A DNA stretch of 64,000 nt, from contig CBDDCA010000006.1 in the NCBI GenBank assembly GCA_965226055.1, forward strand, positions 96,001-160,000. Direction: 5' to 3'. This document shows positions 1 to 64,000 of this stretch, piece after piece. The notes beneath the pieces are model-generated. The model made no database searches. It was not told the origin of the DNA and was given only the letters and a program-made list of their open reading frames with translations. Numbering within the stretch: the first letter of the stretch is position 1; every line of letters starts with the position of its first letter. The position numbers were made by a program, and so were the translations under genes. The DNA comes from Spirochaetia bacterium. GTDB lineage: Bacteria; Spirochaetota; Spirochaetia; WTKD01; G963693115.

Positions 1-1693
1 ATCGTGATATATGCATTCCTGTATTGACTTTTTTCTTCACTTGAAATCCATGTTTTTTGAGAAATGCAGTTATTCCCGATGGCGTAAATAAGCTATAGTG
101 ATCGCTGGGAGAACTTTTACAAAATTGAGCAAAATTTTTTCTTGCAGAAATTCCAGAAGCATTAGGAACAGAGATTGCCAATATACCATTTTTCTGTAAT
201 AGGTGATATATGGCATATATAGTATGTTGTAATGTAGTAAAATGCTCTAAGGTAAACCACATACAAATTACCGATGGATTTTCCAGCTTATGATGAGATA
301 AATAATCACATACTGTATCTTTCCATTGATTGTTACTTGCATCAGATTGAAAACAATAATGTTCTGTATTGTCTTGCATATACTGAATTGTATCTTTATT
401 TATATCGGTCCCTACGGGAACATAGTTATGCTTACTTGCAATATCTAGCATAGCATGGTACCCTGCACCTATATCAAGTAATACTGGCTTCTTGTCCTTA
501 TGTGTGCCTGTATGTGTTAGCATAATTTTTTGAATATGCTGTAAACGTTTTTGCATTTTCTGTTTTATATGCTTCAGATCTTCGAGGTATGTTTTGCCAT
601 ACTGAGATTTATATTCTTTCTCAAAATAATGTGCATCATATACAGGAGAATTTCCTAAAAAGGGATATTGATACCAGTACTGTAAAGCATTGCATTTGTA
701 TACTGACGATTCTCTAAAACGTAACACAACTTTATCGGTACGAGGACCTAAACAGGGGTTTGTGCAATGTGTGTACTGAGACATTGCAGTACTATTGTTA
801 TCGGAATGTACCAATAAAAATCGTAAAAAACCATCTATGCTCACATTGTTATGTGGCAAAATTTTGCGACAATGTCGTACTAACGCTGCATATTCTTTTA
901 CATCTAAATGCTTCAAAAAATGTATAAGATCTTCCCCTTGTAAAAATGATTGTGGAAGAGATACCATATCGCTGAGCTTTTGGTGATAATCACTCACATT
1001 AAGAGCAACTGTTGGGATGCCTGCTTTGAGCGCTTCAAATATGCCTAAGCCAAAGTGTGATACAAATAAATCGTAGGTATGCATCTGTTTGTAGAGAAAT
1101 ATATCGCCAAAAATAGTATGTATTCCTAATTTCTTCACTGCTGATTGCATGTTTTTATCGCTGACTGCACAAGTAAGCTGAATATATCGAGATTTGCATA
1201 CCTCATGTATTTTTTCTATATACGGAAGGCTTTTCTCATGCAGATATATGAGTATATTACGCATCAAATACGATTTTTGCTGCGATACTACAATATCAGA
1301 AGGCACCGAAAGCCCTAAATGATAATAGTTTGCTCTATGCTTAAATGTATTAGGCAAGGTATCAATAAGATAATCTGTATAGCTTCTCCCTGTTCCTCCA
1401 ATGTCAATGCCTATTGTTTTTCCAAATTGCTTCCAATGTTTTACTGCTTCTTTTGTAATAGTTTGCGTATCTAAAATTATTGATCTATAGGAAATATCAG
1501 GTTCTACAATAACTTGAGATATTGCAGGGTTGTTATTTGTATGTGTGTTTGAAAATAACTCTTCAACTTCATTATAGTATGCTTTTTCTACTAAAATATC
1601 TGAAGGCAGGCTATTTGCTATCCGAAAACAGCGAATTAAATGCCCTATGCCTGATGTAGAGGTAAAATGCGGAACAAGTAATTGTTTTTCCAT
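1..1693 (-). CDS. Partial (runs off window) PseG/SpsG-like glycosyltransferase-fold domain fused to class I SAM-dependent methyltransferase
   Basis: Manual translation from ATG at 1693: MEKQLLVPHFTSTSGIGHLIRCFRIA (GxGHxxRC motif). The same frame at 784..1 gives LLDIGAG ... WFTLEHF ... GILAISVPN (SAM-MTase motifs). Continuity is inferred from the shared frame and the absence of a stop-bounded ORF in the track. Confidence 0.65.
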   Translation of the reverse strand, partial: MEKQLLVPHFTSTSGIGHLIRCFRIANSLPSDILVEKAYYNEVEELFSNTHTNNNPAISQVIVEPDISYRSIILDTQTITKEAVKHWKQFGKTIGIDIGGTGRSYTDYLIDTLPNTFKHRANYYHLGLSVPSDIVVSQQKSYLMRNILIYLHEKSLPYIEKIHEVCKSRYIQLTCAVSDKNMQSAVKKLGIHTIFGDIFLYKQMHTYDLFVSHFGLGIFEALKAGIPTVALNVSDYHQKLSDMVSLPQSFLQGEDLIHFLKHLDVKEYAALVRHCRKILPHNNVSIDGFLRFLLVHSDNNSTAMSQYTHCTNPCLGPRTDKVVLRFRESSVYKCNALQYWYQYPFLGNSPVYDAHYFEKEYKSQYGKTYLEDLKHIKQKMQKRLQHIQKIMLTHTGTHKDKKPVLLDIGAGYHAMLDIASKHNYVPVGTDINKDTIQYMQDNTEHYCFQSDASNNQWKDTVCDYLSHHKLENPSVICMWFTLEHFTTLQHTIYAIYHLLQKNGILAISVPNASGISARKNFAQFCKSSPSDHYSLFTPSGITAFLKKHGFQVKKKVNTGMHISR

Positions 1694-1769
1694 CGATTAC
1701 ATTATAATCTAGTTTCATAAGAATGTATACAAGTACCTACATATCTATGCCATATAGAGAGATATAGCA

Positions 1770-1796
1770 AAAAGAGAGTGCTATGCACTCTCTTTT
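1770..1796 (-). terminator. Rho-independent terminator of lipoprotein copy 1
   Basis: Perfect 12-bp IR AAAAGAGAGTGC-TAT-GCACTCTCTTTT just past the stop; identical copy at 54353-54379. Confidence 0.85.
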
Positions 1797-1810
1797 AGCC
1801 CTCTTTTTCA

Positions 1811-4800
1811 TTATGAGGTACATGCTGGATCATTTTGATCCTTTGGGTACTTTGCTGTTTTTCCATCCATAGCTGAATTTTTAAAAGTACCACTCAATAT
1901 TGATGCTTTACATAATCTCCACGATGATAAATCTTGATCAAATTTACGAGCCTCTCTAAACATATTGTATATAATAGTAACATTCTGTACATCCCAATCT
2001 CCTATGTCTTGATTAAAAACAGATGCACTGTTGAACATACTATTCATAAGAGTAACCTTACTCATATCCCAATCTCCTATATCTTGATTAAAAGCAGATG
2101 CCAAAGTAAACATATTAGTCACATTAGTAACCTTACCCGTATCCCAATTTCCTATATCTTGATTAAAGACAGTAGCAGAATCAAACATAGCACCTGTATT
2201 CGTTACATTGCTGGTGTTCCACTGTGTTATGTCTCCATTAAAAGTACTATCTCCACTAAATAAACTACTCATATCAGTAATGGCACTGGTATCTATCATG
2301 TTGAGGTTGGGGCTATTAGTGTTTTGTCTCCCTGCTCCTCTTTCTGCAGTGATAATATCTTGTAGTGCTTTCTTTGTCGTTGGTCTGTAATAAGTAGCTA
2401 CTTGTCCTGCTAGTTTCACCAGTCCTGTCTCTACATTGATAGTCGCAAGTACTTTTCCTCCCGAATAGCCCCCTGAAGTAATTGTACATAGTACTACTCC
2501 ATAGTTATACTCAGTTATAGCTGTATCATGTATGTTTGATTTATTTGCTGTGCCTATTATTGTTACTGTATTGGTATTTTTTGCAAATGTTACTGTTAGG
2601 CCTGTTTCTTCTTTGAGTGTGCTGTCATCTAAGATGCTTTCATCACAGGTAAAGGTAAGTCCACTAGGACTGATACTGGTAAGTACTCTCGTTGTATTTT
2701 GTGCGAGTGCTGTGCCTACTGTTGCTGATACCTTTGTGGCATTTCCTATCACTACTGCTTGCGTACTGGCAGATACTGCTGTTGCTTCTGCTGATACTTT
2801 TGTCTTTTTGAGGCTGTTCACTGCTACTGCGGTGATATAGTACTTTGTATTCAATCGTAGATTGCTTATTGTATAGCTTGTTGCTCCTGTTGGTACATCG
2901 TCTTTTTCTGCTCCTTCTTGTGCATCGCTTGCTGCTTTTGCCTGTGTTTTTACTGTTGCTCCATCTATGTTTGTTTTTGAGGCTGCATAGTATACTATAT
3001 AATCTATTTGATTATCTCTTAAATTAGTCGTTCCATCTTCTGTCGTTCCTTTTACGGTTGGGGCTGTTATGGTAAGTACTATGGTTACCCCTTGTGCATT
3101 TGCTTGTATGGTGGGCTTTCCTGGTGTGGCATAGGCTTCTTTTGCGATAAACTCCTTGCGTTCTCCTGTTGCTTCTTTGTTGGTATCGGTGCTGTTTACT
3201 GCTTGTACTACTATTTCGTAGCTTGTGCCTACTGTCAATCCTGTCAGAGTGCTGTTGGTTGTATCTGCTGCTACTGTTGTGGAGCTTCCTGCTGCTGTTT
3301 TTATTTGTGCTACTGTCCTTGTTGTACTGCCATTTTTAGCTACTTTGTATACTTTGTACGATACTTGTGCTGTTGTTAGGGTAGCTCCTTTATTTGTTTT
3401 GTGGCTTGCACTGAGGCTGGGAGCTGTCCATGATAGCCTTGCACTCCCTCCTGTTACTCCTCCTACTTGTATGCTACTTACTTCTGCGGGAGCTGTCGCT
3501 TGTGATGCGGTTGTTACACTTGCCACTGTTGAGGATGCTACTTTCTTGCTAGGGTCTGTTTTTATTGCTACTTCTACCACAAAGTAGTATTTTGTCGCTC
3601 CTTTTACTGCTACTACTGGTGCTGTGTCTGATGATAAGCCTAAACTCGCAAGGGCTTGTACTGTGTACACTCCGCTACTTGCACTGCCTAGGTTTACTTT
3701 TCTGCCTGCAAGTACTTCTGCTACTGTAGGGTTAGTGTCTTTCTGTAAGCCATACACTGTGTATACTAGCTGATTACTAGCGGTTATGTTTGTGCCATCG
3801 TAGTCTTTTGCTCCTGTAAATGTGCTTAGCTCGGTAAGTACCAGCTTTATTGTGCCTGCTGTGTTTGTTGACTGTGATACTACCAACTTTCCTGTGAGTA
3901 ATGACTGGCTGGGTGCTACTGCTTTGGAAGTATAGATTTCCTTTATTTCTGTTACATCGGTGTAAAAGCCTGCAGGAAAGAGCTTGTCGCTATTTGTTGC
4001 ATCGTAATTGGGGGATGTCGTGTTTACTATCCTTACTCCTATGTAGTAGTCTTTTGCTGTTTCTATGGGCGTTGCTCCTGCATTGCTTCCACTGGTGCTG
4101 TCTACTATTGCTATGGATATTGTGTCCTGAGTTGTTCCTGTTGCTTTTGTGTATTTTGCTACTCTCGTACTGCTCTTTTCTGTTGCCCATAGTGCTGATA
4201 CGCTGGCTGGCTTTCCTGTGGTATCTTCTTTCTTGAGGTATAGCACATAGTAGGCAAGGTCTGTTGCTGCAAGGGCATTGCCATTTGCCTTGCTCACTCC
4301 TGCTATAGCTGAGGCATTTACTTGCACTGTTATGACTTTTTTCCCTCTATTGCTTCCTGTTGTAGGCACTGCAAATACTACTGCATTACTGTTAGTGTAG
4401 GTGGTGCTTTTTGGGGTATTTGGTGGTGCAGTAAGTGTTGCTTTCTTTATTGTTACTGATGCTCCTGTACTATACGAGGGATTGAGGCTGTTTATCGCTT
4501 CTACTCCTGCGGTATAGTCTGCTCCTTTTGTTCCTATAAATGTTGCTTTTAATGGAGTGCTGTTTCCCGCTAGCTCCCGTGTTTGTACTCCTGCAAGGGC
4601 TTTTATTTCGTCTAGTGTCTTTGTGCTGTGGTCTCCTGCTGCTATGTATACTTTGTACTGTATTTGTGCTTGCGTGAGTTTTGCTCCACTGGGTGCTTTG
4701 TTATCATTGGTAATGTCTCCTGCACTAAATGTATAGACTGCTTTTGCAGTTGTTTGGGTTACTGACTCTATGGAGAGCTTTGCATCTTTGGGAACGGGCG

Positions 4801-6901
4801 GTGCTGTCGAGGTGCTATCGTATACTGCTACTGCATCACTCAGCGCGGTTACGGGGCTTACTCTGTTATTTGCTATTTGCAGAAAATCAAAGCGATAATT
4901 CTTGGCATTTGCTTGGCTCTTGGGTACTTCTACGCCATCTGCTATGCCAAAGCTAATGGTGGTTGCTGTGTTTGTTATGCTTTTTTCTGCTATTAAGGTA
5001 GCTCCATCTTTCATACGCAAAGTATAGTATCGTCCTATGCCTGGAGCTTGCTTAAAAGTTGCTTTTATTTGTATTGCTCCTGTTTTGTCAAGGGTAGGCT
5101 TGCTTTGAAAGAGATCCTCTGAGGGAGCTGTGAGTGAGTTGGGGGTGGTTATATCTTTTGTTGCTTGGGTGCTTTTGTTTTCTGAGTAATCAAGCGTGAG
5201 TATTGTTATGGTGTATGTTTTTCCTTGCACAAGTTCTTCGACAGAGAGTGAGTTTGTAGGATAAGCTACTTTTTTCTCATTTACTACTGTGGTGCTTGTG
5301 CCTTTCTCTGCTATGCTTATACTGTATTCTTTTATGTCTTTGTTATTGGCTTTTGTTGTATCAGGTGCTGTCCATGTTATCTGTGTGCCTATCTTTGCTG
5401 CTGATACAAAAGGATAGCTTGCTTGTATGTTTGTCACTGCATCGGGGGCGGTGCTATCTGCTTCTGTGCTGACTGTGACTGTTGCTTCTGTTCCTTTGTT
5501 GCCTGCACTGTCCATTGATACGACTGCCACTGTATACTCGATGGTGGCTTTGAGGCCTGGTATCTGTGTATTGCGTACTGTTCTCTCTGTTATTGTTACT
5601 GTCTTTGCTGCTGTTGTGCTGTCCTTTTCTGTTGCTGTTATAGTCACTCCTGCGTAGTCTCGTACATCGGGGGCTTGCCAGCCTACTACTATGCTTGTTG
5701 CTCCTCCTGTGGCACTTACATTGCTTACAGGCTCTGTACTTTTGTCTGTTGTTGCTTGTTCTTTTGACACTGCAGTGGAGTACTTTCCGTTTTTAAAAAC
5801 ATACACTTCTACTTTGTAGGTAAGCGTGCCATAGAGTTTTGTGAGTGCTATGCCATCCTTTGCTACATACACAGTGGCATATTCTTGGTTGTCTGCACTT
5901 GCTCCGCTGACATTGGTTGCACTTGTATCTTTGTCTATTGTCTCCTCTGCTACTACTGTATTTGTTGCAGTTGCTATCACTCGTACTTGGAGGCTTTTTT
6001 CTGTACTTCCTGTTCCAAAATCAAAACTCCCCCACTTGATAAGCAGGCTTTCATCGGCTGGACTATTGCTTTTATCGTTTGCTGTTACTGTAAGGTCTGA
6101 TGCGGAAAGTGGCGTTACTGTTTGCGAGAGTGCTGATGGCACTATGCCTCTGAGTGCTTGCTTTGCCGTGCTTTTGTTACCGTTGCTATCTTTGTACACT
6201 ACTACTATATCATAGCTGATGCCATCTATAGTGGGGACAGCAATGCTCACCTCTCCTTGTGTTACATCTTGTACTGATACTTCTGTCTTTACCCCAGTAG
6301 TTCTTTCTATCACCTGTATTGTGGCTTCGGCTATGTCTGTTTTGCCTGACGAGAGCAGTGCTTTGTCCCATGTTAGCTTTATGCCATTTGTTGCTGATTC
6401 TACTGCTACCTGTGTAAAGGTGTCCTGTGGTGCAGTTTCATCGGTCAGTGTTGTCACAGAGCGGGTTGTTTTTGGTGATACTTCTGTGTCTGAGCCTGAG
6501 TCTGATTTTTGGGCTTCTATCTCTACTGTATAATCGGTAGTAGCATGTAAGCCTCTGAGGGTGTAGGGTCTGTTTTGTTGAAACAATGCACGATATTCTA
6601 TTGCAGGAACACGCACTTCTATTGATTGTGCTGGTGCGGTAGATGTAGCTTTTACGACTACATGCGTAGCTTCGCTTGGAGCTTGCCAGCGTAACGAAAG
6701 TGTCCCATCGTTGCCTGCTGCTTGTATCTGCACATTGGACACTGATGCGAGTGTCGGGGTTACTGGCGTTCCCCCTCCGCCTGAGGAACTGCTACTGCTC
6801 TCTGCACATCCTACGAGTACGAGGGTAGTCATTGCTAGCACTGCTAGTATAGTTAGGTTTTGCTTACTTTGTAGCTTACTATTTAGATGATATTTTTTCA
6901 T
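1811..6901 (-). CDS. Giant surface lipoprotein, FN3-like repeats plus C-terminal BspA/DUF285 repeats (paralog 1)
   Basis: Lipobox LVGC followed by Ser/Gly tether; repeated W-x-AP...Y-x-V FN3-like units; C-terminal 25-aa repeats FNQDIGxWDxxxVTxMxxMF; RBS AGGAG upstream. Confidence 0.85.
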   Translation of the reverse strand: MKKYHLNSKLQSKQNLTILAVLAMTTLVLVGCAESSSSSSGGGGTPVTPTLASVSNVQIQAAGNDGTLSLRWQAPSEATHVVVKATSTAPAQSIEVRVPAIEYRALFQQNRPYTLRGLHATTDYTVEIEAQKSDSGSDTEVSPKTTRSVTTLTDETAPQDTFTQVAVESATNGIKLTWDKALLSSGKTDIAEATIQVIERTTGVKTEVSVQDVTQGEVSIAVPTIDGISYDIVVVYKDSNGNKSTAKQALRGIVPSALSQTVTPLSASDLTVTANDKSNSPADESLLIKWGSFDFGTGSTEKSLQVRVIATATNTVVAEETIDKDTSATNVSGASADNQEYATVYVAKDGIALTKLYGTLTYKVEVYVFKNGKYSTAVSKEQATTDKSTEPVSNVSATGGATSIVVGWQAPDVRDYAGVTITATEKDSTTAAKTVTITERTVRNTQIPGLKATIEYTVAVVSMDSAGNKGTEATVTVSTEADSTAPDAVTNIQASYPFVSAAKIGTQITWTAPDTTKANNKDIKEYSISIAEKGTSTTVVNEKKVAYPTNSLSVEELVQGKTYTITILTLDYSENKSTQATKDITTPNSLTAPSEDLFQSKPTLDKTGAIQIKATFKQAPGIGRYYTLRMKDGATLIAEKSITNTATTISFGIADGVEVPKSQANAKNYRFDFLQIANNRVSPVTALSDAVAVYDSTSTAPPVPKDAKLSIESVTQTTAKAVYTFSAGDITNDNKAPSGAKLTQAQIQYKVYIAAGDHSTKTLDEIKALAGVQTRELAGNSTPLKATFIGTKGADYTAGVEAINSLNPSYSTGASVTIKKATLTAPPNTPKSTTYTNSNAVVFAVPTTGSNRGKKVITVQVNASAIAGVSKANGNALAATDLAYYVLYLKKEDTTGKPASVSALWATEKSSTRVAKYTKATGTTQDTISIAIVDSTSGSNAGATPIETAKDYYIGVRIVNTTSPNYDATNSDKLFPAGFYTDVTEIKEIYTSKAVAPSQSLLTGKLVVSQSTNTAGTIKLVLTELSTFTGAKDYDGTNITASNQLVYTVYGLQKDTNPTVAEVLAGRKVNLGSASSGVYTVQALASLGLSSDTAPVVAVKGATKYYFVVEVAIKTDPSKKVASSTVASVTTASQATAPAEVSSIQVGGVTGGSARLSWTAPSLSASHKTNKGATLTTAQVSYKVYKVAKNGSTTRTVAQIKTAAGSSTTVAADTTNSTLTGLTVGTSYEIVVQAVNSTDTNKEATGERKEFIAKEAYATPGKPTIQANAQGVTIVLTITAPTVKGTTEDGTTNLRDNQIDYIVYYAASKTNIDGATVKTQAKAASDAQEGAEKDDVPTGATSYTISNLRLNTKYYITAVAVNSLKKTKVSAEATAVSASTQAVVIGNATKVSATVGTALAQNTTRVLTSISPSGLTFTCDESILDDSTLKEETGLTVTFAKNTNTVTIIGTANKSNIHDTAITEYNYGVVLCTITSGGYSGGKVLATINVETGLVKLAGQVATYYRPTTKKALQDIITAERGAGRQNTNSPNLNMIDTSAITDMSSLFSGDSTFNGDITQWNTSNVTNTGAMFDSATVFNQDIGNWDTGKVTNVTNMFTLASAFNQDIGDWDMSKVTLMNSMFNSASVFNQDIGDWDVQNVTIIYNMFREARKFDQDLSSWRLCKASILSGTFKNSAMDGKTAKYPKDQNDPACTS

Positions 6902-6928
6902 AATGTTCTCCTTGTTGGTATCTCTATT

Positions 6929-7013
6929 GTGTAATTATCATTACACCTAAGCATCATTATAGTACAAATACTATTTTTTGTGGTTTATCTGAAAATTAAA
7001 AAAAAAAAAAAAA
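6929..7013 (-). promoter_or_regulatory. Promoter region of paralog 1: palindrome, -10 TATAAT, upstream T16 tract
   Basis: GTGTAAT-N4-ATTACAC at 6929-6946; TATAAT (minus) at 6956-6961; A16 on + strand at 6998-7013; region conserved upstream of paralog 3. Confidence 0.65.
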
Positions 7014-7124
7014 TGGGATGAAATACACAAAAATGTACAGCGAAATGTGATAATAATGCTATATTTATCTTTACGAAAATAAGGATACCATACTATAAAT
7101 TATAGTTAGTATGATATGTACTCA

Positions 7125-7712
7125 TTACCCTACTAGCACTTCTTTCAATTCAAGTTCTCCTAATACCCCTAATGCATCAATACACTTGAGCAGCAGCTTT
7201 CTTGTATGATGTGAATCTTCAAGAGCACGGTGAAATGTATCTCCTCCTAAATTAAGCTGTTCAATAAGAAATCCTAGTTTATACTGATAAAGATTAGGAA
7301 AGGCTTTTCTTGATAAACTGACAGTATCAACAAGAGGAATATTAGTAATAGTAGGCAATTTTATTCTTGTAAGTGCAACATTTAAGAAGCGTATATCAAA
7401 ATCTATGTTATGTGCTACTAACACGGTATCTTTAATAAAACTCATAAACAGAGGAATTACCACTTCTATAGGATCAGCATTTTTTACCATATCATTGGTA
7501 ATACCGTGTACCTTACTACTCATATCAGAAATATCCACTGGAGGTTTAATTAAATGCTGAAAAGTATCTATTTCACGTTCTGTATTAAATTTAATAGCAC
7601 CTATTTCTATAATATGCTCGGTACTTTCATCAAACCCCGTTGTCTCGACATCAAAAACAACATATTCTACAGAATGCACAGAATCATTAGGACTAATAAC
7701 TACACTAGCCAT
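7125..7712 (-). CDS. DEDDh 3'-5' exonuclease (DnaQ/PolC-like)
   Basis: VFDVETTG, VAHNIDFD, HRALED motifs. Confidence 0.9.
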   Translation of the reverse strand: MASVVISPNDSVHSVEYVVFDVETTGFDESTEHIIEIGAIKFNTEREIDTFQHLIKPPVDISDMSSKVHGITNDMVKNADPIEVVIPLFMSFIKDTVLVAHNIDFDIRFLNVALTRIKLPTITNIPLVDTVSLSRKAFPNLYQYKLGFLIEQLNLGGDTFHRALEDSHHTRKLLLKCIDALGVLGELELKEVLVG

Positions 7713-9451
7713 GTTTGTACCTCTTTTTCAACAATATCCAGCTCAGATTGTAATTGCTTCTTTGCTTGCTCTAAATCTTTACTTTTTTCTTTTGGAAGAG
7801 AATATAACAAGTATAATTTAATTTTTGGCTCAGTACCCGATGGACGAATACAAATTTTATTGCCTAGCTCAGTGGTAAAGATAAGCACATCTATAGAACG
7901 CATGCCTGTTGTATCTGTACTATTAGTAAGCATATCATGTATAACTCCCGTTTTATAATCTGTTTTAAGTATTATTTTTTGATTTCCTATAACAGTAGGA
8001 CTATTCTCTCGTAATTTTTTCATAATAGATTGCATGGTATCTTTTCCTTCTTTTCCTGTGTACTGCTTGTTTATTGCCCGTTCTTCATGATACCCATGTT
8101 TTATATATAAATCCTCTAATTTTTTAACAAGACTCATCCCTTGAGAAGCATAAAATTTTGCCATATCTATACAGAGCATGCTTGTAGAGATACCATCCTT
8201 ATCACGTACTGCCATACTAGATAAGAATCCATAACTCTCCTCACAAGAAAATACAAATTCACCCATATGCTCACTTTCAATTTTCTTCATGTATTCGGCA
8301 ATATTCTTAAAACCAGTGTACACCTTTGCTGTTGCAATATCATACGATGCAGCTATCTTTTCTTGCAAAAGACTTGTCACTACAGTATTGATAAATATCC
8401 CTTTTTTTCCTAATAGTCCATGCTCTTTTTTTCGGGAAACTATATAGTCTAACAATAAAGCTCCTATTTGATTTCCACTAAGATATATAAAGTCATCTCC
8501 TATTCTTTCAACTACTCCCATTCTATCTGCATCAGGATCAGTAGCAATAACAAGATTAGCCTGTACCTTTTTTGCTGTTTCCACTGCATTATACAATGCT
8601 TTGGGATCTTCAGGGTTAGGGTATGCCACTGTTGGAAACTCTCCGTCAGGTTCTTTCTGGCTTGGCTCTATCACATAGTCTATTTCATGCTGTTTCATAA
8701 GAGCTTCTAAGTGATGAGCTCCTGTTCCGTGTAATGGAGTATATACCACTTTATAATTCATAGCTTGATGTAATGTATTGCTTTCAAGCATGAGTGCAGA
8801 AACATAATCTTGAAATTTTTCATCAAAATCTTGCCCTAACTCTTCATATAATTTTTGTTCTTTTGCCTCTTTAATACTAATAGAAGAAAAAGGAGGGGTT
8901 ACCGATTGAATACGTTCAATAATACCAACATCATGAGGAGATACTACTTGTCCTCCATCATCCCAGTACACTTTTAGTCCATTATATTGTGGTGGATTAT
9001 GGCTTGCCGTGATAACCATTCCTGACTGAGCATGTAAGGCACGTATAGTAAATGATAACTGCGGTGTTGCACGTGGATGAGGATAACGATATACCATAAT
9101 ACCTTTTGCACACGCTATGCTACTTACAATATCGGCAAATTCTTTAGAATAACGCCTTGAATCGTATGCTAGTACTACCTTGATTTGTACATCAGGAAAG
9201 CATTTCAATAGATACTCTACCCACCCTGACGCAACTTTTTGGACAATAAGAGGATTAAGTCGGTTTGTTCCTCCTTCAAGAATACCTCTAATTCCTCCTG
9301 TTCCAAATTCTAATTCAGTATAAAACCTATCATACAACTCATTATTGTCATTTTGAGACTGTAACTGTTGTATCTGTTTTACAAAAAATGTATCCTGCTC
9401 ATGTGCAAGATAATAGTCTATTTTTGATTGAATATTTGAATCTAACTGCAT
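7700..9451 (-). CDS. pgm: Phosphoglucomutase/phosphomannomutase
   Basis: FGTGGIRG, TASHNP, DPDADR, RPSGTEPKIK motifs. Confidence 0.93.
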   Translation of the reverse strand: MQLDSNIQSKIDYYLAHEQDTFFVKQIQQLQSQNDNNELYDRFYTELEFGTGGIRGILEGGTNRLNPLIVQKVASGWVEYLLKCFPDVQIKVVLAYDSRRYSKEFADIVSSIACAKGIMVYRYPHPRATPQLSFTIRALHAQSGMVITASHNPPQYNGLKVYWDDGGQVVSPHDVGIIERIQSVTPPFSSISIKEAKEQKLYEELGQDFDEKFQDYVSALMLESNTLHQAMNYKVVYTPLHGTGAHHLEALMKQHEIDYVIEPSQKEPDGEFPTVAYPNPEDPKALYNAVETAKKVQANLVIATDPDADRMGVVERIGDDFIYLSGNQIGALLLDYIVSRKKEHGLLGKKGIFINTVVTSLLQEKIAASYDIATAKVYTGFKNIAEYMKKIESEHMGEFVFSCEESYGFLSSMAVRDKDGISTSMLCIDMAKFYASQGMSLVKKLEDLYIKHGYHEERAINKQYTGKEGKDTMQSIMKKLRENSPTVIGNQKIILKTDYKTGVIHDMLTNSTDTTGMRSIDVLIFTTELGNKICIRPSGTEPKIKLYLLYSLPKEKSKDLEQAKKQLQSELDIVEKEVQTWLV

Positions 9452-9483
9452 AGTATTATACCTCCTATATTCTTTGTATTAAA

Positions 9484-10161
9484 CTATGTGTATATATATG
9501 ATAGCAAATCATACGGATTACAAGCAACAAACGAATCTCTCAATTCTGACATATCTATATTGACTGAATAATATCCCCATCCAGCTCCAATAAAAAACAT
9601 CTGTGCATGTTTAGAAAAAAGAGCATCGACATTGTTATCTCCTACCATATATGCATGTGATAGAATATCCAATGTTTGTTGTGCAGTACTATCTTGCTCG
9701 TCTATATTCAATGCCATATTCCGATAATACGGACTTGGTTTTTTATATTTGACAGTATCGACTCCTATAATAGAACTCCACTGTATATGAGAGAAAAAAT
9801 GACGCACAACACCGTTAACAAGAGATTGATTTTTATTAGACAAAATTGCTAGATGAGCCTGTTTTTCCTGAAGAGATTCTAACATCTCTAATACTCCATC
9901 AAAAAGTATGCTTTCACGAACTGGCGACTCATTGTAAAAATGTAATGCTTGAGACACTGCTTTTTGTGCAGCATCTTTGGGAAAATCAAAAGGCAACAGA
10001 GCATGTATGGTATGTTCAATACCGTACCCAATAGTATTCTGTACTACTTCTTGACTAACAGGAGGCAACCCTACATACTGCAACGCATGGTTTGCTGTAA
10101 GAGTAATATCAGGCACACTATCAACAAGAGTACCATCAAGATCAAAAATAATATATTTCAT
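9484..10161 (-). CDS. HAD-family hydrolase (phosphoglycolate phosphatase-like)
   Basis: MKYIIFDLDGTLVDS motif I places the start at 10161; SNK, KP and VGD motifs follow. Confidence 0.85.
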   Translation of the reverse strand: MKYIIFDLDGTLVDSVPDITLTANHALQYVGLPPVSQEVVQNTIGYGIEHTIHALLPFDFPKDAAQKAVSQALHFYNESPVRESILFDGVLEMLESLQEKQAHLAILSNKNQSLVNGVVRHFFSHIQWSSIIGVDTVKYKKPSPYYRNMALNIDEQDSTAQQTLDILSHAYMVGDNNVDALFSKHAQMFFIGAGWGYYSVNIDMSELRDSFVACNPYDLLSYIYT

Positions 10162-10268
10162 ATCTCTACTATACCGTTTGTATTGTACTGTATGATATTC
10201 ATAAAAAGGAAAAATATACCCACCGTATATCATCCAATATATTACATACACACTACAATAAGTATACT

Positions 10269-11231
10269 ATGAAAAAAACAAAACATTCTTTACAAGAAGG
10301 AAAAGAACGCTTTGATGCATATTTCACTGCTCAATACCAAGAACGATGGGCTACTCTTTCAAAAGCCTTGTTACAAAAAAAATCTTACACTAGCATATAT
10401 AGCACACATAGGGATCACCTTTCCCTTTCTACCAATACACATACTGCTACTATGGAAAACTCCTCAGTATATCACCTCGATACAGCATCGTATATTGTTG
10501 CAGCTATTACAGCAGAATATATGTATACTCACACACTGCATTCACTCCTTGATATGTGTACCGCACCTGGAGGAAAGCTGTTAGCACTCTATACATATTT
10601 TTTACGTATCATACAAAACAAGCACCATACTATTGCTTCCACGCATAATAATAGCACAATACAACAAGAGATGTTCAATGACACACAGCAGGTACTTTCT
10701 ATTACTGCAAATGATAAATCACCTGTTAGACTTGCAAAAGCAAAAAAAACTATACAAGCATTTCTTAATGAAAAACAGATTGAACAATGTAGTTTTACCT
10801 GCAAAAATGCCGCTCTTTTTGGCAAACATGCAAAACGTAGCTATGAAGTTGTATTACTTGATACTCCATGTAGTAACGAACGTCATGTATATCAATCTAC
10901 AAATGAATTATCACGCTGGAATAAAAAACGGTGTACACGTATGGCTATGCAACAAAGAACCCTACTATGTGCTGCTATTGATGCTTGTGTATGGAATGGA
11001 ATTGTAGTATACATTACTTGTAGTCTCAGCAATGAAGAAAATGATGAGTTAATTGCACATATCAAGAAAAAGAGAAAGAGCATATGTATTACCCATAATA
11101 CCATTGCTCCTTCTATTATGCATAATTACCAGTGTGTCATTGAAAAAACTGACTTTGGTATACAAATACTCCCCGATACATCACATGGAGCAGGACCAAT
11201 GTACATGAGTATTCTGCAAGTACAAAAATAA
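10269..11231 (+). CDS. RsmB/NOP-family RNA m5C methyltransferase
   Basis: LDMCTAPGGK, LLDTPCS, VYITCS, ENDE motifs. Confidence 0.85.
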   Translation: MKKTKHSLQEGKERFDAYFTAQYQERWATLSKALLQKKSYTSIYSTHRDHLSLSTNTHTATMENSSVYHLDTASYIVAAITAEYMYTHTLHSLLDMCTAPGGKLLALYTYFLRIIQNKHHTIASTHNNSTIQQEMFNDTQQVLSITANDKSPVRLAKAKKTIQAFLNEKQIEQCSFTCKNAALFGKHAKRSYEVVLLDTPCSNERHVYQSTNELSRWNKKRCTRMAMQQRTLLCAAIDACVWNGIVVYITCSLSNEENDELIAHIKKKRKSICITHNTIAPSIMHNYQCVIEKTDFGIQILPDTSHGAGPMYMSILQVQK

Positions 11232-11243
11232 GAGATATAGCTT

Positions 11244-11327
11244 TGCCGGAGACCGGACTTGAACCGGTACAGCATCACTGCCGCAGGATTTTAAGTCCTG
11301 TGTGTCTACCAATTTCACCACTCCGGC
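11244..11327 (-). tRNA. tRNA-Leu (anticodon TAA)
   Basis: GCCGGAGTGGTGAAATTGGTAGACACACAGGACTTAAAATCCTG...GGTTCAAGTCCGGTCTCCGGCA; cloverleaf with long variable arm; CCA not encoded. Confidence 0.95.
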
Positions 11328-11392
11328 TATATCTTTTATTATCATACAATAAAATTACAAAAATGTTTTTACACAAATTTCCAGCCCACAAG

Positions 11393-11428
11393 TTCAAGGA
11401 CTAATTGCGACCTCAAAGGCTTCAGCAG
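11393..11428. repeat. 36-bp dispersed repeat, copy A
   Basis: TTCAAGGACTAATTGCGACctCAAAGGCTTcAGcAG, 32/36 identical to 54164-54199. Confidence 0.7.
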
Positions 11429-11461
11429 AAGATAAAAATAAAAAATGTTTTTACAATTTCA

Positions 11462-11491
11462 TTGACATTATATCGTTAGTTAGTATATACT
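11462..11491 (+). promoter_or_regulatory. Sigma70-type promoter
   Basis: TTGACA-N18-TATACT upstream of the 11560 ORF, which has RBS AAGGAG. Confidence 0.55.
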
Positions 11492-11559
11492 TAGTTAAAG
11501 AGAAATTGCCATGCTTATGGTGATACCTCTCATCATCAATTATTATATAAGGAGCTCTT

Positions 11560-12663
11560 ATGAAGAAAATACAATATATATGTATCTTTGTAGTACTACT
11601 TTTCCTCTATTCATGTGATAGCGGCAACACACCAGAAGAAGATAATTTTGCATTAGACTATTCTGATGTACAGTTATTTTATTCTGCTCTTAGCAAAGCA
11701 GAGAACATGCAAAATATAGGGAAGTATATGTACGAAGAATATGTACAAAAAGCAAGTCCAGGATTAAAAGATGGCTATGCTGTTATCAGAAAAGAAGATA
11801 TGTTTCCTGTAAAAAATGGAGTCATAGACTACTCTGTATACGAAAAAAAAATAAAGACACTCTTGCCCTATTTTAAGAAAAATAAAGATGTTTTTCTTAA
11901 TGCAAAACCTCTAAGCAGACTTCAAACAGACTATTTTAGAAAAAAAATGTGTGACTTTCTTGAAGCGACTCTCTGTGCACAATTTCTTGGCACACCGAAA
12001 GGAGTATATTATACTATCAGTGGGGCACTGAACATGGGAGGAACAGCTTTTACTAAAGGAGTATTTATTGACATATCTATGCAAAAACGAGATACTATTG
12101 ATTATACTGTTTTACCAAGTGCTGCACAACAATTTTCCACTTTTTGGGGCGAATCAAATATCCTCACTAACGAACATTTTGTAATACACGAATTTTTTCA
12201 TACATTTCAACTGATAGCGAACGGATCTCCTTCTCATCAACAAAGACCTACCATACTTGAAACCGCAATAAATGAAGGAGGAGCAGAGTTCTTTGCTTAT
12301 AGAGTGAGTCCTGACTTAACGTCATTACCACAAAGAGTAGCTCAAAAAACCTATATGGATAACAATAAGGGTAAGTATACCGAATTTTGGAATGACTATA
12401 ACACGCTCAAAACTGTTACAAAGGCAGAAGATTATAGCAAAATTACTCTTAAATGGTTTTTTAATCTTGCATCACCTGCAGTTATTGCAAAACAATATCC
12501 AGGTGATTTAGGATATTACATAGGATCTCAAATAGCAGATACATTTTACAGCGAAGAAATTGCTGCCAGTAAGAAGAAAGAAGATGTGTTAATGCAAATC
12601 ATAAAGCAAGAAATACCAGAAGCTCGTGTTCAAACTATACTCACTACACTTGCAGGGAGTTAA
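11560..12663 (+). CDS. Lipoprotein, zincin metallopeptidase-like (DUF2268/GldB-like)
   Basis: Lipobox LYSC; HEFFH...NEGGAE; PGDLGYYIG motif. Confidence 0.7.
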   Translation: MKKIQYICIFVVLLFLYSCDSGNTPEEDNFALDYSDVQLFYSALSKAENMQNIGKYMYEEYVQKASPGLKDGYAVIRKEDMFPVKNGVIDYSVYEKKIKTLLPYFKKNKDVFLNAKPLSRLQTDYFRKKMCDFLEATLCAQFLGTPKGVYYTISGALNMGGTAFTKGVFIDISMQKRDTIDYTVLPSAAQQFSTFWGESNILTNEHFVIHEFFHTFQLIANGSPSHQQRPTILETAINEGGAEFFAYRVSPDLTSLPQRVAQKTYMDNNKGKYTEFWNDYNTLKTVTKAEDYSKITLKWFFNLASPAVIAKQYPGDLGYYIGSQIADTFYSEEIAASKKKEDVLMQIIKQEIPEARVQTILTTLAGS

Positions 12664-12697
12664 AATTTTTATTGTATAACACAAGCATATAATAAGC

Positions 12698-12729
12698 AAA
12701 AAGGCATCATTTTTAATGATGCCTTTTTT
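12698..12729. terminator. Bidirectional terminator between convergent genes
   Basis: AAAAAGGCATCATT-TTT-AATGATGCCTTTTTT. Confidence 0.85.
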
Positions 12730-12812
12730 ATCTATTGTTTTAATACAGCTTAATACAATGTAATACATGCACGATACATTAGTGTTTTCTGACTATACAT
12801 GTATATGCACAA

Positions 12813-14078
12813 TTATTTTTCCTTAAAATGAGACATTTCCCTCAGTAATTTCAATTCTTGAGTATCAGATCTTTGATTAAAATCTTTTTGATGCACTATT
12901 GCTTCTACCCCAGTACTTAGCCCAAGCAAATTGATATACCCTGTTGCATGAGAACTATCGTATGTACCAGTATCGAAAGAGGCAATATCCTGACTATAGA
13001 GTGAATAATCTGATCGTCTCCCAATGACCTGCACCCCACCTTTATATACCACCAGCTTCACTTCTCCACTTGTGTACTTTGTTGCTGCTTGCATAAACCC
13101 ATCAATAGATTGTCTAAAATGGTTAAACCAACGACCAGCGTATATTTCTTCTGCATAATGCAATGACAATGTATTTTTAAGAAGGAGTGTGGCACGATCA
13201 AGAGTTATCATTTCTAGCTCCTTGAGAGCATGATACAAAATTGTTCCACCAGGCGTTTCGTATACACCACGACTTTTCATTCCTACTAAACGCGTTTCTA
13301 CTATATCTGCTCTCCCGATACCATGCTTTGCTCCTATATCATTCAATGCTTCTAAAATCGTATGTAGTGATGCTTCTTTCCCATTTATAGCTACGGGCTT
13401 TGATTGACTAAATCGTAGCTGTAGTACCTCTTCCTTATCAGGAGCCGAAGATGGTGCAGTAGAACGCATAAACATAGCCTCATTAGGACGATTCCATAAA
13501 TCTTCTAGTTCTGCCCCTTCATGGCTTATATGCCATACATTTTCATCTCTTGAATAAATGTTTTTTTTGCTAATAGTACCAATAGGGATATGTTTCTCTT
13601 GAGCATAACGGATAGCATCTTCACGAGAACGAATATTCCATATTCTCCATGGAGCTATTACAGGAAGATCAGGGGCAAGTGCTCTATATGCAAGTTCGAA
13701 TCGAATTTGATCATTTCCTTTTCCTGTACATCCATGAGCAAGTGCAGTAGCCCCGATGCTTCTAGCATACTCAACTTGACATTTTGCCTGTAAAGGACGA
13801 GCAATGGCAGTACCTAAAAGATACTTTCCTTCATAAATAGCCCCAGCTCGTAGCATTGGAAAGATATACTCTTCAACAAATGCTTCCTTAACATCTTTTA
13901 TAATTACTTCTTTTGCTCCAGAATCAATGCCTCTCTTTACAATAGCATCCCAATCCTCTTTTTGACCAACATTGACACAAATACCATATATTTCACTATT
14001 TGGGTACTGTTCTTTTATCCATGGAATAATTATTGAAGTATCTAATCCTCCAGAATACGCTAATACTATCTTCTTCAT
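12813..14078 (-). CDS. argG: Argininosuccinate synthase
   Basis: LAYSGGLDTS, HGCTGKGNDQ, SRGVYETPGG. Confidence 0.97.
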   Translation of the reverse strand: MKKIVLAYSGGLDTSIIIPWIKEQYPNSEIYGICVNVGQKEDWDAIVKRGIDSGAKEVIIKDVKEAFVEEYIFPMLRAGAIYEGKYLLGTAIARPLQAKCQVEYARSIGATALAHGCTGKGNDQIRFELAYRALAPDLPVIAPWRIWNIRSREDAIRYAQEKHIPIGTISKKNIYSRDENVWHISHEGAELEDLWNRPNEAMFMRSTAPSSAPDKEEVLQLRFSQSKPVAINGKEASLHTILEALNDIGAKHGIGRADIVETRLVGMKSRGVYETPGGTILYHALKELEMITLDRATLLLKNTLSLHYAEEIYAGRWFNHFRQSIDGFMQAATKYTSGEVKLVVYKGGVQVIGRRSDYSLYSQDIASFDTGTYDSSHATGYINLLGLSTGVEAIVHQKDFNQRSDTQELKLLREMSHFKEK

Positions 14079-14136
14079 ATATTCTCATTATAAAAAAAAT
14101 AACAATAATATGATATACCCATAGGTATATTGACAC

Positions 14137-14952
14137 TTAAAACCCTTGTGTCACCCCAGTAGTCCCTGAAGGTTCAAAACGCTTAGTCGTAGTATATGGC
14201 ACCAAAAGCTCATTTATATCTCCTTCTATTGCACTTATAAACCAACTACTATTTACAAAATTAAAATATATGATCAACTCTACACGCGATTCAAAATCAG
14301 GAAACTGAGCTATTACTCGTATATTTGTATAACGTCTATCCTGTTGAGCATTGATAAGTTTCCCTACCCGATACCCTGTAATATATTCTCCATAGTCTTG
14401 TGAAAATGCAACTTGTCGAATAATGACTGGAATTTCTTCAGTCAACACATATTTTCCTATGTTAGTATCTATATTTCCATTACTAATATCAGTAAAAAAC
14501 GATTTTATAAGGACTAATATATCTTCGGTACTGCCGCCATTTGTTCTTATATCTTCCAATGTGCCAGACAGTGTATCATAAGGAACAAAAAAAGAGGATG
14601 TGTATCCAACAAGAGCATTTTTTTGTAACAAAGATATGTATTCTTCCTCTTGTTGACTTACCTCACGCATATCTACCCCTTTCTGTCCCACCCGAATAGT
14701 AGCCCAATTAAGAATAGTCTCATAATCTTTAGGAAACCCTTGTTCTACAGTGTTAGTGCTATTTTCCTCTCCCTCTCCAGCATCACTATTGCTTGTATCT
14801 GTAGCATCTGCCTCAGTAGCACCGTTTTGTACACCATCCTCAGTAATAACATTCCCTGTGTTCTCTGACTCTTCTTTCTGAGAACATGCAGAAAACATAA
14901 ATATGACAACACAAAGCAACATTACTATAGTGCCAACATTACTTTTTTTCAT
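14137..14952 (-). CDS. Hypothetical lipoprotein
   Basis: Likely start MKKSNVGT...FSAC (lipobox), followed by an acidic tether. Confidence 0.65.
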   Translation of the reverse strand: MKKSNVGTIVMLLCVVIFMFSACSQKEESENTGNVITEDGVQNGATEADATDTSNSDAGEGEENSTNTVEQGFPKDYETILNWATIRVGQKGVDMREVSQQEEEYISLLQKNALVGYTSSFFVPYDTLSGTLEDIRTNGGSTEDILVLIKSFFTDISNGNIDTNIGKYVLTEEIPVIIRQVAFSQDYGEYITGYRVGKLINAQQDRRYTNIRVIAQFPDFESRVELIIYFNFVNSSWFISAIEGDINELLVPYTTTKRFEPSGTTGVTQGF

Positions 14953-15154
14953 TGCATTAGAACCCCGTAGCCTTTTCATTTTTTTAGTACTCATGATAGA
15001 TATATAGTGAGATATGTATTCATTCTTTTCTTTTTCTATTGTAGCATATTGTATCAGAAAAGAAGCATATATTTTATACAATATACCTTGTTTTTTGTTT
15101 TTTTTCTAATAATATTCTATGATATAATTAAAAGGGTATTTTATACTTTTACAT

Positions 15155-17311
15155 ATGAAAACAGTAACTTCAAGACTATATATCCTATTTCTCCTGCTCT
15201 TTATTGTATTTACTGCTTCACATACATTGTATGCAGAAATATCTACTGGTACAGTTTTATTTTATTCTGATCACGATAGCGAAACTTCCACTACCAAAAT
15301 TCTCAACAGAGATGAAGAGCCGTTGCCACTATTATCTGGATTAGCTATTTTCCCTGGAGACACTCTTGAAAGCTCAGAAGAATCATTAGTAATCCTTGTT
15401 AGACAAAAAACATTAGTGATTGAAGTGGCTCCCTTTAGTTTACTACGATTTGGCATAAAAAATATCACAAGCAGAGACATAGTCATACAGATATTAGTAG
15501 AACGAGGATCTATCAACATTACAACACATACCAGTGAGAGTCTTCCACAAATACTCCATAACATACAATTTCCAGTACAGGTACTACGTAATGATGATAG
15601 AGAAGATACTCCACAAGGATTAGGAAACATATATGTTCATATTATCAGTGATGAATCAGAAGTAATCACAAGAAACATCAGCCCATCACAAGGTATTTTT
15701 ATTACAAAATCAGGAGTAGACATAGAAGAAATCATAAACACATTCAATCTTATCGAAAGACGCATTGCTCCCAACAAAGACTTTTTAGTGCGTCCAAAAC
15801 ACAGCTATACAACAAACATACATACAAAGTTACAGTTTATGCTTTTGTTTCCCGAATTAGGAAAGACACAGCATGTGGCAAGCACCATTTTTATGGATAT
15901 ACAATATAAAAAATTTCATACCACTCTCCGATTGCCTCTCATATTTACAAAAGAAAACAGAATATACTCACCATTTGGAGAAAACGATTACTTAAGTACC
16001 TTTCAAATAGATAATACAAAATATAGAGACCAAGCATCCAGCTCTGAGAAATTGGGACTGCGTTTTGAACATTTTGTATCAACCGTTTTAACTAAAATTA
16101 CTTCCTTGACATTAGCTACCCCAGAAGATAGCTTTTATTTATACTATGGAGATCAACATAATTGGAAAAATAACTTTAATACACTTACCAGTACTCAAAA
16201 AACAAACTCTCTCCTTGTTCATCACTACAACCCTGTAAACAGCTTTAAGAATAACTTAAACAAAGAACTCATAGTAGATTTTAATTTCTTTTATTTCGGA
16301 AATTCAACCCGTATACGCCATTTTCAAGCTCCGTCAATATTGGACACATGGCTTACTCGTATGGATCTTTTTTATAATAGAATCTGGGTAAAACCAGTTC
16401 CTACCAGCTACCCACTAGAAATTGGATTTACCGCTGCTATTGATGGACATACTAATAAATTTAGCAAGTATCATACCGCTCTCAACTCTCTCAGCGAAAA
16501 AACCAATACTCAAAACTATTTCTTCTATGGCTTTGATCTTACTCTCCCTATTGTATTAACAACAGTGTTTGTAGTAAACAGTAGTCTAGAATTTGGACAA
16601 CTCATACCAAGCGTAGGAAATCAATACATATATACTGCAGAAATTACCAATTATGGATCAAAAGCAGGACTCGATATTATCTTCCTTAATGGAGAAGATA
16701 CCTTTACTTTTGGGTTTTCTACAAATGCCTATTATACAAAAGGATTTTTTCAACCACATTTATGGTTTGCAGGATACGAGTACAGTATCCGTTCCAGAAT
16801 GAATACTGCCATTGCACATCTAAACGCAGATACAGGAAACCAACGTTTTCTCACTCCTATATTCACTCCTGAAGTAGAAATATTTTTAGAAATAAATAAT
16901 TCATATGAGCTAGCAATAGGAGTAACATATCCAATATCCATTGATAGAGCATATAAACCCGTAGATATTTTTGTAGCTCCACTTTTATACTTAGAAACGA
17001 GCTTTACATTAACAAAAATAGCAGGAACTATAGATGTAGGATTTTCTCTAAATTATTACAACACATTTTTAGATTTAGACAATTTTGGAAACAACATAGC
17101 AAAAAAAGGAATAATAGGAGAACTATTTGAACAATCTAATCTTGTTTTCAACTCTAAGGCATATGTTACCTTTTTTGATACCTACTTTATCAGTACTGGC
17201 ATATTCCTTGCTCCAAAATATGATGTATCTGAACTACAATTTATTGATAATGGAAGTCAATACAAACCAATACTCATCCCTTTTATTGATTTTTCTCTCT
17301 CATTAAATTAA
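15155..17311 (+). CDS. Exported hypothetical protein (FecR-like N-terminus, possible beta-barrel C-terminus)
   Basis: Signal peptide; GDTLES...LVERGSI FecR-like pattern; aromatic-rich alternating strands ending IDFSLSLN. Confidence 0.5.
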   Translation: MKTVTSRLYILFLLLFIVFTASHTLYAEISTGTVLFYSDHDSETSTTKILNRDEEPLPLLSGLAIFPGDTLESSEESLVILVRQKTLVIEVAPFSLLRFGIKNITSRDIVIQILVERGSINITTHTSESLPQILHNIQFPVQVLRNDDREDTPQGLGNIYVHIISDESEVITRNISPSQGIFITKSGVDIEEIINTFNLIERRIAPNKDFLVRPKHSYTTNIHTKLQFMLLFPELGKTQHVASTIFMDIQYKKFHTTLRLPLIFTKENRIYSPFGENDYLSTFQIDNTKYRDQASSSEKLGLRFEHFVSTVLTKITSLTLATPEDSFYLYYGDQHNWKNNFNTLTSTQKTNSLLVHHYNPVNSFKNNLNKELIVDFNFFYFGNSTRIRHFQAPSILDTWLTRMDLFYNRIWVKPVPTSYPLEIGFTAAIDGHTNKFSKYHTALNSLSEKTNTQNYFFYGFDLTLPIVLTTVFVVNSSLEFGQLIPSVGNQYIYTAEITNYGSKAGLDIIFLNGEDTFTFGFSTNAYYTKGFFQPHLWFAGYEYSIRSRMNTAIAHLNADTGNQRFLTPIFTPEVEIFLEINNSYELAIGVTYPISIDRAYKPVDIFVAPLLYLETSFTLTKIAGTIDVGFSLNYYNTFLDLDNFGNNIAKKGIIGELFEQSNLVFNSKAYVTFFDTYFISTGIFLAPKYDVSELQFIDNGSQYKPILIPFIDFSLSLN

Positions 17312-17356
17312 AAATAATTATTCTAATAAATTCTTATATCGCCTATAATATACAGT

Positions 17357-19294
17357 ATGGCATCTATAAAAATACTTGAAGATATTGTCATTAGACAAAT
17401 TGCGGCTGGAGAAGTCATTGAAAGGCCTGCATCAGCATTACGTGAACTTATTGATAATAGTATAGATGCTCATGCAAAAAAAATAAATGTGTATTGCAAA
17501 AACGGAGGACTTGATTTCCTTAGTATAGAAGATGATGGTGATGGCATTCTAAAGGATGATCTTCCTTTATGTTGTATATCCCATGCAACCTCAAAAATAA
17601 CACACAGTAATGACTTATTTGCAATACATAGTATGGGATTTCGTGGTGAAGCACTTGCAAGTCTCAGTTCAATAGCTCGCGTTACTATTACCTCTGCTAC
17701 AGACAACAATAAAGCCTATACAATTACAGTGAACGAAGAAAAACAATCTGAAGTACAACCTGCTTCTCGTACAAAAGGAACAAGTATTCAAGTTGAAAAT
17801 ATGTTTTATTCTGTCCCTGCAAGAAAAAAATTTCTTTCTGGAGCACATACCGAAGAACAATTACTAAAAACTACCTTGCTTAAAAAAGCTGCCAGCTTTC
17901 CTACTATCTCTTTTAGCTTTAATAGTAGCACCAATACCAACAAAAAGCCTCCTTTATTTCTGCCTGCAGAAGATCCTTTTTCTCGCAGTATCCGTATTTG
18001 TTCTAAAAGCAGTATAGAACATTTTTTGTGGCAAGATACTGTATACAATGAAGATTTTTCACTCAGCTGTGCTTTAGGATTACCTGAAATAGCACAAAGA
18101 ACAAGAAAAAATATACATATTTACATCAACAATCGCCCTATAAAAGATTTTGCTATTATGCAAGCAGTAGAGTTCTCATATAGAAATATTCTACATGGAG
18201 GATTGTTTCCTCAAGCCGTCCTGTTTCTTACTATTCCCCCTCAAAAAATTGATATAAACATACACCCTACAAAGTCAGAAGTAAAATTATTGGAAATTGA
18301 TCGCATAAGAAAACTCATAATTTCTACTCTTGACAAAAAATTACAAGCACTTAACAGTACTACCCCAGTCTTAGAACAAAAACATTTTAATACTCTGTTT
18401 GAACCTGAACCTCACGCTACTCCACAAGCCAATGAAACACAAAAAATTCCCTCACAAACCATACATAATCGTAATATCAATACAGAAAAAAACACTACAA
18501 ACAAAACGCCTCTTTCTTTTACAAAAGATAATAGTATACAGAAAACACATATAACTGAAACACAGAATACTCCGCAAGATACCCCCCAAGATACTCCGAA
18601 CAAAAAAACAATACAGTACAAATACTCTCCCATACATGAACAAAAACAATCATTTGCATCAAAAACAGAACATTACACTACAACACAGAGTACACTAAAA
18701 GAAGCTGAACTTAAATCAATAGAAACAATACGGAGTACCAACAAAATTATTCGAAACAATTTCTCATATACTGGCACTGTATTTGATACCTACTTAGTAT
18801 TTGAGAAAGAAGAAACCCTCTTCTTTCTTGATTTTCATGCAGTACATGAACGGCTTATATTTGATAATCTCACAAAAGAAAAAAAGAAGATGGAACTTCT
18901 TATTCCTATTCCTCTTGAAATACCTAGAAGCAAAGAAAATAATGTGCAGCTCATAAAAGAATACAAAGAATACAATATCTTATTAGAAGATAACAATGAA
19001 ACTCTCTATTTACAAGCTATTCCTGCAAATTGTCCTATTAGTGCTGATAATGTAGCAAAAATTATAGAAGAATCAATACAAGGTACTACAAAACCACAAT
19101 CAATGACAGCCAGCATGTTTGCTCGTAAAGCATGTCGGTATGCAGTAAAAGCAGGCGGGATTGTTGACTTTGAGGCAGCATTTGAGCTACTGTTTTTTGC
19201 ATTAAAGTTACAAGAACCACGTTGTCCTCACGGAAGACCATTGTGGATAAACATGAAAAAAAACCAGCTAGATAGTCTTATAGGAAGAATATAG
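17357..19294 (+). CDS. mutL: DNA mismatch repair protein MutL
   Basis: IAAGEVIERP, GFRGEALAS, DFHAVHER, CPHGRP. Confidence 0.96.
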   Translation: MASIKILEDIVIRQIAAGEVIERPASALRELIDNSIDAHAKKINVYCKNGGLDFLSIEDDGDGILKDDLPLCCISHATSKITHSNDLFAIHSMGFRGEALASLSSIARVTITSATDNNKAYTITVNEEKQSEVQPASRTKGTSIQVENMFYSVPARKKFLSGAHTEEQLLKTTLLKKAASFPTISFSFNSSTNTNKKPPLFLPAEDPFSRSIRICSKSSIEHFLWQDTVYNEDFSLSCALGLPEIAQRTRKNIHIYINNRPIKDFAIMQAVEFSYRNILHGGLFPQAVLFLTIPPQKIDINIHPTKSEVKLLEIDRIRKLIISTLDKKLQALNSTTPVLEQKHFNTLFEPEPHATPQANETQKIPSQTIHNRNINTEKNTTNKTPLSFTKDNSIQKTHITETQNTPQDTPQDTPNKKTIQYKYSPIHEQKQSFASKTEHYTTTQSTLKEAELKSIETIRSTNKIIRNNFSYTGTVFDTYLVFEKEETLFFLDFHAVHERLIFDNLTKEKKKMELLIPIPLEIPRSKENNVQLIKEYKEYNILLEDNNETLYLQAIPANCPISADNVAKIIEESIQGTTKPQSMTASMFARKACRYAVKAGGIVDFEAAFELLFFALKLQEPRCPHGRPLWINMKKNQLDSLIGRI

Positions 19295-19303
19295 ACATAG
19301 CTA

Positions 19304-20014
19304 TTATTCTTCAATACCTAAAAAAGAATTTGGTTCACTTATACCTGAATTATTTTCCTTAATAATAGTGAGCTTTTCGTTTAATTCTTCTTCTAGTTGC
19401 TTTTTCTTGTTAAATTCTTCTTTGTCTATTTCTGAGCTTGGAAACACATTGTATGAGTCTAACAGAGCTATCATCTTTGGAACATTTTCATCTTGCTGTT
19501 CTTTGTCAGTATTATCAAGATATAACTGATAATCCTTTTTTGCACTCTTATAATTTTGTAATTGTATAGCAGCATTTGCTCTATTAAGATACGCAAGCGC
19601 AAAGCGTGGAGATCTTTGTATAAGCTCCCCAAAAGCATCATATGCTTTTTTATATTCTTGCTGTTGAATATACGCTACTGCAATATTAAATTTTACTTGG
19701 AAAATCTCATCACTCGTAATATTTGTCAAGCCTATTGATAAAAAATATTCATTGATAGCTTGTTCAATATTTCCTGACTTTTGTAGAGCATATGCATATT
19801 CTGCTCGGAGTAAACCTTCTGCAGGGTACACTGCAACTGCTTGTGCATAAAAAACACTCGCTTTACTATAGTTCTTTCCTACCATTTGCTCTCTTGCAAT
19901 AGACCACCAATACTCTTGCTGAGCATATACAGATATAGTGCCTATACATAGTCCCCATATGATACATATTATTCTACAGCACGCTACTATTTTCTTTTTT
20001 TTATCTATACACAT
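19304..20014 (-). CDS. Exported TPR protein
   Basis: Signal peptide plus TPR-like helices (AYLNRANA). Confidence 0.75.
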   Translation of the reverse strand: MCIDKKKKIVACCRIICIIWGLCIGTISVYAQQEYWWSIAREQMVGKNYSKASVFYAQAVAVYPAEGLLRAEYAYALQKSGNIEQAINEYFLSIGLTNITSDEIFQVKFNIAVAYIQQQEYKKAYDAFGELIQRSPRFALAYLNRANAAIQLQNYKSAKKDYQLYLDNTDKEQQDENVPKMIALLDSYNVFPSSEIDKEEFNKKKQLEEELNEKLTIIKENNSGISEPNSFLGIEE

Positions 20015-20918
20015 TTACAACATCCTCTATCGATTCTTCATAAATTAATGTATCTCTACGCATTTCAAGGGGAAATGGCCCTGCACTTACTGTTATTGCC
20101 CCTTCTAATCGATAATGCAAATATACTGAAAATTTTGGTTTTATATCCCCTATGATAGTATCAAAATCAGGAATAAAACTTATTCTTTTATTTGGTTCTA
20201 TTGTATATATCGTCCCATTTTCTCCCAACAATGAGATTAATTCTTTATGATCACTTGTCAATACATTTCCTGCAATATCGCTTTCTGGCAAAGGGTATAC
20301 TAACTGCATAAATAGATCTCTGATAGCACCATTTTCACCATTGAGAAACTGTGCTTCAAGAAGAGGGGCATATGTATTATTAGAAAATTGACGCCATTCT
20401 GGAAATATATTTGATGGAATTGGATCAGTTACAAAAGCATTGTTCTCTTCACTATACACAGCATTTGCATTCTGAGGATATTCATATGTAATAAAAAAAT
20501 TTCTTTCATCACGAAACCCTGAATAATCAAGTATTAAAACACGATATTCCCCTCGTGGCAACTTTTCGTACTGTTCAGACACTATGCTATTGATCGCTAT
20601 CCAATCAAGATTAGCTAAGGTCAGAATATCCCATTCATCTTGAGTGATGCGCCAATACCGTTCACTATCATCGTTAATAACATACAGCTCGTATATCTCA
20701 TCAAAGCCATCGTCATCATCTGCCAGAATGTGTAGAACAAGGCGTTCATATACATCTTGAGACGGATATTCCTTAAAAGACTGCAAATCCCACTGTAAAT
20801 CATAGATTACCGGATCGGCTCCACTACAGGATATGGTGAGAAAGCCATATATACAAGAGAAAAGTACTATTACATACTGCAATATGCTTTTTTTTACTCT
20901 ATATACTTGTTGTTCCAT
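20001..20918 (-). CDS. Hypothetical lipoprotein
   Basis: Lipobox-like ISC; RBS GGGAG; overlaps the downstream gene. Confidence 0.6.
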   Translation of the reverse strand: MEQQVYRVKKSILQYVIVLFSCIYGFLTISCSGADPVIYDLQWDLQSFKEYPSQDVYERLVLHILADDDDGFDEIYELYVINDDSERYWRITQDEWDILTLANLDWIAINSIVSEQYEKLPRGEYRVLILDYSGFRDERNFFITYEYPQNANAVYSEENNAFVTDPIPSNIFPEWRQFSNNTYAPLLEAQFLNGENGAIRDLFMQLVYPLPESDIAGNVLTSDHKELISLLGENGTIYTIEPNKRISFIPDFDTIIGDIKPKFSVYLHYRLEGAITVSAGPFPLEMRRDTLIYEESIEDVVNVYR

Positions 20919-21041
20919 ACTCCCTCATTAGTATATATTCCTTCTGTACATGTATCTGTAATAAAGATACAGTACTTTCACCTGCCTTGTGCCTTATTAG
21001 TACTTTATGTATTGGCGTAGAGTTATATAATTGTAACTGTT

Positions 21042-21254
21042 TTAGTTTGATCTGAAATACGTCTTAGTTTTTCTCAGTCGTTTTTGCAATTTACGTTCAA
21101 GAGATTTTTTTCTTCTATTACGTATAGTAGAAGGTTTTTCGTAATATTCTCGTTTTTTCCATTCACGTATAATACCTTCTCTATCAACTAAACGCTTAAA
21201 ACGCTTAATTGCTTTTTCTATTGGTTCTGTATTACCTACTTCAATATGTGCGAT
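21042..21254 (-). CDS. rpsU: 30S ribosomal protein S21 (missed by ORF track; apparent ATC start)
   Basis: Manual translation (M)AHIEVGNTEPIEKAIKRFKRLVDREGIIREWKKREYYEKPS...; AGGAGG 6 nt upstream of ATC. Confidence 0.92.
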   Translation of the reverse strand: MAHIEVGNTEPIEKAIKRFKRLVDREGIIREWKKREYYEKPSTIRNRRKKSLERKLQKRLRKTKTYFRSN

Positions 21255-21292
21255 TCTATTCCTCCTTATAAAAAATTTCTAACATCTATGTA

Positions 21293-22297
21293 TTACTCTA
21301 CTGCTAGTATAAAGACTTTGTCAAGTACTCCCATACTTAAAATTGGATCTATTCTTACATTATTTACACGTAATTCCCAATGTAAATGAGGACCTGTGGA
21401 AAATCCAGAATTTCCTATTTCTCCAATTATCTCATTTTTGTTAATTCTATCATTTTCTTCTACCCGTATATCACTTAGATGATAAAATAGGGAGTATACT
21501 CCCGGAAAATGAGAGACAACAATAGTATTTCCTGTTACAATTCTATTTCCTGTAAAGACAACCCTGCCTTTTGCTGGAGAAAATACAGGAGTTCCTGTAC
21601 TGGCTGCTATATCTATCCCTCCATGAATAGAAGAGGAAAGAACATTTCCTGTCACATCAACAAATAAACGCTCATCAGAATACATACCAGAGAAATATTT
21701 ATACGATTTTACAGGGAGTATAAAATTATCATATGCAAAATAATCATCCTCAAATACCTTTTTTGTAAGCTGCCACATGTTCTTTGCCTGTTCAACAACT
21801 TTTTTATGATAAAATGTACTGCGTTTTGTAGAGAGGTTTTTATTTAATACTATACGCTCTTCAAAGGTATTTCTCTCCTTTAATAGTATCACCTGTTTTG
21901 CTAAAAAATCAGATGTCTGAGCGTGTTTCTCTGAAGATACAGAAGCCAGTACAAGTGCATACGATCCATGTACAATGCCATGAGGAATACCAATCAAAGC
22001 AAATTGAGTGCTATCTTTCTCTAAAAGTGGTGCGCTCACCACCTTTTTGTCTCGATACATAAGCTGTATTTCATAGTTTGGATCTACAAATGCATCAAGT
22101 ACTACTACAATGGTTTCGCCTACCATCGCTTCCATCATACTGTTATCGTGAGTACTTAAAAAATGTAAATCATCTCTTTGTAACACAGAAACATCATATT
22201 CCTCTTGAGAATCCAGCACTCCCTTCTCTTTTGCATATACTATGCTCACATGCACTGCAGAAAATATAGCTATAATAAAAAAAATATAATATCTCAT
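21293..22297 (-). CDS. M23 family metallopeptidase
   Basis: HGGID, GFSTGPHLHWE motifs; signal peptide. Confidence 0.92.
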   Translation of the reverse strand: MRYYIFFIIAIFSAVHVSIVYAKEKGVLDSQEEYDVSVLQRDDLHFLSTHDNSMMEAMVGETIVVVLDAFVDPNYEIQLMYRDKKVVSAPLLEKDSTQFALIGIPHGIVHGSYALVLASVSSEKHAQTSDFLAKQVILLKERNTFEERIVLNKNLSTKRSTFYHKKVVEQAKNMWQLTKKVFEDDYFAYDNFILPVKSYKYFSGMYSDERLFVDVTGNVLSSSIHGGIDIAASTGTPVFSPAKGRVVFTGNRIVTGNTIVVSHFPGVYSLFYHLSDIRVEENDRINKNEIIGEIGNSGFSTGPHLHWELRVNNVRIDPILSMGVLDKVFILAVE

Positions 22298-23413
22298 CTA
22301 GTGATAGTCCATTTCTGTTTTGAAGTATTCTTTATTATAGATTAATTCACCTATTATATCTTTTTGTATAACAGATATATCCAATAATGTTTGTATTGCT
22401 TGCTCTATTGAATGAGTAGAAAATAGCTGAGATTTTTTATCAAAATACCTTAAAAATTTTTTTTCAATATCCTTAAGAGCAATAGCGTTTGATGACTCTT
22501 TCACTATTGCTATAATAGTTACATAGAGTTCAATATGCCTTATATCATCATCTACTGTATCTAAAGGCTTTTGCAATAATGTATTGAAAAAACTGACAGT
22601 CAAATCTAGAGTTTTTTTTATTTTATGTGCCTGTTTTTTTACTGATTCACTTACAATTATTTGCCATATAGATTTTTTCATAGTATCAACAGATTCTTTT
22701 TTATGATAATTTCTATACTCACGAAGTTTCTCATATTCATTATGTACATTTAAGGAATAAGGTCCACGATGATATTCTATAAAGTGTTTGAAATATTCTT
22801 TCCCTAAATATACATTTACCATGTAACATGCTTTCTGAATAACTAATTCATCCTTTATTGACAGTTTTTGTTCAAGAGATAAAAAAACTATCCAAGAGAG
22901 CGATGGCTTTAGGCTTGCAAGACTCTTACTCTCTCTCTCTGATATATCTTTTGGCGATTCTCCATATATTTGTATAGTAACAGCATCTAAGTGTTGTAGC
23001 TTGCTTTCTATTAAATTATATACTTTTTTCCATTCTAGCCCACCATTCCCACAACCTAACTGAGGAATAGCAATACTTTTAATGGTAGGTTTTTTTTTCA
23101 AATATGCTACAAGTGAATTTAAGCCATCTTCTATGTATTTGTATTCAGATTTTTTTTTCCATTCATTTTTGGTAGGAAAATTTATAATAATAGGCGTTTC
23201 TTTTTCATAAGGAAAAATAGAGCCTATGACTAGCTCCCCATTTTTACAAGCACTAATATAGGCTTTATTATTGTTAGGAAAATGTTTCTTAAATTGATAT
23301 GCTAGCCCCTTTCCCATATATCCTTCACAATTTACAGTATTGACAATTGCATCTGTTTTTGCTACCAATATATCATTATCTGTTACAAAATGTATATGTT
23401 TAGATATTGACAT
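22298..23413 (-). CDS. darG: DarG-type macrodomain antitoxin (DNA ADP-ribosylglycohydrolase)
   Basis: AIVNTVNCEGYMGKGLAYQFK, IINFPTK, PQLGCGNGGLEW; C-terminal QKACY/GPYS region. Confidence 0.85.
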   Translation of the reverse strand: MSISKHIHFVTDNDILVAKTDAIVNTVNCEGYMGKGLAYQFKKHFPNNNKAYISACKNGELVIGSIFPYEKETPIIINFPTKNEWKKKSEYKYIEDGLNSLVAYLKKKPTIKSIAIPQLGCGNGGLEWKKVYNLIESKLQHLDAVTIQIYGESPKDISERESKSLASLKPSLSWIVFLSLEQKLSIKDELVIQKACYMVNVYLGKEYFKHFIEYHRGPYSLNVHNEYEKLREYRNYHKKESVDTMKKSIWQIIVSESVKKQAHKIKKTLDLTVSFFNTLLQKPLDTVDDDIRHIELYVTIIAIVKESSNAIALKDIEKKFLRYFDKKSQLFSTHSIEQAIQTLLDISVIQKDIIGELIYNKEYFKTEMDYH

Positions 23414-23903
23414 GAACTTTTTCCATACCCTTTTGTTGTAGTAATGCTTCTATTTTACTCAAAAATGTTTTATTTTGCTCGCCAATATACACAGCTTTGA
23501 GCTGAGAAATAAGAACACGATATTTTACTAATATTTCCCCTTTATCTGTATCAATATCATCTTTTTTATTATCATAATTTTCCAAAGTAAACGAAATTCC
23601 TTTACTACTTACTGGATGCCCTAAAGTAAAATAATTAGTTTCGGCATAAAAATCAGTTACATAAAAAGCAAGATTAATCATTCCTTTATCTTTATTATTG
23701 TTTCTAACAGCGTGAGTATACGGGGTATTCATAGTAACGTGAAATGGCACATAATCATTCCATATACCTCTTTTAGCAATAATATCCTCGCTAGCTGTGT
23801 CTTGGTATGGTTGTTTAAGTTTATTTCGGCAGTAGATATATCCTGTATCTAATATTGACTTAAAATTCTCTACACTAGTGAGATGGTACATATAAAGCCC
23901 CAT
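23400..23903 (-). CDS. darT: DarT-type ssDNA ADP-ribosyltransferase toxin (DUF4433)
   Basis: YHLTSVENFKSIL, DYVPF, GEILV motifs; overlaps the darG start. Confidence 0.75.
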   Translation of the reverse strand: MGLYMYHLTSVENFKSILDTGYIYCRNKLKQPYQDTASEDIIAKRGIWNDYVPFHVTMNTPYTHAVRNNNKDKGMINLAFYVTDFYAETNYFTLGHPVSSKGISFTLENYDNKKDDIDTDKGEILVKYRVLISQLKAVYIGEQNKTFLSKIEALLQQKGMEKVHVNI

Positions 23904-23917
23904 ATGATACTCCTATT

Positions 23918-26050
23918 TCAGTTATTACAATACTCCATTTCTTTGATAATAAGAGTAAACTGTTCTTGACCATTGTACTCATCAATCTTAATGGTACATA
24001 AAAAAGATACAGCTTTCGTTTTTTTAAGAACTTCTATACTCACCCCTTCTCTATCATAATTCCACACTATAGCAGGAATATGATATTTCCCAATTTTTAC
24101 TATCAGTTTAAGATGCTGTCCTGTATCTCCCATCATATCAAAGCTCGCTATTGAAATGTTTTGCATTAGCAATACAATAGGAGGCCATTGTTCACCAAAA
24201 GGAGCAAGAGTAGTGATAATTTCTTTTAGCTCTTGTACATTAAAATATTGCTCTGGTATTTCTAAATCAATATTCGTTGATTCATTTGTGTCTTGTTGCT
24301 CTGCTGCTCTCATTAAAATAGGCACATGCTGTTGTATGTGTTGTATTACTTGCGTGTACTGATGTTTATAAAAGGAAAATCCTGCTGCTGCCTTATGTCC
24401 TCCTCCATCTATCAATAGAGGCCGAAGATGCTCTATAAGATGTGTAGCATTCATATATTTTTCACAACGGATGGAAGCATTCATTACATCATCATCTAGC
24501 TTTGTTATAACAATGGCAGGCACAGTATACCTCATGAGTATAGTGTTTGCAAAAGCACCAGTAAATGAGTGAGGAATATCTTCGTTATGTACAATAACAA
24601 AGTGTTTATTCTGCTCTAAACTCTCTGCTGCTTGCGTATACACTTGCTCCTTACATGTATCCATTTGAGATATTCGTTTTTTATTGAGTACAATAAGCTG
24701 TTCCACATACTCCGATGCTTTTTTTGTATCTTCTTCAAGCAATAATTTCACTGCAAGGTGAGCCTGTCCCATCCGCCCTGATGCATTGATAACAGGAGCA
24801 ATTTTCCACCCTATTGTCTGAGCATTTATTGGCTTATTATACAACTTTAATGCTCTCAATAGAGCATCTAATCCACAATTAGGAGAAGATTTCATTGTGG
24901 ATATCCCTTGTTGAAGAATAATACGATTTTCATTTTTGAGGGGCATAATATCTGCTATAGTAGAAATTGCAGCTATATCAAACACCTCGTCAATAGCAAT
25001 AGAAAAGCAAGGCATAGCCTTAATCATTATTTTCGTATACACTGTAAACAAAATTTCAATCTCACTCATAGAAGAGGGAGAAAATGGACCTACTATTTTC
25101 TTTTCTTTCAGTTCAAGTAAAGAATTAGCAGCAAGATGTGGATAATTTTTTTTCCAATCTTCTTGTATATCAGTAAGAAAAATATCAAAAGAGTTTCCCA
25201 AAAATTTATACATCAATGTTTCTTGTATATTTGCATTAAATACATATATGGGTATATTTGATAATGTAGATTGTAACTCTTCTTTCGCTTGCTCCAACTG
25301 ATGTGACACAGTGATAGTTTTTCTCCACTTTTGTACTGCATTTCTTACACATATAAGTTCAATGTTCAGTACATCATTCAGTGGCACTGCGTTTAGTAGA
25401 CAAATATCTTGTTGATACAAAGGAGTCTGTGAGAACAATAAAGCAGTATACAGTTTAGCAGCTAAAACACCTGCACTAATGCCCTCAAAAGGATAGCCTT
25501 GTTCTTTTATTTTTGCATTTATGATTGCATATGCTTCAGGAATATCTTTTCCCGGAGTATGATGATCAAATATAAGTACATCCATTCCCAGAGAATGTGC
25601 AAAGTCCACCTCTTTATGACTACTTATGCCACAATCTATTGTTATAATAAGTGATATATTTCTATCATAAAACTTCTGTATATCCTCTTTACTAAAGCTA
25701 TATGCATGCACTCCTGTTGGCACCTGCCATTCAACATGTATTCCTAAAGATTGCAGGGCTTTTACAATGATAGTAGTACCAGTAATGCCATCTACATCTT
25801 TATCGCCATATACAAGGACATATTCTCCTTCTTCTTTTGCTCTCAGAATCCTATCTACCGCCCGTTCCATATCTTTAAATAAAAACGGTTGATGTAAATT
25901 ACTACTATCAAGAAAAAAATAGAAAGGCAATTCTTCTTTTGTGAGAATACCCCTACGAATTAATATTGTAGCCATTGGCACACTCATATTATATTCTTTT
26001 ACAAATGATCTTACGAGAGTTTTGTCAACAGCAATTTTATTCCACTTCAC
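23918..26050 (-). CDS. recJ: Single-stranded-DNA exonuclease RecJ
   Basis: YGDKDVDG, DHH, GGGHKAAAG. Confidence 0.95.
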   Translation of the reverse strand: MKWNKIAVDKTLVRSFVKEYNMSVPMATILIRRGILTKEELPFYFFLDSSNLHQPFLFKDMERAVDRILRAKEEGEYVLVYGDKDVDGITGTTIIVKALQSLGIHVEWQVPTGVHAYSFSKEDIQKFYDRNISLIITIDCGISSHKEVDFAHSLGMDVLIFDHHTPGKDIPEAYAIINAKIKEQGYPFEGISAGVLAAKLYTALLFSQTPLYQQDICLLNAVPLNDVLNIELICVRNAVQKWRKTITVSHQLEQAKEELQSTLSNIPIYVFNANIQETLMYKFLGNSFDIFLTDIQEDWKKNYPHLAANSLLELKEKKIVGPFSPSSMSEIEILFTVYTKIMIKAMPCFSIAIDEVFDIAAISTIADIMPLKNENRIILQQGISTMKSSPNCGLDALLRALKLYNKPINAQTIGWKIAPVINASGRMGQAHLAVKLLLEEDTKKASEYVEQLIVLNKKRISQMDTCKEQVYTQAAESLEQNKHFVIVHNEDIPHSFTGAFANTILMRYTVPAIVITKLDDDVMNASIRCEKYMNATHLIEHLRPLLIDGGGHKAAAGFSFYKHQYTQVIQHIQQHVPILMRAAEQQDTNESTNIDLEIPEQYFNVQELKEIITTLAPFGEQWPPIVLLMQNISIASFDMMGDTGQHLKLIVKIGKYHIPAIVWNYDREGVSIEVLKKTKAVSFLCTIKIDEYNGQEQFTLIIKEMEYCNN

Positions 26051-26195
26051 TGATACTATTATACACTGTAAAGCATATTATTGATTGAATATCCAATACA
26101 TTGTTAATAATATTATGTCATTCTGCACATATAGCGTGTAACTCGCAGGTAGCTACACGAGATGGTTACACTCCAATTTTTTTCATAATAAGTAC

Positions 26196-26224
26196 TTGAA
26201 AGCAAAATATAAAAAGAGTATACT
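26196..26224 (+). promoter_or_regulatory. Sigma70 promoter of tRNA-Phe
   Basis: TTGAAA-N17-TATACT ending 11 nt before the tRNA. Confidence 0.7.
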
Positions 26225-26235
26225 AGTATATGTTA

Positions 26236-26308
<73 letters not shown>

Positions 26309-26419
26309 TATTTTTTCATCTCATAAATACTGCATAGCTATTGTATAACCACTGTGTAAGCACAAGGATACTTCAGCCATTCTTTGTATTACTTTATAGC
26401 ATGTATACTTTATGTTCTC

Positions 26420-27322
26420 CTATACAGCATACGCCATATCTGACTTATTAAACATATCTCTTAGTTTTTGTAATGCTCTCTGTTCAATTTGTCTAATTCG
26501 TTCTTTTGATACATTGTATTTTTTACTCAGCTCATCAAGAGACACTGCATTCCCTGCTATCATACCATAGCGATGTTTAAGAATATCAGAATCTCGTTTT
26601 GGAAGAAGATCGAGATATGTTCTTAAGTGATATTTCATCTCTTTATCCAATACATTTGTTTCTGGATTTACAACATTATTATCAGGTATAGTATCTCCTA
26701 TAGTGGCAACTACTGAATCTGTATCTGTATTACCTGAAATATAACTATCAAGAGAAATTACTTCTTGATTTGACATCATGATGTTGTATAGATTCTTTTG
26801 CGGTATATTTAATACTTGAGAGATATGCTGATATTTTTTCTGTTCAGAACATACAGCAAACTGTCTATCATTTTGCATTTTATTTTGTACCTTATAAATT
26901 TCTCTCATGTCTCGAATTTTATTCATAGGTTTTTTAATAATAGCACTAGTGTGTATGAATTTATTGATATAATACTTAATCCAAAAAACAGCATATGAAA
27001 TAAAGTTATTCTTTTTATGAATATCAAATTTATCAATAGCCCGACACAACCCTAAACATCCTTCTGATATAAGCTCTCCAATGGCTTCTCCTGAATACAA
27101 AAATTGCTTGGCTACCTTTATTACAAAAGGCATGTTTGATTCCATAAGCGTATTTCTTGCTTTTATATCTCCTACTTGTGCTTGCATGAGCAATCTTTTT
27201 TGTTCAAGCTCTGAGAGCACAGATACATTATGTAATGATTTACTATCATTATTACCTTGAATATATATTTTTTCCCCTCTTTTTTTATATATACTGTTTT
27301 GATCTCCTTGATCCATATACAA
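26420..27322 (-). CDS. rpoS: Sigma70-family alternative sigma factor, RpoS-like
   Basis: Region 2 (ISEGCLGLCRAIDKFD, FISYAVFWI) and region 4 (SKERIRQIEQRALQKLR); no region 1.1; TTG start with AGGAGG; sigma54 promoter upstream. Confidence 0.75.
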   Translation of the reverse strand: MYMDQGDQNSIYKKRGEKIYIQGNNDSKSLHNVSVLSELEQKRLLMQAQVGDIKARNTLMESNMPFVIKVAKQFLYSGEAIGELISEGCLGLCRAIDKFDIHKKNNFISYAVFWIKYYINKFIHTSAIIKKPMNKIRDMREIYKVQNKMQNDRQFAVCSEQKKYQHISQVLNIPQKNLYNIMMSNQEVISLDSYISGNTDTDSVVATIGDTIPDNNVVNPETNVLDKEMKYHLRTYLDLLPKRDSDILKHRYGMIAGNAVSLDELSKKYNVSKERIRQIEQRALQKLRDMFNKSDMAYAV

Positions 27323-27366
27323 TCCTCCTAGATTTTTTAGTATATTTTGATATGTAATAATATATA

Positions 27367-27382
27367 AGCAACTACAATGCCA
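27367..27382 (-). promoter_or_regulatory. Sigma54 (-24/-12) promoter
   Basis: Minus strand TGGCAT-TGTAG-TTGCT versus consensus TGGCAC-N5-TTGCW, 45 nt upstream of the start. Confidence 0.85.
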
Positions 27383-27844
27383 ATTTCATGTTTTTGCCCT
27401 ACATGTGATACAAAAGTATACATTAGCACTATTTATACAACAATAGTTTTTATAATATATAAAACTAAATTATTGTAACACAAATATTTAATAAAATATA
27501 ATCACTATTCATACTCATTTAATAGTATAAAATATATACTTTTATATACAAAAACTACATTCTTAGCTCTAAAACACTATTTCGTAATACATACAGAGTA
27601 TATTGTTGCTATATGAGTAAAAAGCACACACAAAAACATAAAAAAGCATAAATGTGTATTAAAATAACACATTTCCATACAATATATAGATGATATTGTG
27701 TAAAAATGCATCATATTATGCCTATAGTCTACTTATTTTAGCATGTATTATGAAAATGAAGTGGCATACCATATGTCAGTTTGCCTTAAGGCATGGTATG
27801 TATTTAAGGCAAGCAGCGATAAAGAAGGAAGAGAATATTACCTG

Positions 27845-28798
27845 TTATCTTGGTTTATATTGGTATTTTTCAAATCTAAGAGAAAAATATGCATCGTGAC
27901 TACCACTTTTTGTATTAAAAAATCGTATACCTTTGTTTGATTGTAGTAGTTCATATATTATTTGTTTATCATCTTCAGATGTTTTTAATCCAAAAATAAT
28001 TTTTGTAATACGCACCCCTTTCATATATGTTCCTTTTTCATACTCCTGCCGTTTCCCAAAGAGAATAAAGCGCTGTTCATGCTCATATTCCCATCTTTCT
28101 TCTTTAATGGCAAAGAGATGTGTTATATCTATATTGCCTGTTTTATCCAAGAGATGCCCTTTACTGTTTGCTTGTGTATTATTACTAAACTGCATACCAG
28201 CCCCATTAGAAAAAGAAAGCAAAGACTTAATGTTGTTTTGTGTATCATCACCATACAGCACATTAGTATGCAGTATCTTTCCTTGTTCTAGTAACTTCTT
28301 TGTTATCTCATACTCTATGCATATTCCTCTGTGGCTATCAGCATAATGACTAAACAAGAGTGTATTGTTTATTATCTCATTAGGTTTATCCTCAAGCACT
28401 TCTCCTTCTGGAGCAACGAGGGATAGTATATATGGCGTATACTCATCCTGCAATACCTCCTTCTCAAAATCCTTCTCTACATTAAGCAAAGGACATTCAA
28501 AAGGATCGTTCAGTGATGGAACATCACTGAAGTATATTTCATGCCTCTGTAACATGTTTATTGTATCCAGATTGATAGGTCTAAATTTATACCCTATTTT
28601 AGTCTTATAATGCTCTTTTTGTTGCTGACATTCTATATTAATTGCTATTGTAATATTTTTTCTTGCTTCTTCGTATTTTTTTGATAAGTATTGTGTAAAA
28701 CCTCTGTTAAAATATCCTATTGCTATCTGTTTACCCATAGTTATTAGTTTTTTCATACTGGTATTGTGCATTTCCTCCATTGTTATATGCTTCTGCAT
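27845..28798 (-). CDS. DUF2971-like protein with one N-terminal TPR
   Basis: YKFR, LNDPFE, LLFSHYADSHRGICIEY, KxxxWEYEHEQR, IIFG; start uncertain, overlaps the upstream TPR gene. Confidence 0.75.
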   Translation of the reverse strand: MQKHITMEEMHNTSMKKLITMGKQIAIGYFNRGFTQYLSKKYEEARKNITIAINIECQQQKEHYKTKIGYKFRPINLDTINMLQRHEIYFSDVPSLNDPFECPLLNVEKDFEKEVLQDEYTPYILSLVAPEGEVLEDKPNEIINNTLLFSHYADSHRGICIEYEITKKLLEQGKILHTNVLYGDDTQNNIKSLLSFSNGAGMQFSNNTQANSKGHLLDKTGNIDITHLFAIKEERWEYEHEQRFILFGKRQEYEKGTYMKGVRITKIIFGLKTSEDDKQIIYELLQSNKGIRFFNTKSGSHDAYFSLRFEKYQYKPR

Positions 28799-30248
28799 AT
28801 TGTAGATCTAGCTCTATCACTTTATCATAATCTTTTATTGCTTCTTCGTACTGATATTGTACTCTTTTTGCATTGCCTCTATTGTTGTATGCTTCTGTAT
28901 ATTGTGGATATAACTCTATCGCTTTGTCGTAATCTTTTATTGCTTCTTCATACTTTTGTAAATCAGCTTTCGTAGCACCTCTGTTATTGTATGCTTCTGC
29001 ATATTGTAGATCTAGCTCTATCGCTTTATCATAATCTTTTAGTGCTTCTTCATACTGATGTAATAATTTTTTTGCATTACCTCTGTTATTGTATGCTTCT
29101 TTATATTCTTGGTTTTTCTCTATTGCTTTATCGTAATCTTTTAGTGCTTCTTCATATCGTTTTAATTCAACTTTCACATTACCTCTGTTATTGTATGCTT
29201 CTTTATATTCTAAGTTTATCTCTATCGCTCTATCGTAATCTTTTAGTGCTTCTTCATATCGTTTTAATTCAGCTTTTACATTGCCTCTGTTATTGTATAC
29301 TTCTTTATATTCTAGGTTTATCTCTATCGCTCTATCGTAATCTTTCAGTGCTTCTTCATAATGGTGTAAATCAGTCTTCACATCACCTCTACTATGATAT
29401 GCTTTTGCATATTGTGGATTTAGCTCTATTGCTTTATCGTAATCTTTTAGTGCTTCTTCATATCGTTTTAATTCAGCTTTTACAAGTCCTCTGTTATAGT
29501 ATGCTTTTACATCTTTTGAATTTATCTCTATTGCCTTGTCGTAATCTTTTAGTGCTTCCTCATACTGATGTAATAACTTTTTTGTATTACCTCTGTTGTT
29601 ATATGCTAATATATACACTGGATTTAGCTCTATAGCCTTATCATAATATTTTATTGCTTCTTCATATTGTTTTAATTCAGCTTTCGCATAGCCTTTACTG
29701 TTGTATATTACTGCATCTTCTGGTTCTAACTCTATCGCTTTGTCATAATCTTTAATCGCTTTCTCGTACTGTTTTAGTTCAGTTTTTACAATGCCTCTGT
29801 TATGGTATGCATCTGCATATTGTGAATCTATCTCTATAGCCTTATCATAATCTTTTAGCGCTTCTTTATACTGATGTAATGATTTTTTTTCATTACCTCT
29901 ATTGTTATATGCTAGTATATATTTTGGATCTAACTCTATTGCTTTATCATAATCTTTTATTGCTTCTTCATATCGTTCTAATTCAGCTTTCGCAATGCCT
30001 CTATTGTTGTATGCTTCTGTATATTGTGGATATAACTCTATCGCTTTGTCGTAATCTTTTATTGCTTCCTCATATCGTTCTAATTCAGCTTTCGCATAGC
30101 CTCTGTTATAGTATACTTTTACTTTCTCTGCTTTTGTTGATTCAACTGAGTTAATAATATCTGTTAAAACAATGATACTTTCTTCATATTTCCCTGAAGT
30201 AAAAAGTTGCTCTGCTCTTTTATGTGAGAAATCTATATTGCTTGCCAT
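28731..30248 (-). CDS. Tetratricopeptide repeat protein (about 13 tandem 34-aa TPRs)
   Basis: AYNNRGxxKxxLxxYEEAxKDYDKAIEL repeats, 102-bp periodicity. Confidence 0.92.
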   Translation of the reverse strand: MASNIDFSHKRAEQLFTSGKYEESIIVLTDIINSVESTKAEKVKVYYNRGYAKAELERYEEAIKDYDKAIELYPQYTEAYNNRGIAKAELERYEEAIKDYDKAIELDPKYILAYNNRGNEKKSLHQYKEALKDYDKAIEIDSQYADAYHNRGIVKTELKQYEKAIKDYDKAIELEPEDAVIYNSKGYAKAELKQYEEAIKYYDKAIELNPVYILAYNNRGNTKKLLHQYEEALKDYDKAIEINSKDVKAYYNRGLVKAELKRYEEALKDYDKAIELNPQYAKAYHSRGDVKTDLHHYEEALKDYDRAIEINLEYKEVYNNRGNVKAELKRYEEALKDYDRAIEINLEYKEAYNNRGNVKVELKRYEEALKDYDKAIEKNQEYKEAYNNRGNAKKLLHQYEEALKDYDKAIELDLQYAEAYNNRGATKADLQKYEEAIKDYDKAIELYPQYTEAYNNRGNAKRVQYQYEEAIKDYDKVIELDLQYAEAYNNGGNAQYQYEKTNNYG

Positions 30249-30343
30249 ACATGTTGCCTCCTATTATTTCTAATACCAGTGTAGTACATATCAGCGATAT
30301 ATGTGGAAATTCCACCTATTTTAGTATTATAAAGCTCTTTTTA

Positions 30344-31444
30344 TTACTGATCTTTTTTACTTATCAATTCTTGGATACTCTTTCTGGCTTCTTTATGTTT
30401 TGGATCTAGCTCTATCACTTTGTTATAATCGGCTAGTGCTTCTTCGTATTTTTCTTGCTTCGCTTTCATAAGCCCTCTGTTGTAGTATGCCAATGCATTT
30501 TCTGGATCTGGGTCTAGCTCTATCACTTTGGTGAAATCGGCTATTGCTTCTTTGTATTTTTCTTGTTTCGCTTGCATAAACCCTCTACTGTAGTGTACTA
30601 ATACATTTTTTGGATCTAGCTCTATCACTTTGTCGTAATCTTTTAGTGCTTTTTCATATCTCCCTAATGTATTTTGCGTAATGCCTCTAATGTAGTATAC
30701 TAATACATTTTTTGGATCTAGCTCTATTGCTTTGTCGTAATCTTTTAGTGCTTCTTTATATCTCTCTAATGTAGCGTTCGTAGATCCTCTGTTGCTGTAT
30801 GCTGATACATCTTTTGGATCTAGCTCTATTGCTTTGGTAAAATCAGTTAATGCTTCTTCATGCCTTTCTAGTATACCGTACATATTTCCTCTGTTGTTAT
30901 ATGCTTCTATGTCTTCTGGATCTAGCTCTATCGTTTTGGTATAATCGGCTAATGCTTCTTCATACTTCCCCAGTACATCATTTACAATTCCTCTGTTGAA
31001 ATATGCATCTGTGTCTTCTGGATTTAGCTCTATCGCTTTGGTATAATCGGCTAGTGCTTCTTCATACTTCCCCAGTGCATCATTCACATTTCCTCTGTTG
31101 TGGTATGCTTCTGAATCTTCTGGATCTAACTCTATTACTTTAGTGTAATCAGCTAGTGCTTCTTCATATCTCTCTAGTATATCGTACACATTTCCTCTGT
31201 TAAAGTATATATCTGAATCTTCTGGACTTAGCTCTATCGCTTTGGTGTAATCAGCTAGTGCATCTCCATACCTCTCTAATGTATCGTTTACATCTCCTCT
31301 GTTGCAGTATGCCATTGCTTTATCCGATTCTGTTGCTTCAACTGCGTTGATAATATCTGTTAAAACAATGATACTTTCTTCATATCTCCCTGCCCTAGAA
31401 AGTCGCTCTGCCCTTCTGTGTAAAAAATCTATATTGTCTGCCAT
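30344..31444 (-). CDS. Tetratricopeptide repeat protein (paralog of the downstream gene)
   Basis: About 9 TPRs; N-terminus MADNIDFLHRRAE resembles MASNIDFSHKRAE; upstream regions are also similar. Confidence 0.92.
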   Translation of the reverse strand: MADNIDFLHRRAERLSRAGRYEESIIVLTDIINAVEATESDKAMAYCNRGDVNDTLERYGDALADYTKAIELSPEDSDIYFNRGNVYDILERYEEALADYTKVIELDPEDSEAYHNRGNVNDALGKYEEALADYTKAIELNPEDTDAYFNRGIVNDVLGKYEEALADYTKTIELDPEDIEAYNNRGNMYGILERHEEALTDFTKAIELDPKDVSAYSNRGSTNATLERYKEALKDYDKAIELDPKNVLVYYIRGITQNTLGRYEKALKDYDKVIELDPKNVLVHYSRGFMQAKQEKYKEAIADFTKVIELDPDPENALAYYNRGLMKAKQEKYEEALADYNKVIELDPKHKEARKSIQELISKKDQ

Positions 31445-31610
31445 ATATGTTGACTCCTATTGCTCCTACTACCAGTGTAGTACATATAGCGATATATATA
31501 AAAATTCCCCTTTCCTATATTTCCATTTCCCCCTTGAATTTACAATTATGATAGACTATATATGTAGTATATACATTGTTATATAATTATTTAAAACAAA
31601 GGAGTACAAT

Positions 31611-31778
31611 ATGTCAAAAATATCAAAGAATGCTAGACGCGAAAGCGGAAAAGAGCTCAAGAGTAAATGGGGTGGAAAAATAGTAGTAAAGTCAATTATG
31701 GAAAATGGTAAAATTCATCATTATGCTCAGTGTGAAAAATCTGGTGTTCAAGCAAGGAAACCTCGAGATTTAATGTAA
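31611..31778 (+). CDS. Small basic protein, 55 aa (missed by ORF track)
   Basis: AAAGGAG RBS; MSKISKNARRESGKELKSKWGGKIVVKSIMENGKIHHYAQCEKSGVQARKPRDLM. Confidence 0.75.
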   Translation: MSKISKNARRESGKELKSKWGGKIVVKSIMENGKIHHYAQCEKSGVQARKPRDLM

Positions 31779-31796
31779 ATATATATCTATACCTCT

Positions 31797-32315
31797 GTGA
31801 TTATATCTGGAAAAAAAATTCAAGACTTTCTCAATAAAGATATTATTATCGATCCTTTTGATGCATCACAGCTAAATCCTAATAGCTATAACTTGCGTCT
31901 TCATGATGAGTTATTTGTATATGAAAATGAAGCACTTGATATGAAAAAAAAGCATACATTACGTTCTGTTCCCATTCCTCCAGAAGGACTAGAATTACAG
32001 CCTAATATGCTCTATCTTGGGAGAACTATTGAATATACCAAGACCTACAATTTCATACCGATGCTTGAAGGACGTTCATCTATAGGGAGACTTGGGTTAT
32101 ATGTGCATGTTACTGCTGGGTTTGGGGATGTTGGCTTTGAAGGATATTGGACCTTAGAGATGCATTGCATACAACCATTACGCATATATTCACATATTGA
32201 AATTTGTCAGATTTTCTATCATACTATAGAAGGAGAGTATGATGCATATACTTCTTCAAAGTATCATAAAAACATTGGAGTACAAGGAAGTAAGTTATAC
32301 CAAGAATTGCAATAA
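31797..32315 (+). CDS. dcd: dCTP deaminase
   Basis: QLNPNSYNLRL, EGRSSIGRLG, AGFGDVGFEGYWTLE. Confidence 0.93.
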   Translation: MIISGKKIQDFLNKDIIIDPFDASQLNPNSYNLRLHDELFVYENEALDMKKKHTLRSVPIPPEGLELQPNMLYLGRTIEYTKTYNFIPMLEGRSSIGRLGLYVHVTAGFGDVGFEGYWTLEMHCIQPLRIYSHIEICQIFYHTIEGEYDAYTSSKYHKNIGVQGSKLYQELQ

Positions 32316-32388
32316 CATAATCAAAGTTATTGATACATACTTAACATTTTAATACATTTTTCACAACATACACAAAAGGAGTATTTGT

Positions 32389-33645
32389 ATGAACGCAGGA
32401 TTTATTTCATTCCGATTTGCTGGCACAGATGGTGTTTCTTTAGAGGTACAAAAATGGGTTTCTGTTTTAGAAAGATTACAATGGAAAAGTCATTTTTTAT
32501 GTGGAGAGGCAGACACTCCCGAAGAAGTCACTATAGTAGAGCCTGAATTTCATTTTAATCACCCAGAAATTCTAGAAATTACCGAAGAAAGTTTTACTCA
32601 TCAATATAGATCCCCTGCACTTACAGAGAAAATTCACAAAAAAAGAAATGGCATTAAGGGACATATTCATCACTTTATAGAGACATTCAACATTAAGCTA
32701 CTGATCATTGAAAATGCTCTGTCTATTCCCATGAACATTCCTCTTAGTATGGCAATAGTAGAGGTGATTGCAGAAACGAATATACATACTATTATTCATC
32801 ACCATGATTTTTACTGGGAACGTGAAAGGTATTTACTAAACTGCGTACAAGATATTTTACAAGGATACTTTCCTCCTAATCTTCATAATGTAAAACACGT
32901 TACCATAAACTCTCTTGCACAGCATCAATTAGGATTTCGATGTGGCATCACTTCTACTATTATTCCTAATGTTATGGATTACAAATCTCATCCCACAACA
33001 CAAGATGAATATGGAAAGACAGTGAAGAAAGCACTCAATATAGACGAAGATTCTTTTTGTATTTTACAGCCTACTCGTATTGTACAAAGAAAAGGCATTG
33101 AACATGCTATTGAAATTGCACAAAAATTAGAGAGAAACACTACACTCATAATCTCTCATGAGTCAGGAGATGAAGGCAACGAATATAAACAGAGAGTGCT
33201 TGAGTTTGCTGATTTACTGGGAGTTGATTTACGTCTTATCAGTAATCGTATTGGACAAAAACGTGATAAAAATGAAAATGGCAATATATATACCTTAAGC
33301 GATATATATAATATGGCTGATATTGTCACCTACCCTTCCCTTATAGAAGGGTTTGGAAATGCATTTTTAGAAGCTGTGTATTTTAAGAAATTGCTTATTG
33401 TAAACTGTTTTCCTGTATATGTAACAGACATCAAACCAAAGGGATTTCATTGTTTAGAGTTTCGCAATTTTATCTCAAATAACTTTATGCAGGCAATACA
33501 TACTACCATAGACGATACTGAGTTAGTGCATGATATGATTACAAAAAACTTTATGATTGCAAAAAAACACTACTCACTTAATAATTTACATCTTAAGCTA
33601 CAAAATATTATAGTGGAATATATAGGTGTATATAATCATTCGTGA
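32389..33645 (+). CDS. GT4-family glycosyltransferase
   Basis: DGVSLE, HHDFYWER, QPTRIVQRKGIE, YPSLIEGFGNAFLEA. Confidence 0.85.
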   Translation: MNAGFISFRFAGTDGVSLEVQKWVSVLERLQWKSHFLCGEADTPEEVTIVEPEFHFNHPEILEITEESFTHQYRSPALTEKIHKKRNGIKGHIHHFIETFNIKLLIIENALSIPMNIPLSMAIVEVIAETNIHTIIHHHDFYWERERYLLNCVQDILQGYFPPNLHNVKHVTINSLAQHQLGFRCGITSTIIPNVMDYKSHPTTQDEYGKTVKKALNIDEDSFCILQPTRIVQRKGIEHAIEIAQKLERNTTLIISHESGDEGNEYKQRVLEFADLLGVDLRLISNRIGQKRDKNENGNIYTLSDIYNMADIVTYPSLIEGFGNAFLEAVYFKKLLIVNCFPVYVTDIKPKGFHCLEFRNFISNNFMQAIHTTIDDTELVHDMITKNFMIAKKHYSLNNLHLKLQNIIVEYIGVYNHS

Positions 33646-34733
33646 ACATACAGTTATTTGTTACTGCTTTATGGGATGAAGCAAAAGAGTTTTATTACTG
33701 GTTACTCCATCATGCTCAAATAATACCTACGAGTACTGTATTGCCACGCAATACTTCTCTACGAGAAATTAAAAACTGCCTCCAATATCTTCAACATGAC
33801 AATAATAATAATGAATTATACCTCAGTCCTATGCTACAGTGTTTTGCGTACACAAAAGATCCTGACAATACTACTCATAGTCAAGGACAGGCACACACAC
33901 AGAATACTCCACTATACTGTATGCTCCTTGTAACAGGTGTTGGAAAAGTTTCATCAGCGAGTGCTGTATCAAATATTGCATCACAGATACCTGTTTCTAT
34001 TATAAAACTAGGTGCTGTACTGGGTGCAAGTAGTACATTACAACAAAGAGACATAGTATTTCCTCGTTTCTTTGCTCAACACGATATAGATTTAGGGAGT
34101 AACAAAAAAAACGAACAGTACTTAAAAGCTGCTAATATGCATATACTCGATTCATATGTATCTCACAACGATAGCTATGATTCTTCTGGAGATAATAGCT
34201 TTGCCTCCATTGTGCCTCATCTTCAAACAAAGCTCTATCATTCACTTCAGACAAGCAGTTTAGCTCCTGCATCACTCTATACAGATCCTGCTCTCTGTAT
34301 AAGTGGCGATAGTTTTGTTACACTGCAAAAAATAACAAAGAGAAACAACACTTCTTATTCTCTTACATACGAACATACTGCTTTATATGGTACTACTTTA
34401 TATGATACTGCCGAACAGGTATTTCAGTTACCAAAACCTTTACAGGCATTTATCTTACAATGCAATACCATACTATACAATCTGTTACAGAAGAAAAATA
34501 CATCTAACCTGCATGAACAGTCTCACAATATAGCTCCTTCTATTGCAGTCATAGATATGGAGAATGCCGCTGTAGTACAGGCTGCACATACCTGTGTTGC
34601 ACCTATTATAGTGATAGCTATTGTACTTGATCATGTTTCTGCATTAAAGAAAGTAAATTTCTATAAGGCAATACAAGATATTTCTAGCATAATTAAATAC
34701 AGCTGCCTCACTTACATTGATATAATCACATAG
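33642..34733 (+). CDS. Divergent MTA/SAH nucleosidase-like (PNP_UDP_1) protein
   Basis: TGVGKVSSA, QHDID, SGDSFV, DMENAAV motifs separated by insertions. Confidence 0.65.
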   Translation: MNIQLFVTALWDEAKEFYYWLLHHAQIIPTSTVLPRNTSLREIKNCLQYLQHDNNNNELYLSPMLQCFAYTKDPDNTTHSQGQAHTQNTPLYCMLLVTGVGKVSSASAVSNIASQIPVSIIKLGAVLGASSTLQQRDIVFPRFFAQHDIDLGSNKKNEQYLKAANMHILDSYVSHNDSYDSSGDNSFASIVPHLQTKLYHSLQTSSLAPASLYTDPALCISGDSFVTLQKITKRNNTSYSLTYEHTALYGTTLYDTAEQVFQLPKPLQAFILQCNTILYNLLQKKNTSNLHEQSHNIAPSIAVIDMENAAVVQAAHTCVAPIIVIAIVLDHVSALKKVNFYKAIQDISSIIKYSCLTYIDIIT

Positions 34734-34747
34734 TATATTTTATCTCT

Positions 34748-36100
34748 TTAAATTTGTAATATCAGTTTTGCTATAGAAAAATAGATGGATAAACCAATAA
34801 TATCTATTCCTGTCGCAATAAGAGGAGACGCTATAACAGTGGGATCAAAGCCCAATTTTGATATTATAAGCGGGGCAAGTATGCCAATAATTGCAGAAAA
34901 TAATACTACTGACAAAAGAGATACACTCAAAGCTACACCATGTCTAACACTAATGATAGGAGGCACAAATACCCCAATCAACAGCACAAGTATACCTAAA
35001 CAGAGACCGAGAAATAGCCCAACGATGAGTTCTTTCATTACAATTTTACATATATCCTTAAAAGAAAGTTCATTTTTAGCAAGTCCACTAATAATAAGGG
35101 CTGAGCTTTGTACTGCGGTATTCCCTCCAGTTGAAGTAATCACAGGAATAAATAATACAAGAAATGCAACACTGTGAATAAAAGATGAGAAAAAATTGAT
35201 AACATTGCTAGTAAAAGTACTTGCAATTAACAAAAGTCCTAGCCATGGTATACGTGCCTGAAATAACTGAAATACTGAACTATGTAAATACGACTTATCT
35301 TTTGTTGCATCACTTGTTACGGCACTCATTTTCAACATATCTTCTTTATGTTCTGCTTTACTAATTTCTATTGCATCGTCTATAGTGACTATTCCTAGTA
35401 AACGATGAAACTTATCTATTACAGGAATTGCAATTAAATCATGTTCATACAAAAGCTGTACGGTTTCTTCTTGATCTGTTTCTGGATGTGCATAATAATA
35501 TTCACTTACCATAAACTCTTCCAGACAAACGGTATCTTTTTTACGCATTAGATCGCGAAGAGACACCACTCCCTGTAGCTTGCCCATTCTATCAACTACA
35601 TAAATATAATAAATCGTTTCTACTTCGTCTATATTGTTGCGTATTAACTGAATGGTCTGTGCTACTGTTGCAGTTGATCGTGCTGCTACATAGTTTGGGG
35701 TCATTATGCCTGCTGCATCGTCAGCATCAAAAGTCAAGAGAAATTTTACAATGTGCTGAGTGTTTTGGGGCAACGCTTCCCATATCTTACTTTTTAGTGT
35801 ATCGCTAATCATTTGAAATAAATCTGCAAGATCATCAGGTTGAATATTATGTAACACTTCTTGTATGGTATTAGAGGCAATAAGCTGAGTCAGAAAATTT
35901 TCAAGATATTCTTGTTCAAGGGCAAATAGGATGCTCTTTTGTTTGTCAGTATCAAGGAGAGAAAAATAATCCTGAATGTTGTCAAGCTCTTGTTTCATTA
36001 GTTCACTAAACTGAACAATAAGCTCCTCATTGTCTGCTAGTGAGACCCAGTCTTTCCAATCTTCAATAGAAGTAATTTCTTTTTCTAATTCATATGCCAT
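34748..36100 (-). CDS. mgtE: Magnesium transporter MgtE
   Basis: CBS pair (AAGIMT, LGIVTIDD), GGNTAVQS, DPTVIASPLIAT. Confidence 0.93.
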   Translation of the reverse strand: MAYELEKEITSIEDWKDWVSLADNEELIVQFSELMKQELDNIQDYFSLLDTDKQKSILFALEQEYLENFLTQLIASNTIQEVLHNIQPDDLADLFQMISDTLKSKIWEALPQNTQHIVKFLLTFDADDAAGIMTPNYVAARSTATVAQTIQLIRNNIDEVETIYYIYVVDRMGKLQGVVSLRDLMRKKDTVCLEEFMVSEYYYAHPETDQEETVQLLYEHDLIAIPVIDKFHRLLGIVTIDDAIEISKAEHKEDMLKMSAVTSDATKDKSYLHSSVFQLFQARIPWLGLLLIASTFTSNVINFFSSFIHSVAFLVLFIPVITSTGGNTAVQSSALIISGLAKNELSFKDICKIVMKELIVGLFLGLCLGILVLLIGVFVPPIISVRHGVALSVSLLSVVLFSAIIGILAPLIISKLGFDPTVIASPLIATGIDIIGLSIYFSIAKLILQI

Positions 36101-37038
36101 TGACTACTTTCTCCTAATAACTGTATTTCATGTTCTAAAGTAAATCCGTATGCTTCGTTTGCTTTTTGTTTCATATGCAAAGAAAGGGCATATACATCTT
36201 CTGCGGTAGCCGTGCCTGTGTTGATAATAATATTTGCATGTAACGGATGTACCATTGCTCCTCCATACGATGTTCCTCGAAACCCTAAGGTATCAAGAAT
36301 TTGTCCTGACGGCATACCAAAATCACGATTATTCTTAAATACTGATCCTGCACAAGGAGCAGTATAATGCCCTTTTATTCTTCTATCATATTCATATGAT
36401 AGCATCTTTTGCCATAACTCCTCTTGCTGTGCCTCTTTGATAGCAAATACACATTTAGTAATAATTATGTCTTGTTCTTGAAATGGTGATTTTTTATAAG
36501 AAAAATCCTTACTGTCAACTGTATAGCTCCAATGGATACCTTGCAAATCATATCCTTCCACCGAAATAAGGGTTTCACATATTTCTCTTCCATAGCATCG
36601 TGCATTCATCCAACATGCTCCTCCTACTGTGCCAGGCATACCGTACAGAAACTCTATGCTCTGTTTTCCTCTATTTGCAAGATATACACAAAGACTTCGT
36701 ACTGTAGAACCCCCTTCAACAGCTACTGTTGTCTCATTAAGCGATATATTGTTCATATGTACTGTACAGAGTACTAAACCTTTTATTTCATTGGTAGAAG
36801 CCAATACATTCGATCCTCCTCCTAATATAGTTATTGGCACAGCATATGCATGAGCTATTTGTAGTACTTTCTGTAATTGCAGTATACTATTAGGAGTACA
36901 AAAAAACTCGGCTTGAGACTTTGTCTGAAATGCAGTATAAGTAAATAAAGAAAACTTACTTTTTATAGGAATACTATATGCTTGTAATTCTGTAAGGAAA
37001 CTCATATATAAAATAATATACGAATAGTATAGTAACAT
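36085..37038 (-). CDS. murB: UDP-N-acetylmuramate dehydrogenase
   Basis: GGGSNVL, PGTVGGACWMNA, AGSVFKN, HANIIIN. Confidence 0.93.
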   Translation of the reverse strand: MLLYYSYIILYMSFLTELQAYSIPIKSKFSLFTYTAFQTKSQAEFFCTPNSILQLQKVLQIAHAYAVPITILGGGSNVLASTNEIKGLVLCTVHMNNISLNETTVAVEGGSTVRSLCVYLANRGKQSIEFLYGMPGTVGGACWMNARCYGREICETLISVEGYDLQGIHWSYTVDSKDFSYKKSPFQEQDIIITKCVFAIKEAQQEELWQKMLSYEYDRRIKGHYTAPCAGSVFKNNRDFGMPSGQILDTLGFRGTSYGGAMVHPLHANIIINTGTATAEDVYALSLHMKQKANEAYGFTLEHEIQLLGESSQWHMN

Positions 37039-37056
37039 TCAATAGTAGGACATTTA

Positions 37057-38703
37057 ATGATTATTTCACAAAAAAGCATTATACGAATATTCATCATAGT
37101 ATCGTTTTGTACGATTTTTTTTATGGCATTGTTCTTGTCAATCAGGACACTTCCTCCTATACTTTTTACGATAGATCCTGTAGTAGGAACACGTGGTGAT
37201 ACTGTACGCATGAGCGGTATTGCCTTGTCTCATGCAGATATTCCTACTAAAATATTTATAAACGATACCCTTGTGCCTGAACAAGATATCATCAATCGAG
37301 GCTTCTTTTCTATTGATTTTAAGATAAATGTTGATAGTGGTGCTAAATATATATATCTTAAACAAAATAACACTACAAGCAAAGCAAAATTACTCATTGT
37401 GCGATCATTAGAGAATGAATTTTCCTTTGCAGACAAACCCACGTCACAAAAGCCCAGTGCCTCCCCTCTTTCAAATATATCGTTTACGTACCGTAATGCT
37501 GATACAAATACTTTTATTATTGATGAAAATACAAAAAAAATAGTTACTCACCCAATAGAAGAAATACAGTTTGAGGTTCCAAATACACAAATAATACAAA
37601 ATGTATGTTCCAGTACTGTGTTATCCAATGTGATGAACATAGAGTTACCAAAACATCTATGGAACATAAAAGATAGCACTACAGTATCTCTTGCTCTCCC
37701 TGAATTATTTTGGTTTAATTATAGCTCAGTTGCAAATACTTCTCTAAAATTTGATTGTAAAGATACACAGTTTACTTTCCCTTTAACGCTTAACTCTGTT
37801 ACTGTTGCTTCTCAAGATATTTCTTCGTCCTATGAACTAAATATCATATATCAAAAAAATAATAGTGGTAGCTACCTGTTGCCTATTCAAAACAGAAATC
37901 AACAACGAAGAATAGTGCTTGATAGTCAATATAATGTGTTTCTCTATAACTATTTTAACTCGTATGTTACTTATCCCGAATTTGATATGAGTCTTACTAT
38001 TACCCCGCTTATTGTAAAAGATATTGATTCTATACGCTTTGAACAAAACCCAGAACATATACTCACTCCTGCGTATTTGAATCTCAGTGAGAATGAAACT
38101 GTTCTTATTGATAAACTTTTTCGTACTTCTCTTCAATCTACAAGAGCAATAATACAGGCTATGCGCAATAATCCTTCATTACAGCTACAAGAAATACACT
38201 CTTTGGTTTCAACGCTATATCAGGAACTACACACTGTTTCTGAAGAATCAAAAGATGCGTATATAACACAACAACATGCTTCTACTTTACAATATTCTAA
38301 TACTAATACAATACACTTACTTCTTATGGCTCGCATACTGCATCGTTATGGTATCATTACTCGCACAATGCTTGGAGCTATGATTCAAAAAGTCCGAAAT
38401 CAAGATAACACTTTTGCTACTGTGCCTATAGATGCTTCAAAGGATCTTTTAGTATGGCTTGAGTTTTATAGTAAAGAGTACGGATGGGTTGCTATTCAAA
38501 ATGAGTATCGTATACAAGCGACTGCTTCTGTAGAAAAAAACGAGGCTTTTGACGAGTCGTTCAATGGAGCTTCTTTAGAAAATTCTATACAAGAACTTAT
38601 TATTCCTAAAAACCTACTTCGTCTTTATGTTCTTGAAGAATACCTTTGGCTTGAACACAATGCACAAAAAGCTATCCTTCCTGCACAGATCAATTTTCTG
38701 TAA
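37057..38703 (+). CDS. Membrane-anchored protein, IPT/TIG-like N-terminus and transglutaminase-like C-terminus
   Basis: N-terminal TM; IDPVVGTRGDTV; GIITR...VWLEFY...GWV pattern. Confidence 0.5.
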   Translation: MIISQKSIIRIFIIVSFCTIFFMALFLSIRTLPPILFTIDPVVGTRGDTVRMSGIALSHADIPTKIFINDTLVPEQDIINRGFFSIDFKINVDSGAKYIYLKQNNTTSKAKLLIVRSLENEFSFADKPTSQKPSASPLSNISFTYRNADTNTFIIDENTKKIVTHPIEEIQFEVPNTQIIQNVCSSTVLSNVMNIELPKHLWNIKDSTTVSLALPELFWFNYSSVANTSLKFDCKDTQFTFPLTLNSVTVASQDISSSYELNIIYQKNNSGSYLLPIQNRNQQRRIVLDSQYNVFLYNYFNSYVTYPEFDMSLTITPLIVKDIDSIRFEQNPEHILTPAYLNLSENETVLIDKLFRTSLQSTRAIIQAMRNNPSLQLQEIHSLVSTLYQELHTVSEESKDAYITQQHASTLQYSNTNTIHLLLMARILHRYGIITRTMLGAMIQKVRNQDNTFATVPIDASKDLLVWLEFYSKEYGWVAIQNEYRIQATASVEKNEAFDESFNGASLENSIQELIIPKNLLRLYVLEEYLWLEHNAQKAILPAQINFL

Positions 38704-38709
38704 CAGTGC

Positions 38710-41226
38710 CTACGAAAGAGCATCTTTTATGATAGTTTCCACATCCTCAAGTGTTAATGCTTCTATTATCTTTGCATCTTTTTTATCTTCTGGTAGTTTA
38801 ACATTTTTACTTGCTCCTAATCGTAAAAATGGACCATAGGGTCCCTCATAAATGCCTACCTTTAATTTCTTGCTTGAATATACCCCAAGATCTTTTAGTA
38901 ACACAGACCCTCTTCGTCTCCTTTTTACTTCCTGATTAAGTCGTTCAATAGCTCTCTCTAACGTGATGGTATAGACATCATCATCTTTCGTGAGAGTTCT
39001 TGTGCTTTCTCCACATTTAATATATGGACCGAAACGACCAATATGTACAGTTATGTCTTCTCCACTTTTAGGGTGCTGACCTAGTACTTTCGGAATACTT
39101 AAAAACTTTAAGGCATCAGCTAATGTTATACTATGTGCATCCATTGTCTTTGGGACCTGTGCTCTTCGGGGTTTTGGAGTATCTTCACTTACTTCTCCTA
39201 ATTGTACATAAGGACCATATTTACCAGTAAGGCAATACACATTCATTCCTGTTTTTTCATCTACTCCAAGCGGTTCTTGACTTTTACGTTTTATGCCTAT
39301 GAGCGTATTGATATAACTAGGAGTTATATCTGATGGACTGCAATCTTCGGGGATTGAAATATGCTGTTCCTCGTCTTTGCCTTGCATAATTATGTACGCA
39401 CCGTATCGTCCTTCTCGTACCTCGTATTCCTGTGGTAAATTAGGTATGTATATTTTTTGAGATTTCTCTTTGTCTATAGCGCTTCCCTTGTCCACTTTAT
39501 ATGCTAAGCCATTCTCAGAAAGATAAAATTGACTGAGATACTGTAAAAAATTTTCTTGTCCTACTGCTATTTTATCAAGGCTTTCCTCTAGTGCTGCAGT
39601 AAAATCATAATCTACATATTCTGCAAAGTTTTTCTCTAAAAATTGTGTGACACTAAACCCTGTGAGCGTAGGCACTAATGCTTGATCAACTCTTTTTACA
39701 TATCCTCTCTCTATAAGAGTATTGATGATAGTGGCATAGGTAGAAGGACGACCAATTCCTAATTGTTCTAAATGCTTTACAAGCGAAGCATCATTATACC
39801 GAGCTGGAGCTTTTGTTTCGTGTTCTTGTATATCAAGCTGGTATATCGGTAGCTCCATCCCTTCTTCTAAACCAGAAGGCAATATAGTCTCATCAGCCTT
39901 AGTATCATTACTTAATGCCATAAACCCTGGAAAAGTTATGACTGAGCCTGTCGAACTAAAGGTATACTGTTTTACTTTTAACGTAATGGTTTGTATATCT
40001 TTTACTGCGGGAGCCATCTGTGAAGCAAGTGTTCTATGCCATATAAGCCTATAAAGACTGAGTTCTCTCCCTTGTAAAGAAGTATCATCAGGATCAATAA
40101 AGGTGTCTCCTGCTGGACGAATGGCTTCGTGAGCTTCTTGTGCATTTTTCGATTTCTTAAAAAATTGACGTTGCTGGGTATGTAAATAATTTGTATCAAA
40201 GCGTTTTAAGATACTATTACGAGCAGCACTCACTGCTTGTGAGGAGAGGTTAGGAGAATCAGTTCTCATATAGGTAATAAACCCTTGTTCATACAAGGTT
40301 TGAGCGGTACGCATAGTTTCACGTGAGGTGAGTTTTAATCTCCTATTAGCATCCTGCTGTAAAGTGGATGTTGTGTACGGAATGGGAGGCTGTATATTAT
40401 GTGTTTTTTTCTCTATGTTACTGATAGTCATATCAGTGCCTTGTAACTCTTGTACAATATTCTTGCAATCATCATGAGAAAGATGCACTACATCATTCTT
40501 TAAGTTTCCTTCATTACTAAAATCTGATCCTGTTGCAATTCTTTTACTGTCAACATAGGTAAGTTTTATTGGGAGTTTCTCATCATCTTTGTATGTAAGT
40601 GTCCCTGTAATATCGTAGTAGCGTACTGCCTTAAACAGAGAGCGTAAATATTCTCGGTCAACTAAAAGACGTAAGCTCGGTGATTGTACACGTCCTGCAG
40701 AGAGACGGTATGTTATCTTTTTCCAGATAAGCTCTGATAATCGGTATCCGTATAGTCTATCAATAATACGCCTTGTTTCTTGTGCACGAACCAGACTCAT
40801 GTCTAAATCACGATACGAGTCTATTGCTTTTTGTATTGCTGTCTTTGTTATTTCATGAAATACCATACGCTTTAATGGTACTTTTGGTTTCAGTAATTCC
40901 ACAATATGCCACGCTATACTCTCTCCTTCTCTGTCTTCGTCTGTAGCTAAAAACAACGCTTCTACTGATTGTAATTTTGCTTTGATTTCACGAATGAGCT
41001 TTGTTTTTCCTGTTACGGTAACATACAAAGGGGTAAAGTCGTTCTCAACATCAACCCCTAAACGAGCCCAAGCATGTTCTTTGTATTTTTTTGGAATATC
41101 ACTTGCTGAACGAGGAAGGTCTCGTACATGACCTATAGATGATACTACTTCATATTCTTTTGAAAGAAATTTTGATATTGTTTTTGCCTTAGTGGGAGAT
41201 TCCACAATCACTAAATACTTACTCAT
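38710..41226 (-). CDS. topA: DNA topoisomerase I
   Basis: LVIVESPTKAKTI, ATDEDREGE, SAGRVQS, ITYMRTDS, GIGRPSTY. Confidence 0.97.
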   Translation of the reverse strand: MSKYLVIVESPTKAKTISKFLSKEYEVVSSIGHVRDLPRSASDIPKKYKEHAWARLGVDVENDFTPLYVTVTGKTKLIREIKAKLQSVEALFLATDEDREGESIAWHIVELLKPKVPLKRMVFHEITKTAIQKAIDSYRDLDMSLVRAQETRRIIDRLYGYRLSELIWKKITYRLSAGRVQSPSLRLLVDREYLRSLFKAVRYYDITGTLTYKDDEKLPIKLTYVDSKRIATGSDFSNEGNLKNDVVHLSHDDCKNIVQELQGTDMTISNIEKKTHNIQPPIPYTTSTLQQDANRRLKLTSRETMRTAQTLYEQGFITYMRTDSPNLSSQAVSAARNSILKRFDTNYLHTQQRQFFKKSKNAQEAHEAIRPAGDTFIDPDDTSLQGRELSLYRLIWHRTLASQMAPAVKDIQTITLKVKQYTFSSTGSVITFPGFMALSNDTKADETILPSGLEEGMELPIYQLDIQEHETKAPARYNDASLVKHLEQLGIGRPSTYATIINTLIERGYVKRVDQALVPTLTGFSVTQFLEKNFAEYVDYDFTAALEESLDKIAVGQENFLQYLSQFYLSENGLAYKVDKGSAIDKEKSQKIYIPNLPQEYEVREGRYGAYIIMQGKDEEQHISIPEDCSPSDITPSYINTLIGIKRKSQEPLGVDEKTGMNVYCLTGKYGPYVQLGEVSEDTPKPRRAQVPKTMDAHSITLADALKFLSIPKVLGQHPKSGEDITVHIGRFGPYIKCGESTRTLTKDDDVYTITLERAIERLNQEVKRRRRGSVLLKDLGVYSSKKLKVGIYEGPYGPFLRLGASKNVKLPEDKKDAKIIEALTLEDVETIIKDALS

Positions 41227-41347
41227 ATTATTCCTTACTAATAATTATCTTTTTTTTAATTATACCTAAAAAACAATTTTTTTATATTCCTGCTATACTT
41301 ATACTAGAATACATTATCTCCCAATACCCTACTATTGTAAGCATTGT

Positions 41348-42637
41348 CTATAGTACTTCTTCTATGACTTCTATGCTCTTCCATTTTCCTTGTATATACC
41401 GTATCATCATGCCAATACCAACGGCAAATGCATATCCTATAAAGATAATCCATGCTCCTATTGGAGATACACTATTATTTTGTACTACAATATACAGGAG
41501 TACAACAAATACTATAGCGATACTAATAAAAATATACATAGATGCCTTAGTATCGCCTGCTCCTCTTAGTGCTCCAGAAAAGGTTAAGTGTGCTGCATCT
41601 GCAAGAAGATAAATACATGCGGTCCTTAGCATTGTCTTTGCAAGGGGATATACTTGCTGTGGTTCTTTCATAGTTGCCAAAAAAGGTACGATAAAATAAT
41701 GGGTAAATATCAAAAAACAAGCCATGATAAATAAAGCATAGAGTACCACCATAGAAAACGATGTTCTCACTACCCTCCTTACAGAAACTATATCTTTTGC
41801 TCCCATATAACGACCAACAAGGGAAGTGGTAGCAAACTGTGCTCCTATCATGGGAATAAAGAACATAGAGTCCCAGTTTATTGCTATGGTAACTGCTGAT
41901 CCTACAACAGCACCATAGTTGTTCATTATCAGAATAAAATAATTAAATGCTCCAACTCCTACTAATGCTTCAATTCCTGCAGGTGTCCCAAAACGTATAA
42001 GTTTCTTAAGTATTGATGTATCCAAAGAAAGAAAACTACGAGTGTTGTACTGAGCATGTATTTTTTTCCCAAAATAATGCCATAGCTGAATGAATAGTGA
42101 AATAACACTGCTCAATATAGTAGCTATTGCAGCTCCTACTATGCCAAGTTCTGGAAATACCCATATTCCATTGATAAGCATATAGTTTAGTGGTATGTTA
42201 ACAAGTAATCCTATAATATTGGCTATCATGACAATACTTGAGTTACCTATCCCAATAAAAAATCCACTAAATCCACTTCGTATTATTGAAAATAGTCCTC
42301 CCAGCAAAAGTATCTGTGTGTAAATGACTTGTAGTTCATTTTGTACAGGATCATGATCAAACAAGCCATACATAAGAGGCACAAGTAAATACAAAATAAA
42401 TACAATAGGGAATGTAAATATACCAAAATACAATGATTGTATTCCTACTTTTGCACATTGATGATATTTTTTCGCTCCAAAATACTGCGCTGTAATGGTA
42501 TTAGTAAAATTTGCAGTGAAAATAAACATGCCACATAAGAAAAAAAATGTTACTCCTCCTGTCAATGTCGCATTAAGATATAATTCTCCTTGACCTTCTT
42601 TATAATTTGTCAAAAATAATCTATCAGTAAAAAACAT
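41348..42637 (-). CDS. MATE family efflux transporter (true N-terminus probably further upstream)
   Basis: Many TM segments; NIPLNYMLI, ELGIVGAAIAT, LRGAGDT; MATE-like KEL..IAFPIVVSQ lies in frame upstream of the called start. Confidence 0.88.
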   Translation of the reverse strand: MFFTDRLFLTNYKEGQGELYLNATLTGGVTFFFLCGMFIFTANFTNTITAQYFGAKKYHQCAKVGIQSLYFGIFTFPIVFILYLLVPLMYGLFDHDPVQNELQVIYTQILLLGGLFSIIRSGFSGFFIGIGNSSIVMIANIIGLLVNIPLNYMLINGIWVFPELGIVGAAIATILSSVISLFIQLWHYFGKKIHAQYNTRSFLSLDTSILKKLIRFGTPAGIEALVGVGAFNYFILIMNNYGAVVGSAVTIAINWDSMFFIPMIGAQFATTSLVGRYMGAKDIVSVRRVVRTSFSMVVLYALFIMACFLIFTHYFIVPFLATMKEPQQVYPLAKTMLRTACIYLLADAAHLTFSGALRGAGDTKASMYIFISIAIVFVVLLYIVVQNNSVSPIGAWIIFIGYAFAVGIGMMIRYIQGKWKSIEVIEEVL

Positions 42638-42849
42638 AAGCGTATCAGTGGCCTGAGAGACTACTATAGGAAATGCAATGGATAAGTATGTAAACAGTTC
42701 TTTACGAGTAAAGAACTGTCATTTAATAAAATTTCGTATCATTTTCATCATAAAACTGCATGTAAATTATATATAGGGTATATGTTTTATCATTTAGTGT
42801 CAAATAAAGAGTATATTTTACAGAGAACAGCATACATTACGATGTATGT

Positions 42850-43575
42850 TTATGTACTGAGAGTACAGTGTACGAGATGTCGCTCCTTGCCATGTGAACA
42901 AAGAAGCGGAGTAATAGCATGTATATGTATATGCGCACTGTTCTTGACATGTTCTAGCTCTTGTTCAATATTTTCTTTTCTGCCTTTGTAGAGCAAGAGT
43001 GTTGCTTGTCCTACTGCATGGACTATGGCTTCTATAAGCGGCACAGTCAGAGGGCGAAATGCTCGTGCAGTAACAAGCACAGGCTGACACATACGGTCAT
43101 GAGAGAGAGACCAATGGTATAGATTGTTATTTATCACGGTAATGGGTAATTGTATAGAAAAAACATTGTTCAATGTACTAATACTATCTTGTAGAAACGC
43201 ACATTTTTTTGGAGATTTTTCTAATAAATACCAATGAGTTGGTATATTACACGCATAAAAACACAATGCAAGTAATATACCGGGAAATCCTGCTCCTGTT
43301 CCTAAATCTACACAAGGAATACTATGCTGTGTATCACAAGGAGATGCAAGATTTTTTACGATATGTTGTACTTGCTCATAAAAATACCCTAATGCAACTA
43401 AACAATCTTCAACATGATGTGCTACTATTTCGTTAGGCCCCATTATATTTAAGGTATTTCTTCTATTGTGTAATTCTTGTAAAAAGCACTGTATTGCTTT
43501 TTGAATAAACATATTTTCTTTTGGAGAAGAAAATGGAGCGGGCAAGGTGCTTAAAAAGGCTGAGGGTTCTATCAA
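42850..43575 (-). CDS. rsmG: 16S rRNA m7G527 methyltransferase (GidB)
   Basis: HHVEDCL, DLGTGAGFPGI, KKCAFL, TARAF, YKG. Confidence 0.85.
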   Translation of the reverse strand: MIEPSAFLSTLPAPFSSPKENMFIQKAIQCFLQELHNRRNTLNIMGPNEIVAHHVEDCLVALGYFYEQVQHIVKNLASPCDTQHSIPCVDLGTGAGFPGILLALCFYACNIPTHWYLLEKSPKKCAFLQDSISTLNNVFSIQLPITVINNNLYHWSLSHDRMCQPVLVTARAFRPLTVPLIEAIVHAVGQATLLLYKGRKENIEQELEHVKNSAHIHIHAITPLLCSHGKERHLVHCTLST

Positions 43576-43614
43576 TGATGTACTATAGTGGTATCATATA
43601 ATACCATGTATTTC

Positions 43615-43968
43615 TTATTCTTCTAATTGATCGTTAAAACCGTTATGATGTTTTTTATTATGGTGTTCCTTATGATGAGTGACTTTTTCATGTTCATCTG
43701 ATAAAATCTTTTTTAGTTTATGTACAAGATTTTCAATGGCGGGATAGAGTAATTCATGTTCAGTTTCACAATGTATCTTTTTATGATGACGTTTTGTGTT
43801 TATATCTGCTTCTATCTTAAATTGGTGAGATTCTTTGATAATGCGAATATCTCCACTTACTATAAATCCCTTAAGATAATCAAATTTTGATAGCTTTTCT
43901 TGTATAAATTCTCTTGTTGTATCGCCTAGGTGATAATGAATTCCATGCAGTTGTATTTGTTCTAACAT
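43615..43968 (-). CDS. hpf: Ribosome hibernation factor HPF/RaiA
   Basis: IQLHGIHYHL...LYPAIENLVHKL pattern; His-rich tail. Confidence 0.75.
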   Translation of the reverse strand: MLEQIQLHGIHYHLGDTTREFIQEKLSKFDYLKGFIVSGDIRIIKESHQFKIEADINTKRHHKKIHCETEHELLYPAIENLVHKLKKILSDEHEKVTHHKEHHNKKHHNGFNDQLEE

Positions 43969-44164
43969 GTTACCTCCATATGTTCTGCTCCTTATAATAT
44001 ATATATTTTACTACATTGCTAGTATATACTCATTGTATCAAAAGTAGTATTTTTATAAAATACTATGTACAAGTTTTATGTAGATTTAAGTGAAAATTCA
44101 AATGAGAATACCAACAAAGTACCTAAACATACTATAGGAATGCTTCCTTACTGCTCTTATGGTT

Positions 44165-44200
44165 CTATAGCAAGAAAGGAGCTATCCTTTCTTGCTATAG
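44165..44200 (-). terminator. Hairpin after lipoprotein paralog 2
   Basis: Perfect 16-bp IR CTATAGCAAGAAAGGA-GCTA-TCCTTTCTTGCTATAG. Confidence 0.8.
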
Positions 44201-44221
44201 GTATGTATTTCTATGTATTTA

Positions 44222-47200
44222 CTATGATGTACATGCTGAACTACCAACCTTTGGATACTTGCTTGTTTTGCCAGCCATAGCTGATCCTCGAAAGTCATCG
44301 CGATGTATTCTTGACACTTTACACAATTTCCATGATGACAAATCTTGATCAAAATTAGAAGCATTCAAAAATATAGCAAGAAAATTAAGATTCCTATCAG
44401 GTGTAACCTTCCGTACATCCCAATCTCCTATATCTTGATTAAAAGCACTTGCTCCACTAAACATCAACAATACCTTGGTAACATTACTCATATTCCAGTT
44501 TCCTATATCTTGATTAAATTTAGTAGCATCAGTAAACATATTAGTCATATTGGTTACTTTCCCCACATCCCAATCTCCTATGTCTTGATTAAATTTAGTA
44601 GCACTAGCAAACATCCCCCCCATATCCATTACATTACTGGTATTCCACTGTGTTATGTCTCCATTAAAAGTACTATCTCCACTAAATAAACTAAGCATAT
44701 CAGTAATAGCACTGGTGTCTATCATGTTGAGGTTAGGGCTATTAGTATTTTGTCTCCCTGCTCCTCTTTCTGCAGTAATAATATCTTGTAGTGCTTTCTT
44801 TGTTGTTGGTCTGTAATAAGTAGCTGACTGTCCTGCTAGTTTCACCAGTCCTGTCTCTACATTGATAGTCGCAAGTACCTTTTGTCCTGAGTATGCTCCT
44901 GCAGAAGTAATGGTACACTCCACTACCTCATAGTTATACTCAGTTATAGCAGTATCATGTATGTTTGATTTATTTGCTATGCCTGTTATTGTTACTGTAT
45001 TGGTATTTTTTGTAAACGATATTGTTAAGCCTGTTTCTTCTTTGAGTGTGCTATCATCTAAGGTGCTTTCATCACAGGTAAATGATAGTCCACTAGGACT
45101 GATACTGGTAAGTACTCTCGTTGTATTTTGTGCGAGTGCTGTGCCTACTGTTGCTGATACCTTTGTGGCATTTCCTATCGCTACTGCTGGCGTACTGGCA
45201 GATACTGCTGTTGCTTCTGCTGATACCTTTGTCTTTTTGAGGCTGTTTACTGCTACTGCGGTAATATAGTACTTTGTATTCAATCGTAGGTTGCGTATTG
45301 TATAGCTTGTTGCTCCTGTTGGTACATCGTCTTTTTCTGCTCCTTCTTGTGCATCGCTTGCTCCTTGTGCCTGTGTTTTTACTGTTGCTCCATCTATGTT
45401 TGTTTTTGAGGCTGCGTAGTATACTATATAGTCTATTTGATTATCTCTTAAATCAGTTCCATCTTCTGTCGTTCCTTTCACAGTAGGGGCTGTTATGGTA
45501 AGTACTATGGTTGCTCCTTGTGCATTTGCTTGTATGGTGGGCTTTCCTGGTGCGGCATAGGCTTCTTTTGCGATAAACTCCTTGCGTAGTCCTGTTGCTT
45601 CTTTGCTGGTATCGGTGCTGTTTACTGCTTGTACTACTATTTCGTAGCTTGTGCCTACTGTCAATCCTGTCAGAGTACTGTTGGTTGTGCCTGCTGCTAC
45701 TGTTGTGGAGCTTCCTGCTGCTGTTTTTATTTGTGCTGCTGTCCTCGTTGTACTGCCACTTTTGGCTACTTTGTATACTTTGTACGATACTTGTGCTGCT
45801 GTTAGGGTGTCTCCTTTGTTTGTTTTGTGGCTTGCATTGAGGCTGGGAGCTGTCCACGATACTGTTGCACTCCCTCCTGTTACTCCTCCTACTTGTATGG
45901 TGCTTACTTCTGCGGGGGCTGTCGCTTGTGATGCGGTTGTTACACTTGCCACTGTCGATACTGCTTTTTTGCTTGTGTCTGTTTTTACTGCTACTTCTAC
46001 CACAAAGTGATACTTTGTGGCTCCTTTTATTGCTACTACTGGTGCTGTGTCTTCAGATACGCCTAAACTGCTAAGGGCTTGTACTGTGTACACTCCGCTA
46101 CTTGCTGTGCCTATGTTTACTTTTCTGCCTCTTTGTACTTCTGCTACTGTTGGTGTTGTGTCTTTCTGTAAGCCGTATACTGTGTATACGAGCTCATCAT
46201 TGCTTGTCACTGTTGTGCCATCTTTGTTTTTTGCTCCTGTTATTGTGCTTAACTGTGTGAGTACGAGCTTTATTGTTCCTGTCGTGTTTGTTGAGGGTGA
46301 TACTACCAGCTTGCCTGTTAAGGACGATGTAGGGGCTGTTGCTTTTGAGGTGGGGATAGTGCTTAATTCTAGTTTTTGTATCAGTGCAGGGTCTTTGCTT
46401 TGTGCTTTCTTTGTGGCATAAGGATTGAGGCTGTTTATTGCTTCTATGCCTATGGTATATACTGCTCCTTTTGTTCCTATAAATGTTCCTCGTAAGCTGC
46501 TGTTTCCTGCTATCTCTTGTGTTTGTACTCCTCCCATTGCTTTTATTTCCGCTATAGTTTTAGTACTCTGGTCTCCTGCTACTATGTATACTTTGTACTG
46601 TATTTGTGCCTGTGTGAGTTGTCTGTCATTGGGTGCTTTATGATTGCTGGTAATTGTTCCTTTTTGAAACTCGTACTGTACGGTATCGCTTGTCTGTGTT
46701 GATGTTTCGATAAACAGAGTGAGATTTTCTGGTGCTGGGGGGACAGTGGATACTGCATCATATACTGCTACTTTTTCAGTGAGCGTTGTTGGGGGACTTA
46801 CTCTGTTATTTTCTACTGTGAGAAAGGTAAAGCTATAGCTTTTTGCATTTGCTTGTGTTGAGGATACTTCTATGCCATCTGCTATGCCAAAGCTAATGGT
46901 GGTTGCTGTACTTGTTATGCTTTTTTCTGCTACCAGTGTTGTGCCATCTAACATACGCAGAGTGTAGTACTTATTTGATCCAGGAGCTTGCTTAAAGGTT
47001 GCTTTTATTTGTATTGCTCCTGTTGTTGTAACTAGGGCAGGCTTGCTTTGAAAGAGATCTTCTGAGGGAGCTGTAAGTGAGTTGGGCGTGCTTATGTCTT
47101 TTGTTGCTTGGGTGCTTTTATTTTCTGAGTAATCATAGGTGAGTATTGTTATGGTATATGTTTTTCCTTGCACAAGTTCTTCAACAGAGAGTGACTTTGT

Positions 47201-48896
47201 GGGATAGGGTATTTTCTTCTCGCTCAGTACTGTGGTACTTGTGCCTTTCTCTTGTATGCTTATGCTGTATTCTTTTATGTCTTTGTTATTGGCTTTTGTT
47301 GTATCGGGAGCTGTCCATGTTATCTGTGTGCCTATCTTTGCTGCTGATACAAAGGGATAGCTTGCTTGTATGTTTGTCACTGCATCGGGGGCGGTGCTAT
47401 CTGCTGCTGTGCTGACTGTGGCTGTTGCTTCTGTTCCTTTGTTGCCTGCACTGTCCATTGATACGACTGCCACTGTATACTCGGTAGTTGCTTTGAGGCC
47501 TGGTATCTGTGTGTTGCGTACTGTTCTCTCTGTTATTGTTACTGTCTTTGCTGCTGTTGTGCTGTCCTTTTCTGTTGCTGTTATAGTCACTCCTGCATAG
47601 TCTCGTACATCGGGGGCTTGCCAGCCTACTACTATGCTTGTTGCTCCTCCTACTGCACTCACATTGGTCGCTGGCTCTGTGCTTTTATCGGTTGTTGCTT
47701 GTTCTTTTGACACTGCAGTGGAGTACTTTCCGTTTTGAGAAACATACACCTCTACTTTGTACGTAAGCGTGCCGTAGAGTTTTGTGAATGCTATGCCATC
47801 TTTTGCTACATACACAGTGGCGTATTCTTTGTTTTGTGCGGTTGCACTGCTGAGTGTTGCAGTACTGCTATTGTTCACAGTTTCCTCTGCTACTACTGTA
47901 TTTGTTGCAGTTGCTATAACGCGTACTAAGAGGCTTTTGTCTGTAAAGGTAACATTTCCCCATTTGATAAGCAGGCTTTCATCGGCTGGGCTATTGCTTT
48001 TATCGTTTGCTGTTACTGTAAGATTTGCCTCTGGCAGTGGCGTTACTGTTTGTGAAAGCTGGGATGCTTGCACGCCTGTCAGTACTGTTGTAGGACTGCT
48101 TGTGTTGTCATTTCTGTCTTTGTAGCGTATTTCTACATCATAGGATATGCCTGCAAGCGTGGAGACATTTGAAAGTATAACTTCTCCTTGCTGTAGGTTC
48201 TGCACGGTAGCTTGCGCAAGCACTATGCCACCAGTCGTGCTTTTTACCACTATTGTGGCTTCGGCTATATCTGTCTTGCCTAGAGCAAGTCGTTCTTTAT
48301 CCCATGTTATCTTTATGCCATCCCCCGACTTCTCTACTCCTACCTGTGTCAATGTGTCCTGTGGTGCAGTAGTATCTATCAGTGTTGTCACAGAGCGTGT
48401 TGTTTTTGGTGATACTTCTGTGTCTTTTTGTGCCTCTATCTCTACAGTGTAGTTGGTGAGTGCTTGTAAGCCTTTGAGTTGGTACGATTGTCCTTGTTGA
48501 AAGAGTGTTTGATATTCTATTGCAGGAACACGCACCTGTATTGATTGTGCTGGTGTCGATGATGTAGCTTTTACGACTACATGTGTGGCTTCGCTGGGAG
48601 CTTCCCAGCGTAATGCAAGTGTCCCATCGTTGCTTGCTACTTGTATCTGCACATTGGACACTGATGCGAGTGTCGGGGTTACCTGTTTTCCCCCTCCGCC
48701 TGATGAGGAACTGCTACTGCCCTCCGAACATCCTACGAGTACGAGGGTAGTCATTGCTAGCACTAAAAATAATGCTACTAGAGTTAGGTTTTGCTTATAT
48801 CGAGAGTGTACCCCCCCCCCCCCCGATTTTTTTCATGCTGTATAGCTCTTTGCTTTTGTAGCTATCGTTTATCCATATTTTCATAAAAACTTTCAT
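44222..48896 (-). CDS. Giant FN3/DUF285 lipoprotein (paralog 2), frameshifted in the signal peptide at a G14 tract
   Basis: RBS AAGGAG plus ATG at 48896 (second ATG 48836) reads MKKI-G14 into TAA; 13 or 16 G joins in frame to ...[24 protein letters not shown] and the 44222-48763 ORF. Confidence 0.85.
48811..48824 (-). repeat. Poly-G14 contingency tract
   Basis: 14 consecutive C on the + strand in an AT-rich genome, inside the signal-peptide coding region. Confidence 0.9.
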
Positions 48897-49013
48897 AAAA
48901 ATCTCCTTTTATTTTATTATCGTATATAGTAATTATAGTACAAAATGCTATTAATTATTCCGTGATACAAGTACTATTAGATACAGATAGCACATAAGAG
49001 AGCAAGAATACAA

Positions 49014-50075
49014 TCATCCTGCTTCCATCATTGTAATAGCTTTATGTACTCCTTGCATTGGCATATCAGATTTCTGTAAAGAGCATGTAAGACTGTATCG
49101 CCATTTTCTTGCTCCTGATTGTCCGTTAAAAAAAGGAATAAGATGACGTATAGCATGTAAGATATATGATCTCTCTTTCGTTTTTTGTGTGCTTGTCATA
49201 CAAGATTCCAGATATTCAGCATAGCACTGAGCAATAGTAAATATCACCTTACGTGAAATAGGAGTATTGTTATTTTCCATTGCACATACCTTATTATCTG
49301 CTTTCTCTCCAAAAAATAGACTATCGGCATGATAGAATAGCATAGGATTTTCTATTGCTAATCGCCCTATCATAACAGCAGAAACATGATGTAAATGCTC
49401 TTTCGCCTGTACAAAATTTTTTATTCCTCCATTTATTTCTATAGGAACAGGAGCAGAAATAGCAATACGATATACATCATCATAGCGAAGTGGCGGAATA
49501 TCTCTATTCTGCTTAGGACTGAGCCCTCCAAGTATAGCAATACGAGCATGTATTGTAAGAGCATCTATCCCAGCATTACACATTGAGGAAACAAAATGCT
49601 CTAAATATTCATATGTATCATATACAGGCATACCAAATTTAGTACCGTCAAGCCCTAAGCGACATTTAAGCGTAATAGGAACATCTACCGCTCGTAGCAT
49701 TTTCTCAACAATAGTAGCTGTATTAGAAATATCAGCCATCAGGCTTACTCCAAAACGACCTTGCTTTACTCTTTCACTAGGACACCCTGCATTGATATTT
49801 ATTCCATCATATCCATAATCAACAGCAATTTTTGCTGCCTCTGCCATATCATCTGCATTGTCTCCCCCTAACTGTAGAATAACTGGCTTCTCTTGTAAAG
49901 AAAAAGAGAGATGCCTCTTTGTATCACCATGAAGAATAGCTCCTGTGCTTATCATTTCAGTATAGAGCAATGTATATTTTGTGATATACCGCATGAGCAT
50001 ACGAAAATGTCTATCCGTATAGTCCATCATAGGAGCTATACTTATAGGATGTATTGCTTTTTTATCAGAGTACAT
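49014..50075 (-). CDS. dusA: tRNA dihydrouridine synthase DusA
   Basis: SIAPMMDYTDRHFR, NINAGCPS, HARIAILGGLSPKQNRDIPPLRY. Confidence 0.93.
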   Translation of the reverse strand: MYSDKKAIHPISIAPMMDYTDRHFRMLMRYITKYTLLYTEMISTGAILHGDTKRHLSFSLQEKPVILQLGGDNADDMAEAAKIAVDYGYDGININAGCPSERVKQGRFGVSLMADISNTATIVEKMLRAVDVPITLKCRLGLDGTKFGMPVYDTYEYLEHFVSSMCNAGIDALTIHARIAILGGLSPKQNRDIPPLRYDDVYRIAISAPVPIEINGGIKNFVQAKEHLHHVSAVMIGRLAIENPMLFYHADSLFFGEKADNKVCAMENNNTPISRKVIFTIAQCYAEYLESCMTSTQKTKERSYILHAIRHLIPFFNGQSGARKWRYSLTCSLQKSDMPMQGVHKAITMMEAG

Positions 50076-50188
50076 ATTGTTAGGAAATTATGTATTTTAC
50101 TCAGCTAAAGCAAATTGAAAGAACTAGCTGAAAATTTCGATAATCTATGTTGATTGTGCTATTTATTTTTGCTTGCATTTGAATAAAG

Positions 50189-51168
50189 TTATCCATTCTT
50201 TATTATCTCCTTTTGCAATCTTTTTCTTATAATATTTATGTACTTTGATTCTAACTCATATCCTATTATTTTTCTTTTGTTTCTATAACTTGCTATTGCT
50301 GTGCTACCACTCCCTAAAAATGGATCTAGTACCGTTTGCTTCTCTTGAGTAAATATTTTTATGAGATGCTCTAATAATGCAACTGGTTTCTGTGTAGGGT
50401 GTTCGGTTCTATCTTCACCTGCAGGTTTTTCAACTTTAATTACATTAGAGGGAAAATAACCATCCATAGTAACTTTTGTATCAATAAGCCCTACCTCCCA
50501 TTTATCAAAGTTATCTATAAATGTTCCTTCTAGTGGTTTTTGTGCTAACATCATTGGCTCAAAAGCAGGTTTTAATTGAGGTGTTTTTCGCCCATTTATC
50601 TTGTTTTTTAGTCGTTTTTTTCTCTATCTGATATATCTTTTTTGTCTATAAAATGATCTAGTGTAAATGCCTTTGGTTGTGCTTTTTTTGTATAATGCCA
50701 TGTCAACATATCTTTAATCCAAAATCCAGCATCTTCGCTAGCTACCGCCATTCTTTGATACAATCTCCCTTGACTAAAGGATATAAAAAAGCCACCTGGA
50801 ACTAATACTCTATAAATTTCTCTTGCAACCTTTTCAAAAAAAATTCCAAAGTTTATACTCTGCTCGGGGCTAAACTTCATGCCAGCAGGTAAATTTCCAA
50901 CTGTGTTACTGTTAGTAGTATTTATTTTTTTATCGTTCCATGTATTATCTAGCTTATCTATAAAATAGGGAGGATCAGTTAAAACAAGATGTATAGAATT
51001 ATCTGCAAGTGTAGGTAAAAAGTCAAAGCAATCTCCATCTCTTAATTGTATTCCTTCATGGAATTGTATTCCTTCATGGAAAGGGTTATCTTGAGGAGAT
51101 TTTATTGCCTCGCCTAGTAATTGATCAAAGCTCATTGGAATAGGATCATTAAATACTATTTCACTCAT
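50189..51168 (-). pseudogene. Beta-class N6A/N4C DNA methyltransferase split by a frameshift at an A7 run
   Basis: DPPY in the upstream ORF; HPTQKP and LDPFLGSGST in the downstream ORF; one extra A at 50615-50621 fuses them (DREKKRLKNKINGRKTPQLKPAFEP). Confidence 0.85.
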
Positions 51169-51692
51169 CCTATTAGCTCCTTGTAGCTTAGTTTAATACC
51201 ACTCCCTTGTTTTAGTTTTTTATTTTCATGCTTATTTTTTTCTTTTTCACCTATACACATCTCATCTATCTCTACTATTCCTGTAAGAGATTTTGTAAAA
51301 TCTACATTTTCTATTATCATTCTTATTCTGTGCATGAGAAACCATGCTGACATTTGCTGTAATCCCAACTCGTTGCTTAATTGTACAGAAGATATACTTT
51401 TTTTACTTGATGTTATCAACCATAAAGCAGCAAAGCATTTTTGTAAAGGTAACTTACAACCTTCAAAGATAGTTCCTTTTTTAATACTAAATTGCGTTTT
51501 GCATCTTTTACATTTATACACATTTCTAGTATTCAACAGAGTACTTTCATTGCATGATTTACAATTATGACATACAACACCATTAGGAAACCTTAATTTT
51601 TCCATATACTTAATACAAGTTTCTTCATCTTTGAATACTCTAAAAAAATCAGCTATACTTTTAACGATTGTACTTTTCATAGTGTTATTCAT
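51165..51692 (-). pseudogene. IS1595-family transposase with internal deletion
   Basis: Zn ribbon CHNC...CKRC, GTIFEG, LGLQQMSAWFLMHRIR, VEIDE, then jumps directly to the C-terminal LSYKELI; most of the DDE core is missing. Confidence 0.85.
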
Positions 51693-51812
51693 ATTACATA
51701 TAGTAGTATATTTTTAGTGGTGTGTCAATTTTTATTCACACCACACTCACGCTATATTTATGGTGTGAGTAATAAAATTTAATTTTCTATTGTTACTATA
51801 GTACCTTTACTA

Positions 51813-52967
51813 TTATAATGATATACGAGCAGCTCCTAAGCATTCGTAAGCCTGCACATTACAAGTCTCATTTTCCGTAGTATCTAATACCACAGCTGGC
51901 TCATGTTTATAAGAGATACCCTGCATCGTATCTGTATAAAACACAATGTACTGTCCATCTGCAATGCCATAATCTTGTTGTGTTAAATATGCTACCCCAT
52001 TTGTCATACTATTATTCCAATCACAGCGCACTTTCATCAATTCAGGGCCATGACGTATTTTGACATACAGTGATGACAAAGCCAAATCTTTCTCTCCTAT
52101 CCAATGAGAACGAGAAAAGTGTACCCTATCTGACTCTTGTTCGTGTAATAGATTGGCATGACATACCCACACAATATTTTCTTCAAACGATTTTTTAGCT
52201 ACATACCAAGGCCCTCCTCCTAACCCTAACCCAGTCCGTTGCCCAATAGTATAAAACCAACTTCCTTCATGTGTTCCTAAAATCTGGTTAGAATGTATAT
52301 CTACTATAGTACCTGTTTTGATACCAAGATGAAATTTCACAAAATCACGATATTTTATCTTGCCAAGAAAACATAATCCTTGACTATCCTTTCTATCCAT
52401 AGTAATTATATTATGTTTCTTTGCATATGAACGTACCGCAGTTTTCTGCATATCACCTAAAGGCATTACTAATTTTGAAAGCTGTTGTTGATTTAGCATA
52501 GAAAGAAAATAGGTTTGATCTTTTCTCATATCACTTGCTGTCAATAAATGGCATATTTCGTTCTTATCTTTGTATATCCTTCCATAATGCCCTGTAATTA
52601 CAGTATCTATATCAGAAACTCGCTCTAAAAATACCCCTAATTTTATATGACTATTACAAAAAATATCTGGACTTGGAGTTCCTCCATTTCGTAACTCATT
52701 AAGCGTATAGCTTACTATTTTCTCCTGATACTCTTGTTGTAGTGATATTACTGTATATGGTATATCTAAATCTTGAGAAATTTTTTTCACATAAGACAAA
52801 TCTTCTTCCCATGGACATTCACCTAAAAAAGAAAGCTCATCTTCTAACCAAATCTTAAGATAGTATAAATGAATGTGTCTTTTAAGAGATGGATGATCAC
52901 TCATAAATCTGTGTACTGCTACAGAACTATCCACTCCACCAGAAACAAGCGCTGCTATATGTTTCAT
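51813..52967 (-). CDS. mnmA: tRNA 2-thiouridylase MnmA
   Basis: SGGVDS, TPSPDIFCN, KDQTYFL, DSQGLCFLG, YTIGQR. Confidence 0.96.
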   Translation of the reverse strand: MKHIAALVSGGVDSSVAVHRFMSDHPSLKRHIHLYYLKIWLEDELSFLGECPWEEDLSYVKKISQDLDIPYTVISLQQEYQEKIVSYTLNELRNGGTPSPDIFCNSHIKLGVFLERVSDIDTVITGHYGRIYKDKNEICHLLTASDMRKDQTYFLSMLNQQQLSKLVMPLGDMQKTAVRSYAKKHNIITMDRKDSQGLCFLGKIKYRDFVKFHLGIKTGTIVDIHSNQILGTHEGSWFYTIGQRTGLGLGGGPWYVAKKSFEENIVWVCHANLLHEQESDRVHFSRSHWIGEKDLALSSLYVKIRHGPELMKVRCDWNNSMTNGVAYLTQQDYGIADGQYIVFYTDTMQGISYKHEPAVVLDTTENETCNVQAYECLGAARISL

Positions 52968-52971
52968 ATAT

Positions 52972-53085
52972 TTATGAAAAGAGCATTTGTATTAGTGATG
53001 AAAATATAACAGCAACAGTTACCCCAGCAATAGCCACTACAAACAATATCCATTTTTCTTTTGTATTTAATCGTTTCTTACTCAT
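52972..53085 (-). CDS. Small single-TM protein (about 37 aa)
   Basis: MSKKRLNTKEKWILFVVAIAGVTVAVIFSSLIQMLFS directly upstream of mnmA; start chosen by inspection. Confidence 0.4.
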   Translation of the reverse strand: MSKKRLNTKEKWILFVVAIAGVTVAVIFSSLIQMLFS

Positions 53086-53285
53086 CTTATTTAGTATACC
53101 ATACAGGACATTCTTGTAAGAAAAATGAATCACAAATTCAAGCATTACATACGACAAAGGAAAAAAAGTAGTTTGTAATGTCAATATTAGCCATTGAATC
53201 TGCAATTTATCTTGTATTTATTACAGTTACTACAGTAATTCATACTGTCTTAAACATAATAAAAGAAATATAAAGGAGTATTTTA

Positions 53286-53969
53286 ATGAGCACAGAAAAT
53301 ACAATAAATCAAGATACAATAGATTGGGACAAAATAGACCTAGAAGCATTAGATGACAAAAAAGTAGAATTCTTTTATAACAATGCAATACAACTTGTTA
53401 ATAATATAAGAAAAACATCAGATACCCATAGACAAAAATCAGGTCTTTACTTGACAGGATGTATACTATTGCTAACAATAATAATCCCTTTAGTAATGCA
53501 AATAGTACCTTCAATATCCAAAATAACATATACAATATTTAAGGAGAATACTACATGCTTATTTATATTTGTTGTTTTATTAATTACTATCGGTATACTA
53601 GTAATGTTTATTATCATAACAGGATTTTGGAAAGCAATTAAACAATTTCATATAACATTACAAAATAAACATTTTATCAGACCATATTTACCACCGCGAA
53701 GCTTTTTTGAAAATGAAGTATATAAAAAAGAGATGAAAGAAATAAAAATAGATACAATAAAATTATTAGAAAATAAAATAATCCCTGAAAACTTTAATAC
53801 CCAAATAGAGAATACTAAATCATTAGACAAAGGAATAAAGTATTTTATAAAAGCATTCTATATGCTTATAATTTCTCCTATAATACTTTCTATATTGATA
53901 ACAATACTATTAGTTCTACTTCAAATATATAATCCTCAATTACTATATACTATTTCTTACCATTATTAG
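53286..53969 (+). CDS. Hypothetical membrane protein (3 TM), very AT-rich
   Basis: AAAGGAG RBS; three hydrophobic segments. Confidence 0.65.
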   Translation: MSTENTINQDTIDWDKIDLEALDDKKVEFFYNNAIQLVNNIRKTSDTHRQKSGLYLTGCILLLTIIIPLVMQIVPSISKITYTIFKENTTCLFIFVVLLITIGILVMFIIITGFWKAIKQFHITLQNKHFIRPYLPPRSFFENEVYKKEMKEIKIDTIKLLENKIIPENFNTQIENTKSLDKGIKYFIKAFYMLIISPIILSILITILLVLLQIYNPQLLYTISYHY

Positions 53970-54105
53970 ATATTGGAGGATCATAACTTTCTCGTTCTAT
54001 CATTCTTGGATCAATTCTCAAAGTAGTCCTAGCAGTATATCTGCCATTATCAGAAGACACCTTTTGTGGTTGAGGTGTCTGTTTAGTTTGTTTATTCTTA
54101 CTCAT
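53950..54105 (-). CDS. Putative small hydrophilic protein, 51 aa
   Basis: MSKNKQTKQTPQPQKVSSDNGRYTARTTLRIDPRMIERESYDPPISNNGKK; convergent overlap with 53286-53969; no clear RBS. Confidence 0.35.
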   Translation of the reverse strand: MSKNKQTKQTPQPQKVSSDNGRYTARTTLRIDPRMIERESYDPPISNNGKK

Positions 54106-54163
54106 AATTATATTATAGCATATTTACACTATTTTTATTATCTCTCTTCTGCAAGTTTGCGGA

Positions 54164-54199
54164 TTCAAGGACTAATTGCGACAGCAAAGGCTTTAGTAG
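54164..54199. repeat. 36-bp dispersed repeat, copy B
   Basis: Matches 11393-11428 at 32/36. Confidence 0.7.
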
Positions 54200-54352
54200 T
54201 AATCCAATAGAATATTCGACTCATCCTTTTTCTTATAATACAATATACAGCACAGGAGCTTTTGAAGAAGAGCCAACAAGATCTATTTTACGTAATGAAC
54301 GCAGTGCAGAAGTAGACAAGCAATGTCTTCCAAAAAGACTACCTATAAAGAA

Positions 54353-54379
54353 AAAAGAGAGTGCTATGCACTCTCTTTT
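54353..54379 (-). terminator. Terminator of paralog 3
   Basis: Identical to the 1770-1796 hairpin. Confidence 0.85.
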
Positions 54380-54391
54380 AGCTACACTACC

Positions 54392-57300
54392 CTACGATGA
54401 GGGACATGCTACTTTATCACTTTTATCCTTTGGGTACTGTGCTGTTTTGCCAGCCATAGCTGAACCGGAAAAAGTACTATTAAGTATTTGTACCTTACAT
54501 ACTTTCCACGATGATAAATCTTGGTTAAATGAACTAGCTTGAAAAAACATAATATTAATAGCAGTAACATTCTGTACATTCCAACTCCCTATATCTTGAT
54601 TAAATTTAATTGCTCCTGTAAACATACCAATCATAGTAGTAACTTTACTCGTGTCCCAATCTCCTATGTCTTGATTAAATTTAATTGCTCCTGTAAACAT
54701 ACTAATCATAGTAGTAACTTTACTCGTATCCCAATCTCCTATGTCTTGATTAAATACACTTGCATCAGTAAACATAGCCCCTGTACTCTCTACATTACTC
54801 ATATTCCACTGTGTTATGTCTCCATTAAAAGTACTATCATCATTGAATAAATTACTCATATCAGTAATAGCACTGGTATCTATCATATTGAGGTTGGGGC
54901 TAGGGTTACTGTTTCCTCCTGAACCTTGCCTTGTTTTTTCTTCGCTGATAATAGTTTGTAGTGCTGATTTTGTTGTTGGTCTGTAATAGGCTTCTGCTTT
55001 TCCTGATGGTGCTGTTCTTATATCTGTCCGTATAACGATAGTGGCTGGCACTTTTTTCTTTGAAGCGGTTATTGTACACTGTGCTACATCATAGCTATAC
55101 TCAGTAATGGCAGTGTCTCGTATATTGGACTTATTTGCTATGCCTGTTATGGTAACTGTTTTGCTACTCTGTTCAAACGATACTGTAAGGCCTGTTTCTT
55201 TTTTGATTTTCTCTGCATCTGCCTCTTGTATATTGGCATCACAGGTAAAGGCATTGCCACTGGGTGTGCTGGTAAGTACTCTTGTAATATTTGATGCTAG
55301 TGCTGTACCTACTGTTGCTGATACTATGCTAGTGTTTCCTATAGCTATTCCTCTTGCTTCAAACTCGTGGCGTAGTCCAGTGGATGCTTTTGTGTCATCG
55401 GTGCTGTTTACTGCTTGTACTACTATTTCGTAGGTCGTTCCGTTTGTCAATCCTGTCAGGGTAGTGTTTGTTGTTCCTGCTGCTATGTTTTTTGTTGCTG
55501 TATTAGCATTTGCTTTTATCTGTGCTACGCTTCTCGTTGTATCACCACTCTTAGCAATGCTGTATACTTTGTACGATACCTGTGCTACTGTTAGGGTAGC
55601 TCCTGTATTTGCTTTGTGGCTTGCACTGAGGCTGGGAGCTGTCCATGATATTCTCATACCTGTCTGGGCTACTCTTGTCTGTATAGTTGATACTTCTGCG
55701 GGGGCGGTCGCCTGCGATGCTGTCGTTACACTTGCCACTGTTGAGGATGCTACTTTCTTGCTTGGGTCTGTTTTTACTGCTACTTCTACCACAAAATAAT
55801 ACTTTGTTGCTCCTTTTATTGCTACTACTGGTGCTGTGTCTGAAGATAAGCCTAAACTCGCAAGGGCTTGTACTGTGTACACTCCGCTACTTGCACTGCC
55901 TAGGTTTACTTTTCTGCCTGCAAGTACTTCTGCTACTGTAGGGTCAGTGTCTTTCTGTAAGCCATACACGGTGTATACTAGCTGATTGCTTGTTGTTACT
56001 GTTGTGCCATCGTAGTCTTTTGCTCCTGTAAATGTATTTAGCTCGGTAAGTACCAGCTTTATTGTTCCTGTAGTGTTTGTTGACTGTGATACTACCAACT
56101 TTCCTGTCAGTAATGACTGGCTGGGTGCTACTGCTTTGGAAGTATAGATTTCTTTTATTTCTGTTACATCGGTGTAAAAGCCTGCAGGAAAGAGCTTGTC
56201 GCTATTTGTTGCATCGTAATTGGGAGATGTTGTGTTGACTATCCTCACTCCTATGTAGTAATCTTTGGCTGTTTCTATGGGGGTTGCTCCTGCATTGCTT
56301 CCACTGGCGCTGTCTACTATTGGTATGGATATGGTTGATTGAGTTGTTCCTGTTGCTTTTGTGTACTTTGCTACTTTTACACTACTTTTTTCCACTGCCC
56401 ATAAAGCTGATACACTGGCAGGCTTTCCAGTAGTATCTTCTTTCTTGAGGTATAGCACATAGTACGCAAGGTCTGTTGCTGCAAGGGCATTGCCGTTTGC
56501 CTTGCTCACTCCTGCTATGTCTGAGGCATTTACTTGTACTGTTATGACTTTTTTCCCTCTATTGCCTCCTGTGCTAGGCACTGCAAATACTACTGCATTA
56601 CTATTAGTGTAGGTGGTGCTTTTTGGGGTATTTGGTGGTGCAGTAAGCGTTGCTTTCTTTATTGTTGCTGATGCTCCTGTACTATACGAGGGATTGAGGC
56701 TGTTTATTGCTTCTACTCCTGCGGTATAGTCTGCTCCTTTTGTTCCTATAAATGTTGCTTTTAATGGAGTGCTATCTCCTGCTAGCTCCCGTGTTTGTAC
56801 TCCCGCAAGGGCTTTTATTTCTTCTAGTGTCTTTGTGCTGTGGTCTCCTGCTGCTATGTATACTTTGTATTGTATTTGTGCCTGTGTGAGTTTTGCTCCA
56901 CTAGGTGCTTTGTTATCATTAGTAATAGTACCTGCACTAAATGTATAGGCTGCTTTTGCAGTTGTTTGGGTTACTGACTCTACGGAGAGCTTTGCATCTT
57001 TTGCAGCGGGCGGTGCTGTCGAGGTGCTATCGTATACTGCTACTGCATCAGCAAGTGCGGTTACGGGGCTTACTCTGTTATTTGCTATTTGCAGAAAATC
57101 AAAGCGATAATTCTTGGCATTTGCTTGGCTCTTGGGTACTTCTACGCCATCTGCTATCCCAAAGCTAATGGTGGTTGCTGTGTTTGTTATGCTTTTTTCT
57201 GCTATTAAGGTAGCTCCATCTTTCATACGCAGAGTATAGTATCGTCCTATGCCTGGAGCATTCTTAAAAGTTGCTTTTATCTGTATAGCTCCTGTTGTGT

Positions 57301-59134
57301 CAAGTGTAGGCTTGCTTTGAAAGAGATCCTCTGAGGGAGCTGTGAGTGAGTTGGGGGTGGTTATGTCTTTTGTTGCTTGGCTACTTTTGTTTTCTGAGTA
57401 ATCAAGCGTGAGTATTGTTATGGTGTATGTTTTGCCTTGCACAAGTTCCTCAACAGAGAGTGATGTTGTGGGATAGGGTATTTTCTTCTCGCTCAGTACT
57501 GCAGTGCTTGTGCCTTTTTCTGCTATGCTTATGCTGTATTCTTTTATGTCTTTGTTGTTGGCTTTTGTTGTATCGGGGGCTGTCCATGTTATCTGTGTGC
57601 CTATCTTTGCTGCTGATACAAAAGGATAGCTTGCTTGTATGTTTGTTACTGCATCGGGGGCGGTGCTATCTGCTGATGTGGTTACTGTGGCTGTTGCTTC
57701 TGTTCCTTTGTTGCCTGCACTGTCCATTGATACGACTGCCACTGTATACTCAGTGGTAGCTTTGAGGCCTGGTATCTGTGTATTGCGTACTGTTCTCTCT
57801 GTTATTGTTACTGTCTTTGCTGCTGTTGTGCTGTCCTTTTCTGTTGCTGTTATAGTCACTCCTGCATAATCTCGTACATCGGGGGCTTGCCAGCCTACTA
57901 CTATGCTGGTTGCTCCTCCTATGGCACTTACATTGCTTACAGGCTCTGTGCTTTTGTCTGTTGTTGCTTGTTCTTTTGACACTGCAGTGGAGTACTTTCC
58001 GTTTTGAGAAACATACACTTCTACTTTGTAAGTAAGCGTACCGTAGAGTTTTGTGAGGGCTATGCCATCTTTTGCCACATACACAGTGGCGTACTCTTGG
58101 TTGTCTGCACTTGCTCCGCTGACATTTGTTGCACTTGTATCTTTGTCTATTGTCTCTTCTGCTACTACTGTATTTGTTGCGGTTGCTGTGACTCGTACTT
58201 GGAGACTTTTTTCTGTACTTCCTGTTCCAAAGTCAAAACTCCCCCACTTAATAAGCAGGCTTTCATCGGCTGGGCTATTGCTTTTATCGTTTGCTGTTAC
58301 TGTAAGGTCTGATGCGGAAAGTGGCGTTACTGTTTGTGAGAGTGCTGATGGCACTATGCCTCTGAGTGCTTGCTTTGCCGTGCTTTTGTTACCATTGCTA
58401 TCTTTGTATACTACTACTATATCATAGCTGATGCCGTCTATAGTGGGTACTGCAATAGTTACTTCTCCTTGTATTACATCTTGTACTGATACTTCTGTCT
58501 TTACATTAGTAGTTTTTTCTATCACTTGTATTGTGGCTTCGGCTATGTCTGTCTTGCCTGACGAGAGCAGTGCTTTGTCCCATGTTAGCTTTATACTATC
58601 GTTTTGTGCTTTCTCTACTGCTACCCGTGTAAAGGTGTCCTGTGGTGCAGTTTCATCGGTTAGTGTTGTCACAGAACGGGTTGTTTTTGGTGATACTTCT
58701 GTGTCTGAGCCTGAGTCTGATTTTTGGGCTTCTATCTCTACAGTATAGTCAGTGGTAGCGTGCAAGCCTCTGAGGGTGTAGGGTCTGTTTTGTTGAAACA
58801 ATGCACGATATTCTATTGCAGGAACACGCACCTGTATTGATTGGGCTGGTGTTGTTGATGTAGCTTTTACGACTACATGCGTAGCATCACTGGGAGCTTG
58901 CCAGCGTAACGAGAGTGTCCCATCGTTGCTTGCTGCTTGTATCTGCACATTGGACACTGATGCGAGTGTCGGTGTTACTGAATTTCCCCCTCCGCCTGAG
59001 GAACTGCTGCTACTCTCTGCACATCCTACGAGTACGAGGGTAGTTATTGCTAGCACTAAAAATAGTACTACAACTATAAATATGTTCAGCTTACCATTTA
59101 GCTGATAGTTTAGTTTTTTCATTACTTTTTTCAT
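54392..59134 (-). CDS. Giant FN3/DUF285 lipoprotein (paralog 3)
   Basis: Same architecture as paralog 1; near-identical over the first ~1,150 aa, different distal stalk and tip. Confidence 0.85.
54594..54743 (-). repeat. 75-bp tandem duplication of one DUF285 repeat
   Basis: Two units differing at 2 nt ([18 protein letters not shown] / [18 protein letters not shown]). Confidence 0.9.
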
Positions 59135-59161
59135 AATATTCTCCTTGTTGGTATCTCTATT

Positions 59162-59246
59162 GTGTAATTATTATTACACCTAAGCATCATTATAGTACAA
59201 ATACTATTTTTGTGTGTCATATCTACAAAAAAAAAAAAAAAAAAAA
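59162..59246 (-). promoter_or_regulatory. Promoter region of paralog 3: palindrome, -10 TATAAT, upstream T20 tract
   Basis: GTGTAAT-N4-ATTACAC at 59162-59179; TATAAT at 59189-59194; A20 on + strand at 59227-59246. Confidence 0.65.
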
Positions 59247-59375
59247 TGCGATGAAATACACAAAAATACACAATAAAAAAATGATAATAATGCTACAATA
59301 GAGATGCTATGAACAAAAGAGCAAGCACACAACTTCTTTACTATCATTAGTATGAAACAATACTATGTAGTGAAG

Positions 59376-61379
59376 CTACATAACATTCATAGGATCGGGA
59401 TCTATTTCAATATGCACCTTATTTTTTAGTGCTATATCCGATATGCTAGGCAATAAAACAGTGCGAGAAATATGGAGTAGCTGTTTCTGGCTGCGAGCAT
59501 ATAATATAATATGCATACGATAATTTTTTGATAGCTTATACAAAGCACACGGGGCTGGTCCTAAAAAAGAGAGAGTACTCACTTTACTACTAAGAATGTT
59601 TGCACAGGTATTGGCAGTACTCACCACAGCATCTTCGTTTATGCCACGAAACACTAAACGTAACATACGACAAAATGGAACAAGATTATATTGTTTTCTT
59701 TTTTGTAACTCCTCTTCATAAAATGCTACTTGATCCCGATTGATAAAATGCTGTAAAAAAGACTTATCTTCTGCATAGCTTTGTATAATAACATGTCCTT
59801 TTTCAGAAAATCTACTTGCTCGTCCAGTCGCTTGTTCAAGCAACGCATAGGCTTTTTCGTATGCTCTAAAATCAGGAAGGGTAAAAAGACTATCACAAAA
59901 TAAGATGCCAACAAGATGAAGGTTTGGTATGTTAATGCCTTTTGCTATCATCTGTGTACCAATCATAATAGAATACTGTTTATGATAGAAATCAAGTAAT
60001 AATTGTGTACTCTGTCCTTTCTTTTTGGTGCTATCTGAGTCAATACGCACAATGTTTTCACGTGGAAATAATGTATGTATCTCATGTTCTACTCTCTGTG
60101 TTCCCCAACCACGCAAAGAGAGTGCTGTGTACCCACAACTAGGACAAAGCTCTGGTTCATCCATACTGTACCCACAATGATGACACAAAAGAAAACGCTT
60201 TTTACTTCTATGACTTACGAGTGATACCGAACAATTAGGACACTCAAAGTAAGTACCACAGTTATCACATAAGAAAGCATGGGAAAAACCTCTTTTGTTT
60301 ACTAACAATATTACTTGTTTATCAAGAGAAAGACTATGTTGTATTGCTTTTTCTAACTCTTCGGAAATAGCACGTGTTGATCCCCGTAAAGACACTATAT
60401 TCACAGTAGGAAATCCAGTAGATGAAATACGTTCAGGTAAGGATATACATCGTATATTTTTTTCTTGTATATTATACCAACTCTCTAACGAGGGGGTTGC
60501 TGACCCCATAAGTAAAAGAGCCTTTGCTTTCTTACTCCGCCACATTGCTACTTGACGTGCATGATAGCGAGGAGCTTTATCCGATTTATATGAGCCATCA
60601 TTTTCTTCATCAATAATGATCAATCCTAAACGGTTACATGGAGCAAAGATAGCACTACGTACTCCCACCACTATTGAAGTTTCGGTATGTAAGATACGAT
60701 TCCACTGATATAATTTTTGAGCAGCACTGAGTCGAGAATGAAGTACAGCAACATTTTCTTCTCCAAAACGAAACACAATAAGAGGTAATACCTGCTCTAG
60801 CAAAGCAATCTCAGGCAAAAGATAAATAACTTGCTTTCCTTGTCGAATAGCATGTTGCATGCTTTGTAAATATACCTCTGTTTTCCCTGAACCTGTTACC
60901 CCATGTAAATACACATATTCACTGGTATTGGCATCTATAGATGCACTGATGGAAACAAGGGCTTTTTGTTGATTATCTGTTAAACGAGGAAAGTCTTTTG
61001 GAAAATATGAGATAAGTGTTTTTGAAAAAGTGAGTTCTTTTGCTTTTGTATCAGTAGCAGAAATTAAGGTAAACAAACACTGTCCAAGTGAGCATACATA
61101 ATAATCAGACATCCACTGTGCTAATGCTATAAGCTCAGCAGTATACACTCTTTGAGCGTACCCTTTATCTTTTGTATCTTGCTCTATCGTTTTAATATGA
61201 ATATTCTTATCCTGTAACTCCTTTACTTTTTTATCATCTTCCTTAGACACTATAACAGCAGGAAGAGCCACACTATGTAAGCGAGCTTTTACTCTTGAAC
61301 CTATGGTAAGTTCTTGCTCACTTGCATATGTATAAGTAGAACGTAAAGGACGATTGAAAGCAAGCTGATAATAATGCAC
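59376..61379 (-). CDS. priA: Primosomal protein N'
   Basis: GVTGSGKTEVY, four CxxC motifs, GTQMIAKG, LGPAP. Confidence 0.95.
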   Translation of the reverse strand: MHYYQLAFNRPLRSTYTYASEQELTIGSRVKARLHSVALPAVIVSKEDDKKVKELQDKNIHIKTIEQDTKDKGYAQRVYTAELIALAQWMSDYYVCSLGQCLFTLISATDTKAKELTFSKTLISYFPKDFPRLTDNQQKALVSISASIDANTSEYVYLHGVTGSGKTEVYLQSMQHAIRQGKQVIYLLPEIALLEQVLPLIVFRFGEENVAVLHSRLSAAQKLYQWNRILHTETSIVVGVRSAIFAPCNRLGLIIIDEENDGSYKSDKAPRYHARQVAMWRSKKAKALLLMGSATPSLESWYNIQEKNIRCISLPERISSTGFPTVNIVSLRGSTRAISEELEKAIQHSLSLDKQVILLVNKRGFSHAFLCDNCGTYFECPNCSVSLVSHRSKKRFLLCHHCGYSMDEPELCPSCGYTALSLRGWGTQRVEHEIHTLFPRENIVRIDSDSTKKKGQSTQLLLDFYHKQYSIMIGTQMIAKGINIPNLHLVGILFCDSLFTLPDFRAYEKAYALLEQATGRASRFSEKGHVIIQSYAEDKSFLQHFINRDQVAFYEEELQKRKQYNLVPFCRMLRLVFRGINEDAVVSTANTCANILSSKVSTLSFLGPAPCALYKLSKNYRMHIILYARSQKQLLHISRTVLLPSISDIALKNKVHIEIDPDPMNVM

Positions 61380-62207
61380 TTAATATGAACCTGCTACCTC
61401 ATGAAGTATTTTTTGTAATTTTTGTAAATCTAACCATACAGGACGGCGATAATCAGGATTACGAAGCACCGCACTGGGATGATATGTGGCTATCATAGGA
61501 ATGGAGTTATAGCTTAAGTGCTGCATACGTAAAGAAGCCATTGATTTTCCCCACTGCTTACTTAAAAACTGTGTTGCAATTCTTCCGACACAAAAAATAG
61601 CTTTTGGCTGTAAAATAGCAAGCTGTTTATGTAAAAAACTACTACAAGCAATACATTCCTGCTCCTGTGGGTCTCTATTTTTAGGAGGACGACATTTCAC
61701 GATATTAGCAATAAAAGCATTTGTTTTTCGACTTAACTGTATAGCTTCAAGCCATTTATCAAGATATTTTCCTGCCTTCCCTACAAAAGGACTTCCGCTT
61801 CTATCTTCATCTGCACCAGGAGCCTCGCCTATGACCATCACTAAGGGTTCAACTACTCCTTCGCCAGGCACCGTGTATGTTCTTCCTTTTGAAAGCTCAC
61901 ATTTTGTACAATGAGCTATATCCGACTGAATTTTTTGAATAGCCTCTAATTTTTCTTGATATGTCGAAACAGTATGTTTATCAGTAGAAGTATATGCTCT
62001 CACTTGCATATGCTCTGCATCAAAACTATGTGTTATATCTGTTTTGCCTGTATACGGAACTGCTTCATAGGAAACAGTGTCATCAATTTCTAGCATATCT
62101 TTCCCAAAACAAAGCCTTTCTATCATAGACGCAACAATATGAGATAGCTGTTTTCGTACAGGGAGTTTTGTCTGTTTCTTTGCTACAGTATTAGATATAT
62201 CTTCCAT
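61380..62207 (-). CDS. Uracil-DNA glycosylase, family 4
   Basis: CTKCEL, GEAPG, PFVG, KCRPPKNR, TYHPSAVLR. Confidence 0.92.
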   Translation of the reverse strand: MEDISNTVAKKQTKLPVRKQLSHIVASMIERLCFGKDMLEIDDTVSYEAVPYTGKTDITHSFDAEHMQVRAYTSTDKHTVSTYQEKLEAIQKIQSDIAHCTKCELSKGRTYTVPGEGVVEPLVMVIGEAPGADEDRSGSPFVGKAGKYLDKWLEAIQLSRKTNAFIANIVKCRPPKNRDPQEQECIACSSFLHKQLAILQPKAIFCVGRIATQFLSKQWGKSMASLRMQHLSYNSIPMIATYHPSAVLRNPDYRRPVWLDLQKLQKILHEVAGSY

Positions 62208-62275
62208 TATTTCTTTCTTCTGTTCTTTATTATAATTGTTTTTATGAAAATACTTGCATATATTCTTATATATTC

Positions 62276-63046
62276 CTACTCTTTCTTTAGTGTAGCGTAT
62301 TCAACATCACAAAGACAAAGCCCTTTTGCTGCAACAACAGTCGCACAAAGGCTATTATCTCGTGCCTGTAATATATCCTTTACCACATACTCTATAGATT
62401 TAGAGAGCTTACGATAATACGCATTCTGTAATAAAGTACCTACAATAGAACGAATCATTTTCCATAAAAAAGCATTAGCACTAATATACAATCGTATAAT
62501 ATTTGTATCATGAGAATAACTCATATGTATATTGTATATTGTACGCACAGTATTCTGCTGAGTATTAGCATGTACTGTAAAAGATTGAAAATCATGAGTA
62601 CCCACTAAGCCCTGTGCTTCGTCTTCCATTGCATTAAAATCTAATGCTGCATCAACCCCCAAAGCGTATAATCGATATATAGCAGGAACCTGCCTTCCTC
62701 GATAAAACTGATAGTAATAGCAACGCTGTATTGCAGAATACCTTGCATGAAATGTCTCTTCTACCTCCTTAGAATAGAGTACTACTATATCATCTGGCAA
62801 ATAGGAGTTTAACACAACATTTATTTTTTCCGCAGGAATATGACTACGTGTTACATAAAAATTTACATAACTTTTTTCTGCATGTACTCCTGAGTCAGTT
62901 CTCCCTGATCCAATAATTCGTATTGGAACATCATAGACTTTGTGTAATGCTTTCTCAATAGTATCCTGTACAGTTATACAATCTGATTGTGACTGAAACC
63001 CATGATACTCAGTACCATCATAAGAAATACACAGTAATATATTCAT
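62276..63046 (-). CDS. truA: tRNA pseudouridine(38-40) synthase
   Basis: YDGTEYHGFQ, GRTDSGVHA, FHARYSA, FLWKMIR. Confidence 0.95.
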   Translation of the reverse strand: MNILLCISYDGTEYHGFQSQSDCITVQDTIEKALHKVYDVPIRIIGSGRTDSGVHAEKSYVNFYVTRSHIPAEKINVVLNSYLPDDIVVLYSKEVEETFHARYSAIQRCYYYQFYRGRQVPAIYRLYALGVDAALDFNAMEDEAQGLVGTHDFQSFTVHANTQQNTVRTIYNIHMSYSHDTNIIRLYISANAFLWKMIRSIVGTLLQNAYYRKLSKSIEYVVKDILQARDNSLCATVVAAKGLCLCDVEYATLKKE

Positions 63047-63933
63047 TCAGATTGTATTTCCTTTAGCTCTTGCTCAACTAAATCAAATGTATCTCGTGCT
63101 TGCCATAATAATGCCGAAGGTTTTTCTTTTGTTGATTTCCCAAACCCAAATACTCTACTAAGAGTCGAACGTATTTTCATAAGTGCCTTTTCTCGCAATT
63201 CACGTTCCTGTATTTCACCATAATGAAACTGAAGCCACGCATTCATATAGACAAAACCATCAAAGCCATAATCTCTATCTGTATCAGGACCATAGGTCTT
63301 CATATCTCTATAGTCTTCCTCCCCTTTCTCCATCATATCCATACTCTTTTGATAAAGAAACGCTGCTTTTCTATAAAATATTTTCATAAGCTGTTCTGTC
63401 CCTTCGTACCCAAAACTATGCATTAACTTACATATCCATGCACAGCGTAAAGTTACTATTGCAAGACGAAGTGTGGGAGATTCCTCCTTTAAGAAGCGAT
63501 TATAACTTGCAATAGCAAGAATATAAGCAGCAAGCCCCATCACTATATTTCTCTTAAAAGAAAAATTTGGTATCTCTTTTATAATGCCCTTTAATAAAGA
63601 AATTCTTTCTTCTCTTGCTTCCTCTTTTTTTAAGGCCATAATAGTCCGCTGTTTCACTCTACTAAGATCATCCGAAACCAAATAACTAAAATAACAAAAA
63701 TTACAAGAAACAACATTGTACAAAATAGGCAGTACAGTTCCATATTCTTCAGTACCAATATAATGTCGATGCAAATCTAAATCTAACTTACCTGCATCAA
63801 TTCTCCCTCTCCCTGTACGTAATTCTTCTTTATAGTTTTTTTCCTTGCATACCATACAGGTAAAAGGATCTTTATGAAAAAAACTTATATTCTCAAGTAT
63901 TTTTTCAGTCCCTTTCATATGTACACTTAACAT
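63043..63933 (-). CDS. DUF2225-like Zn-finger protein
   Basis: CMVC...CNFC, LRCAW, YGPDTDRDYGFDG; located between acpS and truA. Confidence 0.75.
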   Translation of the reverse strand: MLSVHMKGTEKILENISFFHKDPFTCMVCKEKNYKEELRTGRGRIDAGKLDLDLHRHYIGTEEYGTVLPILYNVVSCNFCYFSYLVSDDLSRVKQRTIMALKKEEAREERISLLKGIIKEIPNFSFKRNIVMGLAAYILAIASYNRFLKEESPTLRLAIVTLRCAWICKLMHSFGYEGTEQLMKIFYRKAAFLYQKSMDMMEKGEEDYRDMKTYGPDTDRDYGFDGFVYMNAWLQFHYGEIQERELREKALMKIRSTLSRVFGFGKSTKEKPSALLWQARDTFDLVEQELKEIQSE

Positions 63934-63948
63934 TTCATCCTCCCATAA

Positions 63949-64000
63949 TTAACATATAACTACTGTTGCTATTGCAAACTCTTTCTCATGTGCAATGGAT
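63949..64000 (-). CDS. acpS: Partial C-terminus of holo-ACP synthase
   Basis: Reads SIAHEKEFAIATVVIC*, matching the AcpS SISH...A.A.V terminus; position fits the spirochaete gene order. Confidence 0.65.
   Translation of the reverse strand, partial: SIAHEKEFAIATVVIC

Follow-up and report, generated by a model that had tools for sequence, protein, structure and literature searches.

The window analysed here, a stretch of 64,000 nucleotides from a Spirochaetia genome, carries three genes for giant lipoproteins, all encoded on the minus strand. An earlier sequence-only reading had described them as three lipobox-bearing paralogs lying between unrelated genes, and this was borne out by their open reading frames, their lipoboxes and their flanks, which consist of unrelated housekeeping genes (topA, recJ, mutL, priA, dusA and mnmA).

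Anatomy of three giant lipoprotein genes

According to the ORF list and Pfam, gene 1 (1811..6901) encodes in an intact frame a 1696-aa lipoprotein precursor composed of a signal peptide with the lipobox LVGC, a beta-sandwich/FN3 stalk, an Ig-like neck and a DUF285/PARCEL head. The head (1814..2392, about 193 aa) comprises five 25-residue PARCEL repeats followed by a C-terminal cap, and a 75-bp tandem repeat is apparent at 1991-2189. Gene 3 (54392..59134) has the same architecture and likewise an intact frame, encoding a 1580-aa precursor; in its head (54395..54973) the 75-bp repeats (54588-54776) are 92% alike, suggesting that the repeat was duplicated recently. The main frame of gene 2 (44222..48826) is open from stop to stop over 1534 codons and encodes the distal signal peptide, the lipobox, the stalk, the neck and the head (PARCEL repeats at 44225..44803, with a 75-bp tandem repeat at 44415-44615), the listed ORF (44222..48763) giving 1513 aa from an internal GTG. 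Upstream lies a leader (48825..48896) in which a Shine-Dalgarno sequence is followed by an ATG at 48896 and a second ATG at 48836, and which forms a single reading frame as far as a G tract; a TATAAT is located at 48932-48937.

The three genes had also been read as stand-alone cassettes with terminators. RNAfold predicted, in the 130 nt downstream of gene 1, a strong terminator-like hairpin with a T-run directly 3' of the stop codon (approximately 1765..1800), and a hairpin of the same sequence, again with a T-run, after the stop of gene 3 (approximately 54350..54379); gene 2 is followed by a long hairpin without a T-run (approximately 44165..44200).

Lipoprotein signals were judged by eye and with a regular expression (charged n-region, hydrophobic h-region, L-[ASTVI]-[GAS]-C). 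All three window genes encode the lipobox ...TTLVLVGC(A/S)E..., and the N-termini of genes 1 and 3 run from M K K through a hydrophobic stretch to L-V-G-C-A-E, as befits substrates of signal peptidase II; in gene 2 the full leader is joined to this lipobox only at an in-frame tract length. The Pfam scan covered genes 1 and 3 and detected both DUF285 (PF03382; E 1.9e-54 and 4.3e-54, 182.9 and 181.8 bits, cut-off 25) and fn3 (PF00041; E 3.3e-27 and 2.8e-25, 94.9 and 88.8 bits, cut-off 25, four stretches in each). These above-threshold profile matches and the 25-residue tandem repeats place the proteins in the FN3 and DUF285/PARCEL families, gene 2 being assigned by alignment of its full-length translation with both others.

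In agreement with the LRR-like tip postulated earlier, structure prediction models the head as a leucine-rich-repeat-like solenoid (pLDDT >90). All 50 VIA-align matches listed were LRR or LRR-like (Z 7.5-11.2), the best among those listed being T. pallidum TpLRR (Tp0225, 6mlx_A; Z 11.2, rmsd 3.3 over 163 residues), with the BspA-type 4h09 and 4fs7 and PcpA 4cp6 at Z 10.2, 9.5 and 9.4 (model residues 138-330), values which on repeat proteins signify shared architecture only. The sequence identity of TpLRR and the BspA-type proteins to the head is, however, 8-12%, and the head repeat has 25 residues with the DUF285 signature. Foldseek against the PDB returned nothing for the head at E up to 0.001, and a PDB sequence search gave no match at E up to 0.01. 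The stalk model (1200 residues, mean pLDDT 71) is almost entirely beta strand, and we estimate about a dozen FN3/Ig-like modules, judging by the arrangement of strands and the repeated occurrence of T-A-P linkers rather than by a profile count.

Long homopolymers at the 5' ends of a large gene family

Each of the three genes had been tied to a long homopolymer, and the window indeed contains only three homopolymers of at least 11 nt, one per family gene: T16 (6998-7013) at gene 1, G14 (48811-48824) at gene 2 and T20 (59227-59246) at gene 3, as read on the sense strand. T16 starts 112 nt upstream of the ATG; 36 nt separate its end from the TATAAT at 6956-6961, which places it upstream of the -35 region. 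Between the end of T20 and a -35-like ATGACA (59215-59220) lie 6 nt, and the hexamer is followed by a 17-nt spacer and TACTAT/TATAAT (59189-59197). G14 lies within the signal-peptide coding region. With G14 between start codon and lipobox, and with both T tracts a short distance upstream of the -35 region, all three tracts are placed as in contingency loci. Putative promoter positions were taken from the conserved TATAAT and the alignment of paralogues, consensus scans having returned no more promoter sites than in shuffled sequence.

The three window genes are real but an undercount, since a genome-wide search yielded 35 full-length copies in the 2.25-Mb genome, amounting to 7.4% of its DNA, or 16% with related giant genes included; a congeneric sister genome (G001) contains 38 copies. 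The stalk was found in no other public genome or protein set among those searched, and a literature search retrieved no paper on such a lipoprotein family in spirochaetes, in keeping with the earlier statement that the architecture is not a described spirochaete system. Homopolymer lengths in the genome are bimodal, with a background of up to 10 nt and then 60 tracts of 11-30 nt; A/T tracts are absent at 11-12 nt and the long ones measure 13-30 nt. Independent bases at 35% GC would produce about 0.02 G/C runs of at least 11 nt and about 1.4 A/T runs of at least 13 nt, against 31 and 29 observed. Most of these tracts (46/60) lie between -350 and +200 nt from the 5' end of family genes or related giant DUF285/FN3 genes, where the sense strand is always T or G. 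The same tracts are carried by further classic contingency genes of this genome, namely a type III mod-like methylase and four HsdS-like genes. The tracts are lineage-specific: poly-G runs of at least 11 nt number 43 in the sister genome, but 0, 0 and 2 in three genomes of the same family that belong to other genera.

Among the 37 copies with an N-terminal identity of at least 70%, 19 are T-type, 14 G-type and 4 tractless; both tract types occur together on some sister-species copies and on a related 2,5xx-aa subfamily in the present genome. G tracts are embedded in a conserved context (...AAAAATC-Gn-TACACTCTCGATATAAGCAAAAC...) and T tracts are bordered by a conserved upstream flank on one side and the conserved promoter on the other, with lengths in core copies carrying near-identical modules of G9-G16 and T14-T27. 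From this arrangement poly-G appears to be a frameshift switch in signal-peptide codons and poly-T to work at the promoter level, outside the -35/-10 spacer, for which reason an on/off effect of the latter is not guaranteed.

All three window loci are conserved in position, neighbours and gene order in the sister genome. At the gene 3 locus, the sister genome has an in-frame G13 module in place of the T20 module; the gene 1 locus, with T16 alone in the present genome, carries T15 plus G14 in the sister, and the gene 2 locus has G14 in both. Switch modules move in this way. The comparable orthologous tracts are two, one pair differing (T16 and T15) and one equal (G14 and G14), and the equality of the latter would be expected from a stable tract no less than by chance.

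In genes 1 and 3 alone, poly-T might instead be a static promoter element whose length has no tuning role, acting as an UP element or as curved DNA free of protein, and these copies would be expressed constitutively. A/T-rich UP elements are common, and the tracts do occupy the UP-element position outside the spacer. We nevertheless regard this explanation as unlikely: A/T runs jump from at most 10 nt to 13-30 nt, the long ones being nearly confined to the family and its relatives, tracts in modules with near-identical flanks range from 14 to 27 nt, the gene 1 tract differs between the two species (16 against 15 nt), and H. pylori tracts at such a position tune promoters (PMC4081817).

Translation from the gene 2 ATG at 48896 reads through G14 and stops after 33 codons. 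At this length the leader ORF is out of register with the main frame, which then lacks an in-frame start that would supply a complete signal peptide. Across the genome, two of the 14 G-type copies have a tract that keeps the frame (G13, G16) and 12 are out of frame (G9, 11, 12, 14, 15), although these assembled lengths and ON/OFF calls may err by 1-2 bases if long-read homopolymers were miscalled. In the sister genome 8/29 G-type copies are in frame, which brings both genomes together to 10/43, near the one-third expected from free length drift. All 12 out-of-frame copies retain 1500-1564 open codons past the lipobox, and their stalks have a median dN/dS of 0.35 and a maximum of 0.41 (66 pairs), indicating that they are not decaying and that their full frames are under purifying selection. 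Automatic annotation will truncate such genes or call them pseudogenes, 12/14 G-type copies starting internally or looking frameshifted.

These intact, selected out-of-frame copies would be explained equally well if the tracts were leaky attenuators on which RNA polymerase slips, giving constant low in-frame expression of every copy in cells that are all alike. Transcriptional slippage on runs of at least nine identical bases is established, and the G14 shared by both species at gene 2 accords with this idea. We hold it to be slightly less likely still than a static poly-T, since near-identical modules differ in length (G9-G16, T14-T27 in core copies), tract lengths at conserved loci differ between species, which means that lengths do change at the DNA level, and the in-frame proportion of 10/43 is what free DNA-level drift predicts. 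DNA and RNA slippage are, moreover, not exclusive.

Mosaic stalks and divergent heads

The stalk, described earlier as near-identical, is so between genes 1 and 3 (about 91-93% aa identity) but weaker in gene 2 (about 77%), and the DUF285 tip was indeed the most divergent part in the comparison of paralogues. Along each gene the best-matching paralogue switches in almost every 300-nt segment (92-99.7% identity) and no single paralogue exceeds about 91% overall. The recombination test that the sequence-only reading had proposed revealed in 439/595 pairs long shared runs of polymorphic sites, of a length not reached in 100 site permutations. Stalk mosaics were made by gene conversion between complete genes. 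Recombination is real in this form; no silent cassettes were found, and both short neck-plus-head ORFs examined (2/2) have their own signal peptide/leader and lipobox.

The heads evolve differently from the stalks. Best paralogue matches per head reach only about 80-88%, and alignment columns are less conserved in the head (identity 0.38-0.61) than in the stalk (0.7-0.97). The per-domain dN/dS, also proposed earlier, rises from 0.28 in the stalk to 0.39 in the neck and 0.64 in the tip, with dS from 0.35 to 0.59; tip values above 1 occur in 3% of pairs, and with a ratio below 1 overall positive selection is not demonstrated and relaxed constraint would also fit. Relative to the sister species, DNA identity is 94-98% in the flanks, 79-93% in the stalk and 68-81% in neck and head, the gene 2 head itself matching its positional orthologue at 68-81% between flanks at 94-98%. 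Heads are unique and the fastest-diverging part of the protein. Across 200 repeats from 42 heads the consensus is VTxMxxMFxxASxFNQDIxxW, the variable positions being the x's, and heads contain three to six such repeats. Mature proteins measure about 1400-1700 aa among copies, with stalk modules present or absent. As regards a diversity-generating retroelement, no RVT_1 (PF00078) was detected in the genome (89% complete) in a search that matched control genomes.

The pervasive mosaicism, the mostly out-of-frame state of G-type copies and the replacement of switch modules and whole genes at conserved loci between species could also reflect antigenic variation from a silent reservoir, of the Borrelia vls, T. 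pallidum tprK or Neisseria pilE/pilS type, in which most copies are silent donors, a few expressed ones are rewritten and the tracts are incidental. Every copy, however, comes with a promoter, Shine-Dalgarno sequence, signal peptide and lipobox of its own, genes 1 and 3 also with terminators, and each of the 33 tract-bearing copies is equipped with a separate leader and promoter module. No array of promoterless cassettes exists, the two short neck-plus-head ORFs examined having a leader and lipobox too. Conversion tracts fall in the stalk; the heads, on which antigenic variation would have to act, are the least shared part and have no close donor in the genome. We therefore judge this reading improbable, more so than the two above.

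Contigs from four public runs (X2, X4, X6, X7) stop at or beside tracts (ends at 48812-48848 and 59285-59289), which is expected anyway because the tract flanks are common to paralogues. That the family is an assembly artefact, with chimeric or collapsed paralogues and with tract lengths and frame states due to sequencing errors, is highly improbable: two contig ends do lie at tracts (C5:80-93, C6:35-49) and short-read contigs break throughout family genes, but loci, neighbours and gene order are reproduced in the independently assembled single-contig genome of the sister species, independent-run contigs match the unique flanks, reaching into the G tract or stopping beside it and coming within about 40 nt of T20 on its upstream side, and each of the 35 copies has an open frame of at least 1500 codons, which chimeric misassembly would not preserve.

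A candidate contingency repertoire and its known counterparts

We consider it likely that these genes constitute a contingency (phase-variable) surface repertoire, that is, a genus-restricted family of giant lipoproteins with length-switched tracts and diversified heads. Each protein would have a lipid-anchored N-terminus, a rod of about 12 FN3/Ig-like modules, an Ig-like neck and a distal PARCEL/DUF285 head of 3-6 repeats, and each gene would be its own transcription unit under one of two interchangeable 5' switch modules. In the poly-G module, slipped-strand mispairing at replication would alter the run length and move the start codon in or out of frame, resulting in heritable and reversible ON/OFF states, of which gene 2 as assembled (G14) would represent the out-of-frame one. 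The poly-T module would be a dimmer: from the UP-element position, 6-13 nt upstream of the -35 region, run length would tune transcription by altering how the core promoter is phased on the helix relative to the conserved upstream flank, and the shape of the DNA between them; genes 1 and 3, with T16 and T20, would be under such control, whose response would be graded or multiphasic. With tract lengths presumably fluctuating in populations and many loci switching independently, each cell would display a different subset of heads. Gene conversion would keep stalks alike and reshuffle both stalks and switch modules; the heads would not be homogenised and would diverge at the x positions of the repeat, which would face the solvent. 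The proteins may be surface-exposed and their heads may bind ligands; in a diderm spirochaete a lipoprotein may also be turned towards the periplasm. RNA polymerase, too, slips on long runs of G or T, and a clean ON/OFF would be blurred by this.

The switchable repertoire first suggested by the sequence-only reading retains its dispersed, tract-coupled genes and diversified LRR-like heads, but its scale is of about 35 copies and 60 tracts, and the tracts are of two types. Its observation is confirmed and its interpretation partly supported. More tentatively, and with a chance just short of even in our estimation, the system could extend to a genus-restricted 'phasome' in which about 60 tracts govern the combinatorial display of 35-38 lipoproteins, poly-T and poly-G modules are sometimes stacked on one gene and are exchanged between loci through gene conversion, and phase-variable R-M specificity genes bear the same tracts.

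Such a system would be the largest repeat-driven surface repertoire outside Mollicutes, the first such repertoire from gut spirochaetes of a lineage without cultured members, and a second, independent pairing of PARCEL repeats with a 5' poly-G switch. If the tracts switch, a gut spirochaete with a small genome would hold a sixth of its DNA in a stochastic wardrobe allowing astronomically many surface combinations. It would be a natural setting for the question of how many contingency loci a bacterium can sustain, would make promoter-dimmer and frameshift switches comparable on one gene family, and could reveal the shares that gene conversion and local hypervariation have in shaping stalk and head. 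The function could be host or partner attachment, immune evasion or phage-receptor evasion; the organism is uncultured.

Several known systems share individual traits with this family. Borrelia vlsE/vls and T. pallidum tprK are likewise spirochaete examples of gene conversion between paralogous sequences, but rely on one expression site and promoterless cassettes that rewrite variable regions, whereas here complete genes are involved and heads are the least exchanged part. The T. pallidum tpr family of about 12 genes, a spirochaete case of phase variation, has poly-G tracts near promoters, upstream of the coding region, that modulate transcription; homopolymeric G tracts on a paralogous spirochaete envelope-protein family are common to both systems, the Tpr proteins being of beta-barrel/MOSP type in contrast to the present FN3/PARCEL lipoproteins. 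M. hyorhinis Vlp and M. mycoides/M. capricolum Vmm/Vmc are families of small repetitive lipoproteins forming combinatorial surface mosaics through independent switching, with a homopolymer or dinucleotide repeat in each promoter that lies between -35 and -10 and sets the spacer length; here, in contrast, the tract is upstream of the -35 region and the proteins are giant, with stalk and head.

Fibrillar adhesins and Periscope proteins are reported to project a binding domain from the cell on a repetitive stalk (PMC9210967, PMC8201768). Here too stalk length varies, although between paralogues and not between alleles of one gene, and the anchor is an N-terminal lipid rather than a sortase or autotransporter one, with a PARCEL/LRR-like head.

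Among known systems the proposed repertoire is nearest to the T-tract of Helicobacter sabA and to the PARCEL lipoproteins of Mycoplasma. For Mollicutes, the pairing of a 5' poly-G tract with a PARCEL/DUF285 lipoprotein has already been described (PMC2996958). The Mollicutes PARCEL proteins (M. agalactiae drp, with MAG1330 and MAG3260, and M. capricolum) carry the same 25-residue DUF285/PARCEL repeat on lipoproteins and also form scattered multigene families with fast-changing loci. They differ in that their hosts are wall-less mollicutes and not a diderm spirochaete, in the small distal head borne here on a stalk of about 1300 FN3/Ig residues, in copy number (12-13 drp genes against about 35-38 per genome here) and in their tracts, G8-G13 against 11-30 nt here with two switch types exchanged between loci; for drp, the M. 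agalactiae authors considered phase variation unlikely (PMC2824730). In H. pylori sabA, a T-tract adjoining the -35 element acts as a promoter rheostat (PMC4081817). The intergenic T-tract by the -35 of an adhesin gene described there resembles that of genes 1 and 3, where the tract ends 6-13 nt upstream of a -35-like hexamer, but it serves single-copy outer-membrane protein genes encoding unrelated proteins, whereas 19 paralogous genes are concerned here. Tract-based switching is a known trick, and what we describe looks like its use on an unusually large scale.

Anatomy and 5' tracts of the three window genes

The three giant minus-strand lipoprotein genes of the window appear in the ORF listing as gene 1 (1811-6901, 1696 aa), gene 2 (44222-48763, 1513 aa from an internal GTG) and gene 3 (54392-59134, 1580 aa). 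Their translations display a common plan, in which a basic N-terminus, a hydrophobic stretch and a lipobox L-V-G-C are followed by a Ser/Gly linker, an FN3/Ig-like stalk of ~1300 residues, an Ig-like neck and, at the C-terminus, the head, built of 25-residue repeats. The lipobox, stalk and DUF285 tip announced by the sequence-only reading were thus recovered in all three, and Pfam detected DUF285 (E 1.9e-54 and 4.3e-54) and fn3 (E 3.3e-27 and 2.8e-25, four significant stretches apiece) in genes 1 and 3, respectively. The same reading described each gene as a stand-alone promoter-gene-terminator cassette. The neighbours are indeed housekeeping genes (topA, recJ, mutL, priA, dusA and mnmA), and folding of the 3' ends revealed a GC-rich hairpin plus T-run, of the same sequence, directly 3' of the stops of genes 1 and 3, but the long hairpin at the 3' end of gene 2 lacks a T-run. 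Elsewhere in the window, tandem 102-bp (34-residue) repeats at 28767-30118 (13 copies) and 30401-31312 (~7 copies) fall within minus-strand ORFs 28731-30248 and 30344-31444, their period suggesting TPR-like repeat proteins.

The homopolymers that had been tied to the three genes were all confirmed by reading the 5' regions. On the sense strand, they are a T16 (6998-7013) and a T20 (59227-59246) in the intergenic 5' regions of genes 1 and 3, and a G14 (48811-48824) inside the coding sequence of gene 2. A conserved TATAAT lies 36 nt past the end of T16 and a -35-like ATGACA with a 17-nt spacer starts 6 nt past the end of T20, distances that place both tracts at the position of an UP element, outside the spacer. 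Scanning the 5' regions of the three genes for promoter consensus returned sites no more often than in shuffled sequence, and no terminators since only the 5' regions were covered, the terminators described here coming from 3'-end folding. The possibility that each poly-T is the T-run of an upstream terminator was dismissed, as the preceding 60 nt fold weakly (-5.9 and -2.1 kcal/mol) and hold no stable hairpin.

In gene 2, a Shine-Dalgarno-preceded ATG at 48896 opens a leader reading MKVF...MKKIGGGGG that meets a stop 33 codons in, while the main frame is open from 48826 through the rest of the signal peptide and the lipobox and for another 1500 codons. At G14, leader and main frame are one base out of register, and from this arrangement the poly-G is likely a textbook frameshift switch.

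A genome-wide family with two candidate switch modules

The three paralogs first reported are real but undercount the family. A search of the whole 2.25-Mb, six-contig assembly (contigs C1-C6) recovered 35 full-length members as stop-to-stop frames, which total 166 kb or 7.4% of the genome; frames of at least 300 aa resembling gene 1 at E < 1e-20 number 81 and occupy 365 kb (16.2%). The feature is real and larger than first reported. Homopolymer lengths in this genome are bimodal: A/T runs count hundreds of 8-9, four of 10, none of 11-12 and 29 of 13-30, and G/C runs five of 8-9, then 31 of 11-20, where ~1.4 A/T and ~0.02 G/C runs this long would be expected by chance (our arithmetic, for independent bases at 35% GC). 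Of the 60 long tracts, 46 mark the 5' end of a gene belonging to the family or to the related giants, with T or G invariably on the sense strand. Of the 37 copies whose N-terminal identity reaches 70% or more, 19 carry a poly-T module upstream of the promoter (T-type), 14 a poly-G module in the signal-peptide codons (G-type) and four neither, both modules being stereotyped at the DNA level. Three related FN3/DUF285 lipoprotein genes of ~2550 aa carry both tracts (C4:62832-62969, C5:123067-123200 and C5:450702-450841), with T14-T20 located 8-10 nt upstream of a canonical TTGACA-N17-TATAAT and G13-G15 just past the start codon. Long tracts with family-type leaders also lie less than 100 nt from two contig ends (C5:80-93 and C6:35-49), and family genes are thus probably behind some of the assembly gaps.

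In the 14 G-type copies, the Shine-Dalgarno-preceded ATG is joined to the main frame only at G13 and G16. Twelve of them are out of frame (G9, 11, 12, 14 or 15) as assembled; these single-base calls would be affected if the assemblies derive from long reads prone to homopolymer error. Each of the 12 nevertheless retains 1500-1564 open codons, and their stalk dN/dS has a median of 0.35 and a maximum of 0.41 (66 pairs); intact frames and low dN/dS are unlike those of dead genes and argue that the copies must be translated often enough to stay intact. Adding the sister species of the same genus, G001, brings the in-frame count to 10 of 43 G-type copies. Tract placement, frame states and intact out-of-frame copies fit the proposed repertoire of phase-variable lipoproteins, the case being less certain for poly-T than for poly-G.

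Long tracts were also found in other genes of the assembly. Four genes of ~330-390 aa starting MSKQDKK... carry, ~30 nt past the start codon, a sense-strand poly-C of 14-20 nt (C1:13372-13389, C3:96327-96340, C4:27722-27736 and C6:662400-662419). The C4 gene, the one of the four that was scanned, encodes a type I restriction-modification specificity subunit (Methylase_S, E 2.3e-36), making the four candidate phase-variable HsdS genes. A 565-aa type III mod-like DNA methylase (C6:564297-565994; N6_N4_Mtase plus TypeIII_RM_meth) has a G15 in its last codons (565977-565991). The presence of the same kind of tracts in HsdS-like genes and in this methylase strengthens the contingency reading. Two ~2020-aa Big_5 and Kelch-repeat proteins without DUF285 have a G14 ~110 nt upstream (C6:715624-715637 and C5:644322-644335), in the promoter region and not in the leader, and two adjacent genes of ~320-330 aa are associated with G13 (C6:301332-301344) and G14 (C6:302460-302473). 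The window itself encodes an intact mutL (17357-19294; TIGR00585, E 4.8e-125), mismatch repair thus being seemingly retained in a genome where long tracts persist.

Mosaic stalks and divergent heads

The best-matching paralogue of each window gene switches in nearly every 300-nt segment, at 92-99.7% identity, while the overall identity of any paralogue to a window gene reaches no more than ~91%; over the last 300-500 nt the best match falls to ~80-88%. A GENECONV-like test covering 1298 polymorphic stalk sites found, in 439 of 595 pairs, a run of shared sites unreached by any of 100 site-order permutations. Both results identify the stalks as mosaic. Across the 35 copies, column identity drops from 0.7-0.97 in the stalk to 0.38-0.61 in the head, a region with frequent indels. 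Pairwise dS rises from stalk (0.35) to neck (0.42) and head (0.59), the lower stalk value fitting homogenisation by conversion. Pairwise dN/dS follows the same order (0.28, 0.39 and 0.64): the conserved stalk and hypervariable tip of the sequence-only reading stand insofar as the tip diverges most, but its ratio stays below 1, short of proof of positive selection.

In the 25-residue repeat, F8, F14, N15, Q16, D17, I18 and W21 are near-fixed and positions 3, 5, 6, 9 and 10 have entropies of 3.1-3.8 bits. Heads hold 3-6 repeats, five in 25 of 42 heads, and gene 3 contains two 75-bp units 92% identical, pointing to a recent gain of repeats. The silent DUF285 cassettes that the sequence-only reading proposed to search for did not materialise among the eight partial ORFs inspected: three have their own leader and lipobox, another corresponds to the 5' portion of a G16 copy and four are broken or contig-edge gene fragments. 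A diversity-generating retroelement was likewise set aside, no reverse transcriptase being found in the genome, which is 89% complete. At C5:342478-345393, a full-length copy is preceded upstream by a tandem of two short family members (546 and 387 aa), which consist of leader, lipobox, neck and head, the stalk being minimal or absent; in their leader, ...MEKIGR(A/V)... takes the place of the G tract of other copies, suggestive of a decayed tract.

The last 330 residues of gene 1 were modelled from a 42-row alignment of paralogues and G001 copies, giving a mean pLDDT of 78 and values above 90 in the repeat block. A PDB sequence search with the last 229 residues returned no match, and Foldseek of the head model against PDB none at E up to 0.001, with weak Ig-like rows for the neck only. 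A structure search independent of Foldseek listed 50 rows for model residues 138-330, every one of them an LRR protein, with the top match being T. pallidum TpLRR (6mlx_A; Z 11.2, rmsd 3.3 over 163 residues), in agreement with the LRR-like tip suggested earlier. For repeat folds, Z values of this size denote shared architecture, not kinship. A 1200-residue stalk model was almost entirely beta strand (mean pLDDT 71, pTM 0.42) and, with the recurrent T-A-P linkers, fits a rod of about a dozen beta-sandwich beads.

Turnover, distribution and known contingency families

The flanks of the three loci are 94-98% identical at the DNA level between the window's assembly and G001, with gene order unchanged. 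The gene 2 counterpart keeps the promoter and a G14 but has 1420 codons owing to an internal deletion, and is 79-93% identical in the stalk and 68-81% in neck and head. At the gene 3 site, G001 carries a copy only 64-89% identical in which an in-frame G13 poly-G module replaces T20, and at the gene 1 site a 1579-aa copy with T15 at the promoter and G14 in the leader. Flanks being conserved where the genes differ, the sites are old, genes and switch modules having been replaced while housekeeping DNA changed by a few per cent.

By TopA, the organism stands closest to Spirochaetia genomes, with an identity of only 51%. Gene 3 was matched in 9 of 31 related genomes including its own (E up to 1e-10), full-length only in its own genome and G001, the others among the nine matching DUF285 or single FN3 stretches only. 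Across one genome per species (185,579 species), we found 38 full-length loci, all in G001, and one DUF285-only match elsewhere. Stalk residues 40-540 gave 70 matches among 5.8 billion proteins, all on contigs corresponding in length to those of the window's assembly or G001. Poly-G runs of at least 11 number 43 in G001 and 0, 0 and 2 in three other-genus genomes of the same family. In G001, a G tract lies 91-109 nt before the lipobox Cys codon in 29 of 38 loci, of which eight are in frame by our criterion and six also have T13-T17 farther upstream; these counts exclude five loci where the lipobox pattern failed. Thirty-nine of the 43 G001 poly-G tracts are on the plus strand in the first chromosome half and on the minus strand in the second, which suggests co-orientation of the family genes with replication; in the window, GC skew and gene strand point the same way.

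The window sequence was found in seven public runs from four studies, all contig sets, and four (X2, X4, X6 and X7) were compared over 48300-59700. None of their listed contigs bridges G14 or T20, the ends falling at 48812-48848 and 59285-59289; because tract flanks are common to paralogues, these breaks are uninformative on length heterogeneity. Metagenome contigs gave no exact match to a pattern running across the G tract and the flank on either side. The many short contig joints at 54465-54994, in the head of gene 3, have sides that measure 21-37 nt with 90% likeness; they were taken for cross-mapping of paralogous heads, not alleles, and a 366-nt X6 contig on this head, with 4.4% differences against ~1.3% in the flanks, may come from a paralogue.

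A literature search on DUF285/PARCEL and phase variation found no such spirochaete family. In the literature, T-tract length at H. pylori sabA tunes RNA-polymerase binding in a multiphasic manner (PMC4081817), M. capricolum PARCEL lipoproteins have 5' contingency tracts (Röske et al. 2010, PMC2996958) and 12-13 drp genes are scattered in variable loci (Nouvel et al. 2010, PMC2824730). The poly-T tract matches the sabA T-tract in position, and we lean, by a modest margin, towards its being a switch; the likeness is one of position relative to a predicted promoter. As judged from its genes, the family belongs among the simple-sequence-repeat contingency families of surface lipoproteins, and is unusual among those known in its host lineage, its scale, its protein architecture and its pair of swappable switch modules.
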